Positions 1 through 64,000 of a DNA stretch of 64,000 bases are shown piece after piece; within the stretch, counting starts at the first letter, position 1; each line of letters opens with the position of its first letter. The stretch covers positions 132,121 to 196,120 of the forward strand of contig JBAXOB010000002.1 of assembly GCA_037133475.1 (NCBI GenBank), written 5' to 3'. The position numbers were made by a program, and so were the translations under genes. Source of the stretch: Bacteroidota bacterium. GTDB lineage: Bacteria > Bacteroidota > Bacteroidia > Bacteroidales > FEN-979. Under the pieces are notes generated by a model. It was not told where the DNA came from. It was given only the letters and a program-made list of their open reading frames with translations, and ran no database searches.

Positions 1-273
1 CTGACGGAATAAATGAGTGCGGGAATTTACAGCCATACAGGCAATATGAAGCATGTGAAACCGATGGAATACGGTTGCAAGCATATTGGAGAATCGGAGA
101 AAACACGGAGAAAACACGGAGAAAACCCCCGGAAACCTTTCACCACGCTTGCATGACGGCAACAGACCTCCTTTTAACGACGGGTACAGGGAGGGATACC
201 GCAACGGATGTATTGCGGAGATTTGAAAAGGCGCCCCCACCGGGGAAAAGGAGAGGTGCGGGTTGAAACCGGT

Positions 274-864
274 TCATATTACCTTCAGCTTTTGAATGTC
301 ATATTCCTTTTCTGTCTTATTCCCGGGTAAATCCATGGCACATACCCGGAATTGGCTCCCGGGCAATAACTGCACTGCACCGCCCAGGGGGCAATGATAA
401 CGGTTGCCGGGGAGTTGTTTTTCAGCCATGCAGGCCCATATCACCTGTCCGCCGGGGGCCAGGAAACTCACCGTCACCGCGATATCCGGAAGGATATCTT
501 TCGCGTCGATGACCAGTTCCAGGGAATGATCAACCATCCTGTGCAATTTCACCTCCGCAATTTCAGGAGGATGCAAAAAATCCATGATGGCAGCCTGCGA
601 GATTCCCATGTGCTTTTTATAGGGTCTGGTTTTCATTCTCTTCAGGAATCCCGAATAATAACCGGTCATTTGCGCATCATTTACCACCTCCCGGGCATAG
701 GCCACAGCCTTGCTGAAACGGCGAACCTGTTTCTGTTGCTTCTCCGACAGGTTCCTGCGCGACATGTCGGGGCGGCTCCTGATTATCCCGTCGCTCGTCA
801 GGACCACGTTACCAACCTTCCCGCTGCATTTCCTGACAATGACATTTTCTTCTGTGCGTGCCAT
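274..864 (-). CDS. hypothetical protein (196 aa)
   Basis: Longest coherent ORF here. The overlapping + strand ORF 394..879 has Arg/His/Gly-rich shadow composition. No motif I recognise. Confidence 0.55.
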   Translation of the reverse strand: MARTEENVIVRKCSGKVGNVVLTSDGIIRSRPDMSRRNLSEKQQKQVRRFSKAVAYAREVVNDAQMTGYYSGFLKRMKTRPYKKHMGISQAAIMDFLHPPEIAEVKLHRMVDHSLELVIDAKDILPDIAVTVSFLAPGGQVIWACMAEKQLPGNRYHCPLGGAVQLLPGSQFRVCAMDLPGNKTEKEYDIQKLKVI

Positions 865-1108
865 GATTATTTTTATTAATGACCCGGTGACTAACTGTAT
901 GAACTGCCCGGCACCTCGACCGGGCTCTATACTGGTTAATCGGTTTTACAGGCAAAAGGTAATGTGGAAAAGTGACTTTTTTTCAACAATTTTCATCACC
1001 CCCGTAAAAAACAGACCCGAAACATCTGGTTACCAGCAAAATGATGCTGTCTCGGCCTGTTCCACGAGAAAGGTCAAGCCTGCCCTTTGATTTCACCCCT
1101 CTTTTCAC

Positions 1109-1116
1109 TATCTTTG
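1109..1116 (+). promoter_or_regulatory. Bacteroidota -7 promoter box (tatctttg, TAnnTTTG)
   Basis: Exact match to the TAnnTTTG consensus, 30 nt upstream of ATG 1147. An AGGAGG Shine-Dalgarno-like sequence lies at 1136-1141. Confidence 0.45.
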
Positions 1117-1146
1117 TATTAATACTACTTTTGAAAGGAGGTTTGT

Positions 1147-1839
1147 ATGGAAAATCTACTGCGTGAATACATGGACCGTGCCTTTGCCGAACGGGGCACC
1201 ATTCCGCAATCGGGCCCGGGACCGGTGGTGACCCTCTCCCGCGAATTCGGCTGTCCGTCGAAACTCATCGCCCAGCAACTTACCGAGAAGCTGAACCATC
1301 ATGCCGGCGATGGACAACCCGGGATCTGGCGTTTCATCAGCAAGGAGGTGGTGGAGGCAACTGCCCGTCGCCTGGAACTGAATCCCAACGAGGTCAACTA
1401 CCTGATGAGTTCGGGAAACAAAGGAATCATCGGGGATGTACTGGCATCCTTTTCCCCCACCTACGTCAGCAACCTGCGGATGCGCAACACCATCAGGGCC
1501 GTGGTGAATTCCCTTGCCGGCCAGGGCCATGTGGTCATCGTGGGCAGAGGCGGGGTGGGCGTCCTGCAGCACCATCCCAACACCCTTCATGTCCGCCTGC
1601 TGGCGCCGCGTGAATGGCGGATCACACAGGTGTGCAAATCAAGGAACCTGAATACTTCTGAGGCCTCCCGCCTGGTCGATGAAATGGATAAGAAAAGGGC
1701 TTCCCTGATCGAACTGATGACAGGCGAAAAATTCAACCCCTGTCTCTTTGATATTACCATTAACTGCAGTTCACTATCTTTGGATGAAATTACCGGGACC
1801 ATCATGGGCCTTATGGAAACAAAAAAAATGACCGGATGA
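1147..1839 (+). CDS. cytidylate kinase-like family protein (degenerate P-loop)
   Basis: 230 aa. 'VVTLSREFGCPSKLIAQQLTEKL' and 'VVIVGRGGVGVL...LHVRLLAPREWRI' resemble the Cytidylate_kin2-type family. The stop overlaps the next start (ATGA). Confidence 0.7.
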   Translation: MENLLREYMDRAFAERGTIPQSGPGPVVTLSREFGCPSKLIAQQLTEKLNHHAGDGQPGIWRFISKEVVEATARRLELNPNEVNYLMSSGNKGIIGDVLASFSPTYVSNLRMRNTIRAVVNSLAGQGHVVIVGRGGVGVLQHHPNTLHVRLLAPREWRITQVCKSRNLNTSEASRLVDEMDKKRASLIELMTGEKFNPCLFDITINCSSLSLDEITGTIMGLMETKKMTG

Positions 1840-3203
1840 TAACTAAAACCTTACTACCCCTGCTGATCACACTTGTGATGGGATTTTCCCTCACCCTTAA
1901 TGCCCAGAAAACCTTCAGCCCCCAGCAAAAGGAGGCCCAATGTTCCCGTATCAGGGCGGCCTGCCACTACGCCTGGAACGGCTATAAAAAATATGCCAAA
2001 GGCTACGATGCCCTGCGCCCCGTCTCGAAAAAGGGCCAGAACTGGTATGGCGTCTCCTTCCTGATGACCCCGCTCGATGCCTTCGACACCTTTTACCTCC
2101 TCGGGATGAAGGAGGAGGCAAACGAAGCAAGGGAGATGGTGGCGGCCGGGCTGAACTTCAATGTCAACCAGGAGGTCCAGCTCTTCGAGGTCAACATCCG
2201 CCTGCTGGGCGGGCTTATCTCGGCCTATGAACTTTCGGGCGACAAGCGGATGATTGCCCTGGCCAAAGAACTTGGCATGCGGCTGCTGCCGGCCTTCAAA
2301 TCGCCGACCGGCATGCCCTGGCGCTATGTCAACCTGAGAACCGCCAAAACCCGCGATTCGATCAGCAACCCCGCCGAAATCGGGACCTACCTGCTCGAAT
2401 TCGGCAAACTTACCGCCTACACACACGACTCCGTCTATTACAGGACTGCCAAAAGGGCTGCTTTTGAGGTCTACCGGCGGCGCAGCGATATCGACCTGGT
2501 GGGAACCACCATCAACATCATCACCGGCGAGTGGAAAAACAGCGAAAGCCAGATCGGGGCCCGCATCGACTCCTACTACGAATACCTCTACAAGGCCTGG
2601 CTGCTGTTCGGCGATGCCGACTGCAAACAGGCCTGGGAGATCCACAATAAGGCGATTAAAAAGTACCTCCTCACCGAGGTGCCTTCGGGATCCTATTTCA
2701 CGCGTGTCGATATGCGGTCGGGCAAGGAGACCCATCCGCTGTATGGCGCCCTGGATGCCTTTTATGCAGGGGTGCTGGCCCTCTCGGGCGATACCGCCAC
2801 GGCAGCAAGGATCCAGAAGGGCAACTTCCACATGTGGACTACCTTCAACCTCGAACCGGAGGAGTTCAACTTCAGGAACGATTCGCTGCTCTACCCCGGA
2901 TACCCGCTCCGGCCCGAGAATATTGAAAGCTGCTTTTACCTCTACCGCACTACCCACAGCCAGCAATACCTGGTGATGGGACAGCGGATGATCCGCGACA
3001 TTCTCGAAAAATGCAAAACCGATGCCGGCTATGCCGAAATGAAAAATGTGAAAACCCTTGAAAAGACCGACTCGATGGAGAGTTTCTTCTTCGCCGAAAC
3101 CCTCAAATACAGCTACCTGCTCTTTGCCCCCGAAAACACCCTCGACCTCTCCAAAGTGGTCTTTAATACCGAGGCACATCCTTTAAAAATTATTCGTAAA
3201 TGA
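1836..3203 (+). CDS. glycoside hydrolase family 47 alpha-1,2-mannosidase, secreted
   Basis: 455 aa with an N-terminal signal peptide. GH47-like motifs: 'IRLLGGLISAYELSGD', 'RPENIESCFYLYRTT', 'AETLKYSYLLFAP'. Confidence 0.85.
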   Translation: MITKTLLPLLITLVMGFSLTLNAQKTFSPQQKEAQCSRIRAACHYAWNGYKKYAKGYDALRPVSKKGQNWYGVSFLMTPLDAFDTFYLLGMKEEANEAREMVAAGLNFNVNQEVQLFEVNIRLLGGLISAYELSGDKRMIALAKELGMRLLPAFKSPTGMPWRYVNLRTAKTRDSISNPAEIGTYLLEFGKLTAYTHDSVYYRTAKRAAFEVYRRRSDIDLVGTTINIITGEWKNSESQIGARIDSYYEYLYKAWLLFGDADCKQAWEIHNKAIKKYLLTEVPSGSYFTRVDMRSGKETHPLYGALDAFYAGVLALSGDTATAARIQKGNFHMWTTFNLEPEEFNFRNDSLLYPGYPLRPENIESCFYLYRTTHSQQYLVMGQRMIRDILEKCKTDAGYAEMKNVKTLEKTDSMESFFFAETLKYSYLLFAPENTLDLSKVVFNTEAHPLKIIRK

Positions 3204-3288
3204 TCTGAAATGGCTGGGAATTATAGTGATCCGGGTGTCGCGACGGAGAGTGGTGGTGGTGCACTGAGCAAGTTCCGTAAAAAATGAC

Positions 3289-3296
3289 TACCTTTG
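3289..3296 (+). promoter_or_regulatory. -7 promoter box (tacctttg)
   Basis: TAnnTTTG match 17 nt upstream of the TTG start at 3314. Confidence 0.45.
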
Positions 3297-3313
3297 CACA
3301 ATAATCCTATACT

Positions 3314-4510
3314 TTGACATTTCACGATTTTGATTTTGAGGCGCGTTTGCTTGAAGGCATTGATGCGCTGGGGTATGAAAACGCTACCCCAATCCAGGAA
3401 CAGGCTATCCCGGCTATCCTGGCAGGCAGGGACCTGATCGGTTCAGCCCAGACCGGCACCGGAAAAACGGCGGCATTCCTGCTGCCGATCATCCAGAAGA
3501 TCATCACGATACCGCATGATGATGCCATCAAGGCCCTGGTAATTGTACCCACGCGTGAACTCGCGCAGCAGATCGACCAGCATATGGAGGGGCTCTCCTA
3601 CTTCACCCCGGTGAGTTCCATCCCCGTCTATGGCGGTACCGACGGCGCCTCCTTTTCGAGGGAACGCCAGGCGCTTGCCAACGGGGCCGACATGGTCATC
3701 TGCACCCCCGGCAGGATGATCGCCCACCTGAACATGGGCTATGTGAACCTCTCCAAATTGCGCTACCTGATCCTCGATGAGGCCGACCGCATGCTCGACA
3801 TGGGCTTTTACGACGACATCCTGAAGATCATGTCGTTCGTTCCCAAGGAGCGCCAGACCCTCTGTTTTACCGCCACCATGCCCAAAGACATGCGCGAACT
3901 GGCCCGGAAGATCCTGCAGGATCCCGTGGAGATCAACATCGCCCCGTCAAAACCGGCCGAAAACATCCTGCAGATGGCCTACGTGGTTTATGACACCCAG
4001 AAAATACCCCTGGTCCAGTACCTGCTGAAGGATCTCAAATTAAGAAGTATCCTGATCTTCTGCTCCACCAAAAGCGCTACCAAACAGCTCAGCGCCTCGC
4101 TGAAGAAACTCAGGCTGAATGCCGAGGAGATCCATTCCGACCTCGACCAGTCGGAAAGGGAAAAGGTGCTGAACAAATTCAGGAGCAAGGAACTTAACAT
4201 CCTGGTGGCTACCGACATCGTCTCCCGCGGTATCGATATCGAAGATATCGACATGGTGATCAACTTCGACGTTCCCAACGACGGCGAGGACTATATACAC
4301 CGCATCGGCCGTACTGCCCGTGCCCAGGCCAAAGGGGCCGCCATCACCCTGATCAATGAAAAGGACCAGGGAAAATTCGCCACCATTGAAACCCTGCTGG
4401 GCAAATCCATCTATAAAGGCGCTATCCCCGTACAACTGGGAGAAGGCCCCGCCTTTGATCCGAAAAAACATAAAGGCGCTTTCCGTAAGGGTGGATTCAG
4501 GAAAAAATAA
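3314..4510 (+). CDS. DEAD-box ATP-dependent RNA helicase
   Basis: 398 aa. Q-motif 'TPIQ', Walker A 'AQTGTGKTAAF', 'LILDEADRMLDMGF', 'TAT', 'HRIGRTARA', basic C-tail. TTG start, with no in-frame ATG nearby. Confidence 0.9.
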   Translation: MTFHDFDFEARLLEGIDALGYENATPIQEQAIPAILAGRDLIGSAQTGTGKTAAFLLPIIQKIITIPHDDAIKALVIVPTRELAQQIDQHMEGLSYFTPVSSIPVYGGTDGASFSRERQALANGADMVICTPGRMIAHLNMGYVNLSKLRYLILDEADRMLDMGFYDDILKIMSFVPKERQTLCFTATMPKDMRELARKILQDPVEINIAPSKPAENILQMAYVVYDTQKIPLVQYLLKDLKLRSILIFCSTKSATKQLSASLKKLRLNAEEIHSDLDQSEREKVLNKFRSKELNILVATDIVSRGIDIEDIDMVINFDVPNDGEDYIHRIGRTARAQAKGAAITLINEKDQGKFATIETLLGKSIYKGAIPVQLGEGPAFDPKKHKGAFRKGGFRKK

Positions 4511-4561
4511 TGCTGAAAAATATTTTTTTTATTATTTGTTTGATGTTATAATTTTTATATC

Positions 4562-4569
4562 TACCTTTG
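4562..4569 (+). promoter_or_regulatory. -7 promoter box (tacctttg)
   Basis: TAnnTTTG match 29 nt upstream of ATG 4599. Confidence 0.45.
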
Positions 4570-4598
4570 CGGATATTATTTTTAATTCGATTATTATT

Positions 4599-4790
4599 AT
4601 GAAAAATGGAAAAGTAAAATTCTTTAATGAGTCAAAAGGATTTGGATTTATTATGGACTCCGAGACAGGCAAAGAATATTTCGTTCATGCCTCTGGTTTA
4701 ATTGACCGTATCCGGGAAAATGACGAAGTAACATTCGACCTGACCGAAGGTAAAAAAGGATTAAATGCTGTAAATGTTAAACTGGTATAA
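4599..4790 (+). CDS. cold-shock protein (CSD, 63 aa)
   Basis: 'MKNGKVKFFNESKGFGFI...EYFVHASGL' carries the RNP1/RNP2-type cold-shock motifs. I used the internal ATG of track ORF 4356..4790 because upstream of it the ORF is AT-rich leader. Confidence 0.9.
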   Translation: MKNGKVKFFNESKGFGFIMDSETGKEYFVHASGLIDRIRENDEVTFDLTEGKKGLNAVNVKLV

Positions 4791-4816
4791 GCTTAACCGA
4801 AAACGATTTTAATCTT

Positions 4817-4850
4817 AGAGGCTGTTTCACCATGTGAGGCAGCCTCTTTC
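4817..4850 (+). terminator. stem-loop terminator after the cold-shock gene
   Basis: agaggctgtttcac / gtgaggcagcctct forms a 14-nt stem with 2 mismatches and a 3-nt loop, followed by a T-rich tract (ttcgctttc). Confidence 0.6.
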
Positions 4851-4920
4851 GCTTTCAGCCCCCCCGGGGTTTTGAAAACCAGGCCAATGCCGACGGATCA
4901 GGAGCAGTTTCCGGGGGGAA

Positions 4921-5090
4921 ATGTAGCAATTCACATTTCATATTTCAAATTTCGCATTTTTGCCCACTTGTGAGATGTGAAATCTGATATCTGAAATCCG
5001 TTTGGAAATTTCACTTTTCACGTTTCATATTTCACATGTTTGCCCACTTGTGAGATGTGAAATCTGATATCTGAAATTCCCTTCCCCGAA
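4921..5090. repeat. two tandem ~80-bp units, each an inverted array of heptads (nnATTTC / nTGAnAT)
   Basis: An exact 39-bp duplicate (tttgcccacttgtgagatgtgaaatctgatatctgaaat) sits at 4959-4997 and 5039-5077. Each is preceded by 5 phased heptads ending in ATTTC (4926-4960 and 5006-5040). Confidence 0.85.
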
Positions 5091-5105
5091 AATTCCTCCT
5101 AGTGT

Positions 5106-6251
5106 TCAATGCCACCTGAAGATCTTCATGCCGGCGGCAAAAAAGACAACACCTACCGAGGAGAGGATGATAATGGGCATGGCCATCTCGGCAAAGCCTG
5201 CCCCTTCAATGAATATACTCCGGATCCCGTCGGCCATCATGGTCAGCGGGAATTTTTGTATGACCGGGATACTCCATTCCGGGAAGTTGTGATAGCTGAA
5301 AAATACACCCGAAAGCACCATCATCGGCATACTCAGTGCGTTGATCAGCCCGTTGCCGATCTCGGTCTTGGCCGTATGGGATGAGATAAATATCGAAATG
5401 CCGGCAAATGCGAAGTTTCCCGCAAGGAAAAGCGCCAGCAATGCCGCGGGATTTCCCTGGATGGTAATATGAAAAGCCAGGTATGCCGCCAGGAACAGGA
5501 GCCCGGCCTCGATAAAGTTCATCAGCACGCGAACGGTGATCAGGGCGACCAGGAAACTCGACCGCCGCATCGGCGTTGCCACCATCCTTCGCAACAGCTT
5601 CTTCGACCGGCGCTCAATAATAGCATAACTTACCCCCCACATGCACGACATCATCACGCCCATGGCAATCAGTCCGGGCACCAGGAAATCGATGTAACGC
5701 GTGCCATTTACGGTCAATGGGGCTACCTCCCGGTTGGTCTCCTGAACCACTGCTTCCCCGGAATGAAACAGCCGGTTCAATTTCAGGTAGGTGAGCTGGG
5801 CGTCAGGATTCATAGGGTCGAAATGGTATAGCACCTTCCCCTTTTGCTCCTCCAGGATCAGGTTTATGTTGCCGCGCTTAACCAGGATCATGGCCTGCTC
5901 CCATGCCATTCCCCTGAAAATAAAGGTGGTGTTGCCAAGTTTGTCGTCAGGAATTGTCAGCTTATATTCCGGGGAGCCCTCTTTTTCCTTTGGAGCCATG
6001 GCCTTTTTCGCCTGCAGGAAATGAACGATAACCGATGTGGTGTCTCCCGCCTTTTCCACGCCGGCTAGCGGCCTTGCAATGGCGATGACGGAAACGACAT
6101 CCTTTTTCTTGGTAAAGGCGATCCCCAGCCCGAGCGACATCAGGATCGGGAATACGATACCCCAGAAAAGCACTCCCGGCTCGCGGATCAGCTCCTTGAT
6201 ATTGGCCAGGATAAGCTGGTACAACTGGTTATTTGAGATGCGCTTAATCAT
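5106..6251 (-). CDS. ABC-2 type transporter permease
   Basis: 381 aa. One N-terminal TM, a large loop, then 5 C-terminal TMs, typical of ABC-2 permeases. The start overlaps the upstream ATPase stop by 8 nt. Confidence 0.8.
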   Translation of the reverse strand: MIKRISNNQLYQLILANIKELIREPGVLFWGIVFPILMSLGLGIAFTKKKDVVSVIAIARPLAGVEKAGDTTSVIVHFLQAKKAMAPKEKEGSPEYKLTIPDDKLGNTTFIFRGMAWEQAMILVKRGNINLILEEQKGKVLYHFDPMNPDAQLTYLKLNRLFHSGEAVVQETNREVAPLTVNGTRYIDFLVPGLIAMGVMMSCMWGVSYAIIERRSKKLLRRMVATPMRRSSFLVALITVRVLMNFIEAGLLFLAAYLAFHITIQGNPAALLALFLAGNFAFAGISIFISSHTAKTEIGNGLINALSMPMMVLSGVFFSYHNFPEWSIPVIQKFPLTMMADGIRSIFIEGAGFAEMAMPIIILSSVGVVFFAAGMKIFRWH

Positions 6252-7008
6252 GCAGGTGGCGGCCGGTTAGTGAGGTAAAAAGATCATCCAGCGTGATCGA
6301 CCTGGGTTCGACCGGTGTCAGCGGTATATCCCTGATTTCGCCCAGCAGGTTGGTAAGCGATCCCTCCTTGAGTATCTTCCCGTGATCGATGATCACGATG
6401 TAATCGCACAGCTGCTCGGCCTCCTCCATATAATGGGTCGTCAGGATCAGGGAGGTCTGCGATTCATCCTTGAGCTTTCGCAGGATGGACCATATCTCGC
6501 GGCGGGCATTGGGGTCCAGCCCGGTAGTGGGTTCATCGAGCAGCAGGATCTTCGGCTTGTTCAGCAGGGAGATGCCCAGGGCAAGCCTTTGACGCTGACC
6601 TCCCGAGAGGTTCACCACCCACGCCTTACGCTTTTCTTCCAGGGCGATGAGCCGTAGGACCTCTTCACACCGTTCGCTTCCGATCCCGAAAAAACTGGCA
6701 AAAAGCCGCAGTGTCTCCCAAACATTGAGTTTGTCGATAAAATGGGTCTCCTGCAGGGATAGCCCGATAATACGCCTTAGGTAATCTTCATTGCCCTTCC
6801 AGGTTTTACCCATGATGAAGATGTCGCCCTGGTCGGGTTCCTGGATTCCTTCGATCATCTCGACAAGGGTGGTTTTGCCTGCTCCGTTGGGCCCCAGCAG
6901 GGCTACAAACTGCCCGGGGGCGATCTTCAGGTCGATTCCCCTTACCGCCTGCACCGTCTTAAAGGACTTGTGTACATTGGATACTTCGATGACCAGGTTG
7001 GAATTCAT
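6244..7008 (-). CDS. ABC transporter ATP-binding protein
   Basis: 254 aa. Walker A 'GPNGAGKTT', signature 'LSGGQRQR', Walker B 'ILLLDEPTTGLD', H-loop 'LTTHYMEE'. Confidence 0.92.
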   Translation of the reverse strand: MNSNLVIEVSNVHKSFKTVQAVRGIDLKIAPGQFVALLGPNGAGKTTLVEMIEGIQEPDQGDIFIMGKTWKGNEDYLRRIIGLSLQETHFIDKLNVWETLRLFASFFGIGSERCEEVLRLIALEEKRKAWVVNLSGGQRQRLALGISLLNKPKILLLDEPTTGLDPNARREIWSILRKLKDESQTSLILTTHYMEEAEQLCDYIVIIDHGKILKEGSLTNLLGEIRDIPLTPVEPRSITLDDLFTSLTGRHLHD

Positions 7009-7091
7009 TGCGGGTGGTGAGGACTATTTGGTTTGGATGCAAAAGTACGTTATTCTATTATATGCAGGTAACTCCCGGGCCGCGCCCTGGA

Positions 7092-9023
7092 CTATGAGGA
7101 TGGCGGCTTCCAGCGGGCCTCCAGGATGCGGTAGGGGTAGTGGGTTACCATCTGGCGGGCGTTCGGGCAGGTAGTGCGGTGTATCTTGATGCCCTGCAGG
7201 ATGCTGACAAAGGCAAATATCGGGCTGCCGGGGGCAGGCTTGCAGCATTTGGCAAATTCATAATGAAGCGATTTGATCTGCGGATCGATGACCACGTAAT
7301 CCTCCTTGCCGGCCATGACACCCGAAATCCGCTCGGGAAAGGTCTCCTCTTTCACCGGTACCGGCGGTACTCCCGGCTCGGGCGCCAGCAGCGCCTTCTT
7401 GATCTTGCTCAGGTCGGCCCTGCCCTCTCCGAACCGCTGGTAGAGGTCAAGAATGCTGTCACATCCAAAATAGGCGACCAGCTTGTTGATCTGTAGATCC
7501 ACGAAGTCAAAACCCAGCTGGGTCATCTTGTTTTTGATGATCTCCTTGCCCACCTCCGACTCCTTGTAAGCCTCCATCTTCAGCGCATGCTTGATGCGGG
7601 CCAGGTTGCGCGGGCTCTTCACAATGTCGAGCCAGCCGGGATTGGGTTTCTGCGATTTCGAAGTAATGATCTTTACGGTATCGCCGTTCTCAAGGATATA
7701 TTTGAGCGGCACCATCTTCCCGTTTACGATTGCCCCGGTACAGGTGGAGCCGACCTCGGAATGGATCTCAAAAGCAAAATCGAGGATGGTATAACCTGCC
7801 TTGAGTTTTTTTAAATCGCCCTTGGGAGTAAAGATGAAGATCTCATCGGTGTACAGCTCTTTCTTCTCACGGCTGACCGATCGCTCCAGCGAACTGTGTG
7901 CGGTTTTTTCAAGCAATTCGCGGATGCCGGCGTACAGGTCGGCCTTAGCCTCTGTTTTACCTCCCGACTTATATTTCCAGTGGGCGGCAAATCCCTTCTC
8001 AGCCACCTCATCCATCCGCCTTGTGCGGATCTGCACCTCCACCCAGCGACCCTCGGGACCAATAACGGTTGTATGAAGCGACTCATAACCGGTTGTCTTC
8101 GGAAAGGAGATCCAGTCGCGCAACCGACGCGGGTTTGGCGTGTAAATATCGGTTACCAGCGAGTATATCTTCCAACAGTCGGCGGCATCATTTTCAACAT
8201 TGCGGTTAAGGATGATCCGGATGGCAAAAAGATCATACACTTTTTCAAAATCCACCTTCTGTGTGATCATCTTCCGGCGGATGGAGGGAATGGATTTTAC
8301 GCGGCTCTTCAACTCACAATCAAAGCCGTGTTCCGAAAGACGCTCCCGGATGGGCTGCATGAAATCTTCGGTATAATGGTCACGGTCGGCCTGGGTTTCA
8401 CGGAGTTTTTGTTCGATTAATGCATAGGTTCGCGGATCGAGGAACCGCATCACCCGCTCCTCCAGCTCGTTTTTTATCTTGTAAAGCCCAAGTCTGTGGG
8501 CAATAGGAATAAAAAGGGCCTGGGTTTCACCTGCAATCAGCTTCTGTTTTTCTTCAGGATAATCTGACAGATGACGCATATCGTACAGCCGCATCCCCAG
8601 CCGGATGAGCAGCACACGGATGTCGTCGGAGAGCGTTACCATCAGGCCAATAAAATTCTCCTTGTTGGTGTCGTACTTGGTGGTGTCGATCCGTTCGAGT
8701 TTGTGGATTCCCCCGATCAGCGCCAATACCTGCTTCCCGTAATCGGCCTCTATTTGTTCAGGAGTCAGTACACCCTTATCGACGACGTTTTTCAGCATCA
8801 CGCATTTTACCGACTCGCGCCCAAGTCCCATCTCCTCCAGGATAATCTGCGAGGTTTCCAGCACCATCCCGGCATATCCCGGCTCCTGGTCTCGTTCCGA
8901 CTGGTTCAGCATCACCGCGAAGGCCTTCCGCAACGTTGTTCTCACCCCCTGCAACTCCTCGTATTCGAGCAGCTGTTCAAGCGTAACTTCGGGATATTCC
9001 TCAATAGTACCGGTGTTCCTCAT
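7092..9023 (-). CDS. RelA/SpoT homologue, (p)ppGpp synthetase with degenerate hydrolase domain and no ACT/RRM domain
   Basis: 643 aa. Synthetase motifs 'RVKSIPSIRRKM', 'YESLHTTVIGPEGRWVEVQIRTRRMDEVAEKGFAAHWKYK'. TGS 'FTPKGDLKKLKAGYTILDFAFEIH'. CC/ZFD 'FAKCCKPAPGSPI...IHRTTCPN'. The HD position reads 'VMLKNVVDKG'. Confidence 0.88.
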   Translation of the reverse strand: MRNTGTIEEYPEVTLEQLLEYEELQGVRTTLRKAFAVMLNQSERDQEPGYAGMVLETSQIILEEMGLGRESVKCVMLKNVVDKGVLTPEQIEADYGKQVLALIGGIHKLERIDTTKYDTNKENFIGLMVTLSDDIRVLLIRLGMRLYDMRHLSDYPEEKQKLIAGETQALFIPIAHRLGLYKIKNELEERVMRFLDPRTYALIEQKLRETQADRDHYTEDFMQPIRERLSEHGFDCELKSRVKSIPSIRRKMITQKVDFEKVYDLFAIRIILNRNVENDAADCWKIYSLVTDIYTPNPRRLRDWISFPKTTGYESLHTTVIGPEGRWVEVQIRTRRMDEVAEKGFAAHWKYKSGGKTEAKADLYAGIRELLEKTAHSSLERSVSREKKELYTDEIFIFTPKGDLKKLKAGYTILDFAFEIHSEVGSTCTGAIVNGKMVPLKYILENGDTVKIITSKSQKPNPGWLDIVKSPRNLARIKHALKMEAYKESEVGKEIIKNKMTQLGFDFVDLQINKLVAYFGCDSILDLYQRFGEGRADLSKIKKALLAPEPGVPPVPVKEETFPERISGVMAGKEDYVVIDPQIKSLHYEFAKCCKPAPGSPIFAFVSILQGIKIHRTTCPNARQMVTHYPYRILEARWKPPSS

Positions 9024-9253
9024 CTTTGTTTATTTCTCCCTGTTCCTGCCCGTTTCTTTGATGATTGACATTCTGCATGTTAACCGTCAACAACAAAGAT
9101 CCGAAAGAGTTATTGCCGGCTTTATGCTGTTCCTGCCGGCCTGTCCCGTAAAGAACGCAAAAGTAGCCCGGATATTTCAGAAAAAGTTTGTGCAATTTAG
9201 AATTATTCTTAATTTAGTAGGCCAGAATTTTAACCGGCAATCTGAATCCACAA

Positions 9254-10861
9254 ATGTTCCGAATAGAAAGTAAAATAGACACCCGAAACCCGGAATTTAT
9301 ACGTTCGCGGGATGAATACATGAAGTTGCTTGTCCGTTTCAGGGAAACCCTTGGCAACATTAAAAAGGGCGGGCCTGAACAGGCAGTTTTACGTCACAAG
9401 GAGCGCGGGAAACTGCTGGTTCGCGAGCGGATCGACCTGCTGGTTGACCCCAACACTCCCTTTATCGAACTGTCGGCGCTGGCCGCCTTCGGATTGTACG
9501 ACAACGGGTTTCCCTCCGCCGGCATCGTCACCGGGATCGGTGTGATCCACGGCAAGGAGGCGATGATTATCGCCAACGACGCCACAGTGAAGGGGGGTAC
9601 CTATATCAAGGAGACCATTAAAAAACATGTCAGGGCACAGGAGATCGCCATGGAAAACCGGCTTCCGTGCGTCTACCTGGTCGACTCAGGCGGGGTTTTC
9701 CTGCCTGAGCAGGCCAATGTCTTTCCCGACAAATATGATTTCGGCCGTTTTTTCTTCAACCAGGCAAGGTTATCGGCCAAGGGGATTCCACAAATAGCCG
9801 TGGTGATGGGTTCCTGCACGGCCGGGGGAGCCTATGTTCCTGCCATGAGCGATGAAACCATTATTGTGCGCAACCAGGGCACCATTTTCATCGGCGGGCC
9901 GCCCCTGGTCAAAGCCGCAACGGGGGAGGAGGTTACCGCAGAGGAACTCGGGGGAGCCGAGGTACACACCATGATCTCGGGCGTGGCCGACCACCTGGCC
10001 GAAAATGATGTCCATGCCATCCAGATCTGCCGGAATATCTTCGAATCGATCCGCAGGCATGAATACCAGTCGCTGGAGACCAGCCCGATCGTCGAGCCCT
10101 TTTATCCTGCCGAAGAACTTTATGGCATCCTGCCTATCGACTTGAAAAAATCGGTGAATTCAAAAGAGATTATCGCCCGCATCGTTGATGGCAGCCTGTT
10201 TCATGAGTTCAAGGAGCGTTACGCCCCTACCATCACCACCGGGTTTGCCAGGATCATGGGCTTTCCTGTCGGGATCCTGGCCAACAACGGCGTTCTTTTC
10301 GGGGAAACGGCACTCAAAGGGGCTCATTTCGTTGAGCTCTGTTGCTCACGCAATATCCCCATCCTCTTTTTACAGAATATAACCGGGTTTATTGTCGGTA
10401 AACAATATGAGCGGGCCGGAATTGCCCGCGACGGGGCTAAGTTTGTGCATGCCGTTGCCAATGCAAACGTCCCCAAGTTCACGATCGTTTTTGGCGGATC
10501 GTTTGGCGCGGGAAACTATGCCATGGCCGGCCGGGCTTACGAGCCGCGGTTCCTGTTCATGTATCCCAACTCGAAAATCTCAGTGATGGGCGGCGAACAG
10601 GCTGCCAACGTACTGATCACCGTGAAGGAGGACCAGCTGAAGGCTGCCGGTAAAAGCCTGCTGCCTGAAGAGCGGGAGAAGCTGCTGCAAACCATCCTGA
10701 AAAAATATGAAGATGAGGGTTCAGCCTACTTCAGCACGGCGCGGCTCTGGGACGACGGGATCATCGACCCCGCCGACACCCGCAAAATACTGGGGCTGGC
10801 CATCGCCATCTCGCAAAACAGGGAATATGAGAAAACACAGTACGGGGTCTTCAGGATGTAA
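9254..10861 (+). CDS. liuB: methylcrotonyl-CoA carboxylase beta (carboxyltransferase) subunit
   Basis: 535 aa acyl-CoA carboxylase carboxyltransferase fold ('[11 protein letters not shown]', '[16 protein letters not shown]', '[11 protein letters not shown]'). The context is a liu-type operon. Confidence 0.85.
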
Positions 10862-10944
10862 CCGTATGAATTGCCACTGGCTTCAGCCAGTGGTAAGGGA
10901 TGCAAAAACACAATTGGCTTTAGCCAAATAACATTAACCGATAC

Positions 10945-11727
10945 ATGACAAGTTACGAAACATTAGCGTTATCATTCGACCAGGGGGCCCTCACCATCCG
11001 GCTGAACCGACCGGATGTCCACAACGCATTCGATGAAACCATGCTCCGCGAGCTTACAACCTGCTTCGAAACCCTGGGCCCGGATGTCCTTTTCGTGATC
11101 CTGCGGGGCAACGGCAAATCGTTTTGCGCCGGTGTTGACCTGAACTGGATGAAACGTGTTTCATTGAACAGCTATGATCAGAATTACACCGAAAGCCTGC
11201 TGCTGTCAAAATGTTTCCTTGCCCTTTATACCTGTCCCCGTCCAACCATCGCCGTTGTTCACGGGGTCGCCCTGGGCGGGGCCAACGGATTGCTTGCCGC
11301 CTGCGACCTGGCATACTGCTCCGATGATGCAACCTTTTCGCTCAGCGAGGTGAAGATCGGCATCGTCCCGGCCTGTATCTCGCCTTATGTTATCAAGCGG
11401 GTCGGGGAATATGGCGCCCGCGAACTGATGATCACCGGAAAACGCATCAGGGGGAAGGAGGCGGAATCATTCCGGTTGGTCAACAAATCGGTTCCGGCTG
11501 AAAAGCTGGAGGAGACATTGCAGGAGACCCTTGCCCTGCTCCGCACCAGCGGACCCAAAGCAATGAGCCTTTGCAAGACCCTCATCCATGATGTGGCCAA
11601 CAAGCTTACCCTGATGGAAGCCTACGATTACACAGCCAGGATGATTGCCGAAATCAGGGCGTCCGAAGAGGGACAGGAGGGTATGAATGCATTTCTCGAA
11701 AAACGAAAACCGAACTGGGTAAAATAA
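10945..11727 (+). CDS. liuC: enoyl-CoA hydratase/isomerase (methylglutaconyl-CoA hydratase by context)
   Basis: 260 aa crotonase fold ('NRPDVHNAF', 'FCAGVDLNWM', 'EVKIGIVPA'). It lies between the two carboxylase subunits. Confidence 0.8.
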   Translation: MTSYETLALSFDQGALTIRLNRPDVHNAFDETMLRELTTCFETLGPDVLFVILRGNGKSFCAGVDLNWMKRVSLNSYDQNYTESLLLSKCFLALYTCPRPTIAVVHGVALGGANGLLAACDLAYCSDDATFSLSEVKIGIVPACISPYVIKRVGEYGARELMITGKRIRGKEAESFRLVNKSVPAEKLEETLQETLALLRTSGPKAMSLCKTLIHDVANKLTLMEAYDYTARMIAEIRASEEGQEGMNAFLEKRKPNWVK

Positions 11728-11728
11728 C

Positions 11729-13741
11729 ATGCAGCAGATCCATAAAATACTGGTCGCAAACCGCGGCGAAATTGCCGTCCGGGTTATCCGGACAGCCCGG
11801 AAACTGGGAATAAAAACAGTTGCCATCTATTCAGCCATCGACGCCGGCTCCCTGCATGTCACCCAGGCCGACGAAGCCTATTGCATCGGGGAGGTTGAAC
11901 TGGGCGAAACCTACCTGAACATCGATAAAATCATTGCGGTTGCTGTCAGGTCACAGTGCGATGCGGTTCACCCGGGATATGGCTTCCTGGCCGAAAACCC
12001 CCTCTTTGTCGATGGCTGTAAAGCAGCCGGAATCATCTTCATCGGCCCCGACACCCATGCGATGAAGATCATGGGGAATAAAATTTCGGCCCGCGCCTTC
12101 GTGAAAAAGATCAACATCCCGATGACCGAAGGTGTTACCGGGACTCCCGAAGAGCTGGAGAAGACGGCTCACAGGATCGGTTTCCCGGTGCTGCTCAAAG
12201 CGGCGGCCGGGGGAGGCGGCAAGGGAATGCGCATCGTTTACGGGGAAAATGAGCTTGCGGAAGCCATCGAGTCGACGAGCCGGCAGGCAAAGGCCTATTT
12301 TGGCGATGAAACAGTCTATATTGAGAAGTTTATCGAGGAGCCGCGCCATATCGAGGTCCAGATCCTGGGCGATAATTTTGGAAACGTAATCCACCTGTAT
12401 GAACGTGAATGTTCCATCCAGCGCAGGTACCAGAAGATCATCGAGGAATCTCCCTCCCCTACCCTGACCCCTGAAGTCCGCAGCAGGATGGGTGAAGCGG
12501 CGGTGGCCATCGGCAAAGCCATTGGTTACAACAATGCCGGCACCATCGAATTCCTGGTGGACAAAAACCTCGATTTTTATTTCCTGGAGATGAATACACG
12601 CATCCAGGTGGAACATCCGGTCACCGAAATGGTTACCGGCATCGATATTGTCGAGGAGCAGATCCACGTGGCGGCAGGGAACCCGCTGCGGCTGAGGCAG
12701 GAGGATATCTGCCAGACGGGGCATGCCATCGAATGCCGCATTTATGCAGAGGATCCTGAAAACAACTTCCAGCCCTCGCCCGGCACCATGACCTGTTATA
12801 AGGAGCCCGAAATCCAGGGTATCCGCATCGACAGCGGCATCGGCGATCAACGGGAGATCAAGAGCTCGTTCGACCCCATGATCTGCAAGCTCATCGTACA
12901 CGGCCGCGACCGTCACGAGGCAAGCCAGCTAATGCTGCAGGCGCTGAACGATTATATCATCCATGGAATTGCCACCAATATCACCTATCTCGTTAAACTG
13001 CTGCAAAGCGATGCCTTTATCTCGAACGCCATCTCCACCAGGTTTTGTGATGAACATACCGCTGCGCTGGTTGCCGGGATCGGGAATGAGAAAAAGGAGA
13101 TTCCGGCGCATGTTCCGCTGATCGGATACCTGATGTATTCGCTGGGCAGACAAGCCATAACCGGGCACAGGGAAGATAAAAAACCAACTCTATGGGAAAC
13201 CATCGGCTATTGGCGGGCGCTGATGAATATCAGTCTCCGGTTTGAAGAGGATGAATACCAGGTACAGATTCCCGGCTTTTCAAATAACCATTTTCAATTT
13301 GAAATTGCCGGAAAACCTTACCAGGCAACCATTACTGAATGTTCACAGCATGCCGTCAGTTACATCATCCATCATCACAAATACCTGGCGTACATCTCCG
13401 AGGACCTGGAAAACCAAGCTTTTGTGACGGTATCCGGACATATTTTCAGGGTAAAGCGGCATGATATCCTTACCGAAACGGTAACCGCCTCATTGTATGA
13501 AAGTGCAGGCCACGACAGCGATCATGTAGTCTCTCCCATGCACGGGAAGGTGATCAAAATAAACCTGAAGGCCGGTGATGCCGTAAAAAAAGGAGATGTC
13601 ATGATGATCATCGAAGCCATGAAGATGGAAAACCTGGTTGTTTCCCCCCGCGATGCGGTTGTTAAGGAGGTTGCCGTATCGGTAAACGACCGGGTGGAGA
13701 GCAGCAGGACACTGGTTGAGTTTGAAGAAATACAGAAGTAA
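11729..13741 (+). CDS. liuD: methylcrotonyl-CoA carboxylase alpha subunit (biotin carboxylase + BCCP)
   Basis: 670 aa. 'KILVANRGEIAVRVIRT', ATP-grasp 'GGGGKGMRIV', C-terminal biotinyl motif 'IEAMKMEN'. Confidence 0.9.
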   Translation: MQQIHKILVANRGEIAVRVIRTARKLGIKTVAIYSAIDAGSLHVTQADEAYCIGEVELGETYLNIDKIIAVAVRSQCDAVHPGYGFLAENPLFVDGCKAAGIIFIGPDTHAMKIMGNKISARAFVKKINIPMTEGVTGTPEELEKTAHRIGFPVLLKAAAGGGGKGMRIVYGENELAEAIESTSRQAKAYFGDETVYIEKFIEEPRHIEVQILGDNFGNVIHLYERECSIQRRYQKIIEESPSPTLTPEVRSRMGEAAVAIGKAIGYNNAGTIEFLVDKNLDFYFLEMNTRIQVEHPVTEMVTGIDIVEEQIHVAAGNPLRLRQEDICQTGHAIECRIYAEDPENNFQPSPGTMTCYKEPEIQGIRIDSGIGDQREIKSSFDPMICKLIVHGRDRHEASQLMLQALNDYIIHGIATNITYLVKLLQSDAFISNAISTRFCDEHTAALVAGIGNEKKEIPAHVPLIGYLMYSLGRQAITGHREDKKPTLWETIGYWRALMNISLRFEEDEYQVQIPGFSNNHFQFEIAGKPYQATITECSQHAVSYIIHHHKYLAYISEDLENQAFVTVSGHIFRVKRHDILTETVTASLYESAGHDSDHVVSPMHGKVIKINLKAGDAVKKGDVMMIIEAMKMENLVVSPRDAVVKEVAVSVNDRVESSRTLVEFEEIQK

Positions 13742-13822
13742 ACCTGATCAGAACGGAGAAACGGCAGTTCCGGATTCTTCTGTTTAATAGTAAATTAATT
13801 ATTCACCTTTTACACGAATGCG

Positions 13823-14833
13823 ATGAATTATCCTAAAAAAGTAACCATAGGCGATATAACCGTCAGGGACGGGTTCCAGCATGAGGAGATTTTCATTCCC
13901 ACCGATGCCAAGGTTTGGCTTGCCGAACAGCTGATACTGGCCGGGTTCAGGCACATCGAAGTGACCAATCTCGGCAATCCGGCCGGGATGCCCCAGTTTA
14001 AAGATTCGGATGAGGTGCTCAAACGGCTCAGGGCCAGTAAAACAGTGGCTGCCCTGATTGGCCAGGTATCGGTGACCGCCATCACCATCCGGGAGAAGGC
14101 GATTGAACGGGCAATCCAGGCCAGGAAAGAGGGTTGGGGGCCCGACCGGATCCTGCTGATGGTATCTACCAGCGAATCGCATCACCGCAAAAATTCGGGG
14201 CTGAGCCTCGACGATTACTGGAAAATGGCGGAGAAATACATTCCCATGGCAAAGGAGGCCGGACTGAAGGTAAATGGCACGGTAAGCACCATCTGGGGAT
14301 GCCCGATAGAGGGGCCGACAAAGATGGAGAAGGCGATTGATTTCACCAAACGCTGGCTCGATATCGGGGTTAATGATGTTGAGCATGCCGATCACGACGG
14401 GTCGGCCTCCCCCGACAGGGTCTACCGGTACTATTCCATGCTGCTCGATTCAGGGGTGCGGGTCGAAAAACAGATCGTCCATTTTCACACCACGCGTGGC
14501 TGGGGGCTTGCCAATGTGCTGGCAGCCCTGCAGGCTGGCATGGTCAATTACGAATCGACCATGGGCGGCATCGGAGGTCAGCCTGCCAACTTCGTCAGCG
14601 GGGTGCCGGTTGCCGGAACCGGGAGCTATTATTATAAGGATCCAAACCTGGTTGGACTCGTATCCACCGAAGATATGGCGGTGATGATGGATGAGATGGG
14701 AATCGACACCCAGCTCGATATCGACAAGGTACTGGAAATCGGGTCGATGGTTGAACGGATCGTTGGCAGGCGCCTGCGGTCGGAGGCTATCAAGAACGGA
14801 CGAATCCCCAAATCACTTACCGGTAAAGGATGA
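13823..14833 (+). CDS. HMG-CoA lyase-like (HMGL family) protein, long divergent form
   Basis: 336 aa. 'VRDGFQHE' and 'VHFHTTRGWGLANVLAAL' (HxH) match HMGL-like TIM-barrel motifs. The canonical 'GLGGCP' reads 'GGIGGQP' (Cys to Gln). Confidence 0.75.
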   Translation: MNYPKKVTIGDITVRDGFQHEEIFIPTDAKVWLAEQLILAGFRHIEVTNLGNPAGMPQFKDSDEVLKRLRASKTVAALIGQVSVTAITIREKAIERAIQARKEGWGPDRILLMVSTSESHHRKNSGLSLDDYWKMAEKYIPMAKEAGLKVNGTVSTIWGCPIEGPTKMEKAIDFTKRWLDIGVNDVEHADHDGSASPDRVYRYYSMLLDSGVRVEKQIVHFHTTRGWGLANVLAALQAGMVNYESTMGGIGGQPANFVSGVPVAGTGSYYYKDPNLVGLVSTEDMAVMMDEMGIDTQLDIDKVLEIGSMVERIVGRRLRSEAIKNGRIPKSLTGKG

Positions 14834-15741
14834 TCAGGATCATTGAATCGCCAAGAGAAGGAATGCAGGGGTTTCCCCGGATCATTCCCACCATGGAAAA
14901 AGTCCGTTATATCAATGAACTTTTGAAAGTGGGATTTGATGTGGTGGAGGTTGGCAGCCGTGTCTCGCCGAAAATCATCCCCCAGATGGCCGATTCAATG
15001 GAGGTCCTGAACCTTATTGACTTCACGGGTAGCCGCTCAGGACGGATGGTACTGGCAACAGGTGTCAGGAGTGTTGAACTCCTGGCATTAAAGACAGAAA
15101 TCACCCACATCTCCTATCCATTTTCGTTTTCCCCGGCGTTTCTCAGGTTAAACCTGAATACAACCGTTGAACAATCACTTGAAACGGTGGGAACGCTTAC
15201 GAACCTTAGCCTGCAACATGGGAAACATGCGGTCATCTACATTTCAATGGCCTTTGGGAACCCTTATGCCGAGCCCTGGAGTCATGATATCCTGGCGGGC
15301 TGGGTGCGGAAACTTTACCAGGCCGGGGCGACAACCATTGTTTTATCAAATGTATCTATTGAGCTGGATCCACTGCTGATCTTCGAAGTCTATTCCCGGC
15401 TTATTCCGCTGTTCCCTGCTGTGGAGCTCGGATTGCATCTTCACACCACCAACTACGGATGGTATGAGCAGGTAAATGCCGCTTATATGGCGGGGTGCAG
15501 GAGGTTCGATAGTGTGACCGGCGGTCACGGAGGATGTCCGATGACGGGGAAAAAAATGCTGGGGAACCTTGATACCAGGAATTTGCTTGAGTTTGCTACC
15601 AAAAAGAAAATGACAGTCAACATTGACCGGAAAGCATTGGAAAAGGCATACGAAATTGAACGTGAAATTTTTGACCCTTCCAAACCCTCTGCCCGGGCGA
15701 AGGAAAGATTTACAGCAAAAAGTTATAAACCAAAACCATAA
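14830..15741 (+). CDS. HMG-CoA lyase-like protein, second paralogue
   Basis: 303 aa. 'SPREGMQG' (canonical GPRDGLQN), 'SPKIIPQMAD', 'LHLHTT', 'GGHGGCPMT'. ATGA overlap with the upstream paralogue. Confidence 0.75.
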   Translation: MIRIIESPREGMQGFPRIIPTMEKVRYINELLKVGFDVVEVGSRVSPKIIPQMADSMEVLNLIDFTGSRSGRMVLATGVRSVELLALKTEITHISYPFSFSPAFLRLNLNTTVEQSLETVGTLTNLSLQHGKHAVIYISMAFGNPYAEPWSHDILAGWVRKLYQAGATTIVLSNVSIELDPLLIFEVYSRLIPLFPAVELGLHLHTTNYGWYEQVNAAYMAGCRRFDSVTGGHGGCPMTGKKMLGNLDTRNLLEFATKKKMTVNIDRKALEKAYEIEREIFDPSKPSARAKERFTAKSYKPKP

Positions 15742-15745
15742 CACC

Positions 15746-16891
15746 ATGTATTTGACAGAAGAGCACAACATGATACGCAAAACGGTGCGTGATTTCGCCG
15801 AACGTGAAGTAAAACCGGTTGCAAGGGAACTGGATGAAAAGGGAGAATTTTCCATCGCACTAACCAAACGGATGGGGGAACTTGGGTTTTTCGGATTACG
15901 AACACCTGCAGAATATGGCGGCATCGACATGGATACGTTGGCTTATGTGATCGCGGTTGAGGAACTCGCGCGCATCGACAGTTCGCAGGCGGCAACCCTG
16001 GCTGCCCACATCTCGCTGGGTATTGGTCCCATCATGAACTACGGCACCGCGGAGCAGAAGCAGAAATACCTTCCCATGCTTTCGACAGGCGATGCCCTCT
16101 GGGCATTCGGACTTACAGAGCCCGACGCGGGAAGCGATTCCAGGGCCACAAAGACAACTGCGCGTCTTGAAGATGACCACTGGATTATCAACGGCTCAAA
16201 GATCTTTATCACCAACGGCGCATCGAGTATCAACATGGGTGCGACCGTACAGGTTGTTTCGGGCGAGAGCGGCGGGCAGAAGGAATTTTCGACCATCCTG
16301 GTGGACGCAGGAACTCCCGGGTTCAAACGCGTCGCGATGCATGGCAAGATGATGTGGCGCTCCTCCGACACCTCCCAGCTCTTTTTTGATGAATGCAGGG
16401 TCCCGGCCTCCAACCTCCTGGGCAAACGGGGGGAGGGTTCCCACATTATGCTGAGCACACTTGACAGCGGCCGGCTGGCGATCGGGGCCATGGGACTGGG
16501 TCTCGCCCAGGGAGCCTTTGAGCTGGGTCTCGCCTATGCAAAAAGCCGCAAGCAGTTTGGCAAACCCATTGCCCAGTTCCAGGTCAATGCATTCAAACTG
16601 GCGGATATGGCCACCAAGATTGAACTGGCGCGGAACCTGCTTTACAAAGGCGCCTGGTTGAAATCAAACAACCTCCCGTATGCGAAGGAGGCGGCCATGG
16701 CCAAATTATATTGCTCGGAAATTGCCCGTGAAGTAGCCGACGAAGCGGTGCAGCTCCATGGCGGTTACGGACTGATGAAGGACTATGATATCGAGCGTTT
16801 TTACCGCGACCAGCGCCTGCTGCAGATCGGCGAGGGTACCTCTGAAATCCAGCGGATGGTGATATCAAGGTATATCGGGTGTTTTGACTGA
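15746..16891 (+). CDS. acyl-CoA dehydrogenase (catalytic Glu at the SCAD/MCAD position)
   Basis: 381 aa from the internal ATG, 'MYLTEEHNMIRKTVRDFAEREV'. The track ORF start 15623 would overlap the lyase gene by 119 nt. 'GLTEPDAGSD', 'QIGEGTSEIQRMVISR'. Confidence 0.9.
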   Translation: MYLTEEHNMIRKTVRDFAEREVKPVARELDEKGEFSIALTKRMGELGFFGLRTPAEYGGIDMDTLAYVIAVEELARIDSSQAATLAAHISLGIGPIMNYGTAEQKQKYLPMLSTGDALWAFGLTEPDAGSDSRATKTTARLEDDHWIINGSKIFITNGASSINMGATVQVVSGESGGQKEFSTILVDAGTPGFKRVAMHGKMMWRSSDTSQLFFDECRVPASNLLGKRGEGSHIMLSTLDSGRLAIGAMGLGLAQGAFELGLAYAKSRKQFGKPIAQFQVNAFKLADMATKIELARNLLYKGAWLKSNNLPYAKEAAMAKLYCSEIAREVADEAVQLHGGYGLMKDYDIERFYRDQRLLQIGEGTSEIQRMVISRYIGCFD

Positions 16892-16924
16892 AATGGCCGT
16901 TTGCCCGTAAAGACAAAAGCCGCC

Positions 16925-16957
16925 CTGAAATTCAGGGCGGCTTTTTCGTTTCACCTT
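16925..16957. terminator. bidirectional rho-independent terminator
   Basis: aaaagccgccctgaa / ttcagggcggcttttt is a perfect GC-rich stem flanked by an A-run and a T-run. It lies between convergent genes. Confidence 0.85.
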
Positions 16958-16983
16958 GTTGGGTCCGGATGAATCCGGTATGA

Positions 16984-17925
16984 TTACGGCAATGGGAGAT
17001 AAACGGTTCCCGAATGGTTGTTCTTTTGCCAGTCAAGCTTGTATTTGGCAGGGCACTCAGTGCCGGTGATAGGCTGGTTGTTACTGTCGAAGCCAAAGGT
17101 CAGGGTAGCGCTTTTTGAGTCGGCAGGGATCTGGTGGATCTTTATGCCGGCACAGGGATCCCAGTCGCAGGTCTGGCGTAATACCACGGATTGGGTGATC
17201 TGGGTGTAGAAATTTTCTCCCTGGCGGTTGACACCCCACACAACGAGACCGGTATAGTTGTCCTGGGTTCCAAATCCGTCGAGCGTCATGACGACACTGT
17301 TTGTGGAAGCAACCCCGGTGAAGGTTTGCTGACGGGCAACATTCCATACCTTGGTGGTGTTGTCGCTGAAGGTCACAGTTTCATTACCCCAGGTCTTGTG
17401 GATGATAGTGGTCACGGTACCGTTCCCTAAATCCGCAAGTACACCCCCGGTAACATTCTGGTGGGTCTTGGTTCCGTTGAGGGTAATGGATTTTCCTCCG
17501 TTGACCTTGGTAATTTTGAAGTTTATATGCCTGAAAATGATCGTGGCGCCGGCTTGCCACCAATGGGTGCCAACCTTCTTTTTAATCTCAATCTGGCCGG
17601 TTCTGATCCGGTTTTGTGCACAATTCAGGCCATGATAGTTCATAAGGATCGTAATGGTATCATTCGCAATACTGACGGTATCAATATTTGCATTACAGGG
17701 AATCGATTCGGTTGATTTGAGCGCACTGCCGGAAAGGTAGGCGTTTACATCCTTTAAGGCTTCATCAGAGGCATTCTGTACCTGGTTTTCATCATTGGCA
17801 AGCTGCTGCATAGAAGTAGGATCAACCGTTGAGGTTGTATTCTTGTCCTTCTTACAACTGGTCAAGGAAAAACCGACAACGGCAATGAGGATTACCAGAA
17901 GGCTGAGCAGGTTTCTTGTTTTCAT
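16984..17925 (-). CDS. hypothetical lipoprotein (313 aa)
   Basis: Signal peptide with lipobox 'SLTSC', then a Thr/Asn/Gly-rich beta-type sequence. Preceded by the conserved 33-nt motif at 17967-17999. Confidence 0.7.
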   Translation of the reverse strand: MKTRNLLSLLVILIAVVGFSLTSCKKDKNTTSTVDPTSMQQLANDENQVQNASDEALKDVNAYLSGSALKSTESIPCNANIDTVSIANDTITILMNYHGLNCAQNRIRTGQIEIKKKVGTHWWQAGATIIFRHINFKITKVNGGKSITLNGTKTHQNVTGGVLADLGNGTVTTIIHKTWGNETVTFSDNTTKVWNVARQQTFTGVASTNSVVMTLDGFGTQDNYTGLVVWGVNRQGENFYTQITQSVVLRQTCDWDPCAGIKIHQIPADSKSATLTFGFDSNNQPITGTECPAKYKLDWQKNNHSGTVYLPLP

Positions 17926-17966
17926 TGTTTATTTGGGTTTAGGGTTTGTGATTAGGGTTTCTTTTG

Positions 17967-17999
17967 GATAATACACGCCACCGACCGGTTACCCTGATG
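17967..17999 (-). promoter_or_regulatory. conserved bipartite motif CATCAGGGTAAC-N11-GTGTATTATC (candidate ECF-type promoter), copy 2
   Basis: The minus strand reads catcagggtaaccggtcggtggcgtgtattatc, 42 nt upstream of ATG 17925 and 20 nt after the DUF4249 stop. Same length and spacing as the copy at 22606-22638. Confidence 0.5.
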
Positions 18000-18019
18000 C
18001 AACCAGCGTTTTTTTTTGT

Positions 18020-18859
18020 TTATTTCTTGCGTTTTCCTGAATTGCCTGCAATTACCGACAGTTCGGTTACCGAACAAACCCCGAAAAACCCCAGTGCCCC
18101 GTTGCTCAGGTTGGATTTGACATTGGCCGCCGAAACGTTGAACAGGCCGCCGGTCCAGTTGGTTTCGAGGAGCAGCTCGCGGATAAATTCGGCATGTTCG
18201 GGTGTGACCGAATAACGCCGTTCAGTGACGATGGTTCCTGCCGGGAAATAAATGGATTCCATACGGGGTGCGAATACTTCACTGACATCAAGGGTCGGCA
18301 GGGTATAAAACAGCATTCTCTTATGCGTGGCAAGTGAATCAAGTGCGCCATATCCGGCAACTCCCGACCAATCGATGAGCAACTCCCACATCGCCGCATC
18401 CGCGGTGCTGAAGGCATTGGCGACCCAGTCGACATGCCACAGGCCTGTTGTTTCATTTTTCGCAAACCTCAGTTCCGAAAAATAGGATCCGGGGAGCATC
18501 GTTGCCTTGGCTGAATAGACATTGTTCTGATACGCGATCAGCAGGCTGTAATTTTTGTTGAGCCGGGCAAAGAAATAGGGCGGTGTTTTGTAAACTCCTG
18601 ACCAGGCAGGGGTCTCCGCTAAGTTCCAGGTGGAATCCTCATCACTGACCACGACACTGGCACCTGTGACCGGCCGGGGAGGCTGGTTCAGCTGCGACAC
18701 AGGATAAGCAAGGCATACCTGCTGTGATTTTACCTCATCGGTCAGAATGGCATCGACAACGATTTTTCCCGGGGTCGTACTTTTCACAGGCCATTCGGTC
18801 TGTTTAACACAGCCTGGCAGGAGTCCTAAAAGCCCGGTGATCAAGATAAGAACTCTCAT
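18020..18859 (-). CDS. DUF4249-like lipoprotein (TonB-receptor partner)
   Basis: 279 aa. Lipobox 'LLPGC', 'IVVDAILTD', C-terminal 'GALGFFGVCS'. Positioned immediately after a non-SusC TonB-dependent receptor, as is typical for DUF4249. Confidence 0.7.
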   Translation of the reverse strand: MRVLILITGLLGLLPGCVKQTEWPVKSTTPGKIVVDAILTDEVKSQQVCLAYPVSQLNQPPRPVTGASVVVSDEDSTWNLAETPAWSGVYKTPPYFFARLNKNYSLLIAYQNNVYSAKATMLPGSYFSELRFAKNETTGLWHVDWVANAFSTADAAMWELLIDWSGVAGYGALDSLATHKRMLFYTLPTLDVSEVFAPRMESIYFPAGTIVTERRYSVTPEHAEFIRELLLETNWTGGLFNVSAANVKSNLSNGALGFFGVCSVTELSVIAGNSGKRKK

Positions 18860-21525
18860 CAGAATTTGAATTGGTAATTAAGTGAAGGGATGATACCGGC
18901 AACCGAAACCGACGTCGGAAGCAGGGTTGATTGTCCGTTCTGGTTGGATGGTACGACAAAGTCGCCATTGTCGTTCAACATCTTGTTGAAATTTATCGCG
19001 AAGGGGTTCAGTCTGCCATAAGCATTATAAATTGTCAATGCCAGGGAATGGCGGAACCTGCTTCCCGGTTTGTTGAAGGCATAGGTAACCGAAAGGTCGA
19101 GGCGGTGATAGTCGGGAAGCCGGTCATTGTTTTTTTCCCCATACAGGGGTACGGAATAGCCGTTGAAATAATAAAAGCCAACGGGGGTTGTAATGGCGCC
19201 CCCGGTGAGGTAGATCCAGTTTGCCGTGAAGGTCCAGCGTTTTTTGGTATCGTAGCAAAGGTTCACGCAGATGTCGTTGGGCCTGTCATAATTTGCGCGA
19301 TAGGTCATTCCTTCGTTGACCCCCGGGGTTTGGATAAAGGCGCGCGACCAGGTATAACCTATCCAGCCGGTGAAGTTCCCCGTTTTTTTCCGGAGCATGA
19401 GCTCGAGTCCGTACGACCAGGCTTTGCCGAAGCGCAGCTCGCCTTCGATCAGCGGGTTGAACAGCATGTTGGCGTGGTCGGCGTAATCAAGGTGATCGCG
19501 GAACCATTTATAATAGGTCTCTGCCGAAACTGTGTATTCCGCCCCCGCCAGGTCGTGGAAAAAGCCAACAGCTACCTGGTCGGAGGTCTGCGGGCTGATA
19601 TTGGGTCCGCAGGGGGCCCACACCTCCAGCGAGGTGAAGGGGCTGGTGGAGTTTGACAGCAGCTGCAGAAACTGCGTGGAACGGCTGTAGCTGGCCTTCA
19701 GGCCCGTTTCCTGGTTGACCTGGTACTGGATGCTCAGCCGGGGTTCGGGGCTGAAGGCGGTGGAATAGGCGATATTGTTGCCATAGCTGATGGCATCGAT
19801 CAGGTGGTGGTTTACGTCAAAATAGCTGACCCTGGTAGGGCCGATATCCTGCCAAACGGGAAGGCGGATCCCATACCTTACCGATACCTTCCGGCTGACC
19901 ACCTGTTCGTTTGAAATGTAAAAAACATACTCCATGGCATGGTACTGCGCCACTACAGGGGCATCTTTTGCAGCATTGGTCGCGGTCTGCGACACATTTC
20001 CCGGGTTTGCGTGATGCAGGGTAACCTCCAGGCCGCTACGGATCGTATTACGCGGGTTCAGGTACCAGGTGAAATCTGTTTTAAACGTGATGTTGGAGAT
20101 CGATGAATTCCAGTAACCGTTCTGCTCCTGTGGCAGGGTAAGGGCATAGTTATACCTGCTGTAATTCAGGGTGGTGTTGGAAAATATCCGGCTGCTGAAA
20201 AGATGGTTCCAGCGGAAGGTTCCCGCAAGGTTGTTCCAGTTCATTCCAAAATAGTTGGTTTCGGTGGTTAACTGGCGGTTGAAGTCATCTTCGCCCGTAT
20301 AAAAGGTAAAGAAAAAACGGTTGTTGTCATTCTGCCTGTAATTTAATTTGGCATTGACATCGAAAAACTGGAAGTCGAACGTTTTATTCAACGCGCTGAT
20401 GCTGTTCATCCAGTTAAGGGTTGAAAGCCTGCCCGAAATGCAGAAGGAGCCGCGGTCCTTCACGATGGGGCCCTCCACCGAGAGATTGGAGGCAAAAGGG
20501 CCGATATTCCCCGAGAAACCAAACCGTTTCATATTGCCTTCGCGTGCCTTGATATCGATCACCGAGGATAGGCGTCCGCCAAATTTAGCGGGGAAATCGC
20601 CTTTATAAATTTCGACTTCATTGATGGCGTCGGGTGCAAAGGCCGAGAAAAACCCAAACAGGTGCGAGGGGTTATAAACCGGTACTTCATCGATCAGCAT
20701 CAGGTTCTGATCACTGTTGCCACCCCTGACAAAGTAAAAGGAGGAGCCGTCGCCGAAGGTCTGTATCCCCGGAACTGCCTGGAGGGCGCGGATTACATCG
20801 AGGTCGCCCCCGAACCCCGGCAGTTGTGCCAGGGTTTTTTGTGAAAACCGCAGCTCACTCATCTGGTGATTCCGGGTTTCGGCTTCATGATCAGCTGCGA
20901 CGATTTCAACTTCCCTGATTTCCAGCTTATCCTCCTCCAGTTCAACCGACATCCTGGTATTCTCCTTCATGGCCACATCCCGTATGATCTCCTTATAGCC
21001 CATATAGGAGAACACCACGGGATAGGTGCCGCCCGGCAGGGTCAGGGAGTAAAATCCATAACCGTTGGTCATGGCGCCTGTTGTGGTTCCCCGGATGTAG
21101 ATATTAGCCCCGATCAGCGCTTCACCCGAAGTTTTATCGCGGAGAAAACCGCTCAGCGTAAACCGGGATGGATGAAGGGCAACCCCGGCAGTTTTTTCCT
21201 CCCCCGGGGCGACCCGCTGTTTCAATACAATATGGTTTTCCACCGTAAAATAATCGATCCCGTGAGGTAAAAATATTTCGCTGAGGATCTCCCTGATCCT
21301 CCTTTTCCTGGCATGTATGGTGACCCGCATATTGGCAGGAAGCACCTGCGGATTAAAGGAGAAATCGACCGATCCAAGACGTGAAATTTCCTGAAGCACC
21401 TCGTTGACTGGCTTGTCGATGACTTTCAGGGAAATCCGTTTATCAAGATCCTGTGAAAAGGAGCGGGTGGAAAAGATGAATACAAGGAGGAGGAGAAGGA
21501 GTGGAAATGTTAACCGGGGGCGCAT
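18859..21525 (-). CDS. TonB-dependent receptor/transducer with N-terminal STN signalling domain and CarboxypepD_reg domain
   Basis: Start taken at 'MRPRLTFPLLLLLLVF' (signal peptide), which avoids overlap with fecR. STN-like 'ISLKVIDKPVNEVLQEISR...', a carboxypeptidase-regulatory fold, plug 'FYFVRGGNSDQNLMLIDEVPVYN', terminal 'YQFKF'. Confidence 0.88.
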   Translation of the reverse strand: MRPRLTFPLLLLLLVFIFSTRSFSQDLDKRISLKVIDKPVNEVLQEISRLGSVDFSFNPQVLPANMRVTIHARKRRIREILSEIFLPHGIDYFTVENHIVLKQRVAPGEEKTAGVALHPSRFTLSGFLRDKTSGEALIGANIYIRGTTTGAMTNGYGFYSLTLPGGTYPVVFSYMGYKEIIRDVAMKENTRMSVELEEDKLEIREVEIVAADHEAETRNHQMSELRFSQKTLAQLPGFGGDLDVIRALQAVPGIQTFGDGSSFYFVRGGNSDQNLMLIDEVPVYNPSHLFGFFSAFAPDAINEVEIYKGDFPAKFGGRLSSVIDIKAREGNMKRFGFSGNIGPFASNLSVEGPIVKDRGSFCISGRLSTLNWMNSISALNKTFDFQFFDVNAKLNYRQNDNNRFFFTFYTGEDDFNRQLTTETNYFGMNWNNLAGTFRWNHLFSSRIFSNTTLNYSRYNYALTLPQEQNGYWNSSISNITFKTDFTWYLNPRNTIRSGLEVTLHHANPGNVSQTATNAAKDAPVVAQYHAMEYVFYISNEQVVSRKVSVRYGIRLPVWQDIGPTRVSYFDVNHHLIDAISYGNNIAYSTAFSPEPRLSIQYQVNQETGLKASYSRSTQFLQLLSNSTSPFTSLEVWAPCGPNISPQTSDQVAVGFFHDLAGAEYTVSAETYYKWFRDHLDYADHANMLFNPLIEGELRFGKAWSYGLELMLRKKTGNFTGWIGYTWSRAFIQTPGVNEGMTYRANYDRPNDICVNLCYDTKKRWTFTANWIYLTGGAITTPVGFYYFNGYSVPLYGEKNNDRLPDYHRLDLSVTYAFNKPGSRFRHSLALTIYNAYGRLNPFAINFNKMLNDNGDFVVPSNQNGQSTLLPTSVSVAGIIPSLNYQFKF

Positions 21526-21547
21526 CAATGCCGTTGAAATTCTGACA

Positions 21548-22591
21548 TTATCTGCATCCATGACCGGAGAGTTCGATCCCCGTCCCGGTATTCCGGATCT
21601 GCAAATCAAGGGTGGCTTTGAGAACATTCAGTACCGATTCGAGCGATTGTTTGTCAAAGATAGTGGTAATCCTGCAATCACCGGGTCCGTCGGCCGCAAT
21701 TCGCAAATTGGTGTGATAAACCTTCGCCAGCAGGACGACTGCTTCGCTAAGCGGTGTATTATTAAAGACCATGCGTTTCGTTTTCCATGCCAGGAAGTTC
21801 GGGTCATCATTGGCCGACCGGATGATCTGTTCATGATCGCAACCCGCCTCCGCTTTATCGCCCGGGGCAAGGATTGCCATCGTTTCAGGTTTACCGGCAA
21901 AATAGACCTGTACTTTCCCGGTTGCCAGGATGATCTCACTGGTATTGCTGAGGGTATGGGTGTTCACGGAGAAGGTTGTGCCAACTACCCTGATTCTTAC
22001 ATCACCGGCGGCAATCACAAAGGGGCGGGCTGCATTATGCGAAACCTCGAACCAGGCCTCTCCCTTCAATGTTACCTGGCGGACCGATCCCTCAAACTCC
22101 GCCGGACAGGTCAGGATGGCACCGGCATTCAACGTTACCCGGGTGCCATCCGACAGGGCGACCTCCACAACCTGGTTTGCTGCCGCATACTGCATCTCTG
22201 CAGGCTTTGCCAGGTACCGGTACAGGAAAAACGAGGGGACTGCCACCAGCAGGAAAACCGCCGCAACACGCAGCGACCATGACAGGATAAGGGACCGGGA
22301 AGTAGTCACAGGGGCGTTTTCAACGGACCCCGACAGGGGAATAACCTTCGGGCCTTCCCCGGCAATCCCGATCTTCGATCTAAGGGAAGCCAGGTCCTGC
22401 TCAATATTGAACGCAGAACCGGAGGTTGCCCTGCCCAGGATTTCGGTTGTTTTACGATAAGACAAAAACAACTCCCTGTTTGCAGGATCCGCCTTGACCC
22501 AATGCTCCAGCTCCTGGATCTCTTCAGGAGTTGCCTCTCCGAAGAAGTACTTGGTAATCAAGTCAATGTAATATGTTGTGTTTGTTTCCAT
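21548..22591 (-). CDS. FecR-family anti-sigma factor/sensor
   Basis: N-terminal 'YFFGEATPEEIQELEHWV', a single TM, and a FecR domain 'GEAWFEVSHNAARPFVIAAGDVRIRVVGTTFSV'. ATG 22591 is preferred over the GTG at 22615, which lies inside the conserved motif. Confidence 0.85.
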   Translation of the reverse strand: METNTTYYIDLITKYFFGEATPEEIQELEHWVKADPANRELFLSYRKTTEILGRATSGSAFNIEQDLASLRSKIGIAGEGPKVIPLSGSVENAPVTTSRSLILSWSLRVAAVFLLVAVPSFFLYRYLAKPAEMQYAAANQVVEVALSDGTRVTLNAGAILTCPAEFEGSVRQVTLKGEAWFEVSHNAARPFVIAAGDVRIRVVGTTFSVNTHTLSNTSEIILATGKVQVYFAGKPETMAILAPGDKAEAGCDHEQIIRSANDDPNFLAWKTKRMVFNNTPLSEAVVLLAKVYHTNLRIAADGPGDCRITTIFDKQSLESVLNVLKATLDLQIRNTGTGIELSGHGCR

Positions 22592-22605
22592 TACAATTTG
22601 CCGTT

Positions 22606-22638
22606 GATAATACACCCGGATTCGTCGTTACCCTGATG
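22606..22638 (-). promoter_or_regulatory. conserved bipartite motif CATCAGGGTAAC-N11-GTGTATTATC (candidate ECF-type promoter), copy 1
   Basis: The minus strand reads catcagggtaacgacgaatccgggtgtattatc. It starts directly after the sigma-factor stop codon and ends 15 nt before the fecR ATG. Confidence 0.5.
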
Positions 22639-23223
22639 TCAGACCGGTAAAAAATTTGGTATAACCGTAAAATGGTGAAAATAAAAGCATAAAAAAAAGA
22701 GGGTTGGCAGATAGTCAGCCAGGTGAACGCGCATATGCTGCAAGGCTTTCGACATCTGGGTTTCAACAGTTTTGACAGAAATCCCGAGTTTTTCGGCGAT
22801 CTGCTGGTATTTCAGGTTTTCGTGGCGGTTCAGGATGAATATTTCCCGGCATTTTTCAGGGAGAGCGGCTATACTGCTTGCAATTTTATCCCTGATCTCC
22901 TGTTCCACAAGATGATCCGGCTGGTCATACCCTGCCTCTTCCGCCAGGTTTTCCATCGCCAGCAGGTCGCTGCTGAACTTTTTATGGTCGCGCAAATGGT
23001 TGAGGCATTTATTCCTGACAGTTGCCGAAAGGTAACTTTTCACAGGCTTTGTAAGGTCGATGGTCTCCCTTTTTTCCCAGAGACTCACGAAGGCGTCCTG
23101 GACAATCTCCCTGGCAACTTCATCCTGTTTCACATAGCCCGAAGCAAACCGGCAAAGGCCCTGGTAGTGGCTCCTGAAAAGAAACGCAAGTGTTTGTTCG
23201 TCGAATTTACCAGTCTCTGTCAT
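22639..23223 (-). CDS. ECF (sigma-70 family, group 4) RNA polymerase sigma factor
   Basis: 194 aa. Region 2 'DEVAREIVQDAFVSLWEKR', region 4 'LPEKCREIFILNRHENLKYQQIAEKLGISVKTVETQMSKAL'. Confidence 0.9.
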   Translation of the reverse strand: MTETGKFDEQTLAFLFRSHYQGLCRFASGYVKQDEVAREIVQDAFVSLWEKRETIDLTKPVKSYLSATVRNKCLNHLRDHKKFSSDLLAMENLAEEAGYDQPDHLVEQEIRDKIASSIAALPEKCREIFILNRHENLKYQQIAEKLGISVKTVETQMSKALQHMRVHLADYLPTLFFLCFYFHHFTVIPNFLPV

Positions 23224-23307
23224 GAATTTTCAAACGTGATCCAGGCAGTAAAAGTATCAATAAAATTGTTGTAAGCCAATGAAAGCTGGAATTCACGAAT
23301 AAAGGCT

Positions 23308-23363
23308 CCCATTCAATATCCGACATTCGCTATTCAATATTCGATATTCAATATTCGATATTC
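23308..23363. repeat. eight phased heptads nnnATTC (last four = 2 x aatattcgatattc)
   Basis: cccattc aatatcc gacattc gctattc aatattc gatattc aatattc gatattc. Located between the acyl-CoA ligase stop and the sigma-factor start. Confidence 0.85.
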
Positions 23364-23369
23364 TTCCGG

Positions 23370-25013
23370 TCAGGTGTACATAAACCGCTTGATCTTTTGT
23401 GTTGCGGTTTTCTGGAAAGGGTCGGGTTGGGCGATGACAAGCTGTACCTGGGAGAATTTGTTAACCCTGGCATTGACATATTCCTGCAGTTCCGCGCGGA
23501 GCTCCTCGGTTTTCTGTTCGACATAGTTGGTCACCTCATTTTTAAGATGGAGGTATCGCTGTTCGATCTCCTCCTGGTTGAAATGGACCAGGGCGATGAG
23601 TTTGCCTTTTTTCTCGATTACCAGCGATTCGACGACATAGCGGAAGTTGTTGATGACCGATTCGATATCCTCGGGATAGACATTTTCGCCATTGGACCTG
23701 ACGATCATGCTTTTGACCCTGCCGCGGATAAAAAGGTTCTGTTGCTTGTCGAAGGCTCCCAGGTCGCCGGTTTTAAGCCAGCCATCAGGGGTGATCAGTT
23801 CGGCGGTAAGCAGGGGTTCCTTGTAATAACCTTTCATGACGTTGGCTCCTTTTGCCCAGATCTCACCTTCTCCCGTATGCGGATCTGCATTCATGATCTT
23901 GAGTTCCACCCCCCGGCAGGCAGGCCCGGTCGACTGCAACACAGGGTGCTGCGGGTTAAACCCGGCCAGCAGGGGGGCGCATTCGGTCAATCCGTATCCG
24001 ACGGCATAGGGAAAATGGCTTTCAATGAGGAAGCGTTCAACTGTCTTATTCAATTTTGCCCCGCCAACGCCGAAAAATGTCAGTTCCCCGCCAAAGGTCT
24101 TCATCAGTTTTTTACCTGCCACCCGGTGCAGGAATTTCCTGATGGGAGGTGCTTTATATAAAAAGCTGACAACCCTCTTTTCGGTGAAGGTCGGCAGGAT
24201 TTTAGACCGGAATATTTTTTCGATGATCAGGGGAACCGTGAGCATGGTGGTTGGCCTGACCTCCAGCAGGGCAGGCAGCAGCAGGGCGGGAGTGGGTGGT
24301 TTCCCAAGGTAATAGACGCAAGCCCCGCTGTACATGGGCAGTATAAGCCCAAGCGTGTTTTCGTATGTGTGCGAAAGCGGGAGGATGGAGAGAAAACGGT
24401 CGGTTTCCAGGATCTCCTGTATTTCAAACCCCTTGACGGCCGTATAACAGATATTCCGGTGGGTAAGCATGACCCCTTTGGGGTTCCCGGTAGTTCCCGA
24501 AGTATAAATAATGGCGGCAACGTCATCCTCTTCAACCTGTTTTACCGATGCGGGTCGCGCTTCCGGATCAAAAGCCGGCCAGTATTCAAAAGACCTGACA
24601 ACGGAAAAATCCTCAATCCTGACCACCTCAAGCAGGTAGTCGGTAGAGATCCCCACGAGTTTGGGCAATAATCCTTCTGATGCAAAAATGACTTTGGTTT
24701 CGGAATGATCGAGCAGTGCGGTAATTTCAACAGGAAGAAATTCAGGCAAAAGCGGCACCGCGATGGCGCCCATAAAAGTAATCGCGAAATAAACTATGGC
24801 CCAGTTGGGCTGGTTGGTGCACAAAATCGCAACCTTGTCGCCAGGTTCTATTCCCAGCTTCTCAAGAAATGCAATTACAGCCAGGATACGATCATTGGTT
24901 TCAAGATAGGTGAGCGGCTTCTTTCCTACGATTGCCAAGGCATCGCGATTGCCGTGCCGCCTAAGGGTAGCTGCAAAAAAAGCCGGAAAAGTCAACAGGG
25001 TTGTGTCTTCCAT
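23370..25013 (-). CDS. AMP-dependent synthetase / long-chain fatty acid-CoA ligase
   Basis: 547 aa. AMP-binding signature 'IIYTSGTTGNPKGVMLTHRN', 'GYGLTE', 'TGDLG', 'QKTATQKIKR'. Confidence 0.9.
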   Translation of the reverse strand: MEDTTLLTFPAFFAATLRRHGNRDALAIVGKKPLTYLETNDRILAVIAFLEKLGIEPGDKVAILCTNQPNWAIVYFAITFMGAIAVPLLPEFLPVEITALLDHSETKVIFASEGLLPKLVGISTDYLLEVVRIEDFSVVRSFEYWPAFDPEARPASVKQVEEDDVAAIIYTSGTTGNPKGVMLTHRNICYTAVKGFEIQEILETDRFLSILPLSHTYENTLGLILPMYSGACVYYLGKPPTPALLLPALLEVRPTTMLTVPLIIEKIFRSKILPTFTEKRVVSFLYKAPPIRKFLHRVAGKKLMKTFGGELTFFGVGGAKLNKTVERFLIESHFPYAVGYGLTECAPLLAGFNPQHPVLQSTGPACRGVELKIMNADPHTGEGEIWAKGANVMKGYYKEPLLTAELITPDGWLKTGDLGAFDKQQNLFIRGRVKSMIVRSNGENVYPEDIESVINNFRYVVESLVIEKKGKLIALVHFNQEEIEQRYLHLKNEVTNYVEQKTEELRAELQEYVNARVNKFSQVQLVIAQPDPFQKTATQKIKRFMYT

Positions 25014-25080
25014 GATATGTTTTGCCCAGGAAATACCCCCTTGACTAGCTGAAAAAACAGTTAGAGAGAGATATTGCCTG

Positions 25081-25088
25081 CAAAGTTA
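25081..25088 (-). promoter_or_regulatory. -7 promoter box (taactttg on minus strand)
   Basis: TAnnTTTG match 67 nt upstream of the ligase ATG (25013). The spacing is longer than at the other genes. Confidence 0.3.
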
Positions 25089-25374
25089 TAAATAATTCTC
25101 TGGGATTCTTTTTTCTTCTCCGGGAAAATGAACCATAAGTCACGTACAAAAATAAATCAATTCATTATTTACTATTGACTTTCAGCATTTTAGTTTGTAT
25201 ATTTGGGCTAATCAATCTGTTGTTCAACAATAACCCATACTGCCATTTTTCGTCCCGCAGGTGAGTCATCATGTTAGGTTCCGGTTTTCCGGTCCAACAT
25301 ATCCATCTGATTTTCTTATACATAAAAACCTGAATGACACCTGTTTTCTCTGATTTTATAACTGAATTAAATTT

Positions 25375-25459
25375 TAACCACCATGACCCAATGAAGGCAC
25401 AATGCACACAAGGAATCTCGTGTTGAACATAGTGTAAATCATTGTTTTATTAGTGGTTA
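25375..25459. repeat. imperfect palindromic intergenic element, TAACCAC...GTGGTTA termini with CACAA/CAATG iterations (copy A)
   Basis: The left arm taaccaccatgacccaatgaaggcacaatgcacacaagg matches the reverse complement of the right arm, taaccactaataaaacaatgatttacactatgttcaacacg. Related copies lie at 39843-39947 and 54706-54778. Confidence 0.65.
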
Positions 25460-25584
25460 TATTAAACGCATAATTATGGAACAGGATTCTTTTGAAAAAT
25501 GATAATATTTTACCGGATCCATGGTTTGCGATTCCTGAAAATGATGTGAATTTTCATAATATCCTCACTTAAATTGACCGAAAA

Positions 25585-26382
25585 ATGAAAAAACTAGCAG
25601 CATTATTGGTAATTGTATTACTCGTTGGACAGGTAAAGGCCCAACCCACCGAATTTCTTCCACAGAAAGATTTCCGGGTGGAAAAACAGAAGATCTACGA
25701 GGGAATTAATGCCTCCAGGAGGCAGCTGACCGAAATCAGGCAGGCAGATGTAAAAATGAGGCAATCGCTCGACAGCCTGAAACATGTGATCGTTGTATAC
25801 TCGGGACAACTGACCGTTGCGGCCGATTCTCTGGCAAAAACCACCATCCGGCTGAATGCCCTTCAGGAGAAGGTCAATAGTGAAAAGGTCCTTCCCCGCG
25901 GCCTTCGTATTCTGTTTCTGCTGATTCTGCTGCTCCTGTTTGTCCTGGTTTTTATCCTCCTGTATATGATCCATCGGAAAGCCGGGCTGAAATTTGATTC
26001 GCTCTCGGCTCTCGATGCAAAAACCAACGAAAGGCTGGCAGATGTGTCGAAAACTGCGAAAACCGACATTCAGGTTTGCCGGGATCTTGTTTTAAATACA
26101 ACCAATGAGATGGATCAGCGGATTGAATCAGGCCTGAATGCACTCGAAGTAAAACATGGGCAGCTTGAATCGCAGATAACCGAAAAAACGGCCGGAATCG
26201 ATGCCCTGCTTCAATCCGCAGGCAAGGAAATTGCCGCCCTGAAAGAGGTTCAGGCAAACGGTCTGAAAAACCTTGAAGAGAAGCTGAACAGCCTGCTTCA
26301 GAATGCTGAAAATCAATCAAGGGCGTTGACGGACCAGGTTGCAAAGATCGAAGGGGAAATTCTCCGTATGAAAGGAAAATAA
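25585..26382 (+). CDS. hypothetical membrane protein with coiled-coil segments
   Basis: 265 aa. Signal peptide, central TM 'ILFLLILLLLFVLVFILLYMI', and heptad-like Leu/Gln/Lys-rich flanks. Confidence 0.6.
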   Translation: MKKLAALLVIVLLVGQVKAQPTEFLPQKDFRVEKQKIYEGINASRRQLTEIRQADVKMRQSLDSLKHVIVVYSGQLTVAADSLAKTTIRLNALQEKVNSEKVLPRGLRILFLLILLLLFVLVFILLYMIHRKAGLKFDSLSALDAKTNERLADVSKTAKTDIQVCRDLVLNTTNEMDQRIESGLNALEVKHGQLESQITEKTAGIDALLQSAGKEIAALKEVQANGLKNLEEKLNSLLQNAENQSRALTDQVAKIEGEILRMKGK

Positions 26383-26482
26383 CAGGATGAACCTGCAGGA
26401 AAACATCCCGGTAAGGATCACATAATGATTTTTATCCTGACAATTTCCTAATATAAAATTTGCTGATTTCAAATCCGCTTTA

Positions 26483-26490
26483 TAATTTTG
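26483..26490 (+). promoter_or_regulatory. -7 promoter box (taattttg)
   Basis: TAnnTTTG match 37 nt upstream of ATG 26528. Confidence 0.4.
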
Positions 26491-26527
26491 TATCTGAAAC
26501 ATTACAATCCTTCAGAAAAACAGCGTC

Positions 26528-27949
26528 ATGAAGAGACTAATCCCTTTTATGATGTCGGTATTGGCCGGCATTTCCGGCCTTGCTGCCGTACTTCACGTGC
26601 CACAGCAGTATTCGACGATTCAGGCAGCGATCAATGCAGCCGTAAATGGCGATACGGTGCTTGTTTCACCGGGAACCTATCATGAAAACATACAATTCAG
26701 GGGAAAAGGGATAACGCTTGCCAGTTTTTATCTTACCACCCATGATACCGCCTATATCGATGCCACCGTGATAAACGGCAGCCAGCCGGTTCATGCGGAT
26801 ACCGCCAGTTGCGTGATCATAAGGGGCAGCGGCCTGGCAACCAGCAATGATTCAACCGCCGCGCTGATAGGCTTCAAAATTACAGGCGGTACAGGTACCC
26901 GCTGGGAGGATGAACATGGTCCCGGCAGCTGGTACCGCGAAGGCGGCGGGATCCTGGTGCAGTATCTTTCACCGCGGATCGGCTTCAACCATATCACCTT
27001 CAACAAGGCTACGTCGCTGGTGAATTGCGTCAGTGCCGGCGGAGGGGCGATACGCTGCGGCGACGGGAACCCAAAAATTTTCAACAATATAATTGACAAC
27101 AACCAGGGTCGTTACGGCGGTGCCCTGGTCTTCAACTTTTCGGGTGCGGTCATTAAAAACAATATCATTGCCGGCAATACCGGAGGTGAAGATTTCGGCG
27201 GGGGAGGCATCTGGGCCTATGGTTCCGACGGTTTGAGCCGTCCCGGGATCGTGGAGAACAACACCATCGTCAACAATGCAAGTACCACGGTCGGCGGGGG
27301 AATACGGGCCTGGAGCACCACCATGTCGATCCGGAATACGATCCTTTGGGGGAATACAGCCCCGACAGGACCCCAGATCAATTACTCAGGAACCGCACCG
27401 GTAGTGCGGTACAGCGACGTCCAGGGCGGATACACAGGGTCGGGAAATCTCAACGTCACCCCCCTGTTCGGGGCCCAGAACTACTATCTTGCCGCCACGA
27501 GCCCGTGTATCGACAAAGGCGATTCGACGGCGGTTTACAATGATCCTCAGGATCCCCTGAACCCGGGAATGGCCCTGCCGCCGGCAAAAGGCACGATCCG
27601 CAACGATATGGGCGCCTATGGCGGGAACGGAAGCGCCGCTATGGCAGGGATCCCTACGATCTATGCCTCGGCAGTCGATTTATTTGCGCCCGGTTCCGCG
27701 TCGTTGAAAGTATACCCCAATCCTTGCCGTGATTTCCTGGTGGCCGGATACAGGCAACCCGGACCGGGGATGGTAACAGCGCGCGTTTTCAACTCAGATG
27801 GAAAAATCGCGCTATCCATCCCTGCCACTTGGGTAACCACGGGAAACCATTCTCTGAAAATTGCGGTTGCGAACCTGCCCCCCGGGACATACCTGTTGAG
27901 CCTTGAAACGGAAGGCGTTATAAAGAGCTGTCTCTTTGTAAAACAGTAA
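26528..27949 (+). CDS. right-handed beta-helix repeat protein with T9SS C-terminal sorting domain
   Basis: 473 aa. Signal peptide, a Gly/Asn-rich parallel beta-helix ('NNIIDNNQGRYGGALVF...NNIIAGNTGGEDFGGGGI...NNTIVNN'), and a C-terminal 'LKVYPNPCRDFLV...' Por-secretion tail. Confidence 0.8.
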   Translation: MKRLIPFMMSVLAGISGLAAVLHVPQQYSTIQAAINAAVNGDTVLVSPGTYHENIQFRGKGITLASFYLTTHDTAYIDATVINGSQPVHADTASCVIIRGSGLATSNDSTAALIGFKITGGTGTRWEDEHGPGSWYREGGGILVQYLSPRIGFNHITFNKATSLVNCVSAGGGAIRCGDGNPKIFNNIIDNNQGRYGGALVFNFSGAVIKNNIIAGNTGGEDFGGGGIWAYGSDGLSRPGIVENNTIVNNASTTVGGGIRAWSTTMSIRNTILWGNTAPTGPQINYSGTAPVVRYSDVQGGYTGSGNLNVTPLFGAQNYYLAATSPCIDKGDSTAVYNDPQDPLNPGMALPPAKGTIRNDMGAYGGNGSAAMAGIPTIYASAVDLFAPGSASLKVYPNPCRDFLVAGYRQPGPGMVTARVFNSDGKIALSIPATWVTTGNHSLKIAVANLPPGTYLLSLETEGVIKSCLFVKQ

Positions 27950-27997
27950 CGCGATGCAGAACCAGCCTTTTTGACTGGAATTTCTTACTTTTATCCC

Positions 27998-28387
27998 ATG
28001 AATATTGAAGAACTCAGGGAATTCTGCCTCAGCCTGCCAGCAGTAACCGAAGATATTAAATGGGAAGAGCACCTGGCATTTTCAGTAGGCGGTAAAATTT
28101 TTTGCCTGACAAACCTTGACCCCCCGTTGAAGGTTGTCATGAAGGTGCCAGAAGATCAGTTTGATGAACTGACGGAGTCGGGGGAGATTATCCAGGCATC
28201 CCATTTTGCCCGAAGGCAATGGATGGCTGTCAACGATGAAAGCCGGTTCAGCCGAACGGAGTGGGAACATTACGTCGCCCAATCCTACAACCTGGTGAAA
28301 TCAAAACTCACCAGGACCGTCAGGAACGGTATTGAAAACCTGCCGGACGGGACAGTCAGGGTAAACAAGCATGATGAAGCAAAATAA
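27998..28387 (+). CDS. MmcQ/YjbR family DNA-binding protein
   Basis: 'MNIEELREFCLSLPAVTEDIKWEEHLAFSVGGKIFC' is the typical YjbR-family N-terminus. The internal ATG of track ORF 27971 was used. Confidence 0.75.
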   Translation: MNIEELREFCLSLPAVTEDIKWEEHLAFSVGGKIFCLTNLDPPLKVVMKVPEDQFDELTESGEIIQASHFARRQWMAVNDESRFSRTEWEHYVAQSYNLVKSKLTRTVRNGIENLPDGTVRVNKHDEAK

Positions 28388-28991
28388 CGTTCACGCGAAC
28401 CAGCCGGTTTCAGCGATCATCCTGGCAGCAGGCAATTCGGTACGCATGGGCAGCCCCAAGGCGCAGCTTCCCTATGGCAACGGGAAAACCTTCGCACAGC
28501 AGGTTACCGGGAATTTCCTTGCCTATGGCTGTAAGCCTGTTATCCTGGTGGTGCAGGAGGGTGTTGATTTCTCCGGACTTCAAACTGAAAATCTTGTCGC
28601 CGTCATTAACCGGGCGGTGGAACGGGGCAGGTCATATTCCATCCATCTCGGTATGCAAGCCCTTCCCGCCGGCGTTAATTGCTTTATCCACAACATTGAT
28701 AATCCCTTCCCCTCAACCGGTTTACTTGACAGGATGTTTGACGCTCTTCCTCCGGATGGTTATACGGTTCCCGTTTACCAGGGCAGGGGCGGGCATCCGA
28801 TCCTGTTGGGAAGTAAAATGATACGAACGTTGCAGGGTCAATCCGAACCAGGGGATTTCCGGCAGGCAATCTCCGGTTTTGCAAGAATTGAGGTTCCCTG
28901 GCTTGATGGGCGCATCCTGTGGAATATCAATACCCCTGAGGAATATCAACGGTTTCTTCTTTCCTCAGGGAATCAGGATAAGCTGGTTTGA
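28371..28991 (+). CDS. mocA: molybdenum cofactor cytidylyltransferase (MocA/YgfJ-type NTP transferase)
   Basis: 206 aa. 'AIILAAGNSVRMGSPKAQLP' MobA-like nucleotidyltransferase N-terminus. Sits next to xdhC and xdh. Confidence 0.78.
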   Translation: MMKQNNVHANQPVSAIILAAGNSVRMGSPKAQLPYGNGKTFAQQVTGNFLAYGCKPVILVVQEGVDFSGLQTENLVAVINRAVERGRSYSIHLGMQALPAGVNCFIHNIDNPFPSTGLLDRMFDALPPDGYTVPVYQGRGGHPILLGSKMIRTLQGQSEPGDFRQAISGFARIEVPWLDGRILWNINTPEEYQRFLLSSGNQDKLV

Positions 28992-29155
28992 GGCACAAAG
29001 ATGCCAGGGTCTTCTCGGGGAATACATTTCATAAATCCATTACAGCAGGGTTTGTTTCAATAAAAATCAACACACACCCTGTTAATACCGGGACTCTGTA
29101 TAAATATTGTAATTTTACATCAGGTTTAACACCGGTATTTCCCAATATTGTCGCT

Positions 29156-29923
29156 ATGGACCATTTTTTTCAAAAAGTCGAAGAGGTTATTTCAGGATCA
29201 ATTCCTGCCGCGCTGTGTATCGTAGTGGAAACCCGTGGTTCCACCCCGCGCAAACAGGGAGCCAGGATGATCGTTTATCCCGACGGGTCGGTTTACGGCA
29301 CGATCGGGGGCGGAAGCGTTGAAAAAGAGGTAACAGACATGGCCCTGAAAATGATCCCTGCCGGACAGCCGGCAAAAGTTTCCTTCAACCTCGAGCAGGA
29401 CCTGGGGATGCATTGCGGGGGAATGATGGAAGTTTACATTGAACCGCTGATCCCCTTGAAAAAGCTGTTCATCTTCGGTGCGGGACATATCGGGAAGTCG
29501 CTGGCCGGGTTTGCCAGGGAGCTGAATTTTTCCGTCACCCTTTTTGACCCGAGGGACGAGATCTTCAGGGATGAAGCTTTCACGGGTTTCACCTGCGTCT
29601 GCGAAGATTTTATAAAGGCTGCCGGGGAGGCGGCTTTCGACGAAAACACCTTTATCGTCATTGTCACGCCAAAACATGTATCCGACGAAGACATCCTTGC
29701 CATTGCGGCCCGCCAACCCCACGCCTACCTGGGGATGATCGGCAGCACCCGGAAGGTGGAGATGCTGAAAAAAAGATTTGTGGCGGAACATATTCTCACG
29801 GAGGAGGAACTTTCGGGTATCGACATGCCGATCGGGATAAAGTTCAACGCTGAGACCCCGGCGGAAATCGCCATCAGCATCCTGGCTAAACTTATCGATG
29901 TGAGAAATACGGTAAAAAAGTGA
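29156..29923 (+). CDS. xdhC: XdhC family molybdenum-hydroxylase maturation factor
   Basis: 255 aa from the internal ATG. 'ALCIVVETRGSTPRKQGARMIV..DGSVYGTIGGGSVE' (XdhC_CoxI) plus a Rossmann-like 'LFIFGAGHIGKSLA' C-domain. The first 56 codons of the track ORF cross an AT-rich intergenic stretch. Confidence 0.85.
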   Translation: MDHFFQKVEEVISGSIPAALCIVVETRGSTPRKQGARMIVYPDGSVYGTIGGGSVEKEVTDMALKMIPAGQPAKVSFNLEQDLGMHCGGMMEVYIEPLIPLKKLFIFGAGHIGKSLAGFARELNFSVTLFDPRDEIFRDEAFTGFTCVCEDFIKAAGEAAFDENTFIVIVTPKHVSDEDILAIAARQPHAYLGMIGSTRKVEMLKKRFVAEHILTEEELSGIDMPIGIKFNAETPAEIAISILAKLIDVRNTVKK

Positions 29924-32900
29924 GCGGAATCCCTCATACCATCCGGTTCGTCCTCGATGATCGCATCATCGAACTTGATTTCCTGGGATCAAACGGGCTG
30001 AAACCAACTACAACGGTTTTGAATTACCTGCGCTCGTTACCCGGCCATAAAGGGACCAAGGAGGGGTGTGCGGAGGGTGACTGCGGCGCCTGCACCGTGG
30101 TGCTGGCCGAGCCGTCGACGGATGGCCGGCTGGATTACCACACGGTCGACAGTTGCCTCGTTTTTCTTCCCATGATCCATGGGAAACAGCTGATCACCGT
30201 TGAGAACCTTGCCCTTCGACGTCAAAACCGGGTTGTGCTGCATCCTGTTCAGCGGCTTATGGTCGAATCAAACGGCAGTCAATGCGGCTTTTGCACACCC
30301 GGGATGGTGATGTCACTTTTCGGCCTGTTTAAAAACCATGACAACCCAAGCCGGGAGATCATCGAAGATGCACTTACAGGCAACCTCTGCCGTTGTACCG
30401 GGTACCAGTCCATTTTAGATGCTGCCGAGCAAACGGCTACCGAAACCCGTTCCGACCAATTCTCGGCCAATGAAGCCCTGATTGCAGGGATGCTTGAATC
30501 GATCAGGGAAAGTCAGCATACGATTGAATTGCGGACGCCGCACCAGACCTGGCTTAAACCTTTTACCCTTGACGAAGCCCTGCGCCTTCGAAGCGAACAT
30601 CCGCTTGCGACCGTGATCAACGGCTCGACCGATGTTGCCCTGCGGCAAACGAAACACCATGAGCTCCTGTCGCTGGTGATAGACCTTTCGGGCGTTGATG
30701 AGCTAAAATACTGCAGGGAGAAGGGTACCCATTTCGTGATCGGCGCCGGCCAGACCATGGAGCAGATTAAATCCTTCGCATCAGAAAAATTACCGGCCCT
30801 TCATAAGATCCTCAGCGTGTTCGGCTCCCTGCAGATCAGGCATGTTGCCACCCTTGGCGGAAACATAGGCTCGGCCTCTCCTATCGGCGATACCCTGCCT
30901 CTACTGATCGCCTTCAGGGCTGAAATCGTACTGCAATCAATGCATTCGGAAAGAGTTATCGGCATCAGCGATTTTATTACAGGCTATCGCAAAACAAGAC
31001 TTGAACCCGGTGAACTGATCACCGCTGTCCGCATTCCAAAACCGGGAGATGACACGCGCATCGAATCCTACAAGATCTCCAAACGCACCGGGCTGGATAT
31101 TTCAACCGTGAGCGCCGCCTTCAGCCTGACTCTCCGCGACGGCATGGTCGCTGAATCCGTACTGGTTTACGGGGGCATGGCGGAAATGCCGAAAAGGGCA
31201 CTGCATACCGAAGCCTTCCTGGCAGGGCGGGAGTGGAATTTCCAGGTCGTCAACCAGGCGATGGCCATCCTGGAAGATGAGTTTACCCCTATTTCCGACG
31301 CCCGGGCGGGAGCCACTTACCGGAAGATTGCCGGGAGCCGCCTGCTGCTCAAATTTTTCACGAACACTTCACCGCTTCACGACCGGGTGACCCGTAGGGC
31401 GGGGAAGACCGGATCCTTATCTGCGGTTGATGATACCTGCGCGAAACATGTCACCGGCGAATCGGTTTTCATCGGCGATATCGAGGGAAACGGGCAACTG
31501 CTCACGGGGAGGGTGGTTTACAGCAAACAGGCCCATGCCGTGCTGAAAAACATCGATATTTCAAAGGCATTGCAGGTTAAAGGGGTTAAAACCATCCTGA
31601 CGGCCAGGGATATTCCCGGTGAAAACCAGATGGGAGCCGTGGTCAGCGACGAACCCTGCCTGGCCGAAAAGGAGGTTTTCTTTATCGGGCAGGCCATCGC
31701 GCTCATTGCAGCGGAGAATGAAGAGGCCGCTGTCGAGGCGGAAAGGCTGATCACCATTGATTACGAACCCCTGCCGGCCATCCTCGATATTGAATCGGCC
31801 ATGGCCGCCAGCAACAGCCTTGCCCCCCAACGGAAAATAGTTCGCGGCAACCCTGATGAAGTCCTGGCCATGGCGCCGCATCTCTTCACCGGCGAATTGA
31901 AAACAGGCGCCCAGGAACACTGGTATCTCGAAACGCAGTCGGCCATGGCAGTACCTGGCGAAGGAAAAGAGATGATGATGCACTCCTCCACCCAGAACCC
32001 GGCTGAAACCCAGGCCATCGTGGCTGAAGTACTCGGCATCTCGAAAAACGAGGTTGAAGTAGAGGTAAAACGCATCGGAGGCGCATTCGGAGGCAAAGAG
32101 ACCCAGGGAAACCATGTGGCTGCCTGGTCGGCACTGCTGGCCAATGCAACACGCCAGCCAGTCAGGATCCAGCTGTGCCGCGATGATGACCAGATCATGA
32201 CCGGCAAACGGCACCGGTTCCTTTCGCGCTACAGCGTGGGGTTTGACGACGAAGGCAGGATCCTCGCTTACAAGGTTGAGCTGAATTCTGATGCGGGCTC
32301 ATCCACCGATTTGTCGAAGGCCATCCTCGAAAGGGCCATGCTGCATGCCGATAATGCCTACTTCCTGCCGCACGTGCAGATAACCGGCCGGGCATGGAAG
32401 ACCAACCTCCCGTCAAATACGGCTTTCCGTGGTTTCGGTGGCCCGCAGGGAATGGCCGTTATTGAAAACGCCATCGACAGGATTGCCCGGTACCTTAAAA
32501 AAGATACCGCCGCCATCCGGCGCCTGAACTTTTACAGGCTTGATGTGTACAATCCGACACCCTACGGCCAGGAGGTGGAAAACAACCATCTCGAACGGAT
32601 GTTTAATGACCTGATGACCTCCTCCGGTTACGAACAGAGAAGAAAAGCCATAGACAAGTTCAATGCTGAAAATCATCTCTATAAAAAGGGGATGGCCCTT
32701 ACCCCGGTTAAATTCGGAATCTCCTTCACCACATCGTTCCTCAACCAGGCCGGGGCCCTGGTCAACATTTATACCGACGGCACGGTGCTGGTTAACCATG
32801 GCGGCACGGAGATGGGACAGGGGCTGCACACCAAAATCGTACAGATCGCCTCCTCGGAACTGGGCATCTCTCCCGGAACTGTAAAAGTGAACGCCACCAA

Positions 32901-33711
32901 CACCTCGAAAGTTCCAAACACATCGCCCACCGCGGCCTCCACAGGCAGTGACCTGAATGGCATGGCGGTGAAAAATGCCATCGATATCCTGAAGGCCAGA
33001 CTTAGCAGGGTGGCGGCAGGTGAATTAACGGATCAATGCCCGGGAAAAATTTTCCTGCCCGAAAACATGGCGTTTGATAATAACCAGGTCTTTGACCGGC
33101 ATGAACCCAACGAAAAAATCGCATTCAGCCGCCTGTGCGACCTTGCCCGCATGCGCCAGGTGAGCCTGAGCAGCACCGGTTATTATAAGACCCCGGGGAT
33201 CTTTTTTGACAGGGAGGCCGGGCAGGGAAACCCTTTCCACTATTTTGCCTTTGGAATGGCGGTATCGGAGGTCATCACCGATACCCTCACAGGGGCCCAT
33301 ACCCTTCTGAGAACCGATATCCTGCATGATGTGGGCGATTCGATCCATGAAGCCATCGACCGTGGCCAGATCGAAGGAGGCTTTATCCAGGGCATGGGCT
33401 GGTGCACAACCGAAGAGATCAAATGGGACCGCAACGGCAACCTGCTGACCCATTCACCCGACACTTACAAAATCCCTGCCATTCTGGATATTCCCCTGGA
33501 TTTCAGGGTTGATCTCCTCAAAGATGCACCCAACCCTGGAACCATCCGCAGGAGCAAAGCCGTTGGAGAACCGCCCTTTATGCTGGGATTGTCGGTATGG
33601 CTTGCTATCAAGGATTCCATTTCAGCCATCGCGAATCATGAGAGGGAACCTGAGTTTTCGCTGCCCGCCACCGGGGAGGTGATCCTGCTTTCAGCAGAAA
33701 AAATAAAATAA
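29920..33711 (+). CDS. xanthine dehydrogenase, single polypeptide ([2Fe-2S] + FAD + molybdopterin domains fused)
   Basis: 1263 aa. 'GCAEGDCGACTV', 'CGFCTPGMVMS', 'NLCRCTGYQSI' (two 2Fe-2S sites). FAD domain 'ATVINGSTDVAL...ATLGGNIGSASPIGD'. Moco domain 'GGAFGGKET', 'FRGFGGPQGM', 'GGTEMGQGLHTK', 'AVGEPPF'. GTG start overlaps the xdhC stop. Confidence 0.9.
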   Translation: MSGIPHTIRFVLDDRIIELDFLGSNGLKPTTTVLNYLRSLPGHKGTKEGCAEGDCGACTVVLAEPSTDGRLDYHTVDSCLVFLPMIHGKQLITVENLALRRQNRVVLHPVQRLMVESNGSQCGFCTPGMVMSLFGLFKNHDNPSREIIEDALTGNLCRCTGYQSILDAAEQTATETRSDQFSANEALIAGMLESIRESQHTIELRTPHQTWLKPFTLDEALRLRSEHPLATVINGSTDVALRQTKHHELLSLVIDLSGVDELKYCREKGTHFVIGAGQTMEQIKSFASEKLPALHKILSVFGSLQIRHVATLGGNIGSASPIGDTLPLLIAFRAEIVLQSMHSERVIGISDFITGYRKTRLEPGELITAVRIPKPGDDTRIESYKISKRTGLDISTVSAAFSLTLRDGMVAESVLVYGGMAEMPKRALHTEAFLAGREWNFQVVNQAMAILEDEFTPISDARAGATYRKIAGSRLLLKFFTNTSPLHDRVTRRAGKTGSLSAVDDTCAKHVTGESVFIGDIEGNGQLLTGRVVYSKQAHAVLKNIDISKALQVKGVKTILTARDIPGENQMGAVVSDEPCLAEKEVFFIGQAIALIAAENEEAAVEAERLITIDYEPLPAILDIESAMAASNSLAPQRKIVRGNPDEVLAMAPHLFTGELKTGAQEHWYLETQSAMAVPGEGKEMMMHSSTQNPAETQAIVAEVLGISKNEVEVEVKRIGGAFGGKETQGNHVAAWSALLANATRQPVRIQLCRDDDQIMTGKRHRFLSRYSVGFDDEGRILAYKVELNSDAGSSTDLSKAILERAMLHADNAYFLPHVQITGRAWKTNLPSNTAFRGFGGPQGMAVIENAIDRIARYLKKDTAAIRRLNFYRLDVYNPTPYGQEVENNHLERMFNDLMTSSGYEQRRKAIDKFNAENHLYKKGMALTPVKFGISFTTSFLNQAGALVNIYTDGTVLVNHGGTEMGQGLHTKIVQIASSELGISPGTVKVNATNTSKVPNTSPTAASTGSDLNGMAVKNAIDILKARLSRVAAGELTDQCPGKIFLPENMAFDNNQVFDRHEPNEKIAFSRLCDLARMRQVSLSSTGYYKTPGIFFDREAGQGNPFHYFAFGMAVSEVITDTLTGAHTLLRTDILHDVGDSIHEAIDRGQIEGGFIQGMGWCTTEEIKWDRNGNLLTHSPDTYKIPAILDIPLDFRVDLLKDAPNPGTIRRSKAVGEPPFMLGLSVWLAIKDSISAIANHEREPEFSLPATGEVILLSAEKIK

Positions 33712-33795
33712 AAGTGAAATACTTCCGGTAATCAGGAGCTGCTTTTTACGTTAAGAAGTCACACCCTGAACCAAAAACCAATACTTGTCCAAACT

Positions 33796-34989
33796 ATGAA
33801 AGATATCTTACTAAAGATCAACGAACTTGCAACGAGATACGAAGAAAGCACCGCCAATAACCTCTCCAGGCTGGTGAAGATCAAATCGCTCAGCACTGCC
33901 GAAAAAGCCGTGGCACTGGAGCTGAAGCGCCAGATGGAGGAAGCCGGCTTTGATGAAGTCAGGATTGACGGGTTGGGAAATGTAATCGGCAGGATCGGGA
34001 ACGGGAAGAAGATCCTGGCCTTTGATGGCCATATCGACACCGTTGACACCGGCAACCTGGCCAACTGGAGCAGCGATCCCTTTTCGGGTGAGATCAAGGA
34101 GGGCTTTGTTCATGGCCGGGGAACCGTTGACCAGAAAGGCGGCCCGGCGGCATTTGTCACCGCAGGGCGCATCCTTAAGGAACTTGCCTTCGACCGCGAC
34201 CTGACGATATACTTCACCGGGACCGTCATCGAAGAGGATTGCGACGGGTTATGCTGGAAATACCTGGTGGAGGTAGAGAAGATCATCCCCGATTTCGTGG
34301 TGATCACCGAACCCACGAACCTCAACATTTACCGCGGCCACCGTGGCAGGATGGAGATCTCCGTGACCTTTACGGGCATCTCCTCGCACGGCTCCGCGCC
34401 CGAACGTGGCAAAAACGCGATCTACATGGCCTCGCGGGCATGCCTTGAGGTGGAAAAGCTGAATGAACGCCTCAAATCCGACGATTTCCTCGGCAAGGGC
34501 AGCGTGACCATCTCGGAATTCGTTTCGGGAAGTCCCTCCCTGTGCGCCGTAGCCGATTATGCCCGGATTCATCTCGACAGGCGGCTTACCTGGGGCGAAA
34601 CCAAAGAATCGGCGGTGGCCGAGATCATGGAGATCGTAAAGGATACGGATGCCAGGGTCGAAGTGCTGCAATATGAAGAAACGACTTACACAGGCCTGCG
34701 TTACGGCATGGAGAAATACTATCCCACCTGGAAAATCGAGGAGGATCATCACCTGGTGGTGCGCGCACAGGAGGCCTTTGCCGGGCTCTTCGACAGGGAA
34801 CCTCTTACCGATAAATGGACCTTCTCGACCAACGGTGTCACCATCAATGGCTATTATAAGATCCCGTGCATCGGGTTCGGCCCCGGCGACGAGGTGCTGG
34901 CCCATGCCCCCAACGAAAAGGTGCCGGTGGGCGACCTGGTCACCGCCTCGGCCTTTTACGCCGCACTGGCCTTTTACCTGTCGGAATAA
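33796..34989 (+). CDS. ygeY: YgeY family selenium-metabolism-linked M20 hydrolase
   Basis: 397 aa, near-collinear with my recollection of E. coli YgeY ('GTVIEEDCDGLCWKY', 'YRGHRGRMEI', 'SSHGSAPERGKNAI', 'RRLTWGET', 'KWTFSTNGV', 'GFGPGDEVLAHAPNEK'). Confidence 0.9.
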   Translation: MKDILLKINELATRYEESTANNLSRLVKIKSLSTAEKAVALELKRQMEEAGFDEVRIDGLGNVIGRIGNGKKILAFDGHIDTVDTGNLANWSSDPFSGEIKEGFVHGRGTVDQKGGPAAFVTAGRILKELAFDRDLTIYFTGTVIEEDCDGLCWKYLVEVEKIIPDFVVITEPTNLNIYRGHRGRMEISVTFTGISSHGSAPERGKNAIYMASRACLEVEKLNERLKSDDFLGKGSVTISEFVSGSPSLCAVADYARIHLDRRLTWGETKESAVAEIMEIVKDTDARVEVLQYEETTYTGLRYGMEKYYPTWKIEEDHHLVVRAQEAFAGLFDREPLTDKWTFSTNGVTINGYYKIPCIGFGPGDEVLAHAPNEKVPVGDLVTASAFYAALAFYLSE

Positions 34990-34994
34990 TCAAC

Positions 34995-35495
34995 TTGAAA
35001 ACAGTACTTTTTATACTCACCCAGGTTTTCTGGTTATCTGGTTTCTGCCAGACAGGCACGATCACGGGTGAGGTAACATCCAGGATACATGGCCGGTACG
35101 AAGTGCTGCAATTTGCCCTGGTCCGTCTGGAAAATACGAATTTCCACGCCAATTCCGCCTACGGGGGACGGTACGTGCTTGACAGCATTCCGGCCGGCGA
35201 TTATGAAATAAGCGCCAGCTATGTGCAGCGTGAAACCATCTATAAACGGGTTAAAGTTGTCAGTGATTCTGTTATTGATATGAATTTTGAATTTACCTGT
35301 CAGTACGACCGTCACGAAAAAGACAGCATCTTCCCGGTATGCTTCAGATCAGACAGGGTGGTGCGTGTAAAATACGGGATGATGATCGTCCCGTACGGGA
35401 ATAAGGCGGATACTACCTGTTTTTGGGGAGGCACCGACCAGATTCCTTTATGTCATCCCTACTGGTATTGTAAACGGGATAAACTTGAATTTTAA
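34995..35495 (+). CDS. small secreted carboxypeptidase-regulatory-like domain protein with Cys-rich tail (TTG start)
   Basis: 166 aa if it starts at TTG 34995, giving 'MKTVLFILTQVFWLSGFC' (signal peptide). 'GTITGEV...NSAYGGRYVLDSIPAGDYEISASY' is a CarboxypepD_reg-like fold. The track ORF start 34866 would overlap ygeY by 124 nt. Confidence 0.5.
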   Translation: MKTVLFILTQVFWLSGFCQTGTITGEVTSRIHGRYEVLQFALVRLENTNFHANSAYGGRYVLDSIPAGDYEISASYVQRETIYKRVKVVSDSVIDMNFEFTCQYDRHEKDSIFPVCFRSDRVVRVKYGMMIVPYGNKADTTCFWGGTDQIPLCHPYWYCKRDKLEF

Positions 35496-35522
35496 AACAA
35501 ATCAACTCTATAATTAAACACG

Positions 35523-36704
35523 ATGATGAATGAATTAATGACTAAACCCGGCAAATCCTCCGCCGGCCTCTTTGGCACCGATTTCCTGTTGACCTGGGAA
35601 AAAAGCCTTGAAGAGCTTGGTACAGTTTTGACCGTAGCGGAAGACCTCAAGATGCTCCGTGACACGAATATCTCACCGCGCTGTTTCGATTCGGGGCTGG
35701 CTATTTCGCAGTTCCGCGACAATTCGACCCGCACGCGTTTTTCCTTCGCCTCTGCCGCCAACCTGCTGGGGCTGGCTGTTCAGGATCTCGATGAAGGAAA
35801 ATCGCAGATTGCCCATGGCGAAACCGTGCGTGAAACCTCGGCCATGATCTCCTTTCTCAGCGACATCATCGGCATCCGCGACGACATGTTCCTGGGAGCC
35901 GGCAATACCTACATGCGCGAAGTCGGCGCCGCCCTCGACGAGGCTTTCGCCGATGGCGTACTCCCCCGGCGGCCCGGCATCATCAACCTGCAGTGTGATA
36001 TTGATCACCCGACCCAATCGATGGCTGATTTGTTGCACCTGAAAACCGTTTTTGGCTCGCTGGAGGCCTTAAAAGGCAAAAAGATCGCCATGTCCTGGGC
36101 CTACTCACCCAGTTATGGCAAACCGCTCTCGGTTCCACAGGGGATCATCGGGCTTCTGACCCGTTTGGGCATGCAGGTCGACCTCGCCTACCCAGAAGGC
36201 TACGGGCTCATTCCCGACGTCGTTGAACTCGCCGGCAACCAGGCAGTCGCCAGTGGCGGACAGTTCCGTGTGGTCAACACAATGGAGGAGGCATTTTCGG
36301 GGGCCGATATCGTCTACCCGAAAAGCTGGGCGCCATTCCATGTCATGCAGCATCGTACAGTATTGCTGCGGAACAACGATCATGACGGGCTGAAAGGGCT
36401 GGAAAAGGAGTGCCTTGCCAACAATGCGAAGTATAAAAACTGGGAATGTACGGAAGAAAAAATGGGTCTGACCAAGGAAGGCAAGGCGCTCTATATGCAT
36501 TGCCTGCCGGCCGATATTTCGGGTGTATCCTGCCGTGAGGGTGAAGTGGCGGCCACCGTATTTGAACGCTACCGGGTTCCGTTGTATAAACAGGCAGGGT
36601 TCAAACCCTACATCATTGCGGCAATGATGCTCACAAACCGGTTTGAGGATCCTGCCGGGCTCCTGGGCGCGATGTTATCCGGCGAGAAAAAAAGGGTGCA
36701 GTAA
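35523..36704 (+). CDS. ygeW: knotted carbamoyltransferase YgeW
   Basis: 393 aa, very close to remembered E. coli YgeW ('DFLLTWE', 'FRDNSTRTRFS', 'DLDEGKSQIAHGETVRET', 'NLQCDIDHPTQSMADL', 'WAYSPSYGKPLSVPQGIIGL', 'ALYMHCLPADISGVSC'). Confidence 0.93.
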   Translation: MMNELMTKPGKSSAGLFGTDFLLTWEKSLEELGTVLTVAEDLKMLRDTNISPRCFDSGLAISQFRDNSTRTRFSFASAANLLGLAVQDLDEGKSQIAHGETVRETSAMISFLSDIIGIRDDMFLGAGNTYMREVGAALDEAFADGVLPRRPGIINLQCDIDHPTQSMADLLHLKTVFGSLEALKGKKIAMSWAYSPSYGKPLSVPQGIIGLLTRLGMQVDLAYPEGYGLIPDVVELAGNQAVASGGQFRVVNTMEEAFSGADIVYPKSWAPFHVMQHRTVLLRNNDHDGLKGLEKECLANNAKYKNWECTEEKMGLTKEGKALYMHCLPADISGVSCREGEVAATVFERYRVPLYKQAGFKPYIIAAMMLTNRFEDPAGLLGAMLSGEKKRVQ

Positions 36705-36705
36705 T

Positions 36706-38049
36706 TCAGCTTTTCAGGTTTTTCGTAATGACCAGCGCACCGCCCTTCATCACCATTTCTGCTCCGCCCTGAACGGGGAACCCTTCATAGATCTCCGAAT
36801 CACAATGGGAAAGATGAGTTTTCGCGGAGATTACTCTCTTTATTCCCGGGTCCCAGATCACCAGGTCGGCATCATAACCGGGCAGCAGTTTGCCTTTTCG
36901 GTCGCCATATCCAAAGATCTCCGCGGGGCGGGTGGATACCAGGCTTACCAGCCGGCTCATGCTGATCTTATTTGTCAATACACCATAGGTGTAAAGCAAT
37001 CCCAACCTGTGTTCTACACCCCCTGCACCGTTGGGGATCCGGGTAAAATCATGCAACCCGCGATCCTTCTGGCCAACCAGGTTGAAGGGGCAGTGGTCGG
37101 TGGCCACCACATCGAAGGTGCCGTCGGACAGCCCTGCCCAAAGCCTCTGCTGGTCGTCCTTGCCGCGCAGGGGCGGTGAGATGACATAGGGCAAAACATG
37201 CAGATCATCGGGCATACCATGCAGGGAATCATCAAGCAGCAGGTATTGGGGGCAGGTCTCTCCCGAAACCTGTATCCCCTCCTGTTTTGCTTTTGAAATG
37301 GCATCTGCCCCCTGCCGCGTCGAGGTGTGCACAATATAGGCCTGGCAGCCTGTTTTGGCTGACAATTCAATCACCTTCCCGATCGCCCTTATCTCCGCTT
37401 CGGGCGGGTGCGACAGGGCATGGAACCGCGCACCGGTCATACCGTCACGCAGGAACTCCTGCTGCAGGCTGGCAATCATCGCTCCATCCTCACAATGAAC
37501 CATCACCACGCCTCCGCGCAGGCCCACCACCTGCATCATCTGGCAGAGTTCCTCCGGGTTGATGCCGATCGATTCGCGATAGGCGAGGTAGGCCTTGAAG
37601 GAACGAATCCCCTCCCTCTCCATACAGGTAACAACTTCGGATGCAACCTCCCTGTTCCATTCGCTGATCCCCACATGCAGGCCATATCCGGCAAGCGATG
37701 AGGCCGCTTCGACCCGCCTTGGATATAACGCCTCCGCCAGGGACTGGCCACGGCGGGGGGTGACGAAGTCCATGAAAAATGTGGTTCCACCTGACAGGGC
37801 GGCGATGCTGCCCGACCTGAAATCGTCGCACGAATTCCCCGCCGGCGTTGGCAATGCAAAGTGCACATGAGGATCGAACCCTCCCGGCAAAACAAACTTA
37901 CCAACTGCATCAATGGTCGTGTGTCCGGGGTACAAAGCCGGATCCAACTGCCCCACAGCTGTAATCAGGCCGTTGTCAACAGCTACATCTGCCCGGCAGT
38001 TGGTTTCTGCCGCAACAATGGTTCCGTTCCGGATAAGGTAAGGGGTCAT
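36706..38049 (-). CDS. hyuA: D-hydantoinase/dihydropyrimidinase family amidohydrolase (HyuA-like)
   Basis: 447 aa cyclic amidohydrolase. 'PGGFDPHVHF', 'KAYLAY', 'VMVHCEDG', 'YIVHTS', 'VVATDHCPF'. Tail-to-tail with ygeW, 1 nt apart. Confidence 0.85.
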   Translation of the reverse strand: MTPYLIRNGTIVAAETNCRADVAVDNGLITAVGQLDPALYPGHTTIDAVGKFVLPGGFDPHVHFALPTPAGNSCDDFRSGSIAALSGGTTFFMDFVTPRRGQSLAEALYPRRVEAASSLAGYGLHVGISEWNREVASEVVTCMEREGIRSFKAYLAYRESIGINPEELCQMMQVVGLRGGVVMVHCEDGAMIASLQQEFLRDGMTGARFHALSHPPEAEIRAIGKVIELSAKTGCQAYIVHTSTRQGADAISKAKQEGIQVSGETCPQYLLLDDSLHGMPDDLHVLPYVISPPLRGKDDQQRLWAGLSDGTFDVVATDHCPFNLVGQKDRGLHDFTRIPNGAGGVEHRLGLLYTYGVLTNKISMSRLVSLVSTRPAEIFGYGDRKGKLLPGYDADLVIWDPGIKRVISAKTHLSHCDSEIYEGFPVQGGAEMVMKGGALVITKNLKS

Positions 38050-38054
38050 GGGAG

Positions 38055-39326
38055 TTATAAAAGTTTCCAGAGTCTTTCAGCCTGTTCGCGGGCCTCAAGC
38101 AGGATTTCTGATTCATCAACGGTAACCACGATGCCTTCGTCAACAATCAGCCTGCCCTGCGAGATGACATGGGTGATTTGCCTTGCTTCCAGCCCAAAGA
38201 GGAAATGCCCGTAAAAGTTATCCTGTTTAAAGGGAGTAGGCGTATCATAGTCAAAAACGACGAGGTTGTTGTCGCTGTCGCCCGTGAAGCGGTTCGACTG
38301 AAGGTAGCGATGTACATTCCTTAACCGTTGATATGCCGTTGTATAATTCATTGAATCAAAGTTATGGCCTGCAAAAAAGGCCGAACCGGCACTGCGGATC
38401 ATGTCGCTGTGCATCCCGTCGGTACCCAGCATAATCCTGGTTCCCAGACCCTTTGAATTGAAAAAACCGACCCCGTTGTTCAGGTTGCTCTCCATATTCT
38501 GAACCACCCAGGCGGGCGATCCTTCAACCAGCCCCCGCTCGTGGTCGTCGAGGTGGAGACAATGGGCCAGGATGGTGGCGGGGAACTGCAAAACACCCGC
38601 ATCTGCCAGCCTTCCTATAATACGGGTATTGAAATGCTTCTCGCAATGTTCTTCATCCGACTGATCTTCCGCCACGTGGATATGGATCCCCGAGCGGGTT
38701 TGTGCAGCCAGGTCAACCGCCCGTTTCAGGGTTTGGTCACCGACGGTGAAGGAGGCGTGCAACCCCACCAGTCCCTGCCGCTGCGCAAGGTATGCAGAGG
38801 ATTCCGCGAGTCCCTTGGCGGCAATCTCCATCCCGTCGCGGTCGGAAATTTCAAAGCACAGCAGGTGACCGATGCCCACGGCATCGAATGCCTGTGCGAT
38901 AATCTCCAGGCTTCCCTCCACCGCAAAGGGCGAGGCATGATGATCGATGACGAAGGTAACGCCCCGTTTGGCGCAGGCAATGGCGGTAACCAGCGCGCTG
39001 GCCCTGATCATGGCGGGGTCGAGGGCCTTGTCAAGGGCCCACCAGACATACCGGAGGATCTCCCGGAAATTGACGGGATTCTTCCCTGGCGCCGGCATCC
39101 CGCGTGCCAGGGCTGAGTAGGCATGGTGATGCCCGTTTGCAAAGGACCGGGTGATGAACCGCCCGGTGCAATCGATGGTTCTGTCAACCCGGTTTCCGGA
39201 CTGTGCTGCCTGAAGGGGGTCCGGGAAAACGAGGGTGCCGGCTGCACCCGGTTCCACCAGCACGTCGGCCTGCCTGAATTCCAGCGTTTGCCAGTCGATG
39301 AATGTGCCATTCCTGAGTAGTATCAT
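38055..39326 (-). CDS. ssnA: SsnA-type putative aminohydrolase (chlorohydrolase/deaminase superfamily)
   Basis: 423 aa. 'NGHHHAYSALARGM', 'VWWALDKALD', 'VIDHHASP', 'HIHVAEDQSD', 'LGTDGMHSDM' parallel remembered E. coli SsnA. Confidence 0.85.
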   Translation of the reverse strand: MILLRNGTFIDWQTLEFRQADVLVEPGAAGTLVFPDPLQAAQSGNRVDRTIDCTGRFITRSFANGHHHAYSALARGMPAPGKNPVNFREILRYVWWALDKALDPAMIRASALVTAIACAKRGVTFVIDHHASPFAVEGSLEIIAQAFDAVGIGHLLCFEISDRDGMEIAAKGLAESSAYLAQRQGLVGLHASFTVGDQTLKRAVDLAAQTRSGIHIHVAEDQSDEEHCEKHFNTRIIGRLADAGVLQFPATILAHCLHLDDHERGLVEGSPAWVVQNMESNLNNGVGFFNSKGLGTRIMLGTDGMHSDMIRSAGSAFFAGHNFDSMNYTTAYQRLRNVHRYLQSNRFTGDSDNNLVVFDYDTPTPFKQDNFYGHFLFGLEARQITHVISQGRLIVDEGIVVTVDESEILLEAREQAERLWKLL

Positions 39327-39343
39327 AGCTGTATTAATCGATC

Positions 39344-39351
39344 CAAATGTA
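39344..39351 (-). promoter_or_regulatory. -7 promoter box (tacatttg on minus strand) for ssnA-hyuA
   Basis: TAnnTTTG match 17 nt upstream of the ssnA ATG (39326). Confidence 0.45.
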
Positions 39352-39364
39352 GTGAGAAATTTAA

Positions 39365-39822
39365 AACTATTTTTACTCCAACATTACCGGGCGTAAGTAC
39401 CTGGCGTTATTCAAGGGGCTGCATTTTGAGACCGAAAAATGGAACCGTTTATTCCAGCTTCCCCTCGATTCGGTCATTGACCATTATTCCTCCGGGATGA
39501 ATAAGAAGCTTGCCTTCATGGGCGTACTAAAGCAAAATAAGCCGGTCATGATCCCTTTAACGGCCTCGACATTGAAACCTGCAGGATCATCCGCCAGATC
39601 CTGTTAATACTGAAAGACCAGGATAAAACCATCATCATCACATCGCATATCATCGAAACCCTGACAAACCTCTGCGATCTGATTCATTACCTGCAAATGG
39701 GAAAAATATTGTTTACCAAAAATAAAAGTGAGTTTGCAGAGTTCGAAAAAACGATCTTTGCATCGACCGAACATAAAAATGAGAATATCATCAACGAACT
39801 GACAAACAACATATTAAAGTAG
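39365..39822 (+). pseudogene. ABC transporter ATP-binding protein relic (5'-truncated, Walker B deleted, frameshifted)
   Basis: Frame 2 reads '...ITGRKYLALFKGLHFETEKWNRLFQLPLDSVIDHYSSGMNKKLAFMGVLKQNKPVMI'. It then switches frame at 39553 to 'PFNGLDIETCRIIRQILLILKDQDKTIIITSHIIETLTNLCDLIHYLQMGKILF...ILK*'. There is no Walker A, and the LDE of Walker B is missing. Confidence 0.75.
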
Positions 39823-39842
39823 AACGTTTTTTTTGGCAAGAA

Positions 39843-39947
39843 TAACCACAATGACACAAAGAATGCACAATGACACAATGGGAAATTTTAATGATGCATC
39901 CCAAAAACTGTTGTGCTGTTGTTTATTTACTTTGTGCAAAGGTGGTA
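39843..39947. repeat. imperfect palindromic CACAA-rich intergenic element (copy B)
   Basis: The left arm taaccacaatgacacaaagaatgcacaatgacacaatgg matches the reverse complement of the right arm, taccacctttgcacaaagtaaataaacaacagcacaacag. Confidence 0.6.
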
Positions 39948-40017
39948 CAAGATATATATCGCATCTGTAAAAAAAAACAGGATCAACTAATTATGAATAA
40001 ACTAAATAAGAATAACC

Positions 40018-40197
40018 ATGGAATTAACCGACCAGATTTTAACCGTAATTGAGAAAGCCGGTGCCCCGGTGACAGCCGGGCAGATTGTTGAGTTATCGGG
40101 AATCGACCGCAAGGAGGTTGACAAGGCGATGAAAAAGCTGAAAACCACCGGGAGGATCACCTCGCCGAAGAACTGTTACTGGGAAGCTGCCAAATAG
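40018..40197 (+). CDS. small winged-helix DNA-binding protein (59 aa, below the ORF-track cutoff)
   Basis: '[59 protein letters not shown]'. Helix-turn-helix-wing pattern (ligand name / EIA-like helix / KxVxKxLKxLxxxGxI / SPxxCxW). GC-normal codon usage inside an AT-rich spacer. Confidence 0.55.
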
Positions 40198-40202
40198 CAG
40201 GG

Positions 40203-42890
40203 TCATGGCCGGGTTCCCGGTTCCCGTTTCATAGGCAGCCTGGTTCTTCTGATACCGTCGAACCGGAACAATGCATTGGCTACCGCGGCGGCGGTCGGCA
40301 CAAGCCCGATTTCGCCGATGCCCTTGGCACCGTAAGGCCCTACGGGGTCGTGTACCTCCACTCCTATTACCTCGATATCAGGTGTTTCCATGGCTGAAAG
40401 CACCCCGCAGTCGGCAAGTTTTGCGCTCACCAGCCTGCTGCCGTCCATGGGCAGATCTTCGGTAAGGGCGTAGCCCAATCCCATATGGACGGCTCCCTGG
40501 ATCTGCCCCTCGAAGAGCATCGGGTTCATGATCCTGCCGGCATCGTGCGCCGCATAAACTTTTTCAACCTCCCCTTTATCATCGAGAACGACCAGCTGGG
40601 CAGCATACCCGTAGGAGTAATGGGTGATGATCTTTTCCGCGCTGGTTCCGGGTTTGGTGGTCCAGTCACAATAATATTTTCCCGGGTAACTCCTCCCGGC
40701 CAGCAGCTTCAGAAGCTCCAGTTCTACCGGCTGAACAGGCTGCGCGCCCGGAGCTGTTCCAGTCTCTCCAGCACCTCCCTGTTTTACCCTGATTTCGTTG
40801 ATATCCCCTGATAGCGCTGCAGCTGCGTCAATTATGGCATTGCCCAGCAGTGCGGTGGCCCTCGACGAGGTGGTCATACCGGTTGGCAACGCCGCCAGGG
40901 TATCCACAGAAACATCCATCAGCGAAGCGGCAATGCCCGTTTCCTGCTGCAGCGTCTGGATCGCCATGTTTTGCACTCCCTGTCCCATCTCGGTCCAGCC
41001 ATGTTCTATGGCAACACGGCCATCGGGACCAATGCTGATCCTGACGTCACAAAAATCGGTCATCCCGTTGCCGACACCCGAATTCTTGATGCCACAGGCC
41101 AGCCCGGCAAATTTTGCAGCGTAAAAATGATCTTTCAGCGCCAGCAGGCAGGCTTTGATGCCCACTCCCGCCTCCAGTACCTGGCCGGTGGCGGTCATTT
41201 TGCCGTTTTCAAGGGCGTTTGCGAACCTGAACTTCCAGCGGTCAAAGCCGCCCTTTTCACACAGGTCATCGATGCTGCTTTCAAGGGCAAATGCAACCTG
41301 GTTGGCGCCAAACCCGCGCATGGCGCCCGAAGGGATGTTGTTGGTGTATACGGTCAGCGATTCAATGTCCACTGCGGGCAGATGGTATCCCCCGCTGGCG
41401 TGGCCTGCCACGCGTTCCATCACCTTGGTTCCTACCGATGCGTAGGCGCCCGTATCGCCGATGGCACGCAGGTGCAGTGCAGTAAGGATACCGTTTTCAT
41501 CACAGCCCAATGCAATATCCATCCACACCGGGTGACGCTTGGGATGCATCCTGACCGACTCCTCCCTAGAAAGGGTTAATTTCACGGGGCTTTGCAGCAA
41601 GAATGCAAAAAGGGAGACATGCCCCTGCACCGTCATATCTTCCCGCCCGCCAAAGCCACCCCCGCAGGGTACGAGCGTTACGCGGACCTTTTCTTCGGCC
41701 AGCCCCAGCAACGAGGCCACCTGTTGCTGATCAACGTAAATTCCTTGTCCCTGGCTGTAAAGATGAATCCCATCGTCATCCGGCAATGCCAAGCCGGACT
41801 CTGGTTCCAGGAAGGCATGCTCAATCCGCTGGGTTTCATAAATGCCGGAGGAGATGAAGGCGGAACGGGCCAATAGCTCATCGACGGGATCTCCTCTTTT
41901 TACGACGCATTTTTCCAGCAGGTTGGGTCTGCCGGGGTGAACCTGCTCCGACCCTTGTTCCAGTGCCCGGTGCATGTCTGAAACAGGCTCCAACACCTCA
42001 TATTCAATGCGGATCATCGCGGCTGCTTTACGCGCAGTTGCACCATCCACCGCCACCACTCCCGCGACAACATCGCCGATATAGCGGGTAATCTCGCCGG
42101 GGGCGATCATCAGCGGCCAGTCGCTGATGATCAGGCCGGTAAACCGGTCGCCGGGGACATCGGATGCCGTAAATATCCTCACAACTCCATCCATCTGCGA
42201 GGCCTCGGTGACATTCACGGAGATCACCCTGGCACGGGGATGGTCGCTGAAGCGCAGTGCCCCGTATAGCATGCCTTCAATTTTCATATCATTGACAAAC
42301 AGCCGCTTCCCGATGGCTGTTTCAAAAGCCCCGTACTTCGTAAGGGAGTTCCCGATGCCGCCCTTAAATCCCTCCGTATCATCTGCACCGGCGATATCTT
42401 CACAAACGGTTTCATTCGCGGAGGGTGAAGCCTCTCTCAGGTTTTTCAAAGCTGTTTCGATGGCATCGATAATTTTAACATAGCCGGTACAACGGCAAAG
42501 GTTGAGATTGACGGCTTTTTTGATCTGTTCCCGCGTCGGAAACGGATTTTCAGCAAACAGCACCTTCGTGCGCATGATGAAGCCGGGGGTACAGAACCCG
42601 CATTGCACGGCTCCCCTGTCAACATAGGCCTTTGCAATCACATCACGAACTTCGGCGGGAATTCCCTCCATGGTGACAACATGCGCTCCCTCCAGGAATT
42701 TCATCTTCCGGGTACACGACAACCGTGCCTTTCCGTCGATTTCCACCATGCAGGCACCACAGGCTGCCTCTCCCGAGCATCCATCCTTGGCCGAGGTAAT
42801 TCCTTCGGTCTCACGCAGGTATTGCAGCAATGTAAGGTTTTCATCACCCCGGTATCCGATGCTCCTGTTGTTCAGCGTAAATACAATCAT
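40203..42890 (-). CDS. selenium-dependent-type molybdenum hydroxylase (XdhD-like; N-terminal [2Fe-2S] domains fused to molybdopterin subunit, no FAD domain)
   Basis: 895 aa. 'DGCSGEAACGACMV', 'QCGFCTPGFIM', 'NLCRCTGYVKI', then a/b-hammerhead and Moco domains ('GGGFGGREDM', 'MRGFGANQ', 'GWTEMGQGV', 'KGIGEIGLVPTAAAV'). ATGA overlap with the upstream PLP gene. Confidence 0.85.
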   Translation of the reverse strand: MIVFTLNNRSIGYRGDENLTLLQYLRETEGITSAKDGCSGEAACGACMVEIDGKARLSCTRKMKFLEGAHVVTMEGIPAEVRDVIAKAYVDRGAVQCGFCTPGFIMRTKVLFAENPFPTREQIKKAVNLNLCRCTGYVKIIDAIETALKNLREASPSANETVCEDIAGADDTEGFKGGIGNSLTKYGAFETAIGKRLFVNDMKIEGMLYGALRFSDHPRARVISVNVTEASQMDGVVRIFTASDVPGDRFTGLIISDWPLMIAPGEITRYIGDVVAGVVAVDGATARKAAAMIRIEYEVLEPVSDMHRALEQGSEQVHPGRPNLLEKCVVKRGDPVDELLARSAFISSGIYETQRIEHAFLEPESGLALPDDDGIHLYSQGQGIYVDQQQVASLLGLAEEKVRVTLVPCGGGFGGREDMTVQGHVSLFAFLLQSPVKLTLSREESVRMHPKRHPVWMDIALGCDENGILTALHLRAIGDTGAYASVGTKVMERVAGHASGGYHLPAVDIESLTVYTNNIPSGAMRGFGANQVAFALESSIDDLCEKGGFDRWKFRFANALENGKMTATGQVLEAGVGIKACLLALKDHFYAAKFAGLACGIKNSGVGNGMTDFCDVRISIGPDGRVAIEHGWTEMGQGVQNMAIQTLQQETGIAASLMDVSVDTLAALPTGMTTSSRATALLGNAIIDAAAALSGDINEIRVKQGGAGETGTAPGAQPVQPVELELLKLLAGRSYPGKYYCDWTTKPGTSAEKIITHYSYGYAAQLVVLDDKGEVEKVYAAHDAGRIMNPMLFEGQIQGAVHMGLGYALTEDLPMDGSRLVSAKLADCGVLSAMETPDIEVIGVEVHDPVGPYGAKGIGEIGLVPTAAAVANALFRFDGIRRTRLPMKREPGTRP

Positions 42891-44188
42891 GAGCGGCTGA
42901 TTTTTTGTTTGTTCAGAAAGTCGTCTACAGCGCGGCGATCTGTTCCGACCGGCTCCGGTATGGAAATAGATGACTGTACCGCCTCCAGGTCTTTCAGCCC
43001 GCTGCCGGTCAGCAACACCACGTTGGAGGATCCTGCCGGGATCAGGCCCAGCCTGCGGTATTTTTCCATACCGGCATATGCCGCGGCGGCGGCGGGCTCG
43101 CAGAAAATTCCTGCCGACCGGGCCACCTGCAGCGAGGCGGCTAATATCTCCCCATCCGAAACCGCAATGGTCTCCCCGTCATATTTGCTGATATAGCCTG
43201 CTGTCATATGAAAACAACGCGGAACATCCACCGATATCGAATCGGCGACGGTTTTCGATGCAACCGGCACAAAGGGCCGGCCAAGGTTGTCAATCAGGTT
43301 GCTGCTTCCTTCCGACTGAACGGCAACCGCGACCGGCATCCTGTCGATGATCCCCAGCATTAAAAGGTCTTCAAATCCCTTGCAGACAGCCGAGTAGATG
43401 ACCCCGTCGCCAACCGGGATGAAGATCCGGTCGGGAACCTGATAACCAAGCTGTTGATAAAGTTCAAACGCTACTGTTTTCTTTCCTTCGATGGTCAGTG
43501 GGTTATAAGCAGTGTTGCGGTTGTACCATCCATGTCTCGCCGTAATCTCCACGCTCGTGTCAAAGGCATCGTCGTAGGTTCCTTTGACCGGAACCAGTAT
43601 GGCTCCATACATCAGGATCTGGGTGAGTTTTGCAAGGGGAGCTGCGGCAGGCACCACGATGACCGACTCCTGTCCCTGCGATGCGCATATCCCGGCCAGG
43701 GAGGAACCAGCATTGCCTGTAGAGGCGGTGATGAGCGTATGGATGTTGTTTTCGCGGGCCCAGGCGGATACAAGCGCCGATGCCCGGTCCTTGAAGGAAA
43801 AGGTGGGATTCTGCGAATCATCCTTTAAAAACAGTTTGAAACCTGCCTTACTATTTTCAACCTGCAAATTTCCTGATACGACAGGAGCCTCAGGGGCCCG
43901 GCCATCCAACCGGTACAGGGGCGTATTCCCGACCTCCAGCCTGGGCCACGAATCCATCGCATGCAAAGGCAATAGCGGGAGGAACCGTTCACCCTGAAGC
44001 CTGTCGAAAAGGCCTGAAACGGGATGCATGTCCCGCATCTTTTGATATGGGTAAAGGGTTTTTAAAACTCCCCGTGGCGGGAATCCGGGCTGGTTGGCGG
44101 CTCCGCATACCGGGCACAGGTAGATGACCTGGTCGCCCGCGTACTCAGCGTGGCAATCGACACACGCGAAGTGATACTTATCGGTCAT
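42887..44188 (-). CDS. threonine-synthase-like PLP (fold type II) enzyme with N-terminal CxxC...CxxC zinc ribbon
   Basis: 433 aa. 'FACVDCHAEY...YLCPVCG', PLP-lysine motif 'NPTFSFKDRASALVS', 'ITASTGNAGSSLA', 'LLTGSGLKD'. Confidence 0.78.
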   Translation of the reverse strand: MTDKYHFACVDCHAEYAGDQVIYLCPVCGAANQPGFPPRGVLKTLYPYQKMRDMHPVSGLFDRLQGERFLPLLPLHAMDSWPRLEVGNTPLYRLDGRAPEAPVVSGNLQVENSKAGFKLFLKDDSQNPTFSFKDRASALVSAWARENNIHTLITASTGNAGSSLAGICASQGQESVIVVPAAAPLAKLTQILMYGAILVPVKGTYDDAFDTSVEITARHGWYNRNTAYNPLTIEGKKTVAFELYQQLGYQVPDRIFIPVGDGVIYSAVCKGFEDLLMLGIIDRMPVAVAVQSEGSSNLIDNLGRPFVPVASKTVADSISVDVPRCFHMTAGYISKYDGETIAVSDGEILAASLQVARSAGIFCEPAAAAAYAGMEKYRRLGLIPAGSSNVVLLTGSGLKDLEAVQSSISIPEPVGTDRRAVDDFLNKQKISRS

Positions 44189-44224
44189 TTTTCAGTTGTT
44201 TTCCTCTCACTTGTAACAGTCATC

Positions 44225-45697
44225 CTAAGTTAACAGCCCTGTACGGGCATTGAAATCATTGATCAGTTCATCCCACCGTGCCGGCTGGCTGAATATCTCG
44301 GCCCAGATATGACGGTCGTCCCATAACTGGCGGAGATCCTCAACCTCCTTGCCCTGCTGTTCAATCCAGGTAAAATATTTCAGGTTATGGATGGCTTTCC
44401 GGTCGACATAACCAAGCTCCTTCATAAAGGCCGGGGCAGTCCCGAACATACATTTTTCATGATCACGGGCAGCCTGCAACGGGGAATAATTTCCGCGCGC
44501 AGCCGTAAGTTCCTCCAGTCTCGATCCGTACATCTGCGCCGAATCGGTGGCAATGGTCACGATGACATCCTCATTCGTGTAATCAAAGTATTTGGCCGTC
44601 TTGATGGCCGAGAGGACATTCCCGATACCGGAGATGCCGATCATGCCGAGTTTTGAGATCAACTCCCTGTCAACACCGCTGGTTGCCAGGTATTGATGAC
44701 CCTCCTTCTCGTTGAACAGGCGCAAAAGGCGCATGCAGTCTTCATCGTCGATGGCGGTAACCACATCGGTATTCCTGACATTATGGATCCAGGGCACATG
44801 TTTGTCGCCGATGCCCTCGATGCGATGGGCCCCAAAGCCATTCTGCAGCAGCGTCGGGCATTGCAGGGCCTCTGATGCCACCACCTTGAGACGGGGGAAT
44901 TTCGTTTTCAGGTAGTCGCCGGCGGCAATGGTTCCGGCCGAACCGGTGGCGGAAACATAGGCTGAAAGAGTTGCATCCTCTCCCCCCGCAATCCTGAAGG
45001 CCTCTTCAATAGCATGGCCTGTAACCTCATAGTGCCAGCATGAATTTCCAAACTCCTCAAACTGGTTAAAGATGATACAATCCTTGCGTGTGCGGCGGAT
45101 TTCCCAGCATTTGTCGTAAATTTCCTTGACATTCGACTCGCATCCGGGTGTGGCGATCACCTCCGCGCCGATCTCCTTCAGCCACTCGAACCTTTCGCGG
45201 CTCATCTCCTCCGGCAAAATGGCCACGGCCGTGACATCCATGAGGAACGAATCGAAGGCGCCACCGCGGCAATAGTTCCCTGTAGAGGGCCATACGGCTT
45301 TATGATATGTGGGGTCGAAACCTCCCGTGATGATGCGCGGGGCAAGGCAGCCGTAAGCGGCACCTACCTTGTGCGCCCCCGTGGGGAACCATTTCCCGAG
45401 CAGCACCAGGATCCGGGCGTCAACCCCGGTCAGTGATTTCGGCAGTTCGATAAAATTAGGTCCGCCAAAAAGACCGCCGGTGGATGTTTGCTCATTTTTC
45501 CAGGTAAGGCGGAATAAATTAAGGGGATGGAGTTCCCATAATCCGATGTTTTTCAGCTTATCCAGGATTTTTCCCGGGATCAGCTCCGGGTTCTGCATCT
45601 GGGCGAAAGTTGGCAGGATTATTCCCCGCGAACGGTAATGGGTGATCGCTTTCTCTAAAACGGCGGGGTCGGTGATGTGGTTGATAATGGGGATCAT
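44225..45697 (-). CDS. uncharacterised PLP-dependent (cysteine-synthase/Trp-synthase-beta-like fold) enzyme with N- and C-terminal extensions
   Basis: 490 aa. 'GKWFPTGAHKVGAAY' (candidate PLP-Lys), 'WPSTGNYCRGGAF', 'SATGSAGTIAAG', 'HRIEGIGDKHVPWI'. About 100 aa N-terminal and about 90 aa C-terminal to the core have no motif I recognise. Confidence 0.7.
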   Translation of the reverse strand: MIPIINHITDPAVLEKAITHYRSRGIILPTFAQMQNPELIPGKILDKLKNIGLWELHPLNLFRLTWKNEQTSTGGLFGGPNFIELPKSLTGVDARILVLLGKWFPTGAHKVGAAYGCLAPRIITGGFDPTYHKAVWPSTGNYCRGGAFDSFLMDVTAVAILPEEMSRERFEWLKEIGAEVIATPGCESNVKEIYDKCWEIRRTRKDCIIFNQFEEFGNSCWHYEVTGHAIEEAFRIAGGEDATLSAYVSATGSAGTIAAGDYLKTKFPRLKVVASEALQCPTLLQNGFGAHRIEGIGDKHVPWIHNVRNTDVVTAIDDEDCMRLLRLFNEKEGHQYLATSGVDRELISKLGMIGISGIGNVLSAIKTAKYFDYTNEDVIVTIATDSAQMYGSRLEELTAARGNYSPLQAARDHEKCMFGTAPAFMKELGYVDRKAIHNLKYFTWIEQQGKEVEDLRQLWDDRHIWAEIFSQPARWDELINDFNARTGLLT

Positions 45698-45745
45698 ATG
45701 TAAGTTTTATGGTTTTCCTTGGAATCTGAGAAATAGCTGGGGGGA

Positions 45746-48700
45746 TTATCCTTTATAACCTGCCAGCTTCATTTGCATGGCGCCCTTCAGGACAATGCTC
45801 ATCCAGGCTGCAAAGGAAAAGCGTGCCTCCCGCACGCAGGGGGCCAGCAACTTCACCTCCAGGATGGTAAAATCATCGGGCCGGATGACAGCCCTGACCT
45901 GGTTTGTTTCGTAAATATAGTTCCCCCCGGTTAGGGTCAGGGTACGGACGTTTTCTTTTTCCTTATAGATCAGCACATCCCTGTCGGCCTGACTGCTCAG
46001 GAGAAACCCTGTTTGCTCCTCATTCAGCGATTTCACCGAAAGGCAGAGTCCGGGTTTATCGAGGAAGGGCCTGCCGGCCGAGGGACAAAAGGTGGTACAG
46101 TTTCCGCATTCATTGCAGAGGTCACGGATATTCATTACCTGGTATGGCTGGTCAACATGGAATTCAATGTCCTCAACGATGCTTACGGTGCCCTTTTCAT
46201 CCGCCACTGCCTTTTGAAGGGAATAGCATACCGGTTCGACGGAGTAGCTGAAATTGGCCAGGTTAGGGCAAACCGAAACACAAACGTTGCATATTTCATC
46301 GCACTGCAGGCACCTCGAAGCCTCCTGCCGCGCCCCGGCGGCACCCAGCGGGGCAACCACCACATCGAAATTACGACTTTCGCCGGGTGTGATCTCCCCG
46401 GGATGGCACCCATATTCCCGAATCGATTTGCGGTGCAGCAACCCGGGAATATCTTTAACCCGTCCCGGCATACCCTCACGGGTTGCCTGGGGTGGCCTTT
46501 GTTGCAGAATCCCTGCGATCATCTCCAGGGCGGCTTTCCGCCCGTCGGCGATGGCATTGATGGCGGTTGACGCTCCCCTGAGGGCATCGCCACCGATATA
46601 TAACCCGTCCACACGGGTCTTGTAATGCCCGGGTTCAGTCTTTAGATTCTCAGGGGTGACAAAATCGATGGCCAGTTTCTGCCCAATGGCAGGGATGACC
46701 GTATCGCAAGGGATTTCGAATTCAGAACCGGGAATGGCAACGGCTCCCCGACGGCCGGACTTATCGTTCATGGCAAGAACATTGTGCAGGCAGACAATTG
46801 CCGTGACTTTTCCGTTTTCTCCTTTAACCCTGACCGGGGTCGTAAGCTCCATGACCGTGATGCCTTCACGCAGCACCGCCTCGATTTCTCCGCGGTCGGC
46901 GGGCATCTCGCGTAACGTGCGCCGGTAAACGATGGTGACACTGCCCAGCTCGCCGACCAGCCTGAAGGCTGTTCGTGCGGCATCCATGGCGGTGTTCCCG
47001 CCACCGATGATAACAACATGGTTGCCGGGTTTATGGCGATGGTCCTTTTTCACCTGGAACAGGAATTCGAGGGGATCGATGACCCCTGCTAATCCGGATC
47101 CTTCAATATCAATTTTCACCGATTCCTGTGCGCCGGCAGCAAGGAATACCGATGTGTAATTTTTCAGGATCTCCCCGAATTTTTCCTTGTCAATTTGATT
47201 ACGGTCATGCAGTTGAATGCCCGAATCAAGAATCCTGCCGATGTCGGTTTTGGTAGCCTCCGCGGTTAGCCTGAAAGAGGGAATGGCGGCAGAGATCATT
47301 CCCCCGGCAAGGTTTTTCTGTTCGAATATATCCACCTCAAAGCCTCCCTGGTGTAGAAACCATGCACAGGACAACCCGGCAGGGCCGGCGCCGATCACCG
47401 CCATTTTACCGGCCTGTTTTCCGGCAGGGAGGGGCTGACCGGGTACGGCAGATTCGGCCACGAACCTTTTGACCTCCCTGATTGCCACTGCCTCATCGTA
47501 GTTGATGCGGGTACATTTCAGCTGGCAGAGATGGTCGCAAACCATGCCGGTCACCGAAGGGAAGGGATTGGTGCGTAAAATGGTTTCAAGTGCGGCCGGG
47601 ATATCACCCTGTGCCGTATGATACAGGTACTCCGGGATCTCCTGGCTGGCAGGGCAGGTGTCGGTACAGGGGGCATGAATACAATCAAACCAGCCCAGGG
47701 GCAGGGTGGTTTTTATATCAGGGTCGAGGAGAAGCTGTTTTTGATAACGGGGATTGCCGGAAACCTGGTCGGCATACCGGTTCAGGTTTGCCAATGTCGC
47801 CATTGACAGGGAATTTCCCGGCATGTCCGAAAATCCCGCAACATGCCTGATAAAGCTTTCGGTGTTGCCGGCCTGTGCGGCCGAAAAGCCCTTCCGCAGG
47901 TTATCGATATACTGATGCAACCGGCCATAACCGCCAGGTTTCAGCAGGTCGCTGCAAACGGTTACCGGTTTCAGGCCGCAGGCAATCACGTCGGCAATAT
48001 TGAAACAATCGGCTCCTCCCGAAAAGGAGATGTCGAGTGTGCCCGCCCTGTCGTTCTGGAGTTTGCGGGCGAGGTTGATGCTGATCGGGTGCAGGGCGCG
48101 GCCGCTCATGTACATCATGCTTTCCGACGGACCGAAAACAGTTTTGTGGTTGACGCTCTCGAGGGTATTGGTAAGTTTCACCCCAAACTGAAGCCCCTCG
48201 CCTGCCGCGGTGGCGGTGAGACTATCCAGGATATGCAGGGCATCGGGATAGGTAAGGTCATGTTCAAAGGCAAGGTCGGGAACTTCCGTGATAAAGCCCA
48301 ATTTCCTGTTCAGCAGTTCCCGCAACTCTTTGCTGCCAAGCAGGGTCGGGTTCAGCTTCACGGTTGTGTGCAGCTTTTCTTCCCTGATAAGGTAGCTGGC
48401 TATCTTTTCGATCTCCTCCGGCGGACAGCCGTGCATGGTGCTGAGGGTGACGTGATCCGATATCAATGCGGGGATATGGACCGAATCTATCGCAGGGTAA
48501 ACCTCCCGGATCGCGTTTTTCGCATGGATCAGCTCTCCGGAGCAGTCGCGCATCCTGCTCAGGAACCACCGGACTTTTTCACTTTTTATGCCTTCCAGGT
48601 TATACCCCACACTCATATTGAAGAGGGTTCCCGGCTCACCTTTGAATCCCAACTCTTTATGCAAAATATGGAGGATGATCCAGCCATTCAGGTATTCGCT

Positions 48701-49060
48701 GAATGACTCCCTGATGGTGAGTTCCTGCGACCATTCGCAGTTATATCCCTCATCCTGCATGTCGATACAGGGTTTGGAAACGTCGAGTTCGTCAAGAACC
48801 TGGATGGTCTTCAGTTCTATATACCGCGCCCCGCAAAGCCAGGCAGCCACAATGTTGAGGGCCATCTGTGAATGGGGACCTGCAGCAACCCCGATGGGAG
48901 CAGCCAGCAATCGCCCGTAACGTGCCGACCTGAAAGGATCCTGAAGATCAGGATGAAAGAAGAGACTTCCCGGGATTCCCATAAACCGGTCATGCCTGAT
49001 TTCGTCAAGGGTGAATCGTAAAAGAGCGGGTAATGGAACAGGGAACAGTTTACCTGACAC
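45746..49060 (-). CDS. ygfK: YgfK-type Fe-S/flavin oxidoreductase (DHOD/DPD-like TIM barrel + GltD-like FAD/NAD(P) domains + 4Fe-4S ferredoxin)
   Basis: 1104 aa. The N-terminus 'LFPVPLPALLRFTLDEIRHDRFMGIPGSLFF' parallels E. coli YgfK. 'MAVIGAGPAGLSCAWFL', 'VVIIGGGNTAMDAART', 'CLQCDEICNVCVSVCPN', 'CNECGNCTTFCP'. GTG start. Confidence 0.88.
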   Translation of the reverse strand: MSGKLFPVPLPALLRFTLDEIRHDRFMGIPGSLFFHPDLQDPFRSARYGRLLAAPIGVAAGPHSQMALNIVAAWLCGARYIELKTIQVLDELDVSKPCIDMQDEGYNCEWSQELTIRESFSEYLNGWIILHILHKELGFKGEPGTLFNMSVGYNLEGIKSEKVRWFLSRMRDCSGELIHAKNAIREVYPAIDSVHIPALISDHVTLSTMHGCPPEEIEKIASYLIREEKLHTTVKLNPTLLGSKELRELLNRKLGFITEVPDLAFEHDLTYPDALHILDSLTATAAGEGLQFGVKLTNTLESVNHKTVFGPSESMMYMSGRALHPISINLARKLQNDRAGTLDISFSGGADCFNIADVIACGLKPVTVCSDLLKPGGYGRLHQYIDNLRKGFSAAQAGNTESFIRHVAGFSDMPGNSLSMATLANLNRYADQVSGNPRYQKQLLLDPDIKTTLPLGWFDCIHAPCTDTCPASQEIPEYLYHTAQGDIPAALETILRTNPFPSVTGMVCDHLCQLKCTRINYDEAVAIREVKRFVAESAVPGQPLPAGKQAGKMAVIGAGPAGLSCAWFLHQGGFEVDIFEQKNLAGGMISAAIPSFRLTAEATKTDIGRILDSGIQLHDRNQIDKEKFGEILKNYTSVFLAAGAQESVKIDIEGSGLAGVIDPLEFLFQVKKDHRHKPGNHVVIIGGGNTAMDAARTAFRLVGELGSVTIVYRRTLREMPADRGEIEAVLREGITVMELTTPVRVKGENGKVTAIVCLHNVLAMNDKSGRRGAVAIPGSEFEIPCDTVIPAIGQKLAIDFVTPENLKTEPGHYKTRVDGLYIGGDALRGASTAINAIADGRKAALEMIAGILQQRPPQATREGMPGRVKDIPGLLHRKSIREYGCHPGEITPGESRNFDVVVAPLGAAGARQEASRCLQCDEICNVCVSVCPNLANFSYSVEPVCYSLQKAVADEKGTVSIVEDIEFHVDQPYQVMNIRDLCNECGNCTTFCPSAGRPFLDKPGLCLSVKSLNEEQTGFLLSSQADRDVLIYKEKENVRTLTLTGGNYIYETNQVRAVIRPDDFTILEVKLLAPCVREARFSFAAWMSIVLKGAMQMKLAGYKG

Positions 49061-49091
49061 AGGCTATCGGATTTTAGTGAATTGAGCGTGT

Positions 49092-49099
49092 CAAAATTA
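49092..49099 (-). promoter_or_regulatory. -7 promoter box (taattttg on minus strand) for the ygfK operon
   Basis: TAnnTTTG match 31 nt upstream of the ygfK GTG (49060). Confidence 0.4.
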
Positions 49100-49243
49100 T
49101 AGATAAACCCTGAGAGTTGACGGGATTTGGGTGAAAAAAGGGCCGATTCACCCGGGAAATGTATTTTGCGTTGTTTTCCCTGTTAATTTTGTCAACTTGC
49201 GCAACCCCGTCAGAGTATCCTTGAAGATAAACAGGAACCCAAT

Positions 49244-49717
49244 ATGGAAATGACAGAATCGATGATGAATGAGGCTTTCGATGCAGCATTTCATTCAGTC
49301 AGGAATAATATTGGCGGCCCCTTCGGCGCCGTAGTCATGCTGGATGGCAAAATCATCGGCAAAGGAGGCAACAGGGTAAGTTCACAAAACGACCCTACCG
49401 CCCATGCCGAAATCGTTGCCATCCGCGATGCATGCACGAAAATAAACAGCTTCGACCTTTCCGGCGCCGTGATCTATTCAACCTGCGAACCCTGTCCGAT
49501 GTGCCTTTCAGCCATATACTGGGCCAATATCCGGTCGGTGTTTTATGTATCAACCCGCTACCAGGCTGAAGCCATCGGGTTTAAGGATAACCATATTTAT
49601 GAAGAGCTGAACCTCCCGCCTGCTGAACGCAGGATCGACTTTATCCAGGTAAGCCATCCCAAAGGAGCCGAGCTCTTCAGCGAATGGACCGAAAAAAACG
49701 ACAGGATTCCCTACTGA
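49244..49717 (+). CDS. guaD: guanine deaminase, cytidine-deaminase fold (B. subtilis GuaD type)
   Basis: 157 aa. 'GGPFGAVV', 'NDPTAHAEIVAIRDAC', 'YSTCEPCPMCLSAIYWA' closely track remembered B. subtilis GuaD. Confidence 0.85.
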   Translation: MEMTESMMNEAFDAAFHSVRNNIGGPFGAVVMLDGKIIGKGGNRVSSQNDPTAHAEIVAIRDACTKINSFDLSGAVIYSTCEPCPMCLSAIYWANIRSVFYVSTRYQAEAIGFKDNHIYEELNLPPAERRIDFIQVSHPKGAELFSEWTEKNDRIPY

Positions 49718-51660
49718 GGACAATATTGCTGGCGAAATGGTTCCGCCTCCTTTACCCCCATGCTGACGGCCCTCTGCAGGTCATCACAGTAATTTCCCGC
49801 CAATCCTGCCTGTATCCCCGACAAACCCCGGTAATAAAAGGCCATCCCGGCAGCCGGGTCCCTGTCGATACAGGCTGAAAAGGATTTCATCGCATCCAGG
49901 AACCTGCCGGCAAAATAATTTGAAAGCCCCAGCGAATAATAACATTTCAGGCAGGAGGCATCGAGGCTGATCGCCTCCTGGAAATCGGAAATGGCCTGTG
50001 GATAATTCTTCAGTTCCTTGTTCAGGATCCCCCTGTTAAAATAGGCCTCCTCATTCCTGGTTACTCCCAGAACCCAGTTAAGGTCGGAAAGGGCACCCCG
50101 GTAATCTTTGATCATGGCCTTTGCAATGGCGCGGTTGATATAGACCTTTACATACCGGGGAGAATACCTGATAGCCGTATCGAAATCGGCAATCGCCTGC
50201 TGGTAATTGCCGTTCTTCCCTTCAATGCTGCCCCGCTGGAACCAGGCATTCGGGTTGAACTTATTGACACGGATGGACTGGTTGCTTAGCTCCAGCGCCT
50301 CTTCCGGTTTGCCGTCCTTCTCCTTGAATACCGCCAGGTTATTGATGGCAGGATAAAAATAGGGATATTTTTCCATCACATCCGTCCAGAAGGAGTAGCT
50401 GTCCTTCCATACACTGCACCGCTGGTTTGCCGTTACGGAAAGGAGGCCGGCATAAAGTATAAAAATGCCGAAAACCAGCGTTTTTGAAAGGTTGAACCGC
50501 TTCATCAGCAGCCCCATCCCCCAGGCAAATAGAAAAAACAAGCCAAAGGAGGAAAGGTAGGTGTACCGGTCGGCCATGACGGCGCTTCCTACAGGGAAAA
50601 GCTGGATGACAAACATGATGTTGATGATGAAAAAACAGCACCCGAACAGGATGGCTCTCCCTGAACGGGCAAACCAGTAATAAACCAGGAGAAAACCTGT
50701 GACCAATACCGGTATAAAACACAAAAAATAGTACCAGGGGATATGACCCGCCGCGTAATCGGGATAGGGGTAATAGCCGCACAACTTATAGGGGATTGCC
50801 AGCTTTATAAGGTACTGCGTAAATCCAAAGGAGGAAAAAACAAGCCGTTCAAGAAAGTTGCATTGAACAATGTCGGTCGCACCCTGCGCATGCTGGACCA
50901 CCACCGCGATGATCCCGAAAAACAACGACAACAAAAGGAACGGTACCTTCTCAAGGATCACCTTTTTGTCCCGTAAATCTCTTTTCAACAGGTAATCAAG
51001 GGCGATCAGGGCAAGAGGAAGCGTAACGGCCATCCCCTTCGATAGCAGCGAGAGGACAAAAAACAGCAGGGCCGGCAGATAGCCGGAAATCTTTTTTTTA
51101 TCCACATACCTGAGATAGGAAATCAGCGACAGGAGGTAGAAACAGGTGTACAGGAGGTCCTTCCTGCCCGAAACCCAGGCCACCGACTCAACATGAAGGG
51201 GATGGATCCCGAAGAGCAGCGCCGTGACGGCACTTAAGACCAGCCGGTGATCACTGCCAATCCGGGTGAATAAGAGCAGGGAAAGTTGAAAAACCAGGAG
51301 GGTGTTGAGCAGGTGAAGCAGGATATTGGTAAGGTGGTAGGGAGCCGGATTAAGTGCCGAAAACGAATAATTTACAACATACGACAACAGCGTCACAGGG
51401 TGGTAGTTCCCCAGATGGTTGGCATCGCCTGACAATATCGTGCGGATGTTAAGGGCGCTGAAACCGGTGATAAATTGATTTTCAACCACATATTGGGTAT
51501 CATCAAAGGTGATGAAGAGGTTTTGGATGGCGGGGAGGAAGACGATCAGGGTGATGGCCAGTACCCCGGCGAGGTAATATCTGGCACTCCCCTGTGTCGC
51601 ACCTGCCAATGGTTTCACCGCATTTAATTTCTTTTTCACCTCTTTTTTCTGGTTGTTCAT
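49711..51660 (-). CDS. multi-pass membrane (GT-C/PMT-like) protein with C-terminal TPR repeats
   Basis: About 649 aa from ATG 51660 ('MNNQKKEVKKK'). About 11 TMs, then 6-7 TPR units ('AWFQRGSIEGKNGNYQQAIADFDTAIRYSP...'). The 3' end overlaps guaD by 7 nt, convergently. Confidence 0.78.
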   Translation of the reverse strand: MNNQKKEVKKKLNAVKPLAGATQGSARYYLAGVLAITLIVFLPAIQNLFITFDDTQYVVENQFITGFSALNIRTILSGDANHLGNYHPVTLLSYVVNYSFSALNPAPYHLTNILLHLLNTLLVFQLSLLLFTRIGSDHRLVLSAVTALLFGIHPLHVESVAWVSGRKDLLYTCFYLLSLISYLRYVDKKKISGYLPALLFFVLSLLSKGMAVTLPLALIALDYLLKRDLRDKKVILEKVPFLLLSLFFGIIAVVVQHAQGATDIVQCNFLERLVFSSFGFTQYLIKLAIPYKLCGYYPYPDYAAGHIPWYYFLCFIPVLVTGFLLVYYWFARSGRAILFGCCFFIINIMFVIQLFPVGSAVMADRYTYLSSFGLFFLFAWGMGLLMKRFNLSKTLVFGIFILYAGLLSVTANQRCSVWKDSYSFWTDVMEKYPYFYPAINNLAVFKEKDGKPEEALELSNQSIRVNKFNPNAWFQRGSIEGKNGNYQQAIADFDTAIRYSPRYVKVYINRAIAKAMIKDYRGALSDLNWVLGVTRNEEAYFNRGILNKELKNYPQAISDFQEAISLDASCLKCYYSLGLSNYFAGRFLDAMKSFSACIDRDPAAGMAFYYRGLSGIQAGLAGNYCDDLQRAVSMGVKEAEPFRQQYCPQ

Positions 51661-51822
51661 CGGGCTATATTTGATTTGAGCGGGCAGCTTCATTATTTCA
51701 CGAAAATACAAAGATCTGGCAACTTCAATTGATTTTTTCGCGTTTAACATGAACCATACCAGTAGATTTTGGCTGATAAAGAACATGTTTCACTTTCGGG
51801 CAACATTCCGTATATTTGCAGT

Positions 51823-52170
51823 ATGGTTGAAAAGCAGAAACACAGAACTGTCATATTTTACAAAGACTACTTTGAAAAGTTCTTTGTAAGACAAAGAGCC
51901 AAAGTGCAGCATAAGATTATCTGGACTTTTGATTTGATTGAAGAGTTCCAAAGGGTTCCTGAAATATATTCAAGAAAATTGAAGATACAGATGGTCTTTA
52001 TGAAATCCGGGTTCAGTCAGGAAGTGATATATTTTGAATTTTTTGTTTTTTGACCAGGGCCAATTAGTAGTTCTTGCGAATGGCTATCAAAAAAATCTCA
52101 AAAAACTTCTAAACAGGAAATAGAAAAAGCACATAAAATAAAGAAAGAATATGAAAACGAAAAAACATAA
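51823..52170 (+). pseudogene. RelE/ParE-superfamily (Gp49/DUF891-type) toxin gene, disrupted by several frame breaks
   Basis: Three frames together spell 'MVEKQKHRTVIFYKDYFEKFFVRQRAKVQHKIIWTFDLIEEFQRVPE / IFKKIEDTDGLYEIRVQSGSDIF* / IFCF-FDQGQLVVLANGYQK / KSQKTSKQEIEKAHKIKKEYENEKT*'. Breaks lie near 51961-51970, 52035-52051 (T runs) and 52089-52095 (A7 run). Confidence 0.75.
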
Positions 52171-52456
52171 TATCCAGACACTTAGCACATTCAAGGACAA
52201 CCATTATGGCAAACCCGGAACAAAAAAACGGGATGAACTTGAATTGGGTTATGAGAATTTTAAAATTGGTGCAATTATTCAGGAAGCCAGACTTGAAAAA
52301 GGTTTAACACAGGAAGAACTTGCAATCAAGGTAGGAACTACAAAGTCCTATATCTCGAAAATCGAAAATAATGTCAAAGAGGCACGGATTTCTACCTTGC
52401 AAAAAATTGTAGAACTGGGTTTCGGCGGACAACTTCACCTGTATATCAAACTATAA
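52151..52456 (+). CDS. XRE-family helix-turn-helix antitoxin
   Basis: 101 aa. 'IIQEARLEKGLTQEELAIKVGTTKSYISKIENN' is a classic Cro/C1 HTH. The start overlaps the toxin reading frame by 20 nt. Confidence 0.85.
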   Translation: MKTKKHNIQTLSTFKDNHYGKPGTKKRDELELGYENFKIGAIIQEARLEKGLTQEELAIKVGTTKSYISKIENNVKEARISTLQKIVELGFGGQLHLYIKL

Positions 52457-52564
52457 AGAGTTATTATAGGAGTAAAACATTACCAGAACAAACTGCTAAA
52501 TCATAACAAAATTATTGAATGGTACTGTTTGAATTGTTGCCTTTTACGTCATAAAATAAAAATA

Positions 52565-52572
52565 TATCTTTG
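52565..52572 (+). promoter_or_regulatory. -7 promoter box (tatctttg)
   Basis: TAnnTTTG match 17 nt upstream of ATG 52590. Confidence 0.45.
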
Positions 52573-52589
52573 CACCTTACTGAGCCATC

Positions 52590-53030
52590 ATGAAAAAAAC
52601 CATCCTGTTTTTCGCTTTATTTTTTGTCTGGTCTGTGTCGGTTGTGGCACAGGAACCATCCACGGAGCCTGCAATATCCCGCGAGGAGGGCACAAAACTC
52701 ATTGTTGACAACATATCCCCGAAACTCAATCTTAACAAGGTTCAGAAGGATTCGCTTATGATCATTTTCAGGCAGTTTATGGAGAATGTTCAGACTTACC
52801 ACGCACAGAGCAATCCCAAGGTCTTTGCCTTTATGATCCAGAACCGCGATGGAAATGTTAAAAAACTGCTCCGCGACTCCTTAAAATTCGACAAGTACCT
52901 TCTCGTACTGGAGGATATCAAAAACCAGCCGATACCCATTCATGATTCAAGGCAGCAAAACAACCAGGGAAGCCCTCACAGGACCAGGGGCAGCAACGGG
53001 ATGGGTTCCGGCATGGGCCGGACCTATTAA
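52590..53030 (+). CDS. hypothetical secreted protein (146 aa)
   Basis: Signal peptide 'MKKTILFFALFFVWSVSVVAQ', a helical Lys/Gln-rich body, and a Gly/Ser/Met-rich tail. Confidence 0.6.
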   Translation: MKKTILFFALFFVWSVSVVAQEPSTEPAISREEGTKLIVDNISPKLNLNKVQKDSLMIIFRQFMENVQTYHAQSNPKVFAFMIQNRDGNVKKLLRDSLKFDKYLLVLEDIKNQPIPIHDSRQQNNQGSPHRTRGSNGMGSGMGRTY

Positions 53031-54529
53031 TGACGGATCAGCAGGTTATTCCTGTAAATAATGGAGTTGTCCTTCTTTACCATGATAATGTAGTTGCCGT
53101 CGGGGAGTGTTGACGAATTCAAATCAACGGTCTCATTGCCTTTCACCTCAGCAACAGGCTGATTCAGCATCCGGTTCCCAACGAAATCAACGATCTCAAG
53201 TTCAATCCCGGTTTCAGACCATTCCCCGAACTGAACATGAAGCAGGTTACTGCCTGGGTTCGGGAATACCTTGATCGATCCGAAGGTGGTACCGACCGGC
53301 GTCGGGTTCGGCCCGTTGATGGTGAAATTGTTGTCGCTGAAGTCGGACAGGGGAGCTGACCCGGTATTGGAAACAGCCAGGACCCTGACCTTATAGTCAT
53401 TTCCTGATGGTAATGTTGCCGGAATAGCCCAGTAACAGGAGCCGGTGCTGGGGGTCGAGGCGTTGATAAGGGAATAATAGGCGCCTCCTTTCCAGAGTTC
53501 AATCCGTACATTCCAGGTGATATTATCCAGCCAGGTGATTATCCGGGTGGTTCCTTTCAGCCATGTTTCCCCCCCGTTGGGTGACGTGACGATGATGAAA
53601 CTTCCCTGCAGGATGGAAAAGTTATTGTCGCTGAAGTCGTAACTGGCCGAGGAGCTCAGGCCAATGACCTTGATCTTGTAGTCGTTCCCCGTTCCCACGG
53701 TTGCCGGGATCACCCAGTTGAAGGGGCCAGCCGTTGAATTGCAGATGACCGAGTTGAGCGCCCCGCCCTTCCACAGTTCAATCCTGACATATTCAGCAGT
53801 GGCATCAATCCAGGTGATGGGATAAGTGCCCCCAACATACCACATTTCTCCGCCATTGGGAGAGATGACCGTAAGGGGGGTGGTGCCGATTGAGAAGTTC
53901 GCGTCGCTGAAATCAAATACCGTGCTGGTCGTGCCGGCCACCGTATTGACACTCATGATCTTGATCTTGTAATCGTTCCCGGAAACGGTAGCGGCCGGTA
54001 TGGCCCAGGTAAAAGATCCGTTTGAAGGGGTTGATGGAGTGATCAGCAGGTTAAACACGCCACCCTTCCATAGTTCAATGCGAACATTATCGCAGATATT
54101 GCCTGTCCAGGTGATCAGGTGAGTCGATGCTTTCTGCCAAACCTCGCCGCCATTGGGCGAAACCACGGTGAGGGTGCCTCCGTTGATGGAAAAGTTGCCG
54201 TCGCTGAAATCATACCCTGTCGCTGAACTGGCAAGCAGGGATATCTTGACCTTATAGGTACTGGCAGGTATCAGGCTGACCGGCGGGATCCAGGTATAGG
54301 AGGTCATGGAGGCAGGTACCTGGCTGCAGATGGTCATGCAAAAGGCATTGTCCTTGTATAATTCGATTTTCAATGCACCTGCGGTATTGCTTGATATCCA
54401 CGTGATGGCATAGGGGCATCCGATGGTCCAGTTTTCGCCGCCGTTGGGGGATACCACGGTTACCAGGCTGGAACTGAAGGCCGGAATCGAAAGAAGGGCA
54501 ATCAACAGAGAAAGTATTAACTTTTTCAT
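53027..54529 (-). CDS. T9SS cargo protein with four ~100-aa tandem domains (Kre9/KNH-like 'SPNGGE.W...ITW...IELWKGG' repeats)
   Basis: Start at 'MKKLILSLLIALLSIPAFS', 18 nt below a -7 box. Four repeats each end in 'DFSD.NFSI'. C-terminal 'IKVFPNPGSNLLHVQF...' sorting domain. Confidence 0.85.
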   Translation of the reverse strand: MKKLILSLLIALLSIPAFSSSLVTVVSPNGGENWTIGCPYAITWISSNTAGALKIELYKDNAFCMTICSQVPASMTSYTWIPPVSLIPASTYKVKISLLASSATGYDFSDGNFSINGGTLTVVSPNGGEVWQKASTHLITWTGNICDNVRIELWKGGVFNLLITPSTPSNGSFTWAIPAATVSGNDYKIKIMSVNTVAGTTSTVFDFSDANFSIGTTPLTVISPNGGEMWYVGGTYPITWIDATAEYVRIELWKGGALNSVICNSTAGPFNWVIPATVGTGNDYKIKVIGLSSSASYDFSDNNFSILQGSFIIVTSPNGGETWLKGTTRIITWLDNITWNVRIELWKGGAYYSLINASTPSTGSCYWAIPATLPSGNDYKVRVLAVSNTGSAPLSDFSDNNFTINGPNPTPVGTTFGSIKVFPNPGSNLLHVQFGEWSETGIELEIVDFVGNRMLNQPVAEVKGNETVDLNSSTLPDGNYIIMVKKDNSIIYRNNLLIRH

Positions 54530-54547
54530 TTTGCAGATGGTTTTTTG

Positions 54548-54555
54548 CAAAGATA
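54548..54555 (-). promoter_or_regulatory. -7 promoter box (tatctttg on minus strand)
   Basis: TAnnTTTG match 18 nt upstream of ATG 54529. It overlaps the longer track start at 54550, which argues for the shorter start. Confidence 0.45.
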
Positions 54556-54705
54556 CTGCGCGAACAGGGCGTTGTCAAGGCAATGGCAATATTTCTGCTA
54601 CGAAAATCATGTCTTTTTCGGGGGAGGCAGGGGGTGGGATTTTGGGCAATGGGAGAAGGATGACAGGAGAATGTTGCGAGGTTGTTCGTGTTGTTAGCGT
54701 TCTTT

Positions 54706-54778
54706 TACCACAATAGTCACAGTAGGGCACAAATGTTTTCCCTGGGGGATTATTCCCTATTGTGTTCTATTGTGGTGA
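54706..54778. repeat. imperfect palindromic CACAA-rich intergenic element (copy C)
   Basis: taccacaatagtcacagtagggcacaaatg ... ctattgtgttctattgtggtg. Termini and internal CACAA/TTGTG iterations match copies A and B. Confidence 0.6.
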
Positions 54779-54895
54779 AAAATAATCAATTAACCCTCTC
54801 CCCCAGCTAAAATACTTCTACTTTACCGCACCCCACCACCGGATATCCCACAAAATGAACTGATGAAATTCGCATCACCCGGGCCAAATATTTAT

Positions 54896-54903
54896 TAACT
54901 TTG
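54896..54903 (+). promoter_or_regulatory. -7 promoter box (taactttg)
   Basis: TAnnTTTG match 17 nt upstream of ATG 54921. Confidence 0.45.
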
Positions 54904-54920
54904 ATAAAAATATTTTCGTT

Positions 54921-57218
54921 ATGGCTATCACATCTGCGCTGTTGCTGGCGGTCATCCTACTGGCTGCCATTTTTGTTATTATCTTTCTCTACAGTTCAAT
55001 CCTGATTGTAGGGGGTAAGGAGATCAACGTGCTGGAACGCCGCTGGTTCGGCAAGGAGATGCCGAAGGACCGTGTCTTTGCCATGAGCAACGAGATCGGT
55101 GTCCAGGCCCGTACCAAGGGGCCGGGGCTGTACCTGCTGATCCCCTTTATCTACAAGACCCGGAAACAGGAATTCACGGTCATCGGCAAGGATGAGATCG
55201 GTGTGGTGATCTCGGTCGACGGGAATCCCGTGCCATCGGGCAAGATCTTCGCCAGGACGGTCGACTGCAACCTGTTCCAGGATGGCGAATTGTTCCTTAA
55301 AAACGGCGGGGAAAAGGGCACCCAGATCCAGTTCCTGCCGCCGGGGATCTACCGTATTCACCCCTTTCTTTTTAATGTCAGGATCGAGCCTGTAACCATC
55401 ATCGGCGAGAACCAGATCGGGATCGTGGAATCGATCGACGGGGCGCCGATTCCCCCGGGCCGCATCTTCGGGAAGGTTGTTGCCTGCGATCTTTACCAGG
55501 ACGGCGAGGCATTTCTGAAAAACGGAGGGGAAAAGGGGCCGCAGATCAGGACCCTGCCTCCGGGCAACTACCGTATCAACCCTCTGCTGTTCAAGGTAAA
55601 AACAGTAAATGTTACGGTGATCGACAAGGGCCAGATCGGGATCGTCACCTCCCAGGATGGCAAACAGATCAGCGGAGGGCGCCTGCTGGCGAGAACCGTT
55701 GAAGGACATAATAATTACGAGGACGGGGAAGCCTTTTTAAACAACAACGGCGAAAAAGGGCCCCAGGTTTCCATCCTGCTGCCCGGAAAATACCGTGTCA
55801 ATACCGACCTTTTCAGGGTTGAGATCAAGGAGACCATCATCATCCCCGACCAGAAGGTGGGGATCGTGGTTGCCAGGGACGGCCAGCCCCTTCCCGAAAC
55901 CGAATTTGTAGCCAAGCCCATCCCCGGCCACAATAATTTCCAGGATGTCACCAGATTCCTCGAAAACGGCGGCCAGCGCGGCCCGCAGTTCGACGTGCTG
56001 AAACCCGGAACCTATTACATCAATTCGCTGATGTTCAGCGTCGAACTCGACAATGTGGCCGTGGTTGAGCGCGGCCAGGTGGCCGTAGTGGTGTCGAATG
56101 TCGGCATGGAGCCGCCCCATATCCACGAGATCGCCAAAAAGGTGGCTGAGGCGGAAATCACCGATATAACGCCCGAGGTGACCACCGACGAGTCAAAAAA
56201 CGCTGAAACGCGCATCGACGTGGGTATTGAACGATATGTCGTACCAAAAGGATACCGAGGTATCCAGCAGGAGGTGGCCGGACCCGGCATCTATTACCTC
56301 AACCGCCGCGCCTACATCGCTTATATTGTGGATACCACCAACATCACCATCGACTGGGATGAGGCCCAGGAAACTCGGTTTGACCCGTTGAAGGTCGTTT
56401 CGCACGACGGTTTTGAGATCAGCGTATCGGTGAAGGTCGTCATCCGGGTCCGTCCCGACCAGGCGCCTTACATGGTTGCCAAGATCGGTTCGATCCAGAA
56501 CCTGATCGAGCATGTGATCCACCCCATGATCGATTCGAGTTTCCGGAACCAGGCATCGGCGACCTCGGCCATGAACTTTATGCAAAACCGCCACGAAGAG
56601 CAGCAGAAGGCCGAAGACCGCGCACGCAGGGAGCTTGAGAAGTACCACGTTGAGCTGGTTTCGGTGCTGATCTGCCAGATCCAGCTTCCCGAGAACCTGA
56701 TGAAAACCCAGACGGAACGCATCATCGCGCAGCAGGAGCAGGCGATGTACGTGGAGCAGCAGAAGGCGCAGCAAACCCGTATCGCCATGGCCAAAACCAC
56801 GGCCGAAGCCGACAAGCAGGTTGACCTGGTGCAGTCGGAAATCGAGGTAAAGATTGCGGAGAACCGCAAGCAGAAAGCCATCAAGGAGGCCGAAGGCAAG
56901 GGTGAATCGACAAGGCTTGAAAAGGCGGGCGAGGCATCGGGTATTGAGTCGATCGGCAAGGCCAAGGGGGTGGCTATCCTCGCGGAGGGCACCGCCACGG
57001 CGGAGGCTTACGAGAAACAACGCCAGGCGATCGGCCAGGAGGGGGTTATTGCCGTGCAGGTTGCCGAGAAGCTGGCCACCGGCAATGTCAAGGTGGTTCC
57101 CGACACCCTGGTTACCAGCGGCGACGGGGGAAGCGGCGGACTAGGCCAGCTCCTGGGCGCCTTCCTGACAAAAAAGATCGTGGAGCCGGCCGAGAAGAAA
57201 AACCAGACATCCGTTTAA
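54921..57218 (+). CDS. SPFH/band-7 (flotillin-like) membrane protein with four N-terminal ~73-aa tandem repeats
   Basis: 765 aa. N-terminal TM. Repeats at aa 85-378 ('IG.dqIGiV.s.DG.P.P.g.i.a..V....fqDGE.FLkNGGEKGpQ...LpPG.YRINP.LF.V'). SPFH core ('FEISVSVKVVIRV...', 'VELVSVLICQIQLPE'). Long Ala/Glu/Gln/Lys coiled coil. Confidence 0.85.
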   Translation: MAITSALLLAVILLAAIFVIIFLYSSILIVGGKEINVLERRWFGKEMPKDRVFAMSNEIGVQARTKGPGLYLLIPFIYKTRKQEFTVIGKDEIGVVISVDGNPVPSGKIFARTVDCNLFQDGELFLKNGGEKGTQIQFLPPGIYRIHPFLFNVRIEPVTIIGENQIGIVESIDGAPIPPGRIFGKVVACDLYQDGEAFLKNGGEKGPQIRTLPPGNYRINPLLFKVKTVNVTVIDKGQIGIVTSQDGKQISGGRLLARTVEGHNNYEDGEAFLNNNGEKGPQVSILLPGKYRVNTDLFRVEIKETIIIPDQKVGIVVARDGQPLPETEFVAKPIPGHNNFQDVTRFLENGGQRGPQFDVLKPGTYYINSLMFSVELDNVAVVERGQVAVVVSNVGMEPPHIHEIAKKVAEAEITDITPEVTTDESKNAETRIDVGIERYVVPKGYRGIQQEVAGPGIYYLNRRAYIAYIVDTTNITIDWDEAQETRFDPLKVVSHDGFEISVSVKVVIRVRPDQAPYMVAKIGSIQNLIEHVIHPMIDSSFRNQASATSAMNFMQNRHEEQQKAEDRARRELEKYHVELVSVLICQIQLPENLMKTQTERIIAQQEQAMYVEQQKAQQTRIAMAKTTAEADKQVDLVQSEIEVKIAENRKQKAIKEAEGKGESTRLEKAGEASGIESIGKAKGVAILAEGTATAEAYEKQRQAIGQEGVIAVQVAEKLATGNVKVVPDTLVTSGDGGSGGLGQLLGAFLTKKIVEPAEKKNQTSV

Positions 57219-57222
57219 CGAA

Positions 57223-57642
57223 ATGGCAGGCTACCAAAAGAAGAGACAATTCCTGAACACGCCGAAATTCCCGGGTGGCAGCGAGGCTTTCAAGGCATTT
57301 ATCGCCGAAAACGTTCAATACCCCCAGGCTGCGCTGGCAGCTGGCGTTGAAGGTTCCGTCGTTGTCGAATACGACATCCTTGACACCGGGGAGGTGAAAA
57401 ACCCGCATATCCTCAAGGGTTTGGGCCATGGCTGCGACGAGGAGGCCCTCCGGGTGATCGGGCTGCTGCAGTTCGAGCGGGTTAAAAACAGGGGGCTGAG
57501 GGTGAAGATGACCACCAAAACCAGTATCAACTTCAAACTGCCCGGTGGAATCAGGTTCACCTATACGGAAACTGCCGCGAAGGCACCGGAGGCGCCGGAG
57601 GAGCAGAAGCAGGTGATCTATGAGTATACGGTAAATCTTTAG
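57223..57642 (+). CDS. TonB C-terminal-domain protein lacking TM and Pro-rich regions
   Basis: 139 aa. 'PKFPGGSEAFKAFIAENVQYPQAALAAGVEGSVVVEYDILDTGEVKNPHILKGLGHGCDEEALRVI' is a TonB_C fold. No hydrophobic N-terminus. Starts 4 nt after the SPFH stop. Confidence 0.72.
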   Translation: MAGYQKKRQFLNTPKFPGGSEAFKAFIAENVQYPQAALAAGVEGSVVVEYDILDTGEVKNPHILKGLGHGCDEEALRVIGLLQFERVKNRGLRVKMTTKTSINFKLPGGIRFTYTETAAKAPEAPEEQKQVIYEYTVNL

Positions 57643-57700
57643 CCCGTGGATTTGTAAACCAACGGGCTGGCAAAAGGGCAACCCGGGTTTGAAAAATGTG

Positions 57701-57708
57701 TAATTTTG
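57701..57708 (+). promoter_or_regulatory. -7 promoter box (taattttg)
   Basis: TAnnTTTG match 25 nt upstream of ATG 57734. Confidence 0.4.
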
Positions 57709-57733
57709 CGGTTCTAAAAACAAACCCATAAAG

Positions 57734-58672
57734 ATGAAGGTGATCCGGATCATTCCTGTTTTTTTCCTGTTGCTGTTTCTGAGTGTTGCACTTCCCTCCC
57801 ATGCCCAGAAAAGGGAGCCGCAGAAAAATGTCAAGGCCAAGATGAAAAACGGCAAGGAGGACCCGTGGGCCGATTACCAGGAGGAGAAGGATTCGATAAG
57901 CCGGTGGGCTTTCGGGATCAATTTCGGCGGGTATTTCCCCAATAAATACTCGGCAAACTATTATAACGGCACTCCCGGGAATGTCAATACGCTGGATTAC
58001 ATCATGACCAACATCTGGTGGTACCGTGAGATCAAGCTGGCCCTGAATGCCGCCGACACGGTGGTCGTGCTGGGTTATCCCACCAACATGCATTACCAGG
58101 TTGCCATAACGGCAGGTATCTTCCTCAGGTACAATATAAGCAGGAAAAGCGGGATATTTCTGCAGGCCGACTACGTCCTGCTGAAGGCCGAGGATGTGGT
58201 TACCATGCAGGTCGACCCGAAAAACTATCTTGTCCTCCCCGATATCCGCCAGATCCCGATCGCCGGCCGCGAGGAACGGGCTATTCTTGACCTGGGCTAC
58301 CAACGGTCATTCCCGTTGAAGTCAAAGATCTACTTTTTTGTAAACGGGGGGGTGCTCATGTGCTATACCCATGTCAAAAAAACAGTGCTCTCCGTGAATG
58401 GCAAAGAATACAACCTGATCAATATCTATGGATCCCAGGGATACCAGCAGGGGGTCAATAACCAGGAGCTCAGCACCACCCAGTATGGCATCGGCTTCGG
58501 CGGCATCCTGGGCGGAGGAGTGGGCATGCCGGTATCCGACAAATTTGGCCTTGAACCGGGGGTGAGCGTACAGTACTACCCTGTGAACCTTTCGGGATAC
58601 CCTGCCTTCAAACCCTGCTTCAGCATCTATTTAAGGATCCTGCTGGGATTCAGCCACGGGAAGGTGGCATAA
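57734..58672 (+). CDS. hypothetical outer-membrane beta-barrel-like protein
   Basis: 312 aa. Signal peptide 'FFLLLFLSVALPSHAQ', then alternating aromatic/Gly beta-strand pattern ('WAFGINFGGYF', 'YGIGFGGILGGGVGM', 'FSIYLRILLGF'). Confidence 0.6.
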   Translation: MKVIRIIPVFFLLLFLSVALPSHAQKREPQKNVKAKMKNGKEDPWADYQEEKDSISRWAFGINFGGYFPNKYSANYYNGTPGNVNTLDYIMTNIWWYREIKLALNAADTVVVLGYPTNMHYQVAITAGIFLRYNISRKSGIFLQADYVLLKAEDVVTMQVDPKNYLVLPDIRQIPIAGREERAILDLGYQRSFPLKSKIYFFVNGGVLMCYTHVKKTVLSVNGKEYNLINIYGSQGYQQGVNNQELSTTQYGIGFGGILGGGVGMPVSDKFGLEPGVSVQYYPVNLSGYPAFKPCFSIYLRILLGFSHGKVA

Positions 58673-58701
58673 ACACCGGTACCAACTATCAGTTTATGTG
58701 A

Positions 58702-59337
58702 TTAGCGGATGTCGCCGAGATAAACCTTCCAGATCCTGAGGGTATCCTTCCCGAATATTTTGCTGTGTTTGCATACATAGATATCCACCTCCCTTTCATC
58801 ACATTTTCCGGGAATTTCCCTGCCTTCAATCTGTTTGCCATGCAGGCAAAAGGCCAGTTTTCCCGAACACAGGGTGTCGCTTTCCTGGTGTAGCGCCTGT
58901 TTCACCCTTACTGAATCGAAGGTCAGCGGGGCGATTCCAGCCCTGTTTTTATTTATAATCCCAAGAAAAGTTTCCAGATCGCAGCCTTTCCGGCCCCGGA
59001 GGAGGGAAAGGGGAAGCTCTATATGTGCATCAGGGATAAACAAACCCCCGATCAGCTCACAGGTTTTGCTTTTAAAGGCCTGATCCGCCGTGGTATCCGA
59101 GATTATCTTAAAATAATCGGAAAGGTCTGAGAGTTTATACTTTGCCGTGTTTTCGAATGCCTTGAGAGAGGCCTGTGATAAACTGTCGGAAGAAAAAACG
59201 GAGGCTATGCTGTCGTGAGCCTTGTGTTCACGGGCCATCTCCAGCGCCGCTTCATCCGATTTCGCTTCATTGCAGCTCTTCCCGCAGGTGACCAGGTAGA
59301 CCAGGATGATGGCCGATAACTGAAAGATCCGTTTCAT
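58702..59337 (-). CDS. hypothetical lipoprotein (211 aa)
   Basis: Signal/lipobox 'VYLVTCG'. 4-nt overlap with the upstream gene. No recognised domain. Confidence 0.6.
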   Translation of the reverse strand: MKRIFQLSAIILVYLVTCGKSCNEAKSDEAALEMAREHKAHDSIASVFSSDSLSQASLKAFENTAKYKLSDLSDYFKIISDTTADQAFKSKTCELIGGLFIPDAHIELPLSLLRGRKGCDLETFLGIINKNRAGIAPLTFDSVRVKQALHQESDTLCSGKLAFCLHGKQIEGREIPGKCDEREVDIYVCKHSKIFGKDTLRIWKVYLGDIR

Positions 59338-60269
59338 TTAGTGGCTTTTTTAACCCTGAATTTGAGTACCGAGATTTTTTCCTCCCTGAGCCGGGTTTCG
59401 AGGATCTCTATATTTTTCAGGCTGCCGGTCGGGATCGTGAGCTTATCGATAAATTCCCGTTTGTTCAGCAACTCCATGCCGGTGGCCTCCCTGTCGTGAT
59501 AAACCTGGTAAATCAGGGCATCTTCACAGATAATAATCTCCAGCCGGCTCCTGCGCTTTTCCCAGTCGGCAACCTTCATCTCCGAAAAGAGGTGGATCAT
59601 CAGGGCATAATCATTGGGGTGGAGGCTGATGACCTCGTGATGACCCAGCTTGGTTAACACACGGGTGATGGTGTCGGTTTTGTAATAGGGTGAAGAAACC
59701 ACCATGCGGATCCTGCTTTTATCCGTTTTCAGCTGAAAGCAACCCCCGGGGCTGCAGTAACTGGTAACCGGCGACTCATTCTCCAGCAGCAGCCTGATTT
59801 CAACCTTGCCGTTGGTTACCGGCTCCCGGGTGTCGGCATCAAAAAAACAAAACTGGTACTCCTGGGTGTTAAAGAGCCTGAAAAGCCCATAGAAAGCACA
59901 CAGCACGACCACCACCAACAGGGGGATGATTATGAAATAACGGTCGGCCGATGTTGCCGGGGGGGCAGCAGGAAGGATCTCCCGGTTCTGATAAATAAAA
60001 TCGTCCCAGTTTGTATACCCGGCAAACCTGCTTAAAAAATTCAGCATGTCGATCCTCGGCAGCGAGTCGCGGGTTGCCTTCATATGGGTATAAAACCACT
60101 TCTCGCTGATGTTCGCATTGACCCTGCGCAGCAACTCCTCCTGGAAGTCGGTAATCTCCTGTCCCTTCCAGTCGGCAATGGATGGATTGATCCCCGGGTA
60201 AGACTGTTTCATGGTCTCCACGATCTTCATTTTCAACATCTCAAAATATTTCTGATCGTTTCGCGACAA
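59334..60269 (-). CDS. hypothetical single-pass membrane protein (311 aa)
   Basis: Cytoplasmic N-domain, TM 'YFIIIPLLVVVVLCAFYGLF', then an extracytoplasmic C-domain. No recognised domain. Confidence 0.6.
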   Translation of the reverse strand: MSRNDQKYFEMLKMKIVETMKQSYPGINPSIADWKGQEITDFQEELLRRVNANISEKWFYTHMKATRDSLPRIDMLNFLSRFAGYTNWDDFIYQNREILPAAPPATSADRYFIIIPLLVVVVLCAFYGLFRLFNTQEYQFCFFDADTREPVTNGKVEIRLLLENESPVTSYCSPGGCFQLKTDKSRIRMVVSSPYYKTDTITRVLTKLGHHEVISLHPNDYALMIHLFSEMKVADWEKRRSRLEIIICEDALIYQVYHDREATGMELLNKREFIDKLTIPTGSLKNIEILETRLREEKISVLKFRVKKATK

Positions 60270-60303
60270 AGTTGATGGTTTTTTGTTTTTCCTGCTGGCA
60301 GAA

Positions 60304-60337
60304 CCCTTGTAAAGAGTTTACAAACGTTTTACAAGGT
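60304..60337. promoter_or_regulatory. operator-like inverted repeat (cccttgtaaa-N14-tttacaagg, with an internal third TTTACAA half-site)
   Basis: A perfect 9-bp inverted repeat in the divergent intergenic region between 60269(-) and 60462(+). Three TTGTAAA/TTTACAA half-sites. Confidence 0.4.
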
Positions 60338-60461
60338 TGTTTCAACCCATCACCGGCAGGGCTGGCCTACTTTCGCAACCAGGTTCTCAACCGGGAATCA
60401 TCCCCAAATTTATAAAAAAGAAGATCATATATTCATCAATTTAAAAAAAGGAGGCGTTACA

Positions 60462-61043
60462 ATGAACAGAAAAATTACTGCAATTTACAGCATCGCCCGA
60501 ATCGTATTCCTGGCTATCGCCATGGTTGCATCGGCCGAAAGTTTTGCCCAGAAAAAGACCGCTGCAATGCGCATCGGCACCTTTGATTCCAGGATCATCA
60601 CCTTTGCCTGGTCCAGAACTGACTTTTTAAAACAACAAATGATCAGGATCAGCCAGCAGAGTGATTCGGCAACAAAGGCCCATGATACTGCCAAGCTGAA
60701 GGAGGTTTCGGTCGGAGCCATATCGTTCCAGCACCTGCTTCACCTGATGGTTTTCAGCAACGGATCTGCTGCCTGGATCATGTCGCTGATCAAAGACAAA
60801 CTCCCCGAACTGGCCCGTGCTGAAGGGGTAAGCGTGATCCTCAGCAAATGGGAAGTGACCTTCAGCGATCCATCGGTCGAGATCGTTGATCTTACCGCCA
60901 AGGTAGCCCAGCTGTTCAACCCCGGTGAAAACATCGACAAAATGGCGGCGGAGATAAGCAAACAGGAACCGATTCCCCTGCGGGAGTTTTCCATTGAAAA
61001 TGAGATGCTCGACGGGTATTGCGCCCGATTTGGCAAAAAATAA
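60462..61043 (+). CDS. hypothetical secreted protein (193 aa)
   Basis: Signal peptide 'VFLAIAMVASAESFAQ'. AAGGAGG Shine-Dalgarno-like sequence 7 nt upstream. No recognised domain. Confidence 0.6.
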   Translation: MNRKITAIYSIARIVFLAIAMVASAESFAQKKTAAMRIGTFDSRIITFAWSRTDFLKQQMIRISQQSDSATKAHDTAKLKEVSVGAISFQHLLHLMVFSNGSAAWIMSLIKDKLPELARAEGVSVILSKWEVTFSDPSVEIVDLTAKVAQLFNPGENIDKMAAEISKQEPIPLREFSIENEMLDGYCARFGKK

Positions 61044-61046
61044 TAT

Positions 61047-61054
61047 TATCTTTG
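61047..61054 (+). promoter_or_regulatory. -7 promoter box (tatctttg)
   Basis: TAnnTTTG match 21 nt upstream of ATG 61076. This supports the shorter start for the next gene. Confidence 0.4.
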
Positions 61055-61075
61055 ATAACCCAAAAAAAACAGATT

Positions 61076-61480
61076 ATGATAGAACATGTTCATACCCACA
61101 TTACATCGGAGTTGCAGCAAAACACACGCACCGACACCATCTTCATCCTTACCTCCATCCTGTTGAACCTGATCACCCTGGCAATCAATTCGGGGATGGC
61201 GGAAAAATCGCGGACCGGGAATGCCACCCTGGCCGTAATGTTTATGTTTGTGCTCCTGCTCGTCCTGGTTAACATCGTGGTCATCATCGGGCTTCTGAAA
61301 GGAAGGCAAACCAGAACCAAACTGGTAAAGGGGCTCATCTCCATGTACAAGGATCAGAATGTTGACAAATATTACGACGAATCATTGCTTGTCAACTACA
61401 ATGTCAGGTACAACCTGTTCATCATGGTGGTGATCTGCACCGGCGTAATCGCAACCGTGGTGCCCTTTATCCTGCGATAA
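61076..61480 (+). CDS. hypothetical membrane protein (134 aa, 3 TM)
   Basis: 'MIEHVHTHITSELQQN...' followed by three hydrophobic helices. The internal ATG of track ORF 61019 was chosen from the promoter position. Confidence 0.55.
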   Translation: MIEHVHTHITSELQQNTRTDTIFILTSILLNLITLAINSGMAEKSRTGNATLAVMFMFVLLLVLVNIVVIIGLLKGRQTRTKLVKGLISMYKDQNVDKYYDESLLVNYNVRYNLFIMVVICTGVIATVVPFILR

Positions 61481-61488
61481 GCATTTTT

Positions 61489-61540
61489 ATCCGCCAGGCA
61501 ATTTGTATCATCTGCTGATTTGCCTGGCGGATATTTTTTT
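61489..61540 (+). terminator. rho-independent terminator
   Basis: atccgccaggcaa / ttgcctggcggat is a perfect 13-bp stem with an 18-nt loop, followed by attttttt. Confidence 0.8.
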
Positions 61541-61567
61541 CAGTGACCCCTTAAAAAAAAATCCTCT

Positions 61568-61960
61568 ATGAAAACATCCATAAAGATCATCCATTGGGCC
61601 CCACGGATTTTATGCATCCTGGCCATCCTTTTAATCAGTATGTTTGCCCTCGACGCGTTCGATGAGCGCAGAACAATCTGGCAACAGCTGGAGGCCTTTG
61701 CCATTCACCTGATTCCCACCTATGTCCTGGTACTTTTCCTGGTGATCGCCTGGAAATGGGAACTGATCGGCGGTTCCATCCTGATCATACTGGCTCTGGG
61801 TCTTACACCCTTTATTTACAGCCATAATTACAACATGAACCATTCGGTGGGGTGGAGCCTTTTTATCATCATGATGATCAATTTTCCCTTTATCCTAACC
61901 GGGGGACTTTTTATTATCAGTCACTTTATGAAGTTAAAGAACCGGCCGGCCGCATTATAA
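61568..61960 (+). CDS. hypothetical membrane protein (130 aa, 4 TM)
   Basis: Four hydrophobic helices. No recognised motif. Confidence 0.6.
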   Translation: MKTSIKIIHWAPRILCILAILLISMFALDAFDERRTIWQQLEAFAIHLIPTYVLVLFLVIAWKWELIGGSILIILALGLTPFIYSHNYNMNHSVGWSLFIIMMINFPFILTGGLFIISHFMKLKNRPAAL

Positions 61961-62163
61961 AACCATTTTTAATACCGGCGGGCAATCATCCTGGTTCTGC
62001 CCGTTATTCCTGCAGCAAAGCCATTTGCTGCAGGATCGGTTTTTTCCTTCTGCCTTGCATTAATAGCTGGATTTTTTTTCATTCGGAAATAATTACTAAT
62101 TTTATGCATTATTCCCCTGTTTTCATACTGAAAAATCGCGTTTAATACTAAAAACCAACCCCG

Positions 62164-63408
62164 ATGAAAAAGAACCTGTTTCTTTTGATGATAGCCCTGT
62201 CAGCAGGCTGCGGCTTGATTTTCGCACAGAATTCCACCGTGAAAATGCCCTTTATGGTAAACATTGAAGGCGGGACCTTCAAGATGGGCAACAATGCCGG
62301 GAATACGGATGAGAAACCGGTTCATACCGTCACCCTCAACAGCTTTTCACTGGGTAAATACGAAGTCACCTTTGGCGAATTTAAAAAGTTCATCGATGCC
62401 ACCGGCTATAAAACCGATGCAGAACAAACGGATTCATCGCGTCACAAGCATGGTTTACCCCCCAGGGGCGTATATAATGGAACCTGGAACAAAACGATGC
62501 AGGGAAAACCCCTGCCCCTCTCCGATTCGCTGAAACCTGTCGGGAATGTCAGCTGGAATGACGCCATGGAATATTGCAAATGGCTGAGTTCCGTTACCGG
62601 GAAGAATTTCAGGCTTCCGACCGAGGCGGAGTGGGAATATGCCGCTTCGGGAGGCGTTAAAAGCAAACATTACAAATTTGCCGGCAGCAACAACCTCAAT
62701 GAAGTTGCCTGGTATCTGCAGAATTCTGACAGAAAAGCGCATGTTGTAGGGCAAAAGATGGCCAATGAGCTGGATTTATATGATATGGCCGGTAATCACC
62801 GCGAGTGGTGTTCCAACTGGTACGGCGAACATTATTATACAACGAGCCCCGAGGAGAATCCTGCCGGACCCGATATGGGCACCAACCGCGTATTGCGCGG
62901 AGGTTCGTGGGGCAGCAATGCTGACCGTATGAGGTTCACCTACCGTAACAAGGATCTCCCCTATAACAGTGCGCTTGATTTCGGTTTCAGGGTCGCCATA
63001 TCCGGCGAACCGGTTGTGAAAAAGGTGGCTCCGCAGACCGAAAACAACCTGATGAAAGATCTTGATACCAAAGGTTTCATCGATATTTACGGGATCAATT
63101 TCGATATCGGCAAGGCCGTGGTAAAAGCTGAAAGCTACCCGGTGATCGACCAGATCGTAAGCTACCTGAAGGAAAGCCCCAAGGTCAGGATCATGATCGA
63201 AGGTCACACCGACAATACCGGGAAAGATGCGTTAAACCTCTCCTTGTCCGATAAAAGAGCGCTGAGCATCAAAGCCGAAATTGTAAACCGCGGAATCGAT
63301 GCCGGCAGGCTGGAAACCAAGGGTTTCGGCGCTTCAAAGCCGATTGCCGACAATAAAACCGCCGCAGGCAGAACCCAGAACCGCAGGGTCACCATCAAAA
63401 AACTGTAA
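62164..63408 (+). CDS. lipoprotein fusing a formylglycine-generating-enzyme (SUMF1/FGE-sulfatase) family domain to an OmpA C-terminal peptidoglycan-binding domain
   Basis: 414 aa. Lipobox 'LSAGC'. FGE-family motifs 'GGTFKMGN', 'HTVTLNSFSLGKYEVT', 'RLPTEAEWEYAA', 'RVLRGGSW', 'FGFRVA'. OmpA_C 'IEGHTDNTG...NLSLSDKRA...GFGASKPIADN...NRRVTI'. Confidence 0.85.
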   Translation: MKKNLFLLMIALSAGCGLIFAQNSTVKMPFMVNIEGGTFKMGNNAGNTDEKPVHTVTLNSFSLGKYEVTFGEFKKFIDATGYKTDAEQTDSSRHKHGLPPRGVYNGTWNKTMQGKPLPLSDSLKPVGNVSWNDAMEYCKWLSSVTGKNFRLPTEAEWEYAASGGVKSKHYKFAGSNNLNEVAWYLQNSDRKAHVVGQKMANELDLYDMAGNHREWCSNWYGEHYYTTSPEENPAGPDMGTNRVLRGGSWGSNADRMRFTYRNKDLPYNSALDFGFRVAISGEPVVKKVAPQTENNLMKDLDTKGFIDIYGINFDIGKAVVKAESYPVIDQIVSYLKESPKVRIMIEGHTDNTGKDALNLSLSDKRALSIKAEIVNRGIDAGRLETKGFGASKPIADNKTAAGRTQNRRVTIKKL

Positions 63409-63438
63409 TGGTTTTAGGGAAAGGGATGCTATAACGGT

Positions 63439-64000
63439 CTAGGTTACCACCAGTTTTTCTATCATCATCACTTTTCGTGCATACGCCATTACAAGGTATA
63501 TTCCCGGTTTGAGGGAAAACGCCAACTGTCCCTTGAACGAGGGGGCCAGTTTTTGCTGCCCTACCAGTCGCCCGGCCAGGTCAAAGACCTGTATCTCAAT
63601 GGGTCCCTTTTCACCAGTAAAATCAACCCTGATCAAGCCATCCTTACAAGGGTTGGGATAAATCCTGGTCCCGGAAAGCATATCCTTGCTATCAATCCCC
63701 GAGGCATTTGTAAGGAATGCCTTCAGGGCTGCCGTTGGTTTCCCGTCGGCGCCCCAGCAGCCCAGCTGGTAGCCGCTCCAGCTTTTGGCCCCTTCAGGCT
63801 CCCAGTAAATTACACCGAGCCCCTTGCCGCCCGGAACCGCTTTAACCGTTTCAATCACCGCAACCAGCATATCATAGGTGTTCTGCACCAGGGTATAATC
63901 GCCTCCCGTCTCTACCACCATTACCTCTTTCCCGTACCTTGAAACCATGTCATCCAGGTTGTTGCCAAGGCCGGCGATCGTTGCGGTATAGTCCGTCCCG
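63439..64000 (-). CDS. GH53 endo-beta-1,4-galactanase (partial; N-terminus beyond window) with T9SS sorting domain
   Basis: The frame is open to the window edge. 'KEVMVVETGG' and 'GLGVIYWEPEG' are GH53-type catalytic-region motifs. C-terminal 'TRIYPNPCKDGLIRVDF...' is a Por-secretion tail. Confidence 0.78.
   Translation of the reverse strand, partial: GTDYTATIAGLGNNLDDMVSRYGKEVMVVETGGDYTLVQNTYDMLVAVIETVKAVPGGKGLGVIYWEPEGAKSWSGYQLGCWGADGKPTAALKAFLTNASGIDSKDMLSGTRIYPNPCKDGLIRVDFTGEKGPIEIQVFDLAGRLVGQQKLAPSFKGQLAFSLKPGIYLVMAYARKVMMIEKLVVT

Follow-up and report, generated by a model that had tools for sequence, protein, structure and literature searches.

The putative urate cluster of this Bacteroidota bacterium occupies positions 28371-49717 of the window (the whole 64-kb stretch of DNA that was analysed), and these limits agree exactly with the original prediction, the mocA-like gene starting at 28371 and the guanine deaminase gene ending at 49717. 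All ten genes named in that prediction are present between these limits, and each matches its family in profile and structure-sequence matches. The list was not complete, however, as two genes for PLP enzymes had been omitted: a ThrC-like gene (42887-44188) and a CysK-like gene (44225-45697), which make up the 2.8 kb from the hydroxylase gene to ygfK. Start-stop overlaps of 4 nt join mocA, xdhC and the xanthine dehydrogenase gene, with xdhC overlapping each of its neighbours, and likewise the ThrC-like gene and the hydroxylase gene. Upstream, the gene of a small YjbR-family protein (27971-28387, plus strand; Pfam PF04237, 62.9 bits) overlaps the start of the mocA-like gene by 17 nt. It is found beside mocA in the close relative L082 (84% identity) and in no other related locus; it is possibly co-transcribed with the mocA-like gene, and its membership of the cluster is uncertain. 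Between ygeY and ygeW there is a small ORF with a CarboxypepD_reg domain. The ssnA-like gene and the hydroxylase gene are separated by an AT-rich spacer of 0.88 kb (39327-40202), which lies between two minus-strand transcription units. The spacer has no Rfam match, promoter or terminator signals in it are not above shuffled background, and it contains a 59-aa ORF (40018-40197, plus strand) with an HTH_11 match under the cut-off (E = 9e-4) and 93% conservation in L082.

The MocA-like molybdenum-cofactor nucleotidyltransferase (28371-28991, plus strand) has its best NCBIfam match with TIGR03310 (92.5 bits, below the cut-off of 186), is 26% identical to E. coli MocA and has a counterpart in 11 related loci. 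The next gene encodes an XdhC-family chaperone for insertion and maturation of the molybdenum cofactor, Moco (28988-29923, plus strand). The NCBIfam matches listed for this protein are two XdhC-family models, NF045664 (205 bits) and TIGR02964 (143 bits), both below their cut-offs, with no YqeB-specific model among them; over part of E. coli YqeB the identity is 33%. The third gene (29920-33711, plus strand) encodes a xanthine dehydrogenase of 1263 aa in which XdhA (2Fe-2S and FAD) is fused to XdhB (Mo). Both equivalog models are passed, TIGR02963 by residues 24-482 (528, cut-off 467) and TIGR02965 by residues 504-1263 (983, cut-off 849). With its XdhC-family gene directly upstream, this enzyme resembles XdhAB and XdhC of the Rhodobacter/Pseudomonas type, from which it differs by having the two subunits in one chain. 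The fusion is present only here and in L082, and the subunits are encoded by separate adjacent genes in L087, L090 and L056.

At the other end of the cluster is the gene of a 157-aa guanine deaminase of the CDA fold (49244-49717, plus strand), which is divergent from ygfK in L002, L003, L007, L011 and L087. The protein is like Bacillus subtilis GuaD over its full length (1WKQ/1TIY, residues 5-150, E = 8e-42), including HAE and PCxxC, the motifs for zinc and catalysis, and the Tyr that ends the chain (...RIPY), for which we assume the role it has in the B. subtilis GuaD type. The GuaD of the E. coli cluster is in contrast of the unrelated amidohydrolase type.

The genes for ring opening and ureido removal were compared to those of E. 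coli K-12 by BLASTP. YgfK, the NADPH:2,8-dioxopurine oxidoreductase (DOPOR) of 1104 aa (45746-49060, minus strand), scores 842 with TIGR03315 (cut-off 835) and is 36% identical to its E. coli counterpart over 1068 aa. The HyuA-type hydantoinase (36706-38049, minus strand; TIGR02033, 457 against 393), the knotted carbamoyltransferase YgeW (35523-36704, plus strand; NF005538, 677 against 453) and the M20 hydrolase YgeY (33796-34989, plus strand; NF009555, 520 against 321) all pass their models, with identities of 38%, 69% and 51%, respectively. The SsnA-like aminohydrolase (38055-39326, minus strand) is divergent, with a full-length identity of 30% to the E. coli protein, and PGAP names it just 'amidohydrolase family protein'. 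Its two best models are those for SsnA, at 351 and 309 bits against cut-offs of 444 and 455, and the next family follows at 88 bits. With YgeW, YgeY, the hydantoinase and YgfK above their cut-offs, and K-12 identities of 30-69%, the predicted assignment as a purine/urate catabolic cluster of the ygeW/ygfK/ssnA type is upheld.

The hydroxylase gene (40203-42890, minus strand) sits in the ygfK operon and encodes an 895-aa protein with 2Fe-2S and Mo domains and without an FAD domain. It groups as predicted with TIGR03311 (847 bits, cut-off 830) and not with the aldehyde oxidoreductases (447 against 1100) or the 4-hydroxybenzoyl-CoA reductase alpha subunits (330 against 995), so that the cluster does pair a conventional FAD-containing xanthine dehydrogenase with a hydroxylase of the TIGR03311 type. 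The description of this protein as a Mo enzyme of the E. coli (XdhD) type has to be abandoned, since identity is only 25% to XdhD (29% to XdhA) and the FAD-less FeS-Mo layout is that of clostridial XdhAC. The motifs GGGFGGRE, AMRGFG and GIGEIG, whose residues we assume to have the roles known from bovine XOR, look like those of xanthine-oxidising enzymes. This is one of the points which would fit a second, selenium-dependent xanthine dehydrogenase, and PGAP gives the protein that name, adopting the title of TIGR03311 ('selenium-dependent xanthine dehydrogenase'). In C. sporogenes, moreover, a selenium-dependent xanthine dehydrogenase and the urate reductase DOPDH are both present (10.1101/2025.04.24.650524). 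This reading, which would leave ring opening in need of another entry enzyme, appears unlikely to us: a conventional XdhAB above both equivalog cut-offs is already part of the cluster, the gene lies in the ygfK operon adjoining ssnA in more than 30 loci, and C. sporogenes XdhAC, which has the FeS-Mo architecture too, turned out to be a urate reductase despite its name (10.1101/2025.04.24.650524). The hydroxylase of the reconstituted pathway likewise acts as a urate reductase giving 2,8-dioxopurine and not as a xanthine hydroxylase (10.1101/2025.04.24.650524; PMC12507026). The 895-aa enzyme is probably a urate reductase (2,8-dioxopurine dehydrogenase).

Of the genes predicted to be absent, ygeX, yqeA, yqeC and a purine permease were not found in the 64-kb window by tblastn with E. 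coli K-12 queries, and carbamate kinase (YqeA) is accordingly without a gene there. In the same search the yqeB query matched only the XdhC-family gene, and that of ygfM gave just a weak match to the FAD domain of the fused xanthine dehydrogenase. Family scans showed no selD among the scanned ORFs of the window; the likely genes picked among the flanking ORFs, all of at least 150 aa, contained neither selD nor anything related. About 100 related loci were also negative for yqeB and yqeC. Selenium use is unsupported here, because YqeB and YqeC were not found in either the window or the related loci and no selD-family match occurs in the scanned ORFs of the window; the label 'selenium-dependent' goes back to the name of an HMM only. 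The neighbourhood of the selenium-dependent molybdenum hydroxylase, reportedly defined by Haft and Self in 2008 with the model set TIGR03309-03316, resembles the present locus in its profiles. In the TIGRFAM check suggested with the original prediction, Se_dep_XDH (TIGR03311), Se_ygfK, ygeW and YgeY were passed, and Se_ssnA was the best match of the aminohydrolase but remained below its cut-off. The difference is in the maturation markers YqeB and YqeC, which were not found in the present window or related loci.

The same gene order occurs in more than 40 independent assemblies, and the arrangement is far beyond chance. The order YgfK, CysK-like, ThrC-like, hydroxylase, SsnA, (HyuA) is seen in more than 30 Bacteroidales loci, and again in loci for which SsnA served as an independent seed (L082, L086, L087 and L090).

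The ThrC-like PLP enzyme (42887-44188, minus strand; 433 aa; PF00291, 219 bits) has an N-terminal CxxC...CxxC zinc ribbon and stays below every threonine-synthase cut-off, including those of TIGR00260 (162.7 against 167.1) and PRK08197 (193 against 303). Positions T88, R160 and N188 (T. thermophilus numbering), which presumably bind phosphate in ThrC, are T, R and N in both aligned solved ThrCs, and in the ThrC-like family they are changed to A (40/40), T (38/40) and D (40/40). As predicted, there is no YgeX orthologue in the window, where NF006058 reaches 43.5 against a cut-off of 276; what the statement 'lacks ygeX' overlooked are the two PLP enzymes. YgeX of E. coli and five further YgeX proteins, taken from the related loci, match only the ThrC-like gene, with 26-30% identity over 77-155 aa, and the two Asp common to all YgeX homologues here (D120 and D189) are not carried by the ThrC-like protein.

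The ThrC-like gene and ygeX do not co-occur in any of about 84 related loci. A true YgeX (NF006058, 406 bits against 276) is present in five loci, each time with the ThrC-like gene absent; in L031 and L067 it comes immediately after the CysK-like gene, in L067 with the hydroxylase gene next in line. In the 61 loci where the sequence extends to either side of the CysK-like gene, its neighbour is ThrC-like in 35 and YgeX in three, either one is found further off in six, and none has both (hypergeometric p for the exclusion ~0.01, shared ancestry among the loci being ignored). Position and mutual exclusion, the only basis for this reading, make the ThrC-like enzyme a tentative candidate, at somewhat less than even chances, for a non-orthologous substitute of YgeX (diaminopropionate ammonia-lyase).

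The CysK-like PLP enzyme (44225-45697, minus strand; 490 aa) is longer than CysK and CysM (about 300-320 aa), with extensions of ~75 aa at the N-terminus and ~150 aa at the C-terminus, and it keeps the PLP lysine, the Asn loop and the phosphate loop. Its scores are 109 with the cysK model (cut-off 351) and 42 with the cysM model (cut-off 394). The source annotations of the two PLP enzymes are 'threonine synthase' and 'cysteine synthase', their nearest solved structures are ThrC and CysK, and the TIGR00260 score of the former is just under the cut-off; on these grounds both could be taken as ordinary threonine and cysteine synthase genes, mere residents of the cluster outside purine breakdown. 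This is highly improbable in view of the cysK and PRK08197 scores, the replacement, in 38-40 of 40 ThrC-like members, of residues that both solved ThrCs share, the 4-nt overlap of the ThrC-like gene with the hydroxylase gene and its exchange with ygeX. In addition, the two genes are kept inside urate operons across phyla.

CysK-like homologues embedded in urate clusters are 61-87% identical across phyla. The gene lies within urate operons of SAR324 (L053, together with ArcC, YgeW, YgeY and YgeX), Spirochaetota (L059 and L062), Clostridia (L057 and L060), Aminicenantes (L047) and Planctomycetota (L077), and in that of L071. The family may have a general role, because in loci of Elusimicrobiota, Planctomycetota and Verrucomicrobiota the gene also stands alone beside housekeeping genes. 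The published pathway leaves this enzyme unaccounted for; from the conservation of its sequence and context we consider it a likely pathway member, and propose a beta-substituted-alanine lyase, a replacement enzyme or a racemase of the lower pathway.

The CysK-like enzyme could itself be the terminal lyase, yielding pyruvate, ammonia and the leaving group, and the ThrC-like protein or YgeX would then have a different or redundant job, such as the other enantiomer. It is the constant member of the PLP pair, it is related to synthases and lyases of beta-substituted alanines, and in L047, L057 and L060 it is located between SsnA and HyuA with no YgeX or ThrC-like gene in range, although these three are short or split clusters. 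Plasmids of Rhizobium and Bosea carry homologues of 43% identity close to genes for an M20 peptidase and a TauE/SafE exporter, with a RidA gene nearby as well on that of Bosea, and these neighbours fit a beta-elimination yielding an enamine. Five loci, however, have the CysK-like gene together with a bona fide YgeX, where one of the two would be redundant, and the pathway of E. coli and C. sporogenes does without the CysK-like enzyme (10.1101/2025.04.24.650524; PMC12507026). We therefore see this as the less likely assignment.

A role in cofactor maturation, in which the enzyme would take over the absent YqeB, YqeC and SelD functions and use cysteine or selenocysteine as the source of the sulfide or selenide in the Mo=S or Mo=Se ligand, is very unlikely. 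The CysK-like gene does often adjoin ygfK and the hydroxylase gene, H2S-producing desulfhydrases exist among CysK-fold enzymes, and yqeB and yqeC are lacking as described. The known enzymes of Moco sulfuration are fold-type I and NifS-like, however, and the CysK-like gene is found in L053 and L076 with ArcC and YgeW (in L053 also YgeY and YgeX) and no Mo enzyme within 10 kb, as well as solitary by housekeeping genes.

The statement in the original prediction that most steps were biochemically unassigned is out of date, as the reconstitution of the complete pathway appeared in 2025, leading from urate via 2,8-dioxopurine, YgfK, SsnA, HyuA, YgeW and YgeY to 2,3-diaminopropionate and by YgeX to pyruvate (10.1101/2025.04.24.650524; PMC12507026), with its chemistry rebuilt in vitro (10.1101/2025.04.24.650524; PMC12507026; 10.1101/2025.05.19.654654). 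In this uncultured member of the Bacteroidota, the region very probably encodes the anaerobic reductive urate (2,8-dioxopurine) pathway together with feeder enzymes for purines; gene identities, order and conservation are those of the present analysis, and the chemistry of the canonical steps is taken from the 2025 papers. The CDA-fold deaminase would convert guanine to xanthine, and the fused FAD-containing XdhA-XdhB, matured via XdhC and the MocA-like protein, hypoxanthine and xanthine to urate. The 895-aa FeS-Mo enzyme would then form 2,8-dioxopurine, to be reduced by YgfK, after which the SsnA-like hydrolase is predicted to open the six-membered ring and HyuA the hydantoin ring, giving 2,3-diureidopropionate. 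YgeW would phosphorolyse one ureido group, leaving as carbamoyl phosphate, and YgeY would take off the second to give 2,3-diaminopropionate, from which the ThrC-like enzyme, instead of YgeX, may release pyruvate and ammonia. The CysK-like enzyme, as its conserved partner, might use a C3 intermediate with an alpha-amino group and a beta substituent, which could be D- or L-diaminopropionate or else 2-amino-3-ureidopropionate, and catalyse a beta-elimination, a beta-replacement or a stereo-inversion. Against the pathway reading count the SsnA-like, MocA-like and XdhC proteins below curated cut-offs, the NCBI name of xanthine dehydrogenase for the 895-aa protein, and a window without carbamate kinase, purine permease, selD, yqeB and yqeC. 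In 6 of 39 characterised strains carbamate kinase is outside the cluster or missing (10.1101/2025.04.24.650524). What is new is the variant ending, with no YgeX, the ThrC-like gene in the slot which YgeX has in sister loci, and the CysK-like gene added.

The 2,8-dioxopurine clusters of C. sporogenes and E. coli (10.1101/2025.04.24.650524; PMC12507026) share with the present locus YgfK, HyuA, YgeW, YgeY and a Mo hydroxylase, SsnA having the SsnA-like protein as its counterpart here, and that of C. sporogenes also the fused FeS-Mo hydroxylase without FAD subunit and the lack of a carbamate kinase in the cluster. Differences are the missing YgeX, the two additional fold-type II PLP enzymes and a window without YgfM, YqeA, YqeB, YqeC, a sigma-54 regulator and permeases; with respect to E. 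coli, SsnA is divergent (under the family cut-offs) and the hydroxylase is distant from XdhD. The host phylum is another difference: Bacteroidota are not listed in the SsnA network of Li et al. (PMC12507026), the gut screen of Liu et al. described urate use as 'notably absent in Bacteroidetes' (10.1101/2022.07.24.501321), and we found no earlier description of the cluster from this phylum in the literature. A precedent for the non-orthologous replacement of single steps is the C. difficile variant, in which UacX is in place of YgfK and UacY in place of YgeW and YqeA (PMC12507026). The present locus differs from that variant in being canonical in the upper and middle steps; the putative replacement is at the PLP step which ends the pathway, and one more enzyme is added.

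The cluster extends exactly from 28371 to 49717, as in the original prediction, and ORF listing with family scans divides it into three main transcription blocks. All ten genes that had been named were recovered; the list was incomplete, having missed two genes for PLP enzymes (2.8 kb), a small inserted ORF and a spacer. On the forward strand, a YjbR-like ORF (27971-28387) overlaps the start of the gene for a MocA-like nucleotidyltransferase (28371-28991), which is followed by an XdhC-family chaperone (28988-29923), a fused xanthine dehydrogenase (XDH) of 1263 aa (29920-33711), YgeY (33796-34989; 520 bits vs a curated family cut-off of 321, the form used for all scores below), a small ORF with a CarboxypepD_reg domain (about 35000-35495, inside ORF 34866-35495) and YgeW (35523-36704; 677 vs 453). 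The product of the small ORF has a signal-peptide-like N terminus; the ygeY-ygeW gap is of similar size, about 540 bp, in the metagenome contig L082 and approximately 60 bp in L002 and other related loci.

The reverse strand carries a hydantoinase (HyuA, 36706-38049; 457 vs 393), convergent with ygeW, and an SsnA-like aminohydrolase (38055-39326) whose best matches are two SsnA models, both below cut-off (351 vs 444 and 309 vs 455), the next family reaching just 88 bits. The stop codons of ygeW and the hydantoinase gene are one base apart (36704/36706), which leaves no space for a terminator between them. An AT-rich spacer of 0.88 kb (39327-40202) separates ssnA from a second reverse-strand operon in the order ygfK (45746-49060; 842 vs 835), a 490-aa CysK-like PLP enzyme gene (44225-45697), a 433-aa ThrC-like PLP enzyme gene (42887-44188) and the gene of an 895-aa 2Fe-2S and Mo hydroxylase (40203-42890; TIGR03311, 847 vs 830), whose start overlaps the stop of the preceding PLP gene by 4 nt. 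Divergent from ygfK is a 157-aa CDA-fold deaminase (49244-49717, forward strand) with HAE and PCxxC motifs and a C-terminal Tyr, its closest solved relative being the B. subtilis guanine deaminase (1WKQ, E = 8e-42, residues 5-150). Identical cluster proteins are recorded at NCBI as MEI6681372-76, 'MAG: Bacteroidota bacterium', encoded on a contig of 212 kb.

The spacer holds a 59-aa ORF (40018-40197, forward strand) with a weak HTH_11 match (E = 9e-4), a candidate small regulator; gene calling on the Logan contig L001 picks it up as well, its conservation in L082 is 93%, and none was found in more distant related loci. Promoter and terminator counts in the spacer were no higher than in shuffled sequence, in a scan whose models do not cover Bacteroidota promoters. 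Rfam gave no purine, xanthine or other riboswitch, either in the whole window at gathering threshold or in 28-50 kb at E <= 0.1, and no tRNAs were found. The flanks encode T9SS-sorted proteins, a TonB-dependent receptor with FecR and ECF sigma factor, TPR and SPFH proteins and a leucine-catabolism-like gene set, and family scans of the flanking window ORFs gave no purine-related genes. The leucine/isovalerate-catabolism-like set (9254-16891), unrelated to the purine cluster, comprises a carboxyltransferase, an enoyl-CoA hydratase, a biotin carboxylase with biotin-carrier domain, two HMGL-like proteins and an acyl-CoA dehydrogenase.

The absences listed in the original prediction hold for the window, as determined by family scans and by tblastn with E. 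coli K-12 proteins (NC_000913.3). YqeA, YqeC, XanQ, GhxQ, UacT and the amidohydrolase-type GuaD had no tblastn match in the window; YgfM matched weakly and only the FAD domain of the fused XDH, and YgeX gave a weak fold-level match to the ThrC-like gene alone. Likewise, the ArcC, YgeX, APC-transporter and Lrp sequences of related loci, used as seeds, found no homologue in the window. The sole window match of YqeB was the XdhC-family gene. Its identification as YqeB was rejected: the 33% identity to part of YqeB is ascribed to the shared XdhC/CoxI fold, and the only NCBIfam matches of the protein are two XdhC-family models.

This type of cluster is already known, and the main rationale of the original prediction has been overtaken by publication: most steps can no longer be called biochemically unassigned, as the pathway was reconstituted in 2025 by Liu et al. 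(10.1101/2025.04.24.650524) and Li et al. (10.1101/2025.05.19.654654, published as PMC12507026). According to these papers (10.1101/2025.04.24.650524; PMC12507026), urate is converted to 2,8-dioxopurine by XdhD-YgfM in E. coli and by XdhAC, a FeS-Mo enzyme needing SelD, in C. sporogenes, and 2,8-dioxopurine is reduced by YgfK. The product of HyuA is 2,3-diureidopropionate, from which YgeW takes off one ureido group as carbamoyl phosphate, turned to ATP by the carbamate kinase YqeA, and YgeY the second; YgeX finally converts 2,3-diaminopropionate to pyruvate and ammonia. Carbamate kinase was located elsewhere in the genome or missing in 6/39 studied strains (10.1101/2025.04.24.650524), a precedent for a carbamate kinase outside the cluster.

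Neither PLP enzyme is part of this scheme. The 433-aa protein matches PF00291 with 219 bits, has threonine synthases as its nearest solved structures (E about 1e-45) and carries a CxxC...CxxC ribbon at the N terminus; it falls below every threonine-synthase cut-off. At positions T88, R160 and N188 (T. thermophilus numbering), which we take to be phosphate-binding, the two aligned solved ThrCs both have T, R and N, and members of the ThrC-like family have A (40/40), T (38/40) and D (40/40). Also missing from the family are the two Asp residues D120 and D189 (E. coli numbering) common to all YgeX compared.

The 490-aa protein is a distant relative of CysK (cysK model, 109 vs 351) that shares with plant and bacterial CysK a percentage identity in the mid-20s. 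It retains the PLP lysine, the STGN loop and the phosphate loop, and is extended by about 75 aa at the N terminus and by about 150 aa, helical, at the C terminus. The AlphaFold2 model was poor (pLDDT 65.5, from a 23-sequence alignment), and Foldseek against the PDB returned CysK and CBS folds alone, at TM about 0.4-0.57, which shed no light on the extensions. Beta-substituted alanines are the substrates of all its structural relatives (CysK, beta-cyanoalanine synthase, S-methylcysteine synthase and H2S-forming enzymes), the reaction being a beta-replacement or a beta-elimination. In MAG annotations the members of both PLP families are called just 'pyridoxal-phosphate dependent enzyme', 'threonine synthase' or 'cysteine synthase'.

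With the 490-aa protein as seed, a genome scan gave 80 loci with 61-87% identity. They belong to Bacteroidales, Lentimicrobiaceae, Prolixibacteraceae and Rikenellaceae, to Aminicenantes, Calditrichia and SAR324, and to further groups that include Spirochaetota, Elusimicrobiota, Planctomycetota, Verrucomicrobiota and Clostridia. Counted by tblastn and ORF clustering, the CysK-like gene co-occurs with YgfK and with the ThrC-like gene (44 loci each), the Mo hydroxylase (43), SsnA (33), YgeW (17), YgeY (16) and HyuA (14). In Bacteroidales the order is that of the window, i.e. YgfK, CysK-like, ThrC-like, hydroxylase, SsnA and (HyuA), and metagenome loci seeded independently with the window SsnA show the same block wherever sequence suffices (L082, L086, L087, L090). 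Outside Bacteroidales the ThrC-like gene is often directly upstream of the CysK-like gene (L064, L069, L077, L080), so the pair is conserved in either order.

Five loci carry a bona fide YgeX (NF006058, 406 vs 276; 36-42% identity to E. coli YgeX), and the ThrC-like gene is missing from each. YgeX occupies the slot right after the CysK-like gene in L031 and L067, in the latter also right before the hydroxylase gene, and the L053 operon reads ArcC, YgeW, YgeY, YgeX, CysK-like. Where the CysK-like gene is flanked by at least 1.5 kb in each direction (61 loci), the ThrC-like gene lies within 600 bp of it in 35 and YgeX in 3, one or the other is further off in 6 and neither is present in 17; the two never occur together (0/61), an exclusion pattern uncorrected for phylogeny. 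From its position and its mutual exclusion with YgeX, the ThrC-like enzyme could be a non-orthologous replacement for diaminopropionate ammonia-lyase, a proposal to which we give slightly less than an even chance.

It is reasonably likely that the CysK-like enzyme has a conserved partner function of its own in the lower pathway. Candidate substrates with a free alpha-amino group would be 2,3-diaminopropionate and 2-amino-3-ureidopropionate, the latter an intermediate in the scheme of Li et al. (PMC12507026). Precursors of the former are given the (R) configuration by Liu et al. (10.1101/2025.04.24.650524), from which we infer that 2,3-diaminopropionate forms as the D isomer. Its reaction could be a D-specific lyase or racemase step, or urea release from the ureido intermediate. 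The gene is also found alone beside housekeeping genes in some phyla; in Elusimicrobiota and Planctomycetota such stand-alone copies neighbour LepA, a poly(A) polymerase-family protein, D-Tyr-tRNA deacylase and a CpXC protein, none of them informative. Homologues of 43-44% identity with the same 490-aa architecture occur on plasmids of Rhizobium sp. NXC24 (L100) and Bosea vaviloviae (L101), on both near an M20 peptidase and a TauE/SafE 'sulfite exporter', a context which hints at beta-elimination on another beta-substituted alanine. Additional neighbours are an amino-acid ABC transporter on the Rhizobium plasmid and RidA with a TPP enzyme on the Bosea plasmid; RidA would fit a lyase releasing an enamine.

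Recurrent unknown neighbours in the related loci were identified as an Lrp/AsnC regulator, an XdhA small subunit, an APC-family transporter, IlvB, IlvD, an IS200 transposase, a Bro-N protein, a YgfK fragment and an aldehyde dehydrogenase, with no SelD, YqeB or YqeC among them. In ten Bacteroidales loci (L016, L017, L021, L023, L024, L029, L037, L049, L058, L075) the Lrp/AsnC-family gene, absent from the window, is the direct upstream neighbour of the CysK-like gene, in divergent orientation, which suggests amino-acid-responsive control of the PLP-hydroxylase-ssnA operon. A protein of 207-226 aa without Pfam or NCBIfam match, also absent from the window, directly follows ssnA in seven Bacteroidales loci (L013-L017, L075, L091; e.g. 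L016:17101-17742), preceding hyuA where present; it may act as an additional accessory protein in the pathway. Relatives have insertions where cluster genes adjoin: in L003 the two PLP genes are separated by an IS200/IS605 transposase (11587-12033), and in L014, L015 (e.g. L015:15455-16282) and L007 a Bro-N domain ORF or other ORFs separate the hydroxylase gene from ssnA. A compact one-strand operon in another Bacteroidota MAG (L071, JBBRUI010000022.1, 1478-14331) is composed of ThrC-like, SsnA, a short YgfK (664 aa), hydroxylase, YgeW, CysK-like, YgeY, carbamate kinase and an aspartate carbamoyltransferase fragment; hyuA was not detected in it, and it represents a useful minimal version for expression work.

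Neither the two pathway papers nor the earlier screen describes the Bacteroidota host, the proposed replacement of YgeX by a ThrC-like enzyme or the widespread CysK-like enzyme. The SsnA network of Li et al. covers six phyla, Bacteroidota not among them (PMC12507026), urate use was reported as 'notably absent in Bacteroidetes' among gut isolates (Liu et al. 2022, 10.1101/2022.07.24.501321), and the supplements of the 2025 preprint have no Bacteroidota entries as text (10.1101/2025.04.24.650524). One likely reason is that SsnA of the window type scores below the family threshold. Marker-gene surveys under-count degraders, and they also score any PF00291 protein as 'YgeX'. Loci with the CysK-like module come from Bacteroidota, Spirochaetota, Planctomycetota, Bacillota, Aminicenantes and SAR324. 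Chances appear even that the published eight-enzyme pathway is incomplete for much of the environmental anaerobic world, the highly conserved CysK-like enzyme adding an unrecognised step or branch on diaminopropionate-level intermediates, its partner being either YgeX or a ThrC-like enzyme which acquired the diaminopropionate ammonia-lyase role independently. If so, environmental Bacteroidales, from a phylum that gut screens score as non-uricolytic, would be anaerobic purine degraders and would help to mineralise purines in anoxic lakes, sediments and groundwater. A ThrC-like diaminopropionate lyase would be a fresh enzyme activity; with the CysK-like protein as a real member, the current scheme would lack one reaction, possibly a stereochemical one or a shortcut that releases urea. 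It was only in 2025, and for E. coli and Clostridia alone, that the anaerobic route of urate breakdown was solved, and it is being engineered into probiotics against gout; the overlooked PLP pair is a concrete gap in a pathway of medical and ecological interest, testable with the substrates of the 2025 papers.

Details specific to the lineage of the window are the XdhA-XdhB fusion and the CDA-type guanine deaminase beside ygfK, where it is also found in close relatives. In the fusion, XdhA (FeS-FAD; model residues 24-482, 528 vs 467) and XdhB (Mo; residues 504-1263, 983 vs 849) form one chain with the domain order of eukaryotic XDH. Among the loci compared it was seen only in the window and in L082, the halves being separate adjacent genes in different frames in L087, L090 and L056. 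An assembly artefact was rejected, as L082 is an independent metagenome contig with the same fusion.

The 895-aa enzyme is the hydroxylase accompanying ygfK and ssnA, and since a conventional XdhAB passing equivalog cut-offs is already in the cluster, it is probably the urate/2,8-dioxopurine enzyme; XdhAB and guanine deaminase would then act as feeders. For selenium dependence, the sole support is the name of the HMM passed by this hydroxylase. In published strains the cluster always occurs together with YqeB, YqeC and SelD (10.1101/2025.04.24.650524); neither the window nor about 100 related loci yielded YqeB or YqeC, and family scans gave no SelD among the window ORFs scanned. Compared with the E. 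coli pathway, the window proteins match YgfK with 36%, SsnA with 30%, HyuA with 38%, YgeW with 69% and YgeY with 51% identity. The 895-aa protein is just 25% identical to E. coli XdhD, and has the same FAD-less FeS-Mo architecture as XdhAC of C. sporogenes.
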